NCBI GenBank assembly: GCA_019056805.1
Contig: DXJG01000009.1
Location: forward strand, 306,769-338,768
Source: Candidatus Baldrarchaeota archaeon
GTDB lineage: Archaea > Asgardarchaeota > Baldrarchaeia > Baldrarchaeales > DXJG01
DNA: 32,000 bases
Direction: 5' to 3'
Shown: piece after piece, positions 1 through 32,000 of the stretch
How the letters are laid out: every line of letters starts with the position of its first letter
How positions within the stretch are numbered: position 1 is the first letter of the stretch
Notes under the pieces: generated by a model
Told to the model about the DNA's origin: nothing
The model's input: only the letters and a program-made list of their open reading frames with translations
Database searches by the model: none
Position numbers and translations under genes: made by a program

Positions 1-1302
1 TATTGTTGGCGTCAAGTCGTAAAGATTAGCTTCAACTTCTAAGCCTTCAGGAATACCGTGTCCTAGTATAGCTAATATTCCTGGTACGTCTCTTGGATCA
101 TGTGTTCCATCATGTCCTCCATTCCACTTTTCAGACTTTACAATACATTTTTGAGTTTTATATTCCTTTGATTTGCCTCTACTTGCCTGCCAACCTGAAT
201 TAAAAAGTATTATTAGATCTGGGGCCTCCTCTACATAAGGCCCCCAATATACGTCTCGTGTAGCCACATACTTCACTACTTTTTGCCCATCTACCTCTAT
301 CTTCTCTAAATTTTTCTTAATTTTTTGCAGAATCTCTCCGTATTCTTCAGGTTTTATTTTCCCTTGCGGTTCTCTCCCCTTCAAATTTAACCATACATCT
401 CCATACTCATACGCAACCGCCACACTACCTTCAACATCTATTTCTCCCTTAACATCTCCCTTTAGGAAACCTTGTTTATGTAGTAAGCAATTAACTAATA
501 CCTCACTATGCACCGGACAGAAACCGTGATCAGAAAGCAAAATAAACAAAGTTTCCTCAAGATCTATATTCTCCAGAAACCTAGAAATAATTACATCCAT
601 TTTTTGATAATATCTCTTAACTTTCTCTGTAAACTCATTCTTCTCATATTCTGGATGTCTTTCATCCACATATTTCCAGAAAAAGTGCTGTATACGATCT
701 GTACCCATAAACACCGTTATAAAAAAATCCCATTCTTCTTCCTCAAGTAAAAATAAGCTTATATCCATTTGTATATCAGTTATTTCATCTACTCTTTCAA
801 AAAACTTGTCCGGTTCCTCCTTAACCCTTTCGAGTAGCTTTATTTCCACATCACCTTTAAACTGTTTAATTCCGAATTTGCCTTGTAATTTTTCTTTTAT
901 TTTGGTTGGATACGGTATCCCTTCATTTTTTGCTAGAAATCCTGGTATTATGAATCCGTTTAACTCTTCTGTTCTTGCCATGGGGACATTTATTACACCC
1001 ACTTTTTTGTCATGTTCACTTAATATTTTCCATAGAGTTTTTGTTTTTATTTTATCAGGAGTATTCACTTTTCTTTTGTATGTCCCCTTTTCTCTTGTCA
1101 TAAAGCTGAATATTCCATGCTTCCCCGGGTTTACTCCCGTCATAAAAGTTGTCCATGCCACCGGAGTTTGTGCTGGTAACGGCGGTATCGTTCTACCCAT
1201 TATCCCCTGCTTTTTTATTTTTCTTAGAGCTGGCAGCGTCTCTATCCATTTTTCTACCAATATAGGTGACAAACCATCTGAGCCAATTACTAAGACCCTC
1301 AT
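1..1302 (-). CDS. Alkaline phosphatase superfamily / type I phosphodiesterase-nucleotide pyrophosphatase family protein (3' end runs off the window)
   Basis: Hand translation from ATG at 1302 gives 434 open codons: MRVLVIGSDGLSP...QTPVAWTTFMTGVNPGKHGIF...TDRIQHFFW...LSDHGF...GGHDGTH...LYDLTPTI. These are the AlkP motifs (first Asp, Thr nucleophile, DxxQH, SDHG). GGGAG lies upstream. Absent from the ORF track because its stop is outside the window. Confidence 0.9.
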   Translation of the reverse strand, partial: MRVLVIGSDGLSPILVEKWIETLPALRKIKKQGIMGRTIPPLPAQTPVAWTTFMTGVNPGKHGIFSFMTREKGTYKRKVNTPDKIKTKTLWKILSEHDKKVGVINVPMARTEELNGFIIPGFLAKNEGIPYPTKIKEKLQGKFGIKQFKGDVEIKLLERVKEEPDKFFERVDEITDIQMDISLFLLEEEEWDFFITVFMGTDRIQHFFWKYVDERHPEYEKNEFTEKVKRYYQKMDVIISRFLENIDLEETLFILLSDHGFCPVHSEVLVNCLLHKQGFLKGDVKGEIDVEGSVAVAYEYGDVWLNLKGREPQGKIKPEEYGEILQKIKKNLEKIEVDGQKVVKYVATRDVYWGPYVEEAPDLIILFNSGWQASRGKSKEYKTQKCIVKSEKWNGGHDGTHDPRDVPGILAILGHGIPEGLEVEANLYDLTPTI

Positions 1303-1362
1303 TTTCCAACTCCCTTAAATGATCAAGTACAACCCACGCTTAGGGCGAAACAATTAAATATA

Positions 1363-2382
1363 TCAAACTGCAGCTTTCTGTATCTTTTTAAGTCCTCTCA
1401 TGGCTACTATGTATGCTGATGTTGTATGAACGTCTAGTCCCAAATCTCCCGCTATTATCTTAGCACTTATTGATGAGTATGCTGGATTAACCTTTATTAA
1501 CTCTCCTTCAACCTTGGGGACTAAAACCTCCATCTGTTGTGTAAACTCCCTTAAAGCCATCTTTGAAATCTTCCTCTTAGCAGTCTTATTACCTTTAGGT
1601 TTTGGTTTAGACAATCTTTCAATAACATAGTATTTTACGCCGTGCTCTCTAGCATACTTCACAAGCTTAGTAAGGGATTCTCTCCTTAAAGAAACCGCCT
1701 TCTCCCTTGGAAATCCATGAGATGTAATCTCCATAAAATGCTCGTTTCTAACGTCTCTCATAATTCCCTGTCTATCAATTATCACCATATTTATCCTATC
1801 TGGGTTAAAGTCAAAGCCGGCAATATGTTCAGTAATCTTCGTCTTTGATTCTTTCCTCATATATTTAACGTAGAGTTCTAGTGGAATATTTATGTAGAGG
1901 ATTAATTTACTGTCTTTTGTACATATACCCGCTCCATAAGATATGTTGGAATTCGTCAATTCTTGAATTATCGGTATGTGTTTCCTTCCAAACTTTACTT
2001 TAGCTTTTAACCATCTATGTTTCCCAGTAGCTGAAGGTATTTTAATTAGCACGATTTCAGTCGACATTAACCTTATGTTTCTATTACCTTTCTCAGCTTT
2101 AACACCAACCGAATATAATTGTGGTTTCTTAAGTTTGAGATACGGTTGCTCACTATACAGTTTTGCCCTTATGTATGCTGAACGCGAGTACCATTTATTG
2201 TTAAGTATTCTTGACGTTAACAGCTTGATTATTTTGTTTTCTTTTAATCCTTTCTTCAACAGTGAATGAGCATAGTCAACAGCATCTTTAAAGTTCCTCA
2301 TAACGTATAGTAAAAAGGCTTTATCCTCTGCTGAGCTGAGAACGAGCTTTCCCTTAATTGTAGGTCTCACTTCTTTTCCCAC
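1363..2382 (-). CDS. tnpB: TnpB-family protein, atypical (no C-terminal Zn finger, His at the RuvC-III position)
   Basis: RuvC-I-like AGFDFN, RuvC-II-like YVIERL, VNPAYSS followed directly by LGLDVHTTSAYIVAMRG with no CxxC pairs. Basic 339-aa protein with a GTG start. Confidence 0.8.
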   Translation of the reverse strand: MGKEVRPTIKGKLVLSSAEDKAFLLYVMRNFKDAVDYAHSLLKKGLKENKIIKLLTSRILNNKWYSRSAYIRAKLYSEQPYLKLKKPQLYSVGVKAEKGNRNIRLMSTEIVLIKIPSATGKHRWLKAKVKFGRKHIPIIQELTNSNISYGAGICTKDSKLILYINIPLELYVKYMRKESKTKITEHIAGFDFNPDRINMVIIDRQGIMRDVRNEHFMEITSHGFPREKAVSLRRESLTKLVKYAREHGVKYYVIERLSKPKPKGNKTAKRKISKMALREFTQQMEVLVPKVEGELIKVNPAYSSISAKIIAGDLGLDVHTTSAYIVAMRGLKKIQKAAV

Positions 2383-2525
2383 TTCTCGACCACCATCCTA
2401 CCATTCTTCTCATCATAGTAAACTACGAGCTTATCCTTTGGTTTAAGATCCCACTTCTCGGCAATCTCCTTAGGTATGGTCATCTTCATTTTGGGTAAAA
2501 CCCTATATACCCCTATTAACTCCAT
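2367..2525 (-). CDS. AbrB/MazE/SpoVT-family DNA-binding protein, 52 aa (overlaps tnpB start by 16 nt)
   Basis: Hand translation: MELIGVYRVLPKMKMTIPKEIAEKWDLKPKDKLVVYYDEKNGRMVVEKWEKK, matching the xxIPKxxxxxxxLKxxDxL swapped-hairpin pattern. GGTGA at 2530-2534 precedes the ATG. Confidence 0.8.
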   Translation of the reverse strand: MELIGVYRVLPKMKMTIPKEIAEKWDLKPKDKLVVYYDEKNGRMVVEKWEKK

Positions 2526-2557
2526 GGTATCACCAGAAATATTTATAAACCACTGAG

Positions 2558-2565
2558 TATATAAA
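2558..2565. promoter_or_regulatory. Archaeal TATA box, possibly bidirectional (TTTATATA on - for abrB-tnpB; TATATAAA on + for the ncRNA candidate)
   Basis: TATA consensus with an A-rich BRE-like tract on the minus strand. It lies 23 nt before the GGTGA of abrB and about 17 nt before the start of the GC-rich structure on the plus strand. Confidence 0.5.
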
Positions 2566-2581
2566 AATTTTTAAGCATCGA

Positions 2582-2712
2582 CCCCTATGAAGAAGGCGAG
2601 GGGGATGAGCACAGATGAACCCAGATTCGATGATGGGAGTGCTGAATTAGCGTGTAGGTGCTCCTTCAGTCGGGTCTGGGCGACTCACACCCGTGATGAG
2701 ACACTCTGTGTC
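2582..2712 (+). ncRNA. Candidate structured non-coding RNA with k-loop/k-turn motifs (family unidentified)
   Basis: 73/131 nt are G+C (56%) in an AT-rich window. K-loop CCCC-UAU-GA-AGAAGGC-GA-GGGG at 2582-2603; 11-bp stem 2620-2630/2670-2680; 7-bp stem 2636-2642/2658-2664; UGAG/CUCA 2606-2609/2684-2687; hairpin GACAC-UCU-GUGUC 2700-2712. G-U wobble pairs work only on the + strand. Confidence 0.7.
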
Positions 2713-2730
2713 AAAAGATATTAAAAGATA
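2713..2730. repeat. Tandem 8-bp direct repeat AAAAGATA-tt-AAAAGATA (possible operator)
   Basis: Two exact copies at 10-bp periodicity, about 60 nt upstream of the RHH gene. The operator role is inference. Confidence 0.3.
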
Positions 2731-2792
2731 CGGGGTGGTTGAACGGCATTAGCTTTTTATTGATTGTTGAGAATTTATTGTGGGGAATTGTT

Positions 2793-2978
2793 ATGAGTAA
2801 GGTAAAATATGTAAATATTTCTATCCCTAAGCCTTTATATGAACGTTTAGAAAAAGCTTTAAAGGACTCTGGCTATAGGAGTCCGACTGAATATATCATT
2901 TTCCTTATCAGGAAACATCTCGCTGACCTTGAGTCTGATGATCTCGATCGTAGATTAAAGGCCCTCGGCTACAAATAA
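2793..2978 (+). CDS. Ribbon-helix-helix (CopG-like) transcriptional regulator, 61 aa
   Basis: MSKVKYVNISIPKPLYERLEKALKDSGYRSPTEYIIFLIRK... shows an alternating beta-strand plus helix-G-helix RHH pattern and ends in RLKALGY. ATG at 2793 preferred over the track's TTG at 2739. Confidence 0.8.
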   Translation: MSKVKYVNISIPKPLYERLEKALKDSGYRSPTEYIIFLIRKHLADLESDDLDRRLKALGYK

Positions 2979-3081
2979 AATATCTGAAATTTATTAAAAT
3001 TCTACTTTTGTTAGTGTTTGGAGAAAGATGAAGTTTACTGTTCTGTTTTTAGACTTGTAGAAAGAGGAATAGTGAGTATTA

Positions 3082-3525
3082 TTATTCTTCACTACGAAAT
3101 AGTATTGTCAAGGCTCCAGCAGCGGTGCCTATTGCAGCTATTAGAAGATGGAGAAAATATGTCTGAAATATTATTAAACAAATTACAATTACCAGAGTAG
3201 CGGTTAAACTACCTCCCAATGTAAATTTTTTAAGTTTTGGTTGCTGCTTAAACCAGGTCCAGCCGTTTTTTAGTGAAATTTTGAGTTGATGAAAACCAAG
3301 GAGAATTAGATTAATAAGAAGACGAGTGAAATCAAATAGTATGGACCCTCCGATGACAACGGCTTTATCGGTGCGTGGCGGGTTTGTGTACAAGTTTCTT
3401 GCTCCACATTTTTCACATTCTATGTATAAATAACCATTGCTACCGTAACCCCTAAGTAGAGTATAACCTTCCCAACCACATTCTTTACATTTTACATAGT
3501 AGCAACTTTTAGTACGCTTATCCAT
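3082..3525 (-). CDS. Hypothetical membrane protein with N-terminal Zn ribbon
   Basis: CKECG...CEKCG followed by 2-3 hydrophobic segments. GAGGT RBS precedes the ATG at 3525 (147 aa). Confidence 0.65.
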   Translation of the reverse strand: MDKRTKSCYYVKCKECGWEGYTLLRGYGSNGYLYIECEKCGARNLYTNPPRTDKAVVIGGSILFDFTRLLINLILLGFHQLKISLKNGWTWFKQQPKLKKFTLGGSLTATLVIVICLIIFQTYFLHLLIAAIGTAAGALTILFRSEE

Positions 3526-3763
3526 ATTTTTAACCTCAATTAACATTCTAAGCCCATTAACTATTTAAATCAATTGGATTTAACCATAAATCATTTATAA
3601 ATAATCATCATAGAAGATGATTATAACTAAAATCCATCGACAAAATATTTTAATACTATCAGTCGGGGGAAATTCTCTCTTCCATAAGGATGAGAATGAA
3701 AATAACTTTCATATATTTCTGCTGCGATACTATAATAAAATACTATAAAGGGATCAATAATAC

Positions 3764-3879
3764 ATGTCAAAATTCGGAAGTTTGAGGAGAATAGTTATAC
3801 CAAAATCGATCTGCAAAAGACTCTTGTTATCAAGGAAAGTTATAAGGTAGAGGTTATATTTGAGAAGGTAGATGAATAA
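3764..3879 (+). pseudogene. Frameshifted AbrB/MazE/SpoVT-like gene, stop overlapping tnpB start (TAATG)
   Basis: Frame 1 from ATG 3764 reads MSKFGSLRRIVIPKSICKRL. A second frame from 3823 reads LVIKESYKVEVIFEKVDE* (TAA 3877-3879). Joined, they give a typical AbrB pattern; the shift is at CTCT around 3821-3824. Confidence 0.65.
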
Positions 3880-5081
3880 TGCTTCTTAGCTACCGATTTC
3901 GCATATATCCTTCAAAAACGATCCAAGCTAAGCTGAATGAGCAACTTGAGATATGTAGATGGCTCTATAACCGACTATTAGAAGAAGTTAACAAGGCAAG
4001 AAAAGAAGGAAGGAAAATCAATAGGCAAGATACACAAGCCCTTATTGTAAAGCTCAAAGAGGAGAAGCCAGAACTAAACAAAGTTTACTCTAAGGTTTTG
4101 CAAATGGTGAACTATCAGCTATGGTCAAACATTAAGACTTTAGCTGAATTGAAGCGAAAAGGAAAGAAAACTGGAACGCTAAGGTATAAAACTGGAAACT
4201 CATTCAAAACTCTGAATTTTAATCAATCAGGCTTTAAAATCGATTTTAAACGAAGGAAACTCGTCTTGTCCAAGGTTGGTGAGATTCCAATCAAGTTACA
4301 CAGAAAAATTGAAGGAAAAATCAAAGGAGTTATAATCAAGAGGACAAAATCTGAAAAGTGGTTTGCACTCGTTCAACTCGAAGTTGTAGATGAAACGATA
4401 CCAAAAACTGGAAGGGTCATTGGTATCGATATGGGAGTTCATCACTTCGCTACCGATTCAGATGGCAATCGTTTCGAAAACCCAAAGTTTCTAGATAAAA
4501 CAATAGAGAAGATAAGGAAAATCCAAAAAGTGCTATCAAGAAAACAGAAAGGTTCAAAGAATAGAGAAAAGGCTAGAAAGAGACTGGCTAAGCTTTACGA
4601 AAAATTAGAAAATCAGAGAAACGATTTCCTTCACAAACTTTCCCGCTACTACATCAACAACTACGATGTTGTCTGCATTGAGGATTTAGATATTAAGAGT
4701 TTGGTTGAAAATAACAGATCCCACACTTTGAACCGTCACATTTTGGATGCTTCTTGGTCAAAGTTCATTCAACTACTCTTCTATAAGGCTGAAAGAGCTA
4801 ATAGAAGAGTAGTTAAGGTAAATCCAAAAAATACATCAAGAATATGTGCTAGATGTGGTAAGATTATCAAGATTGAATTAAAGGACAGATTATTTGTTTG
4901 TCCTTATTGCAGTTGGGAGGCGGACAGAGATTATAATGCCTCCCTGAACATTCTGAATGCGGGGCTGGGACGGCCCTTAGCGCCTGTGGAGAGAGAACCT
5001 CTACTCCGTATCGTTTCTTATTGGGAAGTAATTACGGGGCAAGTTCTCTCAATGAAGCAGGAAGCCCCTTGCGTCAGCTAG
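3879..5081 (+). CDS. tnpB: IS200/IS605-family RNA-guided endonuclease TnpB (canonical, HTH_OrfB type), 400 aa
   Basis: N-terminal YRFRIYP/HTH region, RuvC-I GIDMG, RuvC-II CIEDL, Zn finger CARC...CPYC, RuvC-III ADRDYNA. Catalytic D/E/D intact. Confidence 0.95.
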   Translation: MLLSYRFRIYPSKTIQAKLNEQLEICRWLYNRLLEEVNKARKEGRKINRQDTQALIVKLKEEKPELNKVYSKVLQMVNYQLWSNIKTLAELKRKGKKTGTLRYKTGNSFKTLNFNQSGFKIDFKRRKLVLSKVGEIPIKLHRKIEGKIKGVIIKRTKSEKWFALVQLEVVDETIPKTGRVIGIDMGVHHFATDSDGNRFENPKFLDKTIEKIRKIQKVLSRKQKGSKNREKARKRLAKLYEKLENQRNDFLHKLSRYYINNYDVVCIEDLDIKSLVENNRSHTLNRHILDASWSKFIQLLFYKAERANRRVVKVNPKNTSRICARCGKIIKIELKDRLFVCPYCSWEADRDYNASLNILNAGLGRPLAPVEREPLLRIVSYWEVITGQVLSMKQEAPCVS

Positions 5082-5108
5082 GGGTAGTTCACCTACTTAA
5101 GCCATAAG
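4959..5108 (+). ncRNA. Predicted reRNA/omegaRNA of the IS605-type TnpB (scaffold to 5092, guide from 5093)
   Basis: GC-rich stems overlap the tnpB 3' end: GGGC/GCCC at about 4962-4976, GAGAGAAC 4991-4998 with GTTCTCTC 5043-5050, plus the terminal hairpin. Boundaries are inferred from known TnpB reRNA layout. Confidence 0.7.
5061..5092 (+). mobile_element. IS200/IS605 right end (subterminal hairpin and TCAC cleavage site)
   Basis: GAAG-CCCCT-T-GC-GTCA-GC-T-AGGGG-TAGT-TCAC. The guide tetramer GAAG and cleavage site TCAC fit the IS608-type guide/cleavage-site pairing scheme. The left end was not located. Confidence 0.8.
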
Positions 5109-5221
5109 TGACAAATATTATCATGACATTTATATATCTACATGTATTGTATTAACGTGTCTAAATATAAAATAAGGAGAAATACGATGTAAGAACTCCG
5201 AGAGTAACCTGAGGGGACTAC

Positions 5222-6310
5222 ATGAGAAAGCCAACAATATCTTTGATTATTCCCACGTATAATGAAAAAGAAAACCTACCAGTGCTCGTAAGAAGAATTC
5301 ACGAATCGTTATCTAACTATTGTGACTACGAAATTATCGTTGTTGATGACGATAGCCCCGATGAAACCTGGAAAGTTGCACAAGAACTATCAAAACAATA
5401 CCCAGTACGAGTAATCAGACGCGAGGGAAAACTAGGATTATCCTCCGCAGTAATCGAAGGATTCAAACAAGCACGCGGAGAACTCCTCGGCGTAATGGAC
5501 GCAGACCTACAACACCCACCAGAAATACTCCCAAACTTAATAGAAGAAATAAAAAACGGCAAAGACATCGTAGTAGCAAGTAGATACGTCAAAGGAGGAA
5601 AAATAGAAAACTGGGGACTAAAACGAAAAATAGTATCCAAAGGAGCCAGATTTCTAACAAAAGTCCTAGTTCCACAAGCAAGAAGCATAAAAGACCCCCT
5701 CTCAGGCTACTTCATTCTCAGAAGAGAAGTAGTTGAAGAAGCAGAGTTAAATCCAGTCGGATACAAAATCCTCCTAGAAATCTTAGTAAAAGGAAGCTAC
5801 GAAGAGGTAGCGGAAGTCCCCTTCACTTTTGGAACAAGAGAGATGGGGAAAAGCAAATTAACGGTAGGCGAGTACACTAACTTTTTAAGACATTTATATA
5901 GACTTTCAGAAACTGTAGGAGAAGTCGTAAAATTAGTTAGATACATGGTAATAAGTGTACTATCATTATTTGTAAATGTCTTTTTCTTTCTTGCTTTAAC
6001 AAACTATCTCAACCTTCACTACTTGTACTCCTCTATTCTAAGTTTAGAAGCCATGATACTATTCAGTTTTGTCTTAAGCGAAATGTGGATCTCAAAAAAC
6101 AGAAAAATTAAGAAACCAACTAGCGCCGTGTTGAGAGCTGTAAAATATAACATGTTATGCTTGGGAGGTTTACTAATAAACATTGGCATTCTATGGCTAT
6201 TTACAAATGTTTTCAACGTCTACTATCTCATCTCAAACTTCTTCGGCGCAACCGGGGCGGTCATATGGAACTATGCAATGAACGTTTGGTTAACATGGAA
6301 AACACGGTAG
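5222..6310 (+). CDS. Dolichol-phosphate glycosyltransferase (GT2, DPM1-like) with C-terminal GtrA-like membrane domain
   Basis: IIPTYNE, VVDDDSPD, GLSSAV, VMDADLQHPPE, VVASRY and DPLSGYF motifs, followed by four hydrophobic helices. Confidence 0.92.
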   Translation: MRKPTISLIIPTYNEKENLPVLVRRIHESLSNYCDYEIIVVDDDSPDETWKVAQELSKQYPVRVIRREGKLGLSSAVIEGFKQARGELLGVMDADLQHPPEILPNLIEEIKNGKDIVVASRYVKGGKIENWGLKRKIVSKGARFLTKVLVPQARSIKDPLSGYFILRREVVEEAELNPVGYKILLEILVKGSYEEVAEVPFTFGTREMGKSKLTVGEYTNFLRHLYRLSETVGEVVKLVRYMVISVLSLFVNVFFFLALTNYLNLHYLYSSILSLEAMILFSFVLSEMWISKNRKIKKPTSAVLRAVKYNMLCLGGLLINIGILWLFTNVFNVYYLISNFFGATGAVIWNYAMNVWLTWKTR

Positions 6311-6744
6311 TAGCAACTAAATTACTAAGTAGAAAATAACTTCTAAGTGTTTACTTCTTAGTTAGAAATTAGCGATTAAGTAAAATACACCCACTGTTTC
6401 ACTTAGAATTTTTACCTTGTACATTAAACAATTGTGAAGCAAGTCATTTTACGTTGAAGGGAAAGACCACTTATTCAAATACAAAGTACATGAGAATGAA
6501 GTGATTTAGCTATAACTTGAAACTTCTAGGATGAAAAGCAAAGTAGTTCCGTCAAAAAACATTTCTAAAACAAAACCAAATGTACTATCATATTCAGAAC
6601 CCATTTTCATTCGATGTTTCATCTTTTTAAACAAAACATTTAACAAAACATATAAAATAATACCTTTTAAACCTACAAACTTAATAATATGTAATGTTTT
6701 CGACACCCTTTTAATCGTTTAACTCTACTTTGGAGTGACAGGCA

Positions 6745-9700
6745 TTGAAAGAGGAAACAGAGGTAGCGGTTATAAGTACATCGCCCTCAACGAAATGCGG
6801 TATAGGAATTTACACAGAGAACCTTTACAGCGCACTACCCAAAGAGAAAAGAGACAAAATAGTTATACTATCCAATGATTTTTACCAAGGAAATGTAAAA
6901 TATGAAAGAGTCTGGAAAAAGGGTCTAGATTTTCTTTCACCATTTAAAATTCTTCATAGAATATTTAAGAAAAACTGTAGAGTTGTGCATCTTCAACACG
7001 AATGGTTAATTTTCGGTTCACTACCTGCAAATCTTATCTATGCCTTCATGCTATATTTTCTTAAACTTCTTGGTAAAAAAACTCTTGTGACTTTCCATAC
7101 AATATTTGATCTTAATCGTTTAACAGAAGATACGTTAAAGACTTTTAACATAGCGTATCCACTAAAGCTTGTTAAAACCGTTATAAAAATTCTAACAAAA
7201 CTTTATGCAGAAGCAAGCACCGCCATAATAGTACATAATGAACACATGAAAAAAACTTTAGTAAAGCTGTACAAAGTTTCACCCAATAAAGTTGTAGTAA
7301 TTCCACACTTCGTTAAGAAATTACCTAAAGTAAGGCGGGACGAGGCAAAGAAAAAGCTAGGCCTTCAAGGTAAAACGATTACTCTTCTTTTTGGATTAAT
7401 AAGAAAGGGAAAAGGTTATGAATATGTTATAAAAGCTTTTCAAAAGGTCAAAGAAAAAAATCCAAATAGCATTCTTCTAATAGTCGGGGCAGTACAAACG
7501 GGAGAATTATATTGGGGAGAACAGTATTTAAAGAAATTAAAACAACTTGTTAAAAAACTTGAATTAGAAAATTATGTAAGATTTTTAACGAGATATGTTC
7601 CAGATGAAGAAGTTCCCATCTTTCTCAGCGCTGCAGACTTATTAGTACTGCCATATGAAAAAGGGAAATCCTACTATTCAGCTAGTGGAATATTGCATCT
7701 TGCGATGAATTTTGGAACTCCTGTAATTGCAGCAAAAACCTTACAATTTTCCGAAATAATTGATGAAGAAAATGGAAAACTAGTGGAACCAGAAAATATC
7801 GAAAATCTTGCAAATACGATAATAGAATTGTTGGAAGACAGGAAAAGACGGTTAAGGTATTCGGAAAATCTTAGAAAACTTGCAAAAGAAAGGACAGTCG
7901 AAAAATGTGCAGAGAAACACTGGAAACTTTACCAAAAACTAATCAAATATGAAAAGATAGAATACGAGAGCAAAATTGCTCAAATTTTACCTCATATACT
8001 GGTTTTATTACCTATTCTACTTATGATATTAAACCTTGATATAATAAATACTGGAAATGATACTTTTACGCATTTATATAAGGCGTGGATACTTAGACAA
8101 CAAATAAAAACTATGCCCATATGGCTTTGGGGCCAATGGGACTGGACATGGTATCTTGGCAATCCGTTTTTAAGAAGCTATTCACCCCTCTTCTACTATG
8201 TCCTTGCAACCCTAAGTTTAGTAGCACCATTCTGGTTAACAGCAAAAATCTTGTTAAGCGTAATAACACCCTTAGCCTATATATCCACCTATAAAGCTCT
8301 GAAATACTTTACTAAAAATAAAATAGTTTCAATAGTTTTTGCTACAGTCTATATATATTCACCAGCTCACATAGTACCTTTTTATCTTTGGGGATCTGTA
8401 GGTCAAGCTCTAACAACCATAATAATACCACAATATCTTATACAACTTCACAAAGCCGTTCAAACAAACAAAAACAGAAATGCGCTTACAACCGCGTTAA
8501 TGCTAGCTTCAATAATACTCTTAAATATGGCTGTTGGTTTTTGGATGACACTTTTAACATCAATATGGATTCTCTCAAAGAAACAATTGATGAACCTCTT
8601 GAAAATCGGTGTATGTTCAGCGTCTCTCACCGCATCTTTTCTCTATGCCTATCTGACTGCAGAAGGCATCATGTTACCAGTGCTCACCCCCTTATCTCAA
8701 GTTGAACATTTAGTGGAATGGCTAAGAAATTCTTATGGAATATCAATTTTACAAGTTGAATTAACTATTATAGCCTATATAGCAGTAGTATTTACATATC
8801 TTAAGTTTAGAGGAAGGGAAATAGAGAAAGTTGAGAAGCCGCACTGGGAGAAATCTTTTGAAATCATGGTGGCAGTAATTGTGATAACTTTAGTTTTTTC
8901 TACTCTTCAAATATATCCCTTCTCAATAATAGGAGGAGATAGAGTTCTCACGACCTCCGGTTTTGTAGTAGTTTTCATAGGAGCATACTATATTTCGAAG
9001 ATAAAGAATCTTCGTGTTCTCAAAATTTTTGCCGTAATGCTTATAGTCATAACGTTGCTCACAGGAATTCTTTATCAACCATATAATCCTGTACATCCTG
9101 GAACCTATAATGAGTTATATCAAACGATAAAAGAGGATCCTGAATGGTTTAGAGTACTTTTCTTACCACGAGAGCCATGGGGAGCACTTACCCCACTATA
9201 TACTAACCATCCTACACTAAATGGCTGGTACCCTCAATGCCTCCCACCAGAAGTATTTAACACCCTTGGAAGCTTGATAACCTACGATAAATACGCCTAC
9301 CTAGAGAGAAACCTAACAGTGGAACCGGAAAACACTATAAATCTTATACGTTACTTGGGAGTGAAATATATCATAGTTGACGGAAAAGACCCAGTATTTC
9401 CCGAGTTAACTCAAAAAATACTCAAATCAATGCTCAGAACCGCGAATAGAACAAACCAAGTAACTTTACTAGAAAATTACACACATAGATATCTTTTCAG
9501 AATAGAAAACTTTACACCAGTCCACGCTCTAACCTACGTGCCCAAGAATAGAGAACAAATCCCGTGGAACACAGAAAAAATCAACAAAATACAAGTAATT
9601 CAGAAAACAGATATATTAGAAATTCGCATTCAATTACCCCAAGATTACTGGATAGTCATACCAATAACATACGACAAAAACTTAAAAATAACGTTGGACA

Positions 9701-9921
9701 ATCGATCAGTACAAGTGGAAACCGCCTACCCTCAAATAATTGCGATAAAAACACCAAAAGGGGATCATATCATACGAATACAAATAACTACAACAACGAA
9801 TAGTAAGCTAACATTGATTATAACATTTACATCATGGATGATAACAGTAGCTTATATGATTATTCAACAATTATTTAATGTAACAAAAAGGAAAAAGCAT
9901 TTAAATTTCAACGAAAACTAG
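6745..9921 (+). CDS. Fusion of GT4 glycosyltransferase and multi-pass GT-C/YfhO-like membrane protein, 1058 aa
   Basis: Residues 1 to about 405 are GT4 (CGIGIYT, VHLQHEW, FGLIRKGKG, SGILHLAMNFGTPVI). The remainder has GNDTFTH, WDWTWYLGNPFLRSYSPLFYY, about 12 TM helices, an extracellular domain and a final TM helix. TTG start. Confidence 0.85.
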   Translation: MKEETEVAVISTSPSTKCGIGIYTENLYSALPKEKRDKIVILSNDFYQGNVKYERVWKKGLDFLSPFKILHRIFKKNCRVVHLQHEWLIFGSLPANLIYAFMLYFLKLLGKKTLVTFHTIFDLNRLTEDTLKTFNIAYPLKLVKTVIKILTKLYAEASTAIIVHNEHMKKTLVKLYKVSPNKVVVIPHFVKKLPKVRRDEAKKKLGLQGKTITLLFGLIRKGKGYEYVIKAFQKVKEKNPNSILLIVGAVQTGELYWGEQYLKKLKQLVKKLELENYVRFLTRYVPDEEVPIFLSAADLLVLPYEKGKSYYSASGILHLAMNFGTPVIAAKTLQFSEIIDEENGKLVEPENIENLANTIIELLEDRKRRLRYSENLRKLAKERTVEKCAEKHWKLYQKLIKYEKIEYESKIAQILPHILVLLPILLMILNLDIINTGNDTFTHLYKAWILRQQIKTMPIWLWGQWDWTWYLGNPFLRSYSPLFYYVLATLSLVAPFWLTAKILLSVITPLAYISTYKALKYFTKNKIVSIVFATVYIYSPAHIVPFYLWGSVGQALTTIIIPQYLIQLHKAVQTNKNRNALTTALMLASIILLNMAVGFWMTLLTSIWILSKKQLMNLLKIGVCSASLTASFLYAYLTAEGIMLPVLTPLSQVEHLVEWLRNSYGISILQVELTIIAYIAVVFTYLKFRGREIEKVEKPHWEKSFEIMVAVIVITLVFSTLQIYPFSIIGGDRVLTTSGFVVVFIGAYYISKIKNLRVLKIFAVMLIVITLLTGILYQPYNPVHPGTYNELYQTIKEDPEWFRVLFLPREPWGALTPLYTNHPTLNGWYPQCLPPEVFNTLGSLITYDKYAYLERNLTVEPENTINLIRYLGVKYIIVDGKDPVFPELTQKILKSMLRTANRTNQVTLLENYTHRYLFRIENFTPVHALTYVPKNREQIPWNTEKINKIQVIQKTDILEIRIQLPQDYWIVIPITYDKNLKITLDNRSVQVETAYPQIIAIKTPKGDHIIRIQITTTTNSKLTLIITFTSWMITVAYMIIQQLFNVTKRKKHLNFNEN

Positions 9922-10051
9922 AAAGGCTTATCATTAAATGGTCTCGGAGAGTTACATTTTGAGATAAAGAGATAATAACTAAAAGTATCAACAAAAATTT
10001 ATCAAAAGATAACCATTAGAAACATATCTATTTCAGGAGGAAAAGTCGGAG

Positions 10052-12250
10052 TTGAATATAAAAAGTAAGATAAAAAAGATGTTTTCTCATAAAATTTTGG
10101 AAAATGTCTTAGTCGTCTTTTTGTTTTCTTTAACAATAATATTTTTAGTTGTTGCAATATGGGAAATGGAGCCTTTCTATAACTACAGTACGGAGAATGA
10201 AGCAATTTTCATATTAACTCGAACAGTTTTGAAAATTCACGAAACCATATTTCAATTTTCACAAGACCTTTACATAATATACGCATATATTTGGATCGTT
10301 TTTGCAATTACCCGTTATTTAGTTGGAGCTAAAAATAAGCAAAAGATGGATGAAGATGAAGTAGAAGATATAAAGATAGAACAGAAGAATTGGAAAATAT
10401 ACATATTACATCTGTTCCTATTAACAGCCATAACTTTGATCGTATTTATGTATCGTTACATGGTTTTGTGGGTTCCACAAGGATTTGACACAGCTTGGTA
10501 TACCTATATACTTAAGAAAATGCAACAAGATCCAATGCAAATATTAAAGAGATACTGGAACAGGTCGCTAGCACTTCTAATAATGTTCAGTATAACTTTA
10601 GTTTTTAGAATGACACCAGAAAATCTGATGGTGCTTTTAACACCATTAATAGGAATTTTATATGTAATTGGCGTATATTTCCTAGTTTTAACTGGAACAA
10701 AAAATAGACTATTGTCGCTTCTTGCTGCACTATATGCTCCATTAACTTATGCGACAATAAGGTTATCCTTAGATTTATATTCAAACTATATAGCATGGAC
10801 TTTAACAATGTATGCGCTCTCACTATATATTAGGACAATAGATCTGACAAAAATACAGATAAAATATATTGTGGTAACTTCAACGCTTTTGATGGGTGTT
10901 GCATTGACACATGTATGGGCATTTATGTTTGTAACAGCAGTCATATTCGTATACAATTTGCTAGAAATTACAATAGATAAGAGTTTTGGAAAAAATCTTC
11001 AAAAGACACTTATTATTTACGCTCCTACCATCATTTTTGTAGCATATAAACCTAGATTAATACTAGGAACACTTAAGATGCTTCGTTTATTTTTGGCACC
11101 AGATAAATGGGAATATACTTCACAAGAAAATCCCTACATACTTATATTAGCTATTATTGGAATAATTACGCTCATGAATCAAAAACAAACTTCCTATACA
11201 AAATTACTGATCTCATGGTTAATAGTAACATCCACAACAATGATAACCGCCCTATACTATTGGCCTTATAGATTAATGTGCCTGATGCCCATCGCAATTC
11301 TAGCAGCTCACGGAACACAAACAATAATCCGCAAAATTAAAACATACTTAAATATAAAATCGATAGAAAATGTGGTTTTTCCTTTACTAATATTCTTGGT
11401 ATGTTTTACAGCAATGTTGCCACATGCATATATTCCTGATCATGTATTTAGACCCCCAGATGATGTAATGCAACAATTATACTGGATAGAACAACACTAT
11501 GGCTTTGAAAATCGCAATATAATAGTGTGTATAGATATTTGCCCACCTTCCATAAGCGGGGAGGGTTACAGCAATTATTATAAGTGGGCAATAGCGACAG
11601 TGGGGAATATCGTGTATGATGCTCCGCTTCTACATTTGCTTCAAAATCTACCCGATGAGCATAATATAAGATACAAAGGTATTGCAGAGAAAATAATAGT
11701 GATACCAGATAAATTATACCAGATGAGCCCACTAGAGTATCAAATTACTGAAAAAATTTCGGAACTGGGAATATATAGAGTGAAAGTTAAAGATTTAACG
11801 CAAATAGGGCAAGTAATAAAAAATAGTAGCATATGGATGGAGGATAGCTTTAGGCTAGAAGAATGGAAGGTAATATCTGGTTATATAGACTTTAAACATC
11901 AAATATTGAGTGTAAGTGGTGTGTTGAATATATCATTAACCCCATTATATCCAAACAAATGTCTTACTATAGAGAGGTGGCTTTCGGAACCATTATATCA
12001 AACAAGATACTTAATAATGAAGGTACAGGGAGAAGTAGATTCTTTAGATTTTATCGTTGAGGTGTGGTCAGATACACAGTGGTTAGCAGGGGTAAACTTT
12101 AAAAAATATTTGTCATCGACAAAATATACATATCTTGTAGTAAAACTCTCACCAGACATGCCTATATGGAGAATAAGAATAGCCTTCCAAAATCAAAATA
12201 TAATCAGCACAGAAAGCCACGTTCAAATAGATTACATAGCTTTAATCTAA
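10052..12250 (+). CDS. Multi-pass membrane protein, GT-C-like, with C-terminal soluble beta-rich domain
   Basis: Loop motif PQGFDTAWY after early TM helices, about 12 TM segments and a C-terminal extracellular domain. Start could be ATG at 10080. Confidence 0.65.
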   Translation: MNIKSKIKKMFSHKILENVLVVFLFSLTIIFLVVAIWEMEPFYNYSTENEAIFILTRTVLKIHETIFQFSQDLYIIYAYIWIVFAITRYLVGAKNKQKMDEDEVEDIKIEQKNWKIYILHLFLLTAITLIVFMYRYMVLWVPQGFDTAWYTYILKKMQQDPMQILKRYWNRSLALLIMFSITLVFRMTPENLMVLLTPLIGILYVIGVYFLVLTGTKNRLLSLLAALYAPLTYATIRLSLDLYSNYIAWTLTMYALSLYIRTIDLTKIQIKYIVVTSTLLMGVALTHVWAFMFVTAVIFVYNLLEITIDKSFGKNLQKTLIIYAPTIIFVAYKPRLILGTLKMLRLFLAPDKWEYTSQENPYILILAIIGIITLMNQKQTSYTKLLISWLIVTSTTMITALYYWPYRLMCLMPIAILAAHGTQTIIRKIKTYLNIKSIENVVFPLLIFLVCFTAMLPHAYIPDHVFRPPDDVMQQLYWIEQHYGFENRNIIVCIDICPPSISGEGYSNYYKWAIATVGNIVYDAPLLHLLQNLPDEHNIRYKGIAEKIIVIPDKLYQMSPLEYQITEKISELGIYRVKVKDLTQIGQVIKNSSIWMEDSFRLEEWKVISGYIDFKHQILSVSGVLNISLTPLYPNKCLTIERWLSEPLYQTRYLIMKVQGEVDSLDFIVEVWSDTQWLAGVNFKKYLSSTKYTYLVVKLSPDMPIWRIRIAFQNQNIISTESHVQIDYIALI

Positions 12251-12944
12251 AATCTTAATTAACGCCAAATTACATATTTGCATATTTTCTCTCCAAAAAC
12301 TATTATTTGGTCTTAAATATTGCTTTGAAACTAAAAGCTAACGGGCGAATATAATGTAAATTTTTTCTAACAATGCTATAACTGGAAATAGTTAACAAAA
12401 ATGCAACTTCTAATTTGCTTAGTAACATACTGTAAATGTATTATTTTTCTTGTCGAATTCATTTTTCTCAAAAATTATACCTCTTAACATACTCATCTTA
12501 ATATTAAGAAAAAAATACATTGATAAATAGCACATATGAATGTAGCATTGTATATTTTGAATTGCTGGGATAAAAGAAGAGGAATAGAAACTTTTATTAA
12601 TCATAACTTATTGTTTTGGCAATTGTAGCTTACTGTGTAGCGGAGTGTTTTTTATTGATTGAATTTGCTTGCAGTTTTTTCTAACGTAGAGTCTCTAATC
12701 TTAATAGTAATTCTCTTCCCAAATGGAAATATACTAATATCGTGTGAAAGTGACATCAAGAAGGAAGTACATGTTTTTTGATTTTTGTTTTGTCTACTTT
12801 TATCTGTAGTGTCCTTTGGTTATCGTTATTTTGTATTTTCGTCTCCACACGGATGAGGCATGTCAATATACATTTACTATCCTGGGGGAATTTCAAAGAA
12901 TTCTAGGTTCCTTTTTATTTACGAATTGTGTACATCATCAAAAA

Positions 12945-13862
12945 TTACGTACTATTCTTTGTATTCGTTTTCTTAGTGATCGTATAAAGTATAAGAGCAG
13001 TAAACATTGCAAACACGCCGACAATAATAGATGTTATAGCCAACAACATAGTTCCTAATGCCAATTGTCTTATCTGAAAATACCTATAGATAACATAAAA
13101 TAGTATAAAAAATCCTCCAATAAACGCGATTAAACCGGGAGCACCGACCATTAATAAGGGTCTTTTTTCTGCAATATAATTTAGAATTGTAGCTAAAACT
13201 TCAAAACCGTGTTTAAAAGGGTTTCTTTTTACTCTTATACCTTTATACCTACATGTAATGGGTACTTCTTTAATTCTTAAACCTTTAGCTTTTAGTATAA
13301 TTTCAGTATCAACTCCAATACCGTCTGTTGAAATTTCTATTTGCTCTAATGCTTTTCTAGAATAAGCTCTAAATCCGCTTTGTGTATCAGTAACATTGAC
13401 ATTACCAGCAGTATTAGTGAGTTTACTCAGAAATTTATTTCCTATTTTTCTATGCAAAGGTATTTCATCGTTAATATCACCTAAAAAACGAGAACCATTA
13501 ACAATATCCACCTCACCCGTCAATATTGGCTTAATCAATCTTGGAATATCATTCGGATCATGCTGATTATCAGCATCTAACGTAACAACAACATCTGCAC
13601 CCAATTCTAGCGCTTTTCTAAAAAGACTACGCAACGCAGCACCCTTGCCCATGTTTTTTTCATGTCTAATAACTATCGCTCCCAATCTTTCAGCAATTTC
13701 TCCGGTCAAATCTTGTGATCCATCATCACAAACCAGAACTTTATCAACATATTTCTGTGATAATAATATTATTTTTCCGATAGTATATTCTTCGTTGTAA
13801 GCTGGAATTGCAGCAACAATGAACACTTTACCTTTAAACGGGGTTTTATTTTCGACCTGCAT
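12945..13862 (-). CDS. GT2 glycosyltransferase (DPM1-like) with two C-terminal TM helices
   Basis: AIPAYNEE, VCDDGSQD, GKGAAL, TLDADNQHDPNDIP, IVNGSRF and DTQSGFRA motifs. AGGTG RBS supports ATG at 13862 (track start 13898). Confidence 0.9.
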   Translation of the reverse strand: MQVENKTPFKGKVFIVAAIPAYNEEYTIGKIILLSQKYVDKVLVCDDGSQDLTGEIAERLGAIVIRHEKNMGKGAALRSLFRKALELGADVVVTLDADNQHDPNDIPRLIKPILTGEVDIVNGSRFLGDINDEIPLHRKIGNKFLSKLTNTAGNVNVTDTQSGFRAYSRKALEQIEISTDGIGVDTEIILKAKGLRIKEVPITCRYKGIRVKRNPFKHGFEVLATILNYIAEKRPLLMVGAPGLIAFIGGFFILFYVIYRYFQIRQLALGTMLLAITSIIVGVFAMFTALILYTITKKTNTKNST

Positions 13863-14437
13863 ATTATTGGCACCTAAATTGCTGAACTTTTTCTTCATCT
13901 CGCTAAATCATCTTACTTTTGTACCCTACTTATTATAGTTGTCTTTAGAATATGATGAAGGTACTAATTAATGAATTAATGAAGTGTCACATTTAATAAT
14001 TTCGAATTGGTATAAATATAAGGAGTTACCGGATCAGTTCTTATGTTTAATGAAGCGAGAAAAGTGAACATGTTACAGAAAACATCCAAGTTTTTAAAGA
14101 GAAATCATCTGTAAATCTCCAGTTTCAAACTATAAAAAAGAACATTCTCCTATTGGCGTTATACGTCCAAGAGAAGTATATATCAAGTATAACATAAACT
14201 ATATTTTAACCACCCATTAACTCAATAATTTTTATGTAAAAATGTATTCTCAATTAACAATTCATAAACATCTACATCTTTAGCTTTTATTCCATAAAAG
14301 GCTTGCCAATGTTTACTTCATAATTTAATATCCAATGTTGATTTTCTGATAATCCAAAGTGTTAAATAGAACAATTATTCAATCTGTATATTTGCTGAAT
14401 TAATCTGAAAAACAATATATTAGAGAAAATGTAAACT

Positions 14438-16666
14438 ATGGATAAACATACAGAAAGGGGAAAGTCAATGATGGAAATCCTAATTACACTTTTTAGATTA
14501 ATAAGCTGGTCTATCTTTATCTGGTGGTTACCAGGATATCTTATAAGAAAAACAATATCTTACTTGATAACTAATAAGGACATACTACATGAAACTATAA
14601 AAGAAAAAACTATATTATTTCTCATAGACTTAGGCTTAGGTCTTAATTACCTTACTTTACTGGGATATTTAATAGATATTATCTTTTTCTTTTGTTTTTC
14701 GATAATTTTTTTAGCTAATTTAATCGTTATAATTTCACTTTCACTCTTTCTTTTGATTAAATTTAAAATAAATATTTCTAAAATATGTTTAAAAAGATTT
14801 TTTTCGTTACCAGACATTAAAAGAATATTATCTCCCCTTTTCCCAATAGGTATCTTTATTTTTCTTGTTTTCGTTAACTGGTACGCTAATCTTTTTAGCC
14901 CATTTATATATCCTTCGGATCCGCTTTATTGGCTTTTTCATAGTAGATTTCTACTTTTTAATGGTGAATTATATTATATTTTTTACGAAGCATCGAGAGG
15001 GTTTTCTTTAAAATACCCCTTGGGTATTGTGTATCTTCTTTCTATGTTAGCGATAGTCGATCCGATACTTTCGTATGATTTAGTTAAACTTCTTCCTATC
15101 ATATTTGGATCGTTATCTTTAGCCTCGGTTTATTTTACGATAAAATTACTAACCAAAAAAGTATATCCTGCATTAGTTAGTATGATATTTGTTGGAAGCA
15201 ATTATGTTTGGATTTGGTTTTCTAGATTATACGTAGCTCATAGAATAGTGGAATTTTTAGTGCCTATATCCTGGCTTTTTGTTGCTATTATTTTTGATGA
15301 TTCGGTAACTAAATTAGATTCACATAAAACAAGAAATCAATCTCAACGAGGTTTTGTAATATTTTTGTCAGCTATATTGAGTACTATCCTTATCTATCAT
15401 CCAATATTGTTTGTCTTAACAATATTACCTATACTAGTTGTTCAATTATTAGATGTGAAAGAAATTAAGGAAAGTATTTTTGTAAGACTTAAATTTTTTA
15501 TATTGATAATTAGTTATATAATTATCTTCACATTACCCTATTTTTTCTCACTTATAATTTACATATATAGTATATGGAAACATAGGAACCTGTTTGTATT
15601 AGGACTATTACTAACAAGTAAGGCTAACATAAGATGGCTTTTTCCCACACAAGATTTATTGCGTTATATTCTGATACCATTTAGTTCGTGGAATAATTTA
15701 CCTCTAGTGTACTTCATGATCTCTCTATCAATTATTGTAAAAGCACGACAGAAAATTGACAGAAAAATCTCTATTTTTGTTAAAATAAACCTTTTCGCAG
15801 TTCTTTTGTACTATATGTACTATATTTCACCCATAATTGGAGGATATAATTCGAATCTTGATAAATTCCTTTCTATTATCCATCTTAGTGTATACCTACC
15901 AACGAGAATGACGTTACATATGACGATACCTATAACAAACTATATAGCGATAGGTATTTATATCCTGCAGAAAAACTTAGAAAATCAATTGACCCACCTA
16001 AAATCTGGAAATACCCTTCATTTAATTAGATCTATAATAACATCTTTCCATAATAATTGGTATAAAGTAGCTCGAGTGATTATGATAACACTAATACTTA
16101 CCTCGGGCTTTTTGATTCAAATCAACTGGACTATTAAAAAATTTGAGAGCGTCACATTTAGTGGCGGTGTTCGGTTAGATACCATTGAATTTATAAGGTA
16201 CATAGATGAAAACATACCCACGAATTCTGTAATCTTAGCAGATGAAGGTGACTCATACATCCTATGGAAGAATATATCATTAATAACAAAAACAAAGCAA
16301 TTAGGATTCTCAAATCCGCTAACATATGATTATCTTCTATGGTTCTTGATCAGAAGAGAGAACCGTATTAATGGTATTGAGTATGTAGGTCAAATATGGT
16401 ACGTACAACACGCGATTTATCCACGCATCATTATAGGGTATGAAAGCCTTTTCAGATTAAGTATTAACAATGTTTCATTGGTTATATCATTTTTAAGGAA
16501 CATTACAGATATTGATTACTTAGTTTTCTTCTTTCCAAACAAGTATAACCTACTCGTCAAAGAATTATCTCATATGTACGAGATAATGTATAGCTCCCCT
16601 ACAGGTTCAATAATAATGTTTGATTTACACTACAATAAGGTTAAAAGTAATGAAGAGATGTTCTAA
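14438..16666 (+). CDS. Multi-pass membrane protein, GT-C-like (possible glycan polymerase/transferase)
   Basis: About 14 hydrophobic segments, loop motifs PSDPLYW and KYPLG, and a soluble C-terminal domain. Located in the glycan cluster. No specific family recognised. Confidence 0.55.
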   Translation: MDKHTERGKSMMEILITLFRLISWSIFIWWLPGYLIRKTISYLITNKDILHETIKEKTILFLIDLGLGLNYLTLLGYLIDIIFFFCFSIIFLANLIVIISLSLFLLIKFKINISKICLKRFFSLPDIKRILSPLFPIGIFIFLVFVNWYANLFSPFIYPSDPLYWLFHSRFLLFNGELYYIFYEASRGFSLKYPLGIVYLLSMLAIVDPILSYDLVKLLPIIFGSLSLASVYFTIKLLTKKVYPALVSMIFVGSNYVWIWFSRLYVAHRIVEFLVPISWLFVAIIFDDSVTKLDSHKTRNQSQRGFVIFLSAILSTILIYHPILFVLTILPILVVQLLDVKEIKESIFVRLKFFILIISYIIIFTLPYFFSLIIYIYSIWKHRNLFVLGLLLTSKANIRWLFPTQDLLRYILIPFSSWNNLPLVYFMISLSIIVKARQKIDRKISIFVKINLFAVLLYYMYYISPIIGGYNSNLDKFLSIIHLSVYLPTRMTLHMTIPITNYIAIGIYILQKNLENQLTHLKSGNTLHLIRSIITSFHNNWYKVARVIMITLILTSGFLIQINWTIKKFESVTFSGGVRLDTIEFIRYIDENIPTNSVILADEGDSYILWKNISLITKTKQLGFSNPLTYDYLLWFLIRRENRINGIEYVGQIWYVQHAIYPRIIIGYESLFRLSINNVSLVISFLRNITDIDYLVFFFPNKYNLLVKELSHMYEIMYSSPTGSIIMFDLHYNKVKSNEEMF

Positions 16667-16676
16667 TAGCTAAACA

Positions 16677-17942
16677 TTGGATGGTGAAAAAGTGATTACT
16701 ATTCTGATTATATCACCATCGGACTTTCCAGGTGTTACCGGCGATTTCACCAATTATTACGAATTAATAAAAGCGATAGTAAAAATGGGACATCGTGTAA
16801 TTCTAATCTGTCCCAAAAAAGAAAATTCTGAAAAGTTTGACCGCGAAAGTTTACGGCAAGGCATTATCATAAAAAGAATACCATACCGTCCACCACGTTT
16901 GTACGAATTTTCAAAGTTTAGAGGAAAGAATTTACTTGGTATTGTATCTATCCTAGTACGGCTCGTAGTATATCTCTTTATTGAACTTATTTATACACTA
17001 CTCTTATATATACAATATAAACGTATTGCGACTGAAAAAGCATATTTAGTAAGATATCATGTATTGACATTACCTCTAATATTTCTTCTTTCATTCATAG
17101 ATAAAAATAACATAGTAGTAGATGTATACGGGTTAATGGCGCATGATCTTTCTTCATTTCCAAGAAGAATTAGAAAATTCCTTCTAATTATAGAATTAGG
17201 CCTTATATCAAGATTTAAAAAGATAAGAATTTTAAATCCGCGTATAATGAACTTATTAAATATTGGAGAAAAAGGCGAGAAGAAGAAAATTCTACTATCA
17301 TATGTAGGGGTGAATATCGAAGATTTTCCCAAGGTTCGTAGTATTGATACTATCGAAAACTTTACATTCTGTTTCTATGGTGCATTAGAAAAATGGCAAG
17401 GTATCGATTTTGCTTTGATGGTTTTTTCGGAGATCGTAAAAACATATAAAAATGCTACCTTTTATATAATAGGGAGGGGTAGCCTAAAAGAATACCTAAT
17501 AAAAAAAGTAAAACAATTAGGGATAGAACATAATGTCATGTTTGTTTCTCCCGTTCCTCGAGAAAAGTTATTACAGGATTGGTTTAATAAGTTTCGTTTT
17601 GTTTTTTTGCTACGTCCTCCAGAGTTTTCATCAAGTATGATACCAGTGAAGTTAGTTGAGTCATTAATTGCAGGTAAGATTGTAATTAGAACACCATTTA
17701 ATACAATATTCGATGTTATTTTAGATAAATGTACTATTACAGTAAATTATGGAAAAGTTAACGAAACAAAATATAAGATTTTAAGACTTTTAAATAATGA
17801 AGAAAAACAAATTGAAATATCTAAAAAAGCTATGCAATGTGCACGATTCTTCGATACTAAAAAACTCGCTAAAGAATTAATTTCTTTCGTTAGAGATGTA
17901 CAAGTGATTAAACCCGATATGAGTGAGGTGGTAACTCTATGA
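16677..17942 (+). CDS. GT4 glycosyltransferase
   Basis: FYGALEKWQGID, IIGRGSL and PVKLVESLIAGK motifs. TTG start. Confidence 0.85.
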   Translation: MDGEKVITILIISPSDFPGVTGDFTNYYELIKAIVKMGHRVILICPKKENSEKFDRESLRQGIIIKRIPYRPPRLYEFSKFRGKNLLGIVSILVRLVVYLFIELIYTLLLYIQYKRIATEKAYLVRYHVLTLPLIFLLSFIDKNNIVVDVYGLMAHDLSSFPRRIRKFLLIIELGLISRFKKIRILNPRIMNLLNIGEKGEKKKILLSYVGVNIEDFPKVRSIDTIENFTFCFYGALEKWQGIDFALMVFSEIVKTYKNATFYIIGRGSLKEYLIKKVKQLGIEHNVMFVSPVPREKLLQDWFNKFRFVFLLRPPEFSSSMIPVKLVESLIAGKIVIRTPFNTIFDVILDKCTITVNYGKVNETKYKILRLLNNEEKQIEISKKAMQCARFFDTKKLAKELISFVRDVQVIKPDMSEVVTL

Positions 17943-19123
17943 CTTGTATTCTTATGGTTACCCCCTTTTTTTCTCCAGACCACGGAGGTATTGTTTATCA
18001 CGTAGAAAATATAGTAAAGAATCTGATTAAGAGAGACCATAAAATCATATTAATAACGCAAATTCTAGAATCGAAAAAATCGATAATAAAAGAGCAATCA
18101 AAAGAAAGTTCTAAATTGATAATCTATAGGATAAAGTCATTTAGTCCTCCGAGCTCTTTATATATTACCCTAAAAAGCTTTAGGATCCCTCAGATAAATG
18201 TATTCAAGCTTTTAGATAATATTGACAGGAAAAACAAAATTGATGTCGTACACGCTCATGGTCATCATTATCCTTTATCTTGGCTTGCACTTTATTGGGG
18301 TAAGAAAAGAAAAAGAAAAACAGTATTAACACTTCATGGAATGTATGCGCTTGATCCTCAAAAACCAGGTGGTAAAACTTATATTGAGGAACTCTTCAAC
18401 TATGTGATCTTTTCGAGAATATTAGCAAATACTACACATCTAATTGGATTAACAAAATCATTAGCTAGATACGCACTAAAATATACCCTAACATCCCCAA
18501 TCATTCATATAATTCCTAACGGGACGGACATCGATAAGTTCGAAAAAAATCTTGACAAAAAAGACTACTATAGAGAAAAATATGAGCTTCCAATAAATGC
18601 AAAAATAATACTTTACAGGGGGCGTTTTTCTCAAGTTAAAGGCTTACCAGAATATATAAGTGTAGTTAAGAAAATTGCACAAAGGAGAAAAAATTTGTTA
18701 TTTCTTTTTATAGGAGGAGGAGATCTTAAGCCTTTTATGCAAAAAACACTAAGAGAACTTGATAACGTGAGGTTGCTTGATTGGCAACCACCAGAGTTGA
18801 TCCATGAGCTGTACATTGCTTCTGATATATTTGTTTTGCCTTCTAGATGGGAAGCTCTTCCCATCACACTCATAGAAGCTATGGCTGCGCGGCTTTTTAT
18901 TATGACAACCCCTGTTGGAGGAATACCTGATATCTTAGAAAAATATGACAAAAAAATTTATGTACAACCTAAAAATCCGTTAGATTTGTATAAAAAACTA
19001 ACCCATGTTATCACTAATAAATTAGATGAAAAACAAATAAGTGAAAATTCTTTAAGAAAATACCTAGAAAAGTTTTCTTGGACTTTTATATCAGAAAAAA
19101 TAGAGCAAATATATTCTACATAG
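17939..19123 (+). CDS. GT4 glycosyltransferase
   Basis: HGGIVYHV, VHAHG, IIPNGTD, YRGRFSQVKG and PSRWEALPITLIEAMA motifs. ATGA overlap with the upstream gene. Confidence 0.92.
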   Translation: MTCILMVTPFFSPDHGGIVYHVENIVKNLIKRDHKIILITQILESKKSIIKEQSKESSKLIIYRIKSFSPPSSLYITLKSFRIPQINVFKLLDNIDRKNKIDVVHAHGHHYPLSWLALYWGKKRKRKTVLTLHGMYALDPQKPGGKTYIEELFNYVIFSRILANTTHLIGLTKSLARYALKYTLTSPIIHIIPNGTDIDKFEKNLDKKDYYREKYELPINAKIILYRGRFSQVKGLPEYISVVKKIAQRRKNLLFLFIGGGDLKPFMQKTLRELDNVRLLDWQPPELIHELYIASDIFVLPSRWEALPITLIEAMAARLFIMTTPVGGIPDILEKYDKKIYVQPKNPLDLYKKLTHVITNKLDEKQISENSLRKYLEKFSWTFISEKIEQIYST

Positions 19124-19174
19124 TTTGCTTAATAATTTAAAGAAGAAAGTAAAGCAAATGGGGTAAGATGATAG

Positions 19175-20281
19175 ATGATAAGGATACTCATAGTATCACC
19201 AAAATACCCCTCATATGAAAATAAACATGCATTTGGCTTCGTTCATGCAAGAGTTAAAGTTTATCTTAGCAAAGGTTTGCAAGTTAAAGTATACGTACCT
19301 AGTAATAAATTTTATAGATACACCTATGAGTCCGTGGAAGTTTATAAGGCTCCATATAAATACTTAAAAGAAATATTAAGTGATTTTGATCCAGATATAA
19401 TTTGTATTCATTCTCTAATACCCACAATGTTAAAAATAATAAACGCGGTTTCAAAACCAATAGTTGTATGGATTCACGGTGCTGAAGTCCTAATAAGATC
19501 ACTACATCACTATTATCCACCCTTTGGGTTTAAAAATACTACGATTAGGGTACTTAGTTTTCTTTATGACATATTTAGAAACACGCTTCTTAGAATATTG
19601 CTTCAAAAAGTAAACGCTATTATTTATGTTTCCCACTGGATGCAAAATATGGCTGAAAAGTACCTCTTATATCGTCACCCAAACTCCCATGTTATTCCTA
19701 ATCCAGTAGATACTAATTTATTTAAGCCATTCACAACAAATAAACAGAGAATTCCTTCATCTGGTGTCACAGTAAGAGCGCTAGAATGGAAGTACGGTAT
19801 AGATATAGCGACAAAAGCATTTTCGAATTTTAGAAAGAGTTCTCTTACAATTATAGGTCAAGGATCTCTTGAACCGTATTTAAGAAAATTAGCCAAGAAA
19901 TTAAACTCTAGTGTTAAATTTGTCACAAAAGGAGTTGACCATGAAAAATTACCAAGAATTTACAATGCTCATGGTTTTTTTGTGGCTCCTAGTCGTACAG
20001 AAGCTCAAGGTGTAGCGATGTGTGAAGCAATGGCGTCAGGTCTGCCTGTAATAGCAACAAATGTGGGAGGGATTCCAGAATTTGTGATCGACGGGCATAA
20101 CGGGTTATTAGTCCCTCCTGAAGACCCGTTAAGCCTAAGACGAGCTATTACAAGAATGATCTCTGATGAAGAATTATATTACGAATTAGCTAAAAACGCT
20201 AGAAATTTTGCTGTTAAGAACTTCTCTCACGAAGTAATATTTAACAGGGAACTTAAAATATTCAAGGAAATCATAAGTTAG
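19175..20281 (+). CDS. GT4 glycosyltransferase
   Basis: IPNPVDTNLF, KYGIDIA and PSRTEAQGVAMCEAMASGLPVIATNVGGIPE motifs. Confidence 0.92.
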   Translation: MIRILIVSPKYPSYENKHAFGFVHARVKVYLSKGLQVKVYVPSNKFYRYTYESVEVYKAPYKYLKEILSDFDPDIICIHSLIPTMLKIINAVSKPIVVWIHGAEVLIRSLHHYYPPFGFKNTTIRVLSFLYDIFRNTLLRILLQKVNAIIYVSHWMQNMAEKYLLYRHPNSHVIPNPVDTNLFKPFTTNKQRIPSSGVTVRALEWKYGIDIATKAFSNFRKSSLTIIGQGSLEPYLRKLAKKLNSSVKFVTKGVDHEKLPRIYNAHGFFVAPSRTEAQGVAMCEAMASGLPVIATNVGGIPEFVIDGHNGLLVPPEDPLSLRRAITRMISDEELYYELAKNARNFAVKNFSHEVIFNRELKIFKEIIS

Positions 20282-20418
20282 ACTCATGTGATATCGGATA
20301 ATACCATGTATTTCCAGGATTTTTGGAATTTTTAATAGTGAGCCTTTTACAATAACTTAAGGATATCAAGAGAAATAGTAACTAATTAAACCATACAAAA
20401 TTCAAAATTAATAAAACA

Positions 20419-21516
20419 TTATACACTAATTATTTTGCGGACTATTTTAACTATTCTTACACCAGCATCCCCATTACCGAACGGTGATTGCATCGGTAAT
20501 TTTGGTGTATTATCTATAATGTCCCTTAATTTACTTATAACCGTGGGGGGGTCAACACCAACTATGTGTGCAAACCCTTTTTCAACTGCCTCCGGTCTCT
20601 CTGTCGAAGTTCTTAATACTAACACTGGTTTACGAATTTCTGGAGCTGTTGCTTCTTCTTGTAATCCTCCCGAATCTGTTAATATTACCTTAGCATCCTT
20701 CATTAGTACTAAGAATTCAAAATATCCCAATGGTGGTAATAGTTGAAGGTGTGGCATGGATTGTACCTTATCAAACAATCTATACTGTTCCAGTCGTTTT
20801 TTCGTTCTAGGATGAATAGGGAATACCAATGAAATGGAAGATTTTTCGAGAATTTTGACAAATTTGCTCAACGTTATTGGATCATCTACGTTTTCTGCCC
20901 TATGAAAAGTAACTATGGCATATTCGTCAAATTTTATTTGGGTTATAATATCGGAGGCTTTTTTCAATGCTATCGGCAAATATTTTTTTATAGCGTCAAT
21001 AACTGTATTACCAGTAACAAAAATTTTACCCCACACGTGTTCTTCGAGTAAATTGTTTTTTGACTTTTCAGTTGGTGCAAATAGATAATCACTAACATGA
21101 TCGATCATTCTTCTGTTATGTTCTTCTGGCATTCTCCAATCATAACTTCTTAGTCCAGCTTCCACATGTCCTATTTTGATATTTTCCTTCAATGCTGTTA
21201 ATCCTGCAGCCAGCATGCTATTTGTATCGCCTTGTATAAGCATAATTTTGAATTGCTTTTTCGTTTGTTTAATTACTTTCTCTAGATTTATCATCATCTC
21301 TCCAATTTGTTGCGGTGGCGATTCTCCTTTTAATTCAAAACTGTAATGAGGTTTTGGTAATCCCAGTTCTTCTATGAAGACGCGACTCATTTCGTAGTCA
21401 TAGTGTTGCCTCGTATGCACAAAAACAAATTCTAATCCATTTTTTTCCAATTCTAAGATCACTGGAGCCATTTTAATTATTTCCGGCCTTGTTCCCACTA
21501 CTACGAGTATTGTCAT
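20419..21516 (-). CDS. wecB: UDP-N-acetylglucosamine 2-epimerase (non-hydrolysing)
   Basis: GTRPEIIKMAP, QGDTNS, HVEAGLRSYD, PEEHNR and TDSGGLQEEA motifs. GGTG RBS supports ATG at 21516. Confidence 0.95.
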   Translation of the reverse strand: MTILVVVGTRPEIIKMAPVILELEKNGLEFVFVHTRQHYDYEMSRVFIEELGLPKPHYSFELKGESPPQQIGEMMINLEKVIKQTKKQFKIMLIQGDTNSMLAAGLTALKENIKIGHVEAGLRSYDWRMPEEHNRRMIDHVSDYLFAPTEKSKNNLLEEHVWGKIFVTGNTVIDAIKKYLPIALKKASDIITQIKFDEYAIVTFHRAENVDDPITLSKFVKILEKSSISLVFPIHPRTKKRLEQYRLFDKVQSMPHLQLLPPLGYFEFLVLMKDAKVILTDSGGLQEEATAPEIRKPVLVLRTSTERPEAVEKGFAHIVGVDPPTVISKLRDIIDNTPKLPMQSPFGNGDAGVRIVKIVRKIISV

Positions 21517-22807
21517 TTTTGTTGCACCTTTTACAACCAATTCCGTAGTATATGAATCCCAGTTTTTTCGCTTTACGTAGATCTATTAGATGTCTGCAAT
21601 CAATAATTATTGGCTTGGCCATTTTGTCCTTAAGTTTACCAAGATCTATTTCCTTAAACTGCTCATGATCAGTCACAATTATGGTAACATATGCTCCCAT
21701 GATGGCTTCTTCCATAGAATTAGTTGAGATAGCTCCAAATGATTCCCTTGTATATGGATCATATGTGAAAACTTCATAACCCTTCTTAAGCAATTCCTTC
21801 ACTATAAATATAGCTGGACTCTCTCTAGTGTCACCAATATTACCCTTATACGCTACTCCCAGCACCGCGATCTTAGATTTCCTTGGTACATTATTTTCTT
21901 GTAAAACTTTTTCTATTAATGAAACAGTATATTGAGGCATAAATTCATTTATTGATCTACTAATCAGTATCAATTCTTTACCAAATAAATCATTAACAGA
22001 ATATACCAACATATAAGGATCTTTAGTCAAGCAGGAACCACCCACACCGGGTCCAGGTTTATGTATATTAACACGAGGATGTGTATTAGCTAACTCAATA
22101 GCTTCCCAAACATCTACGTCTAAACAATCAGCCATTAATGCCAAGAGATTGGCATATGCTATGTTCAAATCTCTAAATGTATTTTCGATAAGTTTTACAA
22201 ATTCCGCCGTAGTCGCATCAGTCTTGTAAAGTTTTTTATTTACAGTACTGTAGAGTTCATATGCCCTCTCCGTTGATTTAGGCCCAACACCACCTATTAT
22301 TCTCGGTTCGTTGGTTAATTCATATATGGCCTTTCCGGGCGCAATTCTTTCGGGTACGTGAGCCAGATAAAAGTCTTCTTCAACTCTTAAACCAGTTTCT
22401 TCAAGTTTATATTTTACAAAGGTTTTCGTTGTTCCCGGTGGTATGGTCGACTCAATAACTATTAGCTGCTTATCATGTAGTCCACACTTAACTAAGTTTA
22501 GCGCGGACTCAATGTATGTCAAGTCTGTTTTCCCCTCTTTGAATGGTGTTGGTACAGTTATTATTACTGCATCAGTATTTTCAACAACACAAGAACCATC
22601 ATTCGTAGCCTCTAATAAGCCTCTATTTACAACATCCTTTAACAATCCATCAAGACCAGGTTCATTAATATAGCTTATACCTTTATTTACCATTTCTACT
22701 TTTTGTGAATCAATATCAAAACCCACGACTCTTTTTCCTCTTGATGCAAATATAACAGCGGCAGGTAATCCCACACATCCTAATCCAATAACACCAATTG
22801 TATTCAT
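21473..22807 (-). CDS. wecC: UDP-N-acetyl-D-mannosamine dehydrogenase (nucleotide-sugar dehydrogenase)
   Basis: GLGCVGLP Rossmann motif, ESTIPPGTT, PERIAPG, KLIENTFRDLNIA, GPGVGGSCL and YKGNIGDTRESP. Adjacent to wecB. Confidence 0.88.
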   Translation of the reverse strand: MNTIGVIGLGCVGLPAAVIFASRGKRVVGFDIDSQKVEMVNKGISYINEPGLDGLLKDVVNRGLLEATNDGSCVVENTDAVIITVPTPFKEGKTDLTYIESALNLVKCGLHDKQLIVIESTIPPGTTKTFVKYKLEETGLRVEEDFYLAHVPERIAPGKAIYELTNEPRIIGGVGPKSTERAYELYSTVNKKLYKTDATTAEFVKLIENTFRDLNIAYANLLALMADCLDVDVWEAIELANTHPRVNIHKPGPGVGGSCLTKDPYMLVYSVNDLFGKELILISRSINEFMPQYTVSLIEKVLQENNVPRKSKIAVLGVAYKGNIGDTRESPAIFIVKELLKKGYEVFTYDPYTRESFGAISTNSMEEAIMGAYVTIIVTDHEQFKEIDLGKLKDKMAKPIIIDCRHLIDLRKAKKLGFIYYGIGCKRCNKNDNTRSSGNKAGNN

Positions 22808-22873
22808 AGTGCCACAACCTCAGTTGTTACTATAATAAATAGCTAAGAACCATAATAATTTTATTTTCCTGAA

Positions 22874-23197
22874 TTATTTTATTCCATCATTCACAAGTCT
22901 TTCTCTCCTTAATTCAAATATAACCGTACCACCTTTCGTATATGGCAAGCCAGGGTCAGGACATTGAACATACCCAGTATCATTATCTTCACCAATACCA
23001 AGTTCTTTCACTGATATTCCTTTAATAAATGGTATTAGTAGTGTCATCATAGAATTTAAGGCATGAATACATACTGGAACACATCGATTAGGTTTAATGT
23101 AGTATCCTTCTATTATAAATTCATCACTTTGTCTATAGCCCATGCCACATCTTCCTATGACCTTATGTACAATAATTTTAACTTTATGCTTCGTCAA
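22874..23197 (-). CDS. TIGR04076-like small Cys-rich protein
   Basis: V..V.GRC, CIHALNS and VQCPDP...GGTVIFELRR pattern recognised. GGAGG RBS, TTG start. Confidence 0.7.
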   Translation of the reverse strand: MTKHKVKIIVHKVIGRCGMGYRQSDEFIIEGYYIKPNRCVPVCIHALNSMMTLLIPFIKGISVKELGIGEDNDTGYVQCPDPGLPYTKGGTVIFELRRERLVNDGIK

Positions 23198-23485
23198 ACT
23201 ATGTCAATCCTCCTAAATTATATTTAACATAAATTTTTAAACAGTTCTATTTATTAGTATTAACAAATCTAATTCTTCATCCAAATTAGTTTCCTATCCG
23301 CGGACGCTTTCCAGATACACATATTTCATGGTATACAATAGATCTAGAAGCCAAAACAGAGATAAACCTACATCATCAAACATGGATAAGTCGCTGTCGA
23401 ATGACTCAAACCCCTTTTAATAACATTACACCTAAAATAAAGATCTATAGTAATAACACATATACCAAAGATTTCTAAATTTTCT

Positions 23486-24523
23486 TTATTGAGTACAACT
23501 GAAGTATTTACACTTTTTCACTACTACACTAAAACTGAATTTGAAAGTCTTATTAAAAATTCCTGTTAAGCATCCAACTATTCTTGCAAAATCTAAGATT
23601 AATATAATGATAGGAACTAAATGTAAAACCTTAAAATTTCTTAACTGTTTATTCTTTACTAGAGGTACCAATAAGTATCCTAAAATACAAATCAAAAGTG
23701 CTATCCAAATTTGTGGATATACAAATCCCAATATCAGCATTAATCCTCCAAGTGTATATCGTATAAAGAGTAGTCTGTAATTAAATAATAAACCTGCCTC
23801 ACCATTTCCTTTAGCATATAAATAATGTTGTTTAAAGACAGCTCTTAAATTTGGTCTTACTCTCCAATAAACTACAGCATGTGGTGCAAAAGCAAACTTG
23901 CAACCTGCTTTTTTTAAATTCAAGTCAAATAAAGTATCTTCAGCGGTATATAACCATTCAGGGTATCCACCAACTTTTTCCCAGCATTTTTTCTTAAATG
24001 CTACTGATCTACTTGACGGTAAAAACTTATCTGGATTTTTTAACACGTTTTCCAATTTTGGATAAGTTAATTCAGCTACACATTTCTCGAATTCGGTCCT
24101 TGCGTCGGCTTCGTACCATCCCGCCACTACATCCACGCTTGGATCTTCCTCAAATGGTCTAACTAAATTTTTCAGCCAGTCTTTATCTAATCGGCATCCG
24201 GCATCTGTTGATGCGATTATGTCATACTCTGCATTTTTGATAGCAATATTTCTTCCCTCTGCGATGTTTACACCGTTTTTAACAATTAATTTTATTGGAG
24301 CACCTTTTTCAATATAAGATTTTATAATTTCAACAGTTCTGTCTATAGACCCACCATCAACAATAATGATTTCATCTGGCGGTCTTGATTGAGATAATAA
24401 TGAGTCTAAGAATTCTTTAATGGAGGATTCTTCATTTTTTAGCGTGCAGATTAACGAAACTTTTATGTCTTTTATTTCTCCACACCCCACAATTTGAGAT
24501 ACGTGTTTGCAACCTTTTCCCAT
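23486..24523 (-). CDS. GT2 glycosyltransferase with C-terminal TM helices
   Basis: TLKNEE, IVDGGSID, STDAGC, GGYPE and AEDTLF motifs. The true start may be GTG at 24490. Confidence 0.9.
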   Translation of the reverse strand: MGKGCKHVSQIVGCGEIKDIKVSLICTLKNEESSIKEFLDSLLSQSRPPDEIIIVDGGSIDRTVEIIKSYIEKGAPIKLIVKNGVNIAEGRNIAIKNAEYDIIASTDAGCRLDKDWLKNLVRPFEEDPSVDVVAGWYEADARTEFEKCVAELTYPKLENVLKNPDKFLPSSRSVAFKKKCWEKVGGYPEWLYTAEDTLFDLNLKKAGCKFAFAPHAVVYWRVRPNLRAVFKQHYLYAKGNGEAGLLFNYRLLFIRYTLGGLMLILGFVYPQIWIALLICILGYLLVPLVKNKQLRNFKVLHLVPIIILILDFARIVGCLTGIFNKTFKFSFSVVVKKCKYFSCTQ

Positions 24524-26376
24524 GTCTGTTCTTTTGCGAAACGATATGCGTTTTTAATTTTTTCTTCCGCTTTTTTCGGATTTTTATAGTAGTACACAAT
24601 TTTCTCTGCTAATTCTTTAGGAGATGACACTATAATCATCATGTCCTTTGAATTTGGGATTAAAGTTAAATAATCTTTTTTTAACTCATTTTCAAACACG
24701 CTGAACACCAATCTTTTATTAATCATCGCTTCTAATATCGCAAGATACCCAGAAACAAAAGCAAATTTACCTTTTATCAAGTAATCAATTGGATTCTCAA
24801 CAAAACCATGAAGTCTAATATTTAATTTATTTTCTCTTATGATCTTTTCAATAATTTCTCGCAGACTTCCATCCCCACAAACATCCACCTCAAGATTAAT
24901 ATTGTATTTCCTTTTTAGAATTTTAACAGCGCTTATGTACGTCAAAATTCCTGTATCTCTTTCTAACCTTCCAATAAAAACTGCAGAGATTTTAGAATTC
25001 ATAATATTACCTGTATGTTTTGGTTCATCTACACCGCCGTACACAACAAAATTAGGTTTTGTACCATACCATTTTGCAATAAAACCACCAACGCAAATAT
25101 TTCCGTTTGTTAACCTCTCAGCAATTTTTCTCATTATTTTTTTTGTTCTTGGGATTGGCAATGACCCTTCATGACCATGAAATGTAATATATACTGGTTT
25201 TAACGGATACAAAAATCTAAAGGGTAGATACCAAAAAATGAAAGTGTGAGAATCGTGACAATGAATAATATCTGCATTTTTAATGAGATTTCTATGTCTA
25301 AACACCCAAAACCATATATTTAACAATCTTTTTTTAGGGAATCTGTAAATTTTTATTTTGTTTAGCTGTTCGAATTCTGGTAAATTTTGGTCGTGCTTTA
25401 CAGTAACTATTGTGACTTTGTGCTTTTTCTTAATCAACTCTTCGGATAATCGTTGTACATGCCTTTCTACACCACCTATATGTGGATAGAAAAATGGGGC
25501 AAACATCAGGACTTTCTTATTTGATTTTTTTTTACATTGGATTAGTAAGTTAGCAGGTTTAAATCTGCTAGGAAATAACCTAGATAATAATGGCGAAAAA
25601 TATGCAGTTCTGGATGCAGGCCAAATTTTTTTAACTTTTTTTATCAAAAATCCAGCTAATTTTAATTCGGAGAGAACGAGTTTTGGAGTATAAGAGCGGA
25701 CATGCCCGTTTGGATTTATTAAAGAGTTACATACTGGGCATTTGAAAGTATAAGCTTCAAGATTTTCGTAAAGAGGTACGGACACTATAAGTACACCAGA
25801 ATTTTTTAATACTCTTCGTACCTCGTTTAGTACTCCAAACAAATTTGTTGCAGGAATATGTTCTAATATCTCTAGTAGGAGAACTACATCAAAAGAGTTA
25901 TCTGGCCACGGGAGATTTTCAGCCGAACCAACGCGGAAGTCGCCATCAAGTTTTTGTTTAATGTTCTGGATCGCTTTACTAGAAATATCTATCCCAGCTA
26001 AAGATAGATGAGGAAACTTTTTATGTAGCTCTTCTATCACAAAACCGTATCCAACACCAATATCGAGAACATTAGATGCAGTAGATGGAAATAGTTTAAT
26101 GGTTTCTCTTATTCTTTTCTGGGTTGTCTTATTTTCTTCCTCTACTGATTTATGATATTCGACATAAAAATTCCACATATCAGCGGAATTTATATCCTTC
26201 AAAGATGCAAAATCTTGAGAATACGTCTTTTTTAAATTTATTAAATCTGATTTTTCGGCTAGCTTTTGTCTCAGTTTTTCTACTTTGAATGGGTTGCCCT
26301 TGCAAGAATCACAAATTAACCCCTCAGAAATTTCTCCAAGACTTTTTGAGCCACAGATCATACAATAATTTGGCAT
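24472..26376 (-). CDS. Fusion of class I SAM-dependent methyltransferase and GT4 glycosyltransferase
   Basis: N-terminal CMIC...CDSC; methyltransferase motifs VLDIGVGYG, GIDIS, LPWPDNSFDVV and EILEHI; then GT4 motifs IGGVERHV, IHCHD and FIGRLERDTG. Confidence 0.88.
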   Translation of the reverse strand: MPNYCMICGSKSLGEISEGLICDSCKGNPFKVEKLRQKLAEKSDLINLKKTYSQDFASLKDINSADMWNFYVEYHKSVEEENKTTQKRIRETIKLFPSTASNVLDIGVGYGFVIEELHKKFPHLSLAGIDISSKAIQNIKQKLDGDFRVGSAENLPWPDNSFDVVLLLEILEHIPATNLFGVLNEVRRVLKNSGVLIVSVPLYENLEAYTFKCPVCNSLINPNGHVRSYTPKLVLSELKLAGFLIKKVKKIWPASRTAYFSPLLSRLFPSRFKPANLLIQCKKKSNKKVLMFAPFFYPHIGGVERHVQRLSEELIKKKHKVTIVTVKHDQNLPEFEQLNKIKIYRFPKKRLLNIWFWVFRHRNLIKNADIIHCHDSHTFIFWYLPFRFLYPLKPVYITFHGHEGSLPIPRTKKIMRKIAERLTNGNICVGGFIAKWYGTKPNFVVYGGVDEPKHTGNIMNSKISAVFIGRLERDTGILTYISAVKILKRKYNINLEVDVCGDGSLREIIEKIIRENKLNIRLHGFVENPIDYLIKGKFAFVSGYLAILEAMINKRLVFSVFENELKKDYLTLIPNSKDMMIIVSSPKELAEKIVYYYKNPKKAEEKIKNAYRFAKEQTWEKVANTYLKLWGVEK

Positions 26377-26380
26377 CTCA

Positions 26381-27577
26381 TCACCTCAATAGCTTTACTA
26401 GAAAGTTATTATTCAGTTTTGCTCTTTTTTTTAAATAAGCCATTTTTTCTTTTATTTCTTTTTTATATCTTTTTCGGCATATCCATAACGCTGATAATTT
26501 ATATAGTAATTCTTCAATATTAATATCTTCATTTTTCCTATGTATTCCTTCACCAATACCAACAGCCCACTTCTTTTGCCCAATTTGTTCCAAAAAACAC
26601 TCAACTTTGTGGTGGTACATAATTCCAAGTACTGGTACGTTCATTCTTGTAGCAAGAATAAGTGAGTGTAATCTCATTCCGATAATCATGTCCATTCGAC
26701 CAATAATACCCATCATTTCTTGTGGAGTATATTCTCCAGTAATAATTTTGACTCTGTCCTTGTTTTCTACATTTTTTATCAACTCGGATGCAAAGTCCCT
26801 ATCTGTTGGGATTTGCATTGGTATAAAAATAACATTTGCATCTAGTTTCGAAATGATGAAATCTACTACCTTTGGCCATACATTTTTAAATTTTAAGAAT
26901 TTCTTCTGTTGATTTGGCCAATATTTCTGAATGTGAAATATTGGCGATATTGCTATCCCAACTAAAGGTTTACTGGAATCTATACGTTCTTCTTTCAATA
27001 TTTTACTTATTCTATCAGGTTTTACTGGTTCTAGTAGAATTGCTGGATCTGCCGTAACGTATATCCTTTTTTTCACACCTGCACTTTCTAGCCACTCTTT
27101 AGATTTTTCGTCACGTACAGTGATTATGTCAGCACATCTGTTAAGAATTATTCTCGTTAAGAACCTGCCAATTTTGGTTATTATTGGCCCAGCACCAATA
27201 GCATAAAGCATAACTTTTTTACCAAACATTTTTGCTAACATAACTTGTCCTAACCATTGTAAAATAACAGTCCAAGATTGCCAGTCACTTAGAAAACCAC
27301 CACCACCAAGAATAAACACGTCAGACGTTCTAATAGCATTAACAGTCTCAAAAAGTCTTTTACGCAAGGCTAATGAACACAAAGATAAAATATCAAAATA
27401 CATTAACGGAACAGCCACCACATCATGAACTTTTGAGGTGTATGCAGGGTCGCTCGATAAAACGATAATTTCAACATCTTTAAATTCATCCCTTATTGTT
27501 TTTATCATTGACGCTAAAATCACCTCATCACCCGTGTTTTTATAACCATACCAACCTGAAATAACGATTCTGAACAC
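26381..27577 (-). CDS. Polysaccharide pyruvyl transferase family protein (CsaB-like)
   Basis: SGWYGYKNTGDE, ILGGGGFL, AIGAGP, TVRDEKS, TADPA and IGMRLHSLI motifs. GTG start. Confidence 0.9.
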   Translation of the reverse strand: MFRIVISGWYGYKNTGDEVILASMIKTIRDEFKDVEIIVLSSDPAYTSKVHDVVAVPLMYFDILSLCSLALRKRLFETVNAIRTSDVFILGGGGFLSDWQSWTVILQWLGQVMLAKMFGKKVMLYAIGAGPIITKIGRFLTRIILNRCADIITVRDEKSKEWLESAGVKKRIYVTADPAILLEPVKPDRISKILKEERIDSSKPLVGIAISPIFHIQKYWPNQQKKFLKFKNVWPKVVDFIISKLDANVIFIPMQIPTDRDFASELIKNVENKDRVKIITGEYTPQEMMGIIGRMDMIIGMRLHSLILATRMNVPVLGIMYHHKVECFLEQIGQKKWAVGIGEGIHRKNEDINIEELLYKLSALWICRKRYKKEIKEKMAYLKKRAKLNNNFLVKLLR

Positions 27578-27898
27578 AGTTTACACCCTACGTTTTTATT
27601 TTACAATGTATATCCAAAGTAGAAATAACAACCAAAAAATTTATCTCTTATTACCTAAGTAACAAGACTAAAAAGAAGAGAACAATACCAAAATTTTAAA
27701 AATTAAAAACAATAACTAACAAAATATACTTCAAAGAATGCCCCAAAACTTCTTCAACTTCTTCTATCATCCAAATCAAACTTCGAAAAAGCAGAAAAAC
27801 AAAGTCATAGAAATCAGAACCCTAAACACCAAGCATATTTTCACTTTAAGGATAAATTTTATGAGTATGAAATCCTGTAAAAATCTAAGTGATCAAAG

Positions 27899-29413
27899 AT
27901 GTCTTCTGACGGTAAATCTGGGTCAGTGGGTTTTTCCAAAGTTGTTCGTAGTAGTTTCTGGATCTATGCAACCAGCTTTGTAAATAATGCATTTGGTTTC
28001 ATATTTTGGCTTTCAATTTCTTTCATCGTAGGACCCTCTATCGTCGGTATCCTCAGTGCAATTTCCAGTCTAGCTAATCTCTTTGCTTACGTTCTTAGTC
28101 TTGGGATTCCTGTTGGGCTTACCCGCTGGCTTGGCCATTCCATTGGCAGCGGTAAAACTGTTGAAGCTAAAAAATTCTTCTGGTCTGGATCACTCTTTCT
28201 AATCACCTTAATCGTACCTGTTTCATTGACATTGGGCTTTATGGGCTACATTGGTTTAGGTTTCAGCAGATATAACTCCCTCACGCTAATTTTCATTTCT
28301 ATATTTCTAATATTTAGTTTAAATGTCATTTTAATTTCTCTCTATATGGGATTTATGAAAACTTTCCCCTACTTCCTTTCCACACTAATCGGTCAAATTC
28401 TAAGGATTGTTGTTGGTATTCTTCTAGTTTTAATAGGATTTGGATGGGTTGGTGCCGCCATCGGATATTTAATGGTTTCTATCATTACAACCTTAATAGG
28501 AATATTTTATATCGCTAAACTGATCGGCTTTACTCCGTCCTTCTCTACAAAACACCTTCTAAAACTCTTAAAAGCAGGAATTCCAAGCTGGATCCCAGGA
28601 ATGATAGTGATTATCGGACAACAATTAGCAGTTATTAGTGTTTTTATAATGGTTGGTGCAGCCGAAACTGGAACCTTCTACATAGCATTTACAATTGGAA
28701 GCTTTGTCATCGGCATAGCCTTGGCAGTTCAGCGGATGATGCTTCCCTACCTAAGCGGATTAACTGACGGTAGAAAAAGAGCTGCTTGGAACTCATTGAG
28801 AGTAGGATTAGCATTCACAATGCCCCTAGTTATCGGAGTCGGTTTATTCCCCGAATATATCCTCGGTTTATTAGGACCAAGTTATGCAAAGGCTTGGCTT
28901 GAACTTGAAATAATTATGTCCTCCTCCCTACTACTCGTTTTCATCTCTGCAGTTAATAATCTCTGCTATGCCTACGAGAAATACTACTACGTCTTTCTCA
29001 TAGGACTCGTCACGAGCATTCCCAGACTAATCCTCTATATCATCCTAACGCCTATCTGGGGTTCTACTGGTACTGCATTATCCTTTGCCATAGGTAGTGT
29101 CACAGGAATCTTTACCGCTCTAATAATCGCCCCAAAAGTTGGCCTAAATTTCAACTGGCAAACACTGACCTCGATTTTCATCACCTCTTTAGCAATTGGA
29201 ACTCCTCTCGGCCTCCTATTCAAACTTTTTATTCCAAAACTTTGGATCATAGGCCTCAGCATAACTATTATTTTAAACTATATCATCCTCATGAAAATTA
29301 AAATCATAACAAAATTCGATATTATTGAGATAGGTAAAGCAATAATTCCAAAGAAATATCAACCAACAATTTACGACCTGGCAAAACCATTAATCGACCT
29401 AATATACGGATAA
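27899..29413 (+). CDS. Oligosaccharide flippase (Wzx/RfbX, MOP superfamily)
   Basis: About 14 TM helices with LSLGIPVGLTRW, GFGWVGAAIG and GAAETGTFYIA. Located in the glycan cluster. Confidence 0.85.
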   Translation: MSSDGKSGSVGFSKVVRSSFWIYATSFVNNAFGFIFWLSISFIVGPSIVGILSAISSLANLFAYVLSLGIPVGLTRWLGHSIGSGKTVEAKKFFWSGSLFLITLIVPVSLTLGFMGYIGLGFSRYNSLTLIFISIFLIFSLNVILISLYMGFMKTFPYFLSTLIGQILRIVVGILLVLIGFGWVGAAIGYLMVSIITTLIGIFYIAKLIGFTPSFSTKHLLKLLKAGIPSWIPGMIVIIGQQLAVISVFIMVGAAETGTFYIAFTIGSFVIGIALAVQRMMLPYLSGLTDGRKRAAWNSLRVGLAFTMPLVIGVGLFPEYILGLLGPSYAKAWLELEIIMSSSLLLVFISAVNNLCYAYEKYYYVFLIGLVTSIPRLILYIILTPIWGSTGTALSFAIGSVTGIFTALIIAPKVGLNFNWQTLTSIFITSLAIGTPLGLLFKLFIPKLWIIGLSITIILNYIILMKIKIITKFDIIEIGKAIIPKKYQPTIYDLAKPLIDLIYG

Positions 29414-29503
29414 ATACCATTTGCTAAATTCTATGTCTTTAGGAACTTTTTTATCTTTAAACCTAAAAAATCAACCATCCATAAATCAATTAGGTGCTGT
29501 TAT

Positions 29504-29891
29504 ATGAAGCCAAGTAAAGATACTGTACCTTATAGCGGCATTCAAACCTTCCTCGGCCGACCATTTATTGAAAAACCCAAAGGAGACGAAGATGTCGTTG
29601 TAGTAGGTGTGCCCCTCGATGCAGGAACATCCTACATGCCCGGTGCAAGATTCGGACCAGCCGGCATTAGAAGAGCATCAATGACCTACAAATTCTACGA
29701 TGAAAACCAAGGACTCCTAGACACCTCCCACGAGAAAATTATTCTAAAAAACATAAAAATAGTTGACTTAGGAGACATGAACCTACCCTTCGGAGACCAA
29801 AAAACACAATGAACACCATATACAAGAAAGCCCTAGAACTCAAAGGACTAAAAGCATTTAGAATATTCCTAGGAGGCCACTCAATAACCTA
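29504..29891 (+). pseudogene. speB: Agmatinase/ureohydrolase pseudogene, 5' part
   Basis: GVPLDAGTSYMPGARFGPAGIRRAS and DLGD motifs. One-base loss in the A6 run near 29798-29805 shifts the frame. GGDHSITY is reduced to GGHSITY, then cut by the tnpB element. Confidence 0.85.
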
Positions 29892-29990
29892 CCGTTCTAG
29901 GAGACTTGACATTTTATGGTGTTTTGTCTCCTTTCCTCCCTCTGTTTTCATTGGGAGGCTTTCGGCGGGAACGGGGCTCGCCACATCTAT
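29875..29990 (-). ncRNA. Predicted reRNA of the third TnpB (scaffold to 29892, guide from 29891 downward)
   Basis: Hairpins CCTCCC/GGGAGG (29935-29958) and GGAGAC/GTCTCC (29900-29931) overlap the tnpB 3' end. Boundaries are inferred. Confidence 0.6.
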
Positions 29991-31064
29991 CTGTTTTAAA
30001 CCTCTTAACCTAATATTCCATGCTCCAATAATATCTCTATCAGCAATTAATCCACATCTTTTACATTTCAGAATTCTATGCCCATTCGGGCTTAATTTTG
30101 CCCCACATATCGGGCATAAAGAACTTGTACCACGGGCATTAACATAAATTATGGGAACTCCATTCAATTTTGCCTTATATTCTATGATTAATTGAAGTTT
30201 TCTAAAACTCCACCTATGCAACCTACCATTCATTTTCTTTGAGTATTTTATCTTCTTTCTAATGTTTTTAAGATTTTCCAATGTTATCGCTGAACCCGTT
30301 TCTAAAGCTTCTTCAACAATCCAATTTGCAGCCTTATGATAAATATCCAGTATTCTATTTCTCTCTCTTCCAGAATATTTGACCAATAACTTTCTCCTAG
30401 TTTTTCCAACTTTAATTTTAGATTGTATTTTTCTACGCTTAAGGAAATAAACAGTTCTAATAACTTTCTCTCTCGTAACCTTCTTCCCGAAACCATTTAG
30501 CTTAGCTATTGTAACATTATTTTCATTAACATCAACGCCAATAACATCAATTGGCTTTTCAACCTCAATATCTTTTGAGAAAACAACATTCAAAAACAAC
30601 TCATAATCCTTCTTTATCAACCATGCTTGTCCAACCTTCCAATCCCTAAACCTCTCATGATATTTTCTGTGAATTAACTTTAACTTAACTCTTCCATTAG
30701 GAGTAGCTATACTAACAAACAAATTGTTCAAATTAAGAGAGAACAGTTTTTCATCGAGCATTATAACGTCTTTCTTAAATTGAGGTTTATCTCCCTTAGC
30801 TTTACCTTTACGCTTAAGCTTCCTAAACGATTTATAGATTGAACAAGCCATTTGACAAGCTGTGTAAATGTAATGTGAAGGTAGGTTAGGATATTTTTCT
30901 CTAAGTTCATAATATCTTTCTGCTTTAAGCTTTTTAAAAGAAGATATATTTTTAAATGAAGCATAGTCCAATAACTCATTTACAATCTGCTTATATAAAC
31001 TGAATATATCGGGAATTTCTCCATCAAGCTTGAAGCTTGCAGTAAGCTTAACGAATTCCCTCAT
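29889..31064 (-). CDS. tnpB: TnpB RNA-guided endonuclease, 391 aa
   Basis: RuvC-I GVDVNE, RuvC-II TLENL, Zn finger CPIC...CKRC and RuvC-III ADRDIIG are intact. The TAG stop is supplied by flanking host DNA. Confidence 0.92.
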   Translation of the reverse strand: MREFVKLTASFKLDGEIPDIFSLYKQIVNELLDYASFKNISSFKKLKAERYYELREKYPNLPSHYIYTACQMACSIYKSFRKLKRKGKAKGDKPQFKKDVIMLDEKLFSLNLNNLFVSIATPNGRVKLKLIHRKYHERFRDWKVGQAWLIKKDYELFLNVVFSKDIEVEKPIDVIGVDVNENNVTIAKLNGFGKKVTREKVIRTVYFLKRRKIQSKIKVGKTRRKLLVKYSGRERNRILDIYHKAANWIVEEALETGSAITLENLKNIRKKIKYSKKMNGRLHRWSFRKLQLIIEYKAKLNGVPIIYVNARGTSSLCPICGAKLSPNGHRILKCKRCGLIADRDIIGAWNIRLRGLKQIDVASPVPAESLPMKTEGGKETKHHKMSSLLER

Positions 31065-31188
31065 TTCCCCTTCCCCAATAATAATTACCCTTTACTTTAT
31101 CATCGATCTTTAACCCTAAAGATTCTCTAACATTCTTTGGAATAACAATTCTAAACTGCGATTTAACAACCGTTGAAAACTTCTCCAT
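31048..31188 (-). CDS. AbrB/MazE/SpoVT-family protein, 46 aa (overlaps tnpB start by 17 nt)
   Basis: Hand translation: MEKFSTVVKSQFRIVIPKNVRESLGLKIDDKVKGNYYWGRGNEGIR, with RIVIPKxVRExLGLKxxDKV as a textbook AbrB core. GGTGA at 31198-31202. Confidence 0.78.
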   Translation of the reverse strand: MEKFSTVVKSQFRIVIPKNVRESLGLKIDDKVKGNYYWGRGNEGIR

Positions 31189-31223
31189 CGCCACATCTCA
31201 CCATAAAATAATAAAAACAACAG

Positions 31224-31231
31224 TATATAAA
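31224..31231 (-). promoter_or_regulatory. Archaeal TATA box for abrB-tnpB
   Basis: TTTATATA preceded by purine-rich CAGAAG, 21 nt before GGTGA. Confidence 0.55.
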
Positions 31232-31272
31232 CTTCTGATACCTGAACGCCAACAAATATTCCAAAAATTCCA

Positions 31273-31349
31273 CCCTATGTTACTGCCCTAAGATAAATGA
31301 CATAACATCTAAACTAGCAGTATCAATAATACTCGAAACCCTAAGCTCA
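31273..31349 (+). pseudogene. Agmatinase 3' remnant (internal deletion)
   Basis: CCT AT- GTT ACT GCC CTA reads as P-(I)-V-T-A-L and continues SITY. It is followed at once by INDITSKLAVSIILETLSS, resembling the ureohydrolase C-terminal helix. The DAHxD and DxD metal motifs are absent. Confidence 0.5.
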
Positions 31350-31924
31350 AAATTCCCCCAAAACCCAAAACAATAAGAAGCGGCGCCAAAACAACCTTCA
31401 CCACCGTCTCCGTCACCGGAGTCGCTGCACTCAACTCCATCCTATCCAAACCAACAAAAACACTATTCGACGTGCTAAACAAAATCTGACAAATAATCAA
31501 CAAAGACACTAATCGAATAAAAACCCCTATACCCGGCCTCCTCAAAACATACAGAGCAAAATAATCCGAAAAAACAAACGAAACCAAAAAAGAAAGAAAC
31601 CTACCAGCAACTTAAACAAAAATTCATTTCTAATCAAGCCTGCAACCTTAGAATCTTTTCCCTCAGTCCTGAACCGAGCTAAAATATTTAATTAAAGCGG
31701 AATTAACACCAAAATCCGCAAACAAAAAAGGGAACAATTAAACAAACACTATATAAACCGTAGCCTTCAGGACCCAGCAAACGAGCAATAACAATCGAAC
31801 CAACAGCTAAAATCACAGTAGCAACAGTGTTCCCAGCAAAAAGAAACAAACCGCCACGAACACCAGCCTCAGCAACCTCAAAAACCTTACTATTCAACTC
31901 TCCATTACCTCTATCGCTATCCAT
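31350..31924 (-). pseudogene. Truncated, multiply frameshifted oligosaccharide flippase
   Basis: RGGLFLFAGNTVATVILAVGSIVIARLLGPEGYGLY, then across frameshifts in T runs DFGVNSALIKY, LARFRTEG and VVLAPLLIVLGFG. The C-terminal half is missing. Confidence 0.8.
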
Positions 31925-32000
31925 TCAACTAACATCAAATAACTTGTTAATATTACAACATAAAGCACTATAATAGGGAATGTTTATAAGTAGATTAGGC

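What the first reader, a model, noticed from the sequence alone, without database searches (positions are those of the whole stretch)
1363..31231. Three unrelated tnpB genes each carry an overlapping upstream AbrB-type gene in place of tnpA
Seen: small ORFs at 2367-2525(-), 3764-3879(+, frameshifted) and 31048-31188(-) share the pattern [IM]xIPKx[IV]xxx[LW]x[LI]Kxx[DY]K[VL]. They overlap their tnpB starts by 16 nt, 1 nt (TAATG) and 17 nt. No Y1 or serine-recombinase tnpA is present in the window. The three TnpBs differ strongly (Zn-less His type, HTH_OrfB IS605 type, IS607-like), so this is not one element copied three times. Established: AbrB/MazE/SpoVT folds act as repressors or antitoxins, and TnpB is an RNA-guided nuclease. 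Inference: a recurrent, translationally coupled abrB-tnpB module in which AbrB autoregulates or restrains TnpB, possibly acquired convergently. I cannot verify whether it has been described.
Basis: partly seen in the sequence, partly recalled or inferred. Interest (0 to 1): 0.82.

Follow-up and report, generated by a model that had tools for sequence, protein, structure and literature searches.

The report
TnpB elements carrying AbrB mini-regulator genes
Three different small jumping-gene relics in this Asgard archaeon each encode the RNA-guided nuclease TnpB and, as first gene in place of a transposase, a tiny AbrB-type DNA-binding protein that most likely turns down the element's own promoter; one pairing is published and the other two are new variants of a known theme.

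Summary
Three unrelated tnpB genes are each preceded by an overlapping AbrB/SpoVT mini-gene, and the assembly holds no transposase. Only Abr1 is intact. Abr2 has a frameshift that is identical in contigs of three other runs. Abr3 has +1 and -2 indels compared with intact 45-aa homologues.

Each pair lies inside a compact element of about 1.4 kb.
- E1 (about 1343-2747) is the published archaeal RHH/MazE-TnpB group (RuvC-III Asp to His, no zinc finger; Altae-Tran 2023). It also carries a conserved, covarying RNA gene on the opposite strand, and relatives show that it is mobile.
- E2 (about 3650-5092) is an IS605-type element.
- E3 (29892-31288) is an IS607-type element.
- In E2 and E3, abrB sits between the left end with its promoter and tnpB. 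The nearest relatives carry tnpA, an RHH gene, an HTH-only gene or nothing in that position.

The three AbrB lineages are not specially related to each other, so they look like independent recruitments.

The most likely function is autorepression of the element's promoter, as shown for Arc (an RHH protein) in bacterial IS605 (Moon 2026). This is inferred, not shown. An antitoxin role is less likely.

This scan noted the same architectures earlier on other DNA. Verdict: a new variant of a known kind, of moderate interest.

The parts
1343..2747 (-). Element E1 (about 1.4 kb): RIIIr-4/SSO2105-type tnpB, abrB and an opposite-strand RNA gene. The end at 1343 is approximate.
   Evidence: Relatives L179 and L180 share 1468 bp at 96.6% identity in two different gene contexts. 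The shared block breaks sharply at the RNA's 3' motif (GAGAACGGC) and 24 nt after the tnpB stop. The window's ends were placed by the same motifs.
1363..2382 (-). tnpB1, 339 aa. It has no zinc finger. Its RuvC residues are D191, E255 and H319, with His in place of the third catalytic Asp.
   Evidence: Homologues carry PF27229 SSO2105_N. Alignments A1 and A5 show D191, E255 and H319 invariant in 102 sequences and the CxxC...CxxC segment deleted. The match to NCBIfam guided_TnpB is weak.
2367..2525 (-). abr1, intact 52-aa SpoVT/AbrB gene that overlaps the tnpB1 start.
   Evidence: PF04014 E=5e-9. It is 73-75% identical to the upstream genes of a Methanomethylicia MAG (L185) and Staphylothermus hellenicus (L061).
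2526..2573 (.). Promoter region between abr1 and the RNA gene. It holds two A/T-rich TATA-like boxes in an inverted repeat (2537-2550 and 2557-2570) and an SD-like GGTGAT before abr1.
   Evidence: Read from the sequence; inverted repeat. A palindromic TTTATAA box flanked by purine-rich stretches on both sides is aligned in all 12 loci. Its role as a promoter or operator is inferred.
2574..2747 (+). Conserved structured RNA gene on the strand opposite to abr1-tnpB1. It has repeated GAUGA (k-turn-like) motifs and ends in GAACGGC at the element boundary. It is a candidate guide (omega-like) RNA.
   Evidence: GC is 56% against a 35% genome. MFE z-score is -3.5 on the plus strand and -1.3 on the minus strand. 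In the RNAalifold consensus of 12 loci, 19 of 25 pairs have compensatory changes and several pairs are G-U on this strand only. Model R1 finds it in the relatives searched only beside tnpB1-type genes, at one contig end, or as copies without an intact abrB-tnpB1 operon beside them. No Rfam family matches.
3650..5092 (+). Element E2 (about 1.44 kb): IS200/IS605-type element without tnpA. The left boundary is approximate.
   Evidence: DNA homology to about 60 relatives ends sharply at 5092-5095. The left-end motif lies upstream of abr2.
3650..3720 (+). Degenerate left-end hairpin motif preceded by TTTAAT, followed by a TATA-like box.
   Evidence: It aligns with the TTTAAC-nnn-TCGGCGGGAAG...GATGAGAGCCGA-TTTATA motif of relatives, but the outer stem is lost here. 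In L117, L115, L135, L113, L134, L094 and L141 the same motif lies upstream of the small gene.
3727..3748 (+). Two direct ATACTATAA repeats between the TATA-like box and abr2. Candidate operator, speculative.
3764..3879 (+). abr2, a frameshifted AbrB-type gene. The N-terminal part (MSKFGSLRRIVIPKSICKRL) is in one frame and the rest (..IKESYKVEVIFEKVDE, stop) in another. It ends in a TAATG overlap with tnpB2.
   Evidence: The frameshift is identical in contigs of runs X2, X3 and X4.
3879..5081 (+). tnpB2, 400 aa, canonical TnpB with intact D/E/D residues and a C4 zinc finger.
   Evidence: PF12323, PF01385 and PF07282. NF040570 at 298 bits. Motifs GIDMG, CIEDL and DRDYNAS in A1.
4880..5092 (+). 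Omega-RNA scaffold region and right end of E2.
   Evidence: GC 55%. MFE z-score -4.65. The segment 4956-5092 keeps 72-81% DNA identity in relatives whose coding DNA is 67-70% identical.
29892..31288 (-). Element E3 (1397 bp): IS607-type element without tnpA. It starts GGGC and ends ...GAACGG.
   Evidence: The sharp common ends of L067, L068, L069 and L071 in different contexts map to these window positions.
29889..31064 (-). tnpB3, 391 aa, canonical D/E/D residues and zinc finger. The ORF runs to the element end and takes its TAG stop codon from flanking DNA.
   Evidence: It is 76-83% identical (best-segment tblastn) to the tnpB of the AbrB-bearing contigs.
31048..31194 (-). abr3, an AbrB gene with two indels (+1 near 31091-31093, -2 near 31070) that replace its C-terminus.
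   Evidence: DNA alignment A2 against intact homologues encoding a 45-aa protein that ends ..GDKIRVVIIKEEKK. PF04014 matches the N-terminal half only.
31195..31288 (-). Left end and promoter region of E3, including a TATA-like TTTATATA.
   Evidence: It is conserved with L067-L071 (A2). The 14-nt inverted repeat just upstream of the TATA box in L068 is not detectable in the window copy.

Best explanation
The window holds three different compact TnpB elements of about 1.4 kb each.

In each, the slot that a transposase gene normally fills, between the element's left end with its promoter and tnpB, is taken by a 38-52 codon SpoVT/AbrB gene. This gene is the first gene of a tightly coupled abrB-tnpB operon.
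- E1 belongs to the published archaeal RHH/MazE-TnpB group and also carries an opposite-strand structured RNA gene.
- E2 is a derivative of an IS605-type element.
- E3 is a derivative of an IS607-type element.

Most likely mechanism (inferred): the AbrB dimer or tetramer binds the element's own promoter region. It thereby holds down transcription of abrB-tnpB, of the guide RNA embedded in or next to that transcript, and, in E1, of the divergent RNA. This would be the archaeal, AbrB-fold counterpart of Arc in bacterial IS605 elements.

Shown here: the anatomy, the element ends, conservation of the pairings, independent origin of the three AbrB lineages, and the decay of two of them.

Inferred: DNA binding at the promoter and repression.

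In this genome E2 and E3 look stranded. No transposase was found in the assembly, both abrB genes are broken, and the E2 left-end stem has decayed.
For: 1. AbrB identity is supported.
2. The small gene lies inside the element.
   - In E3, copies in different contexts share sharp ends 95 nt upstream of abrB and at the end of tnpB.
   - In E2 relatives, the left-end hairpin and TATA box lie upstream of the AbrB or RHH gene, and the right end is sharp at 5092.
   - In E1, the same 1468-bp unit is found in two contexts.
3. The slot is interchangeable among unrelated DNA-binding folds in close relatives.
   - In the TnpB2 clade: 35 Y1 tnpA, 10 RHH, 25 nothing and 1 AbrB plus the window. The tree needs at least 17 changes of state.
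   - In the TnpB3 clade: serine tnpA, RHH, HTH-only and AbrB.
   - In E1: RHH-like genes and at least two AbrB types.
   This fits a generic DNA-binding role rather than a dedicated protein-protein interface.
4. The proteins consist of the DNA-binding domain only (38-52 aa; PF04014 profile positions 4-42), with no extra tail.
5. Precedent: Arc, an RHH protein encoded inside IS605 elements, binds the transposon promoter and represses it (bioRxiv 10.64898/2026.09.24.754181).
6. Inverted or direct repeats lie at the TATA boxes of E1, of the intact E3 relative and of E2. These are hints only.
Against: - No binding or expression data exist. No run recorded as RNA was found.
- The candidate operators are short, A/T-rich repeats that could arise by chance.
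- The AbrB genes of E2 and E3 type stop after the third strand (profile positions up to about 33 of 48). Whether such a shortened domain still folds and binds DNA is open.
- Two of the three abrB genes here are broken, so at least in this genome the function is dispensable.
- For E1, the published proposal is a toxin-antitoxin pair with direct inhibition of TnpB (PMC10691335). I could neither support nor exclude that.
Confidence: 0.55

Rival explanations
1. Toxin-antitoxin reading. TnpB is a toxic nuclease and AbrB is its antitoxin: it binds TnpB directly, blocks guide or target binding, and also autoregulates the operon. This was proposed for the RHH/MazE-TnpB clade by Altae-Tran et al. 2023.
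For: - The published hypothesis rests on patchy distribution and an AlphaFold co-fold of the RHH partner with TnpB (PMC10691335).
- PF04014 is the MazE antitoxin family.
- The gene overlaps suggest coupled synthesis.
- E1 shows a patchy spread: it was found in one genus among 25 Asgard genera sampled.
Against: - The small proteins have no toxin-binding extension beyond the DNA-binding domain.
- In E2 and E3 the abrB gene is broken while tnpB stays intact with full catalytic motifs. The E2 state persists unchanged in several metagenomes.
- Many sister elements with near-identical TnpB carry no small gene at all.
- Unrelated folds replace each other in front of closely related TnpBs.
- E1 behaves as a mobile element with its own RNA, not as a fixed addiction module.
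Confidence: 0.2
2. Transposition-control reading. AbrB, like the RHH and MerR-HTH-only proteins in the same slot, binds the element's end rather than, or as well as, the promoter. In this way it modulates excision or integration by a transposase supplied in trans, as an inhibitor or as an architectural cofactor.
For: - The slot lies within 60-100 nt of the left end, so promoter and end overlap physically.
- In the TnpB3 clade some relatives keep only a MerR-like HTH protein that resembles the DNA-binding N-terminus of the IS607 transposase. Such a protein could compete for the ends.
- The elements have no transposase of their own and depend on one supplied in trans.
Against: - AbrB and RHH proteins have no known role in Y1 or serine-recombinase transposition (my knowledge).
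- The same kinds of small gene occur with three mechanistically different element types, which argues for a common target such as transcription.
- There is no direct evidence.
Confidence: 0.12
3. No function. The small ORFs are decaying leftovers or chance juxtapositions of tnpB-only insertion sequences next to chromosomal abrB genes.
For: Two of the three ORFs are broken. Abr2 has no Pfam hit.
Against: - The abrB-tnpB units, with promoter and ends, are conserved as units in other organisms and in different contexts.
- Abr1-type proteins are 63-75% identical across three archaeal lineages.
- The left-end motif lies upstream of the small gene.
- The probability of three adjacencies by chance is about 1e-6.
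Confidence: 0.05

Closest known systems
RHH/MazE-TnpB group of TnpB clade RIIIr-4 (Altae-Tran et al. 2023, PNAS, PMC10691335)
   Same: E1 matches it in every respect. It is archaeal and lacks the C4 zinc finger. RuvC-III Asp is replaced by His. A small AbrB/MazE or RHH gene lies directly upstream and overlaps tnpB. Its distribution is patchy.
   Different: - The paper treats the group among non-mobile, exapted TnpBs, proposes a toxin-antitoxin pair, and expects a guide RNA in the 3' untranslated region.
- Here the 3' spacer is only about 60 nt.
- A conserved, covarying RNA gene lies upstream on the opposite strand.
- The unit has sharp ends in two contexts, and four RNA copies without an intact abrB-tnpB1 operon beside them occur in a related genome (two retain remnants of the tnpB 3' end), so it looks mobile.
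- E2 and E3 do not belong to this clade, because they have the canonical DRD motif and a zinc finger.
Arc (ribbon-helix-helix) repressors encoded inside bacterial IS605-family elements (Moon, Zedaveinyte, Wiegand, Sternberg 2026, bioRxiv 10.64898/2026.09.24.754181)
   Same: A micro-protein of about 50 aa or fewer is encoded within the IS boundaries next to tnpB and at the element's promoter. Arc has been shown to repress that promoter. The RHH genes that I find in the same slot of E2 and E3 relatives are probably direct counterparts.
   Different: - The fold differs (SpoVT/AbrB swapped hairpin, not RHH).
- The hosts are archaeal.
- The gene replaces tnpA and is co-directional and overlapping with tnpB, rather than accompanying tnpA divergently.
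- Repression is not tested here.
IS200/IS605 tnpB-only elements (IS1341 type) and IS607-family elements
   Same: - E2 has a TnpB with HTH_OrfB, OrfB_IS605 and TNB domains, a left-end hairpin motif, and a right end with a structured omega-RNA region. Its relatives carry Y1 tnpA.
- E3 has GG at both ends, and its relatives carry the serine-recombinase tnpA.
   Different: An abrB gene occupies the tnpA position. There is no transposase in the element or in the assembly. The E2 left-end stem is degenerate.
Type II toxin-antitoxin antitoxins of the MazE/AbrB fold
   Same: Same Pfam family (PF04014), small size, and the first gene of an overlapping two-gene operon.
   Different: There is no C-terminal toxin-neutralising extension. 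The partner is an RNA-guided nuclease inside a transposon. The gene is dispensable in two of the three cases here.

Membership tests
SpoVT/AbrB (PF04014) domain proteins | Profile match at or above the curated cut-off (24.7 bits) | tested here: met
   Abr1 scores 36.4 bits and Abr3 27.5 bits. The intact E3-type homologue P0122 scores 33.2 bits. Abr2 gives no Pfam hit and its relative in L117 only 19.6 bits. Abr2 is supported only by a custom HMM (E=5e-5) and 19/35 identity to L117.
SpoVT/AbrB (PF04014) domain proteins | Complete swapped-hairpin domain with four strands and a helix | tested here: inconclusive
   Abr1 covers profile positions 10-42 of 48. The E2 and E3 types, including their intact relatives, stop at about position 33, after the third strand. 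No structure was predicted.
RHH/MazE-TnpB (RIIIr-4) of Altae-Tran 2023 | RuvC-III catalytic Asp replaced by His | tested here: met
   TnpB1 has DVHTTSAY aligned to DRDYNAS, and H319 is invariant in 102 homologues. TnpB2 and TnpB3 keep DRD, so they do not meet this feature.
RHH/MazE-TnpB (RIIIr-4) of Altae-Tran 2023 | Loss of the C4 zinc finger | tested here: met
   The CxxC...CxxC segment is absent from TnpB1 and its homologues. It is present in TnpB2 and TnpB3.
RHH/MazE-TnpB (RIIIr-4) of Altae-Tran 2023 | A small AbrB/MazE or RHH gene directly upstream of tnpB | tested here: met
   Seen in the window and in all other E1-type loci examined. Several of the RHH-like genes give no Pfam hit and are called RHH-like from their sequence pattern only.
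RHH/MazE-TnpB (RIIIr-4) of Altae-Tran 2023 | Non-mobile (exapted) status, as grouped in the paper | tested here: not met
   L179 and L180 hold the same 1468-bp unit at 96.6% identity with sharp ends in different gene contexts. There are multiple copies in G001 and G003. RNA copies without an intact abrB-tnpB1 operon occur in G004.
IS200/IS605 family (E2) | TnpB with OrfB_IS605 and zinc-ribbon domains, plus a structured right end | tested here: met
IS200/IS605 family (E2) | Subterminal left-end hairpin that a Y1 transposase can use | tested here: inconclusive
   The motif is recognisable at about 3650-3705, but the outer stem (GTCGGC...GCCGAC in relatives) is lost.
IS200/IS605 family (E2) | Y1 (HUH) transposase TnpA | tested here: not met
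   There is none in the element. No PF01797 match was found in the 91%-complete assembly. Close relatives do carry it.
IS607 family (E3) | Serine-recombinase TnpA upstream of tnpB | tested here: not met
   It is replaced by abr3. No PF00239 match was found in the assembly. It is present in 13 of 28 relatives on the tree.
IS607 family (E3) | GG dinucleotide at both element ends | tested here: met
   The element starts GGGC and ends ...AACGG in the window and in L067-L069. That IS607 recombinases cross over at GG comes from my knowledge, not from a test.
Arc-type IS605 repressors (Moon 2026) | Ribbon-helix-helix fold | tested here: not met
   The window's proteins are of AbrB type. RHH genes occupy the same slot in relatives.
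Arc-type IS605 repressors (Moon 2026) | Binds and represses the transposon's own promoter | not testable with these tools
   Only the position at the promoter and short repeats are available.
Type II toxin-antitoxin module | Antitoxin with a toxin-binding region, and a toxin that is not tolerated without the antitoxin | tested here: not met
   There is no extension beyond the DNA-binding domain. Intact tnpB2 and tnpB3 coexist with broken abrB. This is indirect evidence; toxicity was not assayed.

The most novel reading that the evidence does not exclude
The opposite-strand, k-turn-rich RNA of E1 (2574-2747, plus strand) is the guide RNA of the zinc-finger-less RIIIr-4 TnpB. It would be made 'back to front' from a bidirectional promoter, with its 3' guide read from DNA beyond the element's end. 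The AbrB or RHH protein would sit on that shared promoter and set the balance between guide RNA and nuclease. More generally, archaeal TnpB elements of at least three clades would have repeatedly replaced their transposase gene by a swappable mini-repressor.
Probability: 0.3. Interest if true: 0.75.

Novelty: new variant of a known kind. Interest (0 to 1): 0.5.

Why it matters
TnpB is the ancestor of Cas12 and is being developed as a miniature genome editor, yet how its expression is kept in check in native hosts is barely known.

This window shows the same solution side by side in three unrelated TnpB lineages of an Asgard archaeon: a micro-protein of the AbrB fold as first gene of the element. 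Comparison with relatives shows that the slot is filled interchangeably by AbrB, RHH, HTH-only proteins or the transposase.

This extends the Arc/IS605 repressor idea to archaea and to a second protein fold. It weakens the toxin-antitoxin reading of such pairs.

For the published RHH/MazE-TnpB group it points to a concrete, testable RNA partner and to mobility. It also flags many unannotated genes of 38-52 codons.

Tried and rejected
- **Complex prediction.** Abr1 (two copies) with TnpB1 (alignment A5) scored 0.31 against a best control of 0.35. The tool gave no verdict, so this is not evidence either way.
- **Word-index search with read-through Abr2.** No candidates were found.
- **Pfam on read-through Abr2.** No hit.
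- **Rfam.** Nothing at gathering scores in the window. At E up to 10 there were only non-significant C/D-box sRNA matches on the RNA gene. ARAGORN found no tRNA.
- **Genome-wide adjacency of PF04014 and TnpB hits in 40 relatives.** Abandoned, because the match table is cut at 150 rows.
- **Target search for a putative guide following GAACGGC in the own genome.** Only chance matches of 13 nt or fewer.
- **Expression.** No run listed as holding this DNA is recorded as RNA.
No junction between 29886-29895 and 31270-31294 gave an open frame. Comparative data place the left end at 31288 rather than 31273.
- **My first reading of L179 and L180 as one locus in two strains.** Rejected after the flanks and gene contexts proved to differ.
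- **Literature search for SSO2105.** No papers.

Full report
**Source**

The window is contig C17:306769-338768 of a 1.92-Mb, 35%-GC assembly that is 91% complete. Its nearest named relative of the same order is Candidatus Baldrarchaeum yapensis. Locus L153 is the same stretch as L003 (G004). The organism is therefore an Asgard archaeon.

**The observation**

- Abr1 (2367-2525, minus strand, 52 aa) matches PF04014 MazE_antitoxin/SpoVT-AbrB at E=5e-9, above the cut-off. Abr3 (31048-31194, minus strand) also passes, at E=3e-6, but only over its N-terminal half. TIGR01439 agrees.
- Abr2 (3764-3879, plus strand) is split over two frames and ends in TAATG on the tnpB2 start. It has no Pfam hit. An AbrB HMM built without it ranks the read-through peptide as the best non-training hit among 36,258 six-frame ORFs, at E=5e-5. 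It is 19/35 identical to the AbrB gene that precedes a TnpB2 relative, L117.
- The comparison with L117 places the frameshift near 3822-3830. Contigs from three other runs cover that place with no difference, so it is a real allele.
- Abr3 has a +1 and a -2 indel when compared with intact homologues. These encode a 45-aa protein ending ..GDKIRVVIIKEEKK and overlap tnpB by ATGA.
- So one abrB gene is intact and two are broken.
- The genome has five full-length tnpB genes. The other two lack a small gene upstream. PF04014 gives 8 matches in the genome. Three adjacencies out of five would be about a 1e-6 event by chance, assuming about 2000 genes (my estimate).
- No Y1 transposase or resolvase domain is found anywhere in the assembly.

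**E1 (about 1343-2747)**

- TnpB1 has no hit in the local Pfam copy, but its homologues carry PF27229 SSO2105_N.
- Alignments show RuvC-I D191 and RuvC-II E255, His319 in place of the RuvC-III Asp, and deletion of the zinc finger. All three residues are invariant in 102 sequences.
- These are the defining features of clade RIIIr-4 and its RHH/MazE-TnpB group (Altae-Tran 2023, PMC10691335).
- All 12 other E1-type loci examined carry a small overlapping upstream gene. It is the Abr1 type in Staphylothermus and a Methanomethylicia MAG. It is another AbrB type in two loci of the same genus. Elsewhere it is RHH-like by sequence pattern.

Two points go beyond the paper.

First, a GC-rich stretch upstream of abr1 is conserved at DNA level in distant archaea.
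- It folds much better on the strand opposite to tnpB1: z-scores of -3.5 against -1.3, and alifold energies of -32 against -10.
- Nineteen of 25 consensus pairs show compensatory changes, and several pairs are G-U on that strand only.
- It carries repeated GAUGA motifs and ends in GAACGGC.
- A covariance model finds it once in this genome. In G001 and G003 it lies next to a tnpB1-type gene each time. In G002 it lies at a contig end. In G004 there are four copies without an intact abrB-tnpB1 operon beside them, two of which retain remnants of the tnpB 3' end.

Second, L179 and L180 hold the same 1468-bp unit in two different gene contexts. The unit breaks exactly after GAACGGC on one side and 24 nt after the tnpB stop on the other.

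E1 therefore looks like a mobile element whose RNA runs out of one end. That is the geometry expected of a guide RNA, but on the unexpected side and strand. This last step is inference.

**E2 (about 3650-5092)**

- TnpB2 is a canonical TnpB.
- DNA homology to some 60 metagenomic relatives starts at the tnpB start and stops sharply at 5092-5095. The last 135 nt are more conserved than the coding DNA and are strongly structured, with z=-4.65.
- Upstream, relatives share a left-end motif (TTTAAC, a GC-rich hairpin, then a TATA box). In those that carry an AbrB or RHH gene, the motif lies upstream of that gene. The window keeps a degenerate copy at about 3650-3720.
- Among 71 relatives with enough sequence, the gene upstream of tnpB is a Y1 tnpA in 35, an RHH gene in 10, AbrB in 1 and nothing in 25.
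- On a TnpB tree these states change at least 17 times. The window and L117 are not sisters, and L117 pairs with a tnpA-bearing element with SH-aLRT support of 95.

**E3 (29892-31288)**

- The closest relatives of tnpB3 (76-83% best-segment identity) are five metagenome contigs. In them an identical 45-aa AbrB precedes tnpB.
- Three of these contigs (L067-L069) are 92-95% identical in DNA over the shared unit, have different flanking genes, and have sharp common ends (GGGC... and ...GAACGG). These ends map to 31288 and 29892 in the window. The tnpB3 ORF takes its stop codon from the flank.
- More distant relatives carry the IS607 serine recombinase, an RHH gene or a MerR-like HTH-only gene.
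- The AbrB-bearing elements plus one HTH-only element form a supported clade nested among tnpA-bearing ones.

**Are the three AbrBs related?**

- Within each element type they are well conserved: 63-75% identity for E1, 73% for E3 and 54% for E2.
- Between types they are no closer to each other than to unrelated AbrB genes of the same genome.

**Function**

- The proteins are bare DNA-binding domains placed right behind the element's promoter.
- The slot accepts unrelated DNA-binding folds.
- Many sister elements do without any such gene.
- Here two abrB genes are broken beside intact tnpB genes.
- Together with the demonstration that the RHH protein Arc binds and represses the promoter of bacterial IS605 elements, autorepression is the best-supported mechanism. 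A classical antitoxin role is less likely, though not excluded for E1. The complex prediction gave no verdict.

**Earlier notes of this scan**

Other agents reported the same two architectures on other genomes: an AbrB mini-gene in the tnpA slot, and Zn-less TnpB with an opposite-strand RNA in a mobile unit. First-stage notes flagged the RNA and the E3 insertion on this window. One of these notes led me to re-test L179 and L180, and that changed my reading to mobility. I could not reproduce the proposed empty-site reconstruction for E3.

**Verdict**

One pairing is already known. The other two are new variants of a known theme, a transposon-encoded mini-repressor. The RNA gene of E1 is the most novel item.

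Noticed in passing
window 2574-2747 (+): A conserved, covarying, k-turn-rich RNA gene lies on the strand opposite to abr1-tnpB1 and ends at the element boundary. It matches no Rfam family. It is a candidate guide RNA of the RIIIr-4 TnpB group.
   Followed up: yes
L187-L190 (G004 = Ca. Baldrarchaeum yapensis: C70:10797-10996, C63:5263-5458, C68:36686-36884, C68:25241-25403): Four copies of the E1-type RNA have no intact abrB-tnpB1 operon beside them. Two (L187, L188) retain remnants of the tnpB 3' end (ORFs holding ..ENYLNRKLF; L188 also ..LRGLTLLKNHK..). They look like miniature deletion derivatives of the element.
   Followed up: partly
window 29892 / L067:2717 / L068:1468, and window 2741-2747: The right end of the IS607-type E3 elements and the 3' end of the E1 RNA finish with the same GAACGG motif. 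This could be coincidence or a shared guide-junction motif.
   Followed up: no
window 29504-29891 (+): An agmatinase-like gene fragment with an internal frameshift near 29805 runs up to the right end of E3 (..FLGGHSITY). No continuation is found beyond the element, and the flanking flippase-like gene on the other side (31309-31924, minus strand) is also fragmented.
   Followed up: partly
window 2790-2978 (+): A small RHH-type ORF (MSKVKYVNISIPKPLYERLEKAL...) starts about 45 nt after the 3' end of the E1 RNA. Equivalent genes are not seen at this position in other E1 loci.
   Followed up: no
L002, L009, L013, L023: In relatives, tnpB3-like genes are preceded by a MerR-like HTH-only protein of about 60 aa (..RTLWKWIKEGKIRAIKLPSGRHRIPESE..). 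It resembles the DNA-binding N-terminus of IS607 TnpA without the recombinase domain.
   Followed up: partly
L109, L110 (metagenome contigs): An RHH-like reading frame (MSKVTIKMEVDTHRKLLEIV...) appears to continue in frame into the TnpB N-terminus. This may be an RHH-TnpB fusion.
   Followed up: no
G000:C17:267063-268403 (+) and G000:C11:44285-45568 (+): Two further full-length tnpB genes of this genome have no small gene upstream and share a conserved 5' DNA motif. tnpB fragments lie at the ends of contigs C8 and C15 and inside C6.
   Followed up: partly
L179:1190-1240 against L180: A patch of about 38 nt in the loop of the main RNA hairpin is completely different between two element copies that are otherwise 96.6% identical.
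   Followed up: partly

Follow-up and report, generated by a model that had tools for sequence, protein, structure and literature searches.

Introduction

The window analyzed here, a stretch of 32,000 nucleotides from a low-GC (~35%) archaeal contig (G000:C17) of a 1.92-Mb assembly, contains a short GC-rich island upstream of, and opposite to, a gene pair encoding a small AbrB-type protein and a TnpB-like protein. This raises the questions of whether the island is an RNA, to which genes such an RNA belongs and what it could do for them. An earlier note on this DNA had proposed an unassigned k-turn-rich RNA at 2582-2712 and two models for it, namely a trans-encoded scaffold for the neighboring TnpB (model A) or a host RNA whose 5′ end was the target of the insertion (model B).

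The combination of an RHH/MazE-type protein with TnpB is already known as clade RIIIr-4 (Altae-Tran et al., 2023, PNAS, PMC10691335). In that paper, the clade is described as missing the zinc finger and having His in place of the RuvC-III Asp, the archaeal RHH/MazE-TnpB systems are listed among the non-mobile, exapted TnpBs, and the two proteins are proposed to form a toxin-antitoxin pair. The paper also suggests that, in these systems, a long 3′ untranslated region "could encode a guide RNA", and no guide was known for the clade.

Results

The gene pair encodes a TnpB-like protein of clade RIIIr-4

The abrB gene overlaps the start of tnpB (Table 1). A phosphodiesterase gene lies at the end of the left flank and a small ORF (2739-2978) at the start of the right flank, and a separate canonical TnpB (OrfB_IS605 plus a Cas12f1-like TNB domain) is encoded at 3879-5081. 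The small ORFs of the congeneric genome G001, of Archaeoglobus profundus and of Vulcanisaeta souniana had no match in Pfam.

The 339-aa TnpB-like protein had no match in Pfam, in a copy of the database without PF27229, and its NCBIfam TnpB matches were below threshold. Its 137 homologs, which include proteins of Staphylothermus hellenicus, A. profundus and V. souniana, are all tagged PF27229 (SSO2105_N). In alignment A1, D191 (in GFDFN), E255 and H319 are invariant, D317 is nearly so, and a CxxC zinc ribbon is absent. The AlphaFold model (pLDDT 88.8) matched Cas12f, Cas12k, ISFba1 TnpB and ISDra2 TnpB in Foldseek with E-values of 5e-10 to 5e-7. The protein thus has the features of clade RIIIr-4, with no C4 zinc finger, a RuvC-III Asp replaced by His and a small AbrB/RHH gene upstream. 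Since the Asp is replaced, its nuclease activity is putative.

Table 1. Features of the AbrB-TnpB element and of the RNA at its right end (positions in the window).
Feature	Position	Strand	Remarks
Whole mobile element, ~1.40 kb	1343-2746		Left end, TnpB-like gene, AbrB gene, divergent promoters, RNA
Left-end terminal segment	1343-1362	-	+ strand reads GGG C GAAAC AATTAAATATAT
Zinc-finger-less TnpB-like RuvC nuclease (putative activity), 339 aa	1363-2382	-	PF27229 SSO2105_N, clade RIIIr-4
AbrB/MazE-fold DNA-binding protein, 52 aa	2367-2525	-	Pfam PF04014, E 5e-9; NCBIfam AbrB
TATA box, proposed RNA promoter	2542-2549	+	TTTATAAA; ~35 nt upstream of invariant GA
Second TATA-like box	2558-2567	-	TATATAAAAA; in some subgroups only; 13-22 nt from GA
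Conserved RNA scaffold	2576-2746	+	Covariance model R1: 125 bits, E 5e-31
5′ double kink module	2579-2609	+	k-turn 1, helix P1 and k-loop
k-turn 1	C2579, G2580 A2581 opposite GAU 2604-2606, G2607 A2608, G2609	+	Below P1; C2579-G2609 is the next pair
Helix P1, 4 bp	2582-2585/2600-2603	+	3-6 pair types per pair, 99.2% paired (A4)
k-loop	UAU-GA 2586-2590, loop 2591-2597 (7 nt), GA 2598-2599	+	Above P1
Linker 1	2610-2619	+	Variable 4-6 nt, then conserved AUGAA 2615-2619
Long hairpin P2	2620-2680	+	17 modeled pairs, 15 changed on both sides, 97-99% paired
P2 lower stem, 12 bp	2620-2631/2669-2680	+	Contains tandem U.G pairs
P2 internal loop, 3x3	GAU 2632-2634 / UCA 2666-2668	+	Conserved; family form GA(G/U) opposite (G/U)(U/C)A
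P2 upper stem	2635-2643/2657-2665	+	Length variable among homologs
Linker 2	2681-2690	+	Conserved N-G-A, then variable, conserved A ahead of last k-turn
3′ k-turn module	2691-2746	+	C-stem CCGU 2691-2694 / ACGG 2743-2746, bulge GAU 2695-2697
3′ k-turn sheared pairs	G2698.A2742, A2699.G2741	+	Third k-turn
Helix P4 (non-canonical arm of third k-turn)	2702-2712/2727-2737, loop 2713-2726	+	Every pair changed on both sides
Candidate guide segment	2747-2766	+	Host flank read through from scaffold; guide function inferred

A conserved structured RNA accompanies the nuclease gene

The composition of the island is as the earlier note had given it: GC content is 0.51-0.56 at 2580-2750, with 0.56 at 2601-2700 compared to ~0.35 in the surroundings. 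The plus strand of 2575-2720 folds better than shuffled sequences (z -2.48), which is not the case for the minus strand (z -1.27).

Homologous regions were obtained from 80 metagenome loci encoding relatives of the nuclease, oriented with the protein on the plus strand, whose reverse-complemented upstream regions carried the same motifs at the same offsets as the window. An RNAalifold consensus of 47 trimmed sequences (alignment A3) had compensatory changes in 23 of 25 pairs. Covariance model R1 comprises 167 positions and 32 pairs, with the terminal k-turn stem added by hand, and the RNA is its sole match both within the window and within genome G000. Among the metagenome loci, R1 gave 66 matches, one per locus, with scores of 64-146 bits (one partial match at a contig end scored outside this range), all of them upstream of the PF27229 gene and in the opposite orientation. 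Of the loci that encode a full-length N-terminus and extend at least 420 nt upstream, all 59 carry the RNA, so that the co-occurrence with this TnpB clade, which the earlier note had proposed to check, holds in every testable metagenome locus; the nine loci without a match all have <230 nt upstream. Its length in these loci varies between 147 and 221 nt (median 170), and 181-254 nt separate its start from that of the protein match.

Matches in whole genomes came from G000 (one), its congeners G001-G003 and G004 of a sister family, and the RNA accompanies all copies of the nuclease gene found in G001 and G003; R1 had no match in 96 further genomes of the phylum. Two cultured archaea from other phyla, A. 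profundus (CP001857, 112 bits) and V. souniana (AP026830, 67 bits), have the RNA in the same position relative to the nuclease gene, and a partial match was located at a contig end in the sequencing run carrying the S. hellenicus protein. A covariance model was needed to detect these homologs, as BLAST with the RNA across 60 relatives returned only a 41-nt match, in G001. A scan of contigs for a 19-base k-loop pattern yielded ~119 unrelated sequences among the matches listed, mostly bacterial coding.

The GC-rich island is a genuine structured RNA of ~170 nt, strongly conserved and built on three kink-turn motifs, and we are practically certain that it is a structured RNA gene or element end that belongs to the TnpB element. 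The RNA proposed in the earlier note is thus retained with other limits, since 2712 cuts through the conserved scaffold and a k-turn below P1 had been overlooked.

The fold contains three kink-turn motifs and is supported by covariation

Covariation was evaluated on alignment A4, whose 64 distinct rows were fitted to R1 and hence lean toward the model; an alignment made with MAFFT only gave the same helices. With this leaning, standard pairs occupy 95.2% of the cells in A4 (66.9% when shuffled), both sides change in 27 of the 32 pairs, and the covariation score is 0.688 versus 0.187 for shuffled alignments, a value reached by none of 500 shuffles. Sliding the pairing partners by 1-3 columns lowered the score to 0.07-0.12. 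The homolog search and covariation check suggested in the earlier note therefore favor the RNA. The only further covarying pair is that of A4 columns 29 and 165 (score 0.91).

All 64 distinct sequences obey the k-turn rule (a 3-nt bulge ending in U and invariant tandem G.A/A.G) at three motifs, and the C-stems covary. The k-loop was already recognized in the earlier note (CCCC 2582-2585 with GGGG 2600-2603, bulge UAU, GA 2589-2590 and GA 2598-2599), and compensatory changes in its stem bear it out. With k-turn 1 below it, helix P1 is kinked at both ends; G5, A6, U31, G32 and A33 are invariant in alignment A3. The 3b.3n pair of k-turn 1 is Watson-Crick or G.U in 52 of the 64 sequences. A Watson-Crick pair at this position blocks k-turn folding in metal ions alone (PMC4382518), a hint that folding of k-turn 1 may depend on protein. 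L7Ae-family genes are present in the genome, and L7Ae is the predicted binder of the three kinks.

Within the long hairpin P2, U2626.G2674 is U.G in 56 and U2627.G2673 in 63 of the 64 distinct homologs. Since near-invariant U.G pairs correspond to C.A mismatches on the other strand, the fold is specific to the plus strand, in agreement with the strand-specific wobble pairs that had been described for this hairpin. At its base, AUGAA (2615-2619) and CGA (2681-2683) had been considered a second k-turn-like junction; the motif is conserved, but a C-stem was looked for across the homologs and none was found, and it is not shown to be a k-turn. Pairings between the two linkers were also looked for, and none was consistent. 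A 3′ hairpin at 2700-2712 had to be abandoned, because the conserved, covariation-supported fold pairs 2702-2712 with the distal strand of P4. The last C-stem covaries across loci (CCGU/ACGG, GGGU/ACCC, GAGU/ACUC, GGAU/AUCC and GGGG/CCCC), and this closing stem of the third k-turn contains the last four bases of the element.

The RNA forms one end of a mobile element

Contig C123 of G001 provides an empty site in which both flanks of the window lie side by side and the RNA is absent. Its left flank corresponds to window 908-1319 (79% identity) and ends at 6129, and its right flank starts at 6147 and aligns exactly from window 2747 (83% identity). As the right-flank homology begins directly after the RNA, the RNA is part of a ~1.4-kb insertion and reads out into the flank; the bases after the scaffold (CAUUAG...) are host flank and recur in the empty site. 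This site does not define the left boundary or the target motif, because G001 has diverged over the final 20-25 nt of the left flank.

The right end of the element is exact at 2746 and the left end lies within 1343-1346. In BLAST comparisons of related loci in differing contexts, similarity extends only from the last base of the RNA to 25-55 nt past the tnpB stop codon, a shared span of 1.35-1.46 kb; one pair of loci (L141 and L145) is 95% identical across 1456 bp with unrelated flanks. In the multiple alignment, conservation stops directly after GAACGG or GAACCC. At the other end, relatives keep a motif ...GTTTC(N2-5)CCC after the stop codon, where similarity ends, and from this motif the exact start of the element can be proposed, although the GGG at the left end may be flank or target instead of element.

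Four mini-elements of ~280 bp in G004 consist of the 35 nt of the left end, the promoter and the RNA. Three of the four lie in different contexts and share 97% identity, and the nuclease gene was not found in G004 by either protein or profile search. Contigs from four DNA runs were short, identical to the window and bridged both junctions, with no joints or empty-site forms among them. The AbrB-TnpB element is mobile and has non-autonomous derivatives, which contradicts the published label of "non-mobile".

These observations also bear on the two models of the earlier note. A scaffold for the neighboring TnpB is supported by the linkage in the metagenome loci, the congeners and the two cultured archaea, but "trans-encoded" does not apply, as the RNA is the end of the same element. 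A host RNA that served as insertion target is refuted by the empty site, which lacks the RNA and in which flank homology resumes right after it. More generally, a host small RNA of the L7Ae world (C/D-like, H/ACA-like or housekeeping) that adjoins the element by chance would explain the C-box-like (RUGAUGA-like) and D-box-like (YGA) elements and the weak Rfam C/D matches. These were the only matches at 2400-2900, with 11-15 bits against cut-offs of 42-54, and across the whole window Rfam gave nothing at gathering score, consistent with the statement in the earlier note that the RNA is not recognized as tRNA, SRP, RNase P, C/D or H/ACA. Given that the RNA lies inside the inserted segment, occurs as a single copy per element and nowhere else, and has no terminal C/D pairing with 10-12-nt guides, spacers of the wrong length for a box C/D sRNA, no ACA box and no pseudouridylation pocket, we consider a host RNA extremely improbable.

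Divergent promoters would give two separate transcripts

A TATA-like motif precedes the invariant GA at a fixed distance (~35 nt) in all 63 distinct loci, and it is kept at this distance in the mini-elements. On this basis, the RNA would start near 2573-2575, driven by the box at 2542-2549. The second box, at 2558-2567, is probably the promoter of abrB-tnpB, as its spacing fits the abrB ATG at 2525 and not the RNA. The earlier note had this box as possibly shared between the RNA and abrB-tnpB; the latter assignment probably stands, whereas the box is too close to be the promoter of the RNA. Predicted starts at ~2574 (rightward) and ~2536 (leftward) would produce two transcripts without overlap. 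In the window copy, a T5 run is found at 2754-2758, 8 nt past the scaffold, and if it acts as a terminator, a guide would be at most ~12 nt long in this copy.

The RNA could instead be a regulator or antitoxin that binds the nuclease (or L7Ae) and thereby keeps a TnpB toxin inactive, or that controls abrB-tnpB, without DNA guiding. The small protein and TnpB have been proposed as a toxin-antitoxin pair (PMC10691335), and one short region would contain the divergent promoters of both RNA and operon. We consider this role quite unlikely: non-overlapping transcripts, as predicted, make cis-antisense control unlikely, a regulator gives no role to the sharp loss of conservation at the 3′ end of the scaffold or to the read-out into the flank, and the element is mobile and not a fixed addiction module.

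Junction dinucleotides and a recombinase lead

Comparison of close pairs on the RNA strand revealed that the left junction ends in G followed by a dinucleotide that recurs at the right end, where C precedes it: GGG/CGG in L143/L144 and the window, GCC/CCC in L176/L177, L160/L162 and L148/L152, and GTC/CTC in L154/L155, with single-base exceptions in L172, L169 and L185. The shared dinucleotide sits within the last k-turn stem. A Y1 transposase (PF01797) was not found in G000-G004 (82-96% complete). Serine recombinases of 204-218 aa are encoded in G001, G003 and G004, which are those carrying multiple copies or mini-elements, and were not found in G000 and G002. As a lead from five genomes only, the shared dinucleotide would be consistent with crossover by a serine recombinase supplied in trans. 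The G versus C at position -3 could likewise let the nuclease tell the empty site from its own right end, and G plus the junction dinucleotide at the left flank points to a candidate target-adjacent motif.

Such features raise the question of whether the fold is mainly a DNA-level cis element, with the right end bound by a trans transposase as a single-stranded fold or a duplex and the RNA incidental. The fold is the terminal 170 bp of the element, the left and right junction dinucleotides tend to match (GG/GG, CC/CC, TC/TC) within the last stem, and the mini-elements retain the fold without genes. As G004 has four of these and no nuclease gene that we found, the conserved end could serve transposition and not guiding. 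A DNA hairpin has no need of the RNA k-turn rule, which three motifs obey in 64 sequences, or of a TATA box kept at fixed distance even in the mini-elements, and we therefore regard a mainly DNA-level function as unlikely. The roles of DNA end and guide are not exclusive; the right ends of IS200/IS605 elements are both transposon end and guide-type RNA.

Discussion

We think it likely that this RNA is the guide-RNA scaffold, i.e. the counterpart of omega-RNA or reRNA, of the AbrB/RHH-TnpB element. According to this proposal, the conserved TATA box inside the element would drive the RNA away from the nuclease gene, and the transcript would cross the right end of the element, yielding ~170 nt of scaffold followed by a flank-derived guide. 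Host L7Ae would bind the three kink-turn motifs and hold the scaffold in shape, and the zinc-finger-less TnpB-like RuvC nuclease would bind the RNA and target DNA that matches the flank, which is the element-free allele. The guide proposal draws on the presence of a single RNA at each locus, invariably in opposite orientation on the upstream side of the PF27229 gene, on strong covariation with a strand-specific fold, and on the end of the scaffold at the element terminus, from which position (2747) the empty site matches. It is further suggested by the G004 mini-elements, which retain only left end, promoter and RNA, by the fixed distance of the TATA box, and by the Cas12f/TnpB fold of the protein with its conserved D-E-(D)H site, since the Cas12f/TnpB families are RNA-guided. 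L7Ae-family genes in the genome, together with the hint of protein dependence in k-turn 1, point the same way. Against the proposal, the placement of the RNA, on the other strand and at the other end, is the reverse of that of every characterized TnpB guide, and Altae-Tran et al. favored a toxin-antitoxin role with a guide 3′ of the gene (PMC10691335). The T5 run past the scaffold in the window copy, the four mini-elements of G004 with no nuclease gene found in that genome, and the replaced RuvC-III Asp also count against it.

The RNA shares some but not all properties of the known TnpB guides. Like the omega-RNA/reRNA of IS200/IS605 elements (ISDra2; PDB 8exa, 8h1j), it is non-coding and element-specific, its scaffold ends at the transposon end with a tail of flanking DNA, and it is encoded with a nuclease of TnpB/Cas12f fold in one element (59/59 loci and the genomes named above). 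Canonical IS200/IS605 omega-RNA shares its strand with tnpB and overlaps the 3′ end of that gene. In contrast, the RNA described here overlaps or follows this end in no locus; it is divergent, lies on the other side of the gene, has a predicted promoter of its own and a scaffold built on k-turns, and Y1 TnpA was not found in the five related genomes. Compared with the RIIIr-4 systems as described in PMC10691335, the protein pair is the same, but the RNA lies upstream on the other strand, the element is mobile, and in place of the long 3′ UTR expected there, only ~20-55 nt follow the stop codon inside the element.

A parallel to RAGATH-18, drawn in the earlier note, can be kept as an analogy only. 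RAGATH-18-derived reRNA guides IS607 TnpB, and RAGATH-18 is reported to contain an E-loop and a kink-turn (Cell Res 2024, PMC11061315); the serine recombinases of IS607-TnpA size in relatives with several copies are a likeness to IS607 systems. However, RAGATH-18 is a different Rfam family of ~73 nt located downstream of tnpB, whereas the RNA here is upstream and ~170 nt, and the RAGATH-18 model had no match at E<=10 in the window region or at E<=1 in 12 homologous loci.

The Rfam family RF02814 (Sso133, "Sulfolobus sRNA133") matched four relatives, including the A. profundus copy, with 25-33.5 bits against a gathering score of 44, and did not detect the window copy. Its 73-nt consensus aligns to linker 1 and P2, including AUGAA, the GA-GGGAG...CUCCCGUAG loop and the stems. 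Sso133 is without assigned function and covers only the middle third of the RNA. From this alignment, the P2 domain is probably distantly related to Sso133, and Sso133 is probably a fragment of a Sulfolobus version of the RNA. The Sso families in Rfam presumably derive from S. solfataricus transcriptome data, and if so, this would be an indirect sign of expression.

With archaeal box C/D sRNAs and other L7Ae-bound k-turn RNAs, the RNA shares standard k-turn and k-loop motifs and C-box-like and D-box-like sequences, and the two kinks on one short helix resemble the double k-turn module of euryarchaeal RNase P RNA (PMC5499556). It differs from C/D sRNAs in that it has no C/D guide architecture, is not a host gene and is linked to a nuclease instead of Nop5/fibrillarin. 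In the literature on TnpB with L7Ae or kink-turns, we found no description of the RNA.

Taken further, the guide proposal can be extended to a three-part system of a minimal TnpB, a divergent guide at the far end and host L7Ae on three k-turns. The stem of the last k-turn would at the same time be the recombination junction, coupling transposition specificity, avoidance of self-targeting (G versus C at -3) and guide architecture, and mobilization would come from an IS607-type serine recombinase acting in trans and not from Y1. This extended version is speculative, and we hold it to be possible but doubtful.

RIIIr-4, one of five major clades in the TnpB tree, has so far lacked an identified guide RNA. 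With a ~170-nt scaffold whose 3′ boundary is exact, the activity of these ~340-aa nucleases from high-temperature environments can be tested directly. If the guide proposal is true, the RNA would be the first TnpB-type guide on L7Ae-type kink-turns, and it would connect guides carried by transposons with the way in which archaeal C/D and H/ACA particles are built from RNA and protein. Guide genes would then not have to overlap their nuclease genes, a point of importance for computational searches restricted to the region 3′ of tnpB.

The RNA and its proposed promoter

At four homologous loci, the P2 domain (the long hairpin of the RNA at the element's right end) matches Rfam family RF02814, Sso133 (Sulfolobus sRNA133), at 25–33.5 bits, under the cut-off of 44 (see the table). 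Sso133, so far an orphan among Sulfolobus sRNAs, probably belongs to the RNA found in these homologues. In the model-fitted alignment of the RNA (64 distinct rows), columns 29 and 165 show Watson-Crick covariation, with six pair types and 84% of rows paired. These columns correspond to the last base of helix P1 (window G2603) and to the base immediately 5′ of the 3′ k-turn stem (C2690), and their covariation may reflect contact in the tertiary structure or a pairing alternative to the modelled one.

The region between the RNA and the divergent abrB-tnpB operon contains two TATA-like boxes at a distance of 16 bp (window 2542-2567). Their spacing suits the left box to the RNA, which runs rightward, and the right box to the leftward operon, so that the two promoters would be interleaved.

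Element ends, miniature elements and recombinases

Within one element, the left junction and the right end carry a matching dinucleotide, GG, CC or TC (window 1343-1346 and 2744-2746; locus pairs L143/L144, L154/L155, L160/L162 and L176/L177), and the base before it is G in the left flank but C at the right end. L169, L172 and L185 each depart from this pattern by a single base. The shared dinucleotide may serve as the core for recombination, as a target-adjacent motif, or as both. At locus L152, a near-threshold match to a C/D-box sRNA (Rfam sR17; 1575-1631, + strand; 33.1 bits against 36) sits ~30 nt outside the element's left end.

The sister-family genome G004 holds four miniature elements of ~280 bp each, in which 35 nt from the left end are joined to the TATA box and the RNA; three of the four are 97% identical and lie in different contexts. 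Neither a protein search nor a profile search found the TnpB-like gene in this 96% complete genome. Serine recombinases of 204–218 aa (Pfam Resolvase) are encoded in G004 (L232, L236, L238, L239) and in the congeneric genomes G001 (L233, L235, L237) and G003 (L234), that is, in the relatives that carry mini-elements or more than one copy of the element. G000, the window's own assembly, and congeneric G002 yielded none. A Y1 transposase was not found in any of these five genomes.

Coordinates of features in the window and at related loci
Feature	Location	Strand	Remark
Canonical TnpB, separate from TnpB-like gene	window 3879-5081	+	OrfB_IS605, Cas12f1-like TNB, HTH
Small ORF before TnpB-like gene	L002 1255-1434	-	G001
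Small ORF before TnpB-like gene	L229 1373-1534	+	A. profundus
Small ORF before TnpB-like gene	L230 1377-1523	+	V. souniana
Mini-element	L218 1501-1694	-	G004
Mini-element	L220 1501-1690	+	G004
Mini-element	L222 1501-1693	+	G004
Mini-element	L223 1501-1657	+	G004
Sso133 match, sub-threshold	L150 161-234	-	P2 domain
Sso133 match, sub-threshold	L210 644-700	-	P2 domain
Sso133 match, sub-threshold	L165 426-487	-	P2 domain
Sso133 match, sub-threshold	L229 1224-1286	-	P2 domain

Neighboring TnpB and partner proteins

Outside the element, the 3′ end of the canonical TnpB gene and the stretch downstream (window 4900-5095) are GC-rich (0.47–0.55 GC). This region, in which Rfam gave no match, is presumably that gene's own omega-RNA.

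The small ORFs preceding the TnpB-like gene in G001, A. profundus and V. souniana have no Pfam match, and the one in G001 is RHH-like in appearance by eye; therefore, the partner protein differs among elements while the RNA is retained.
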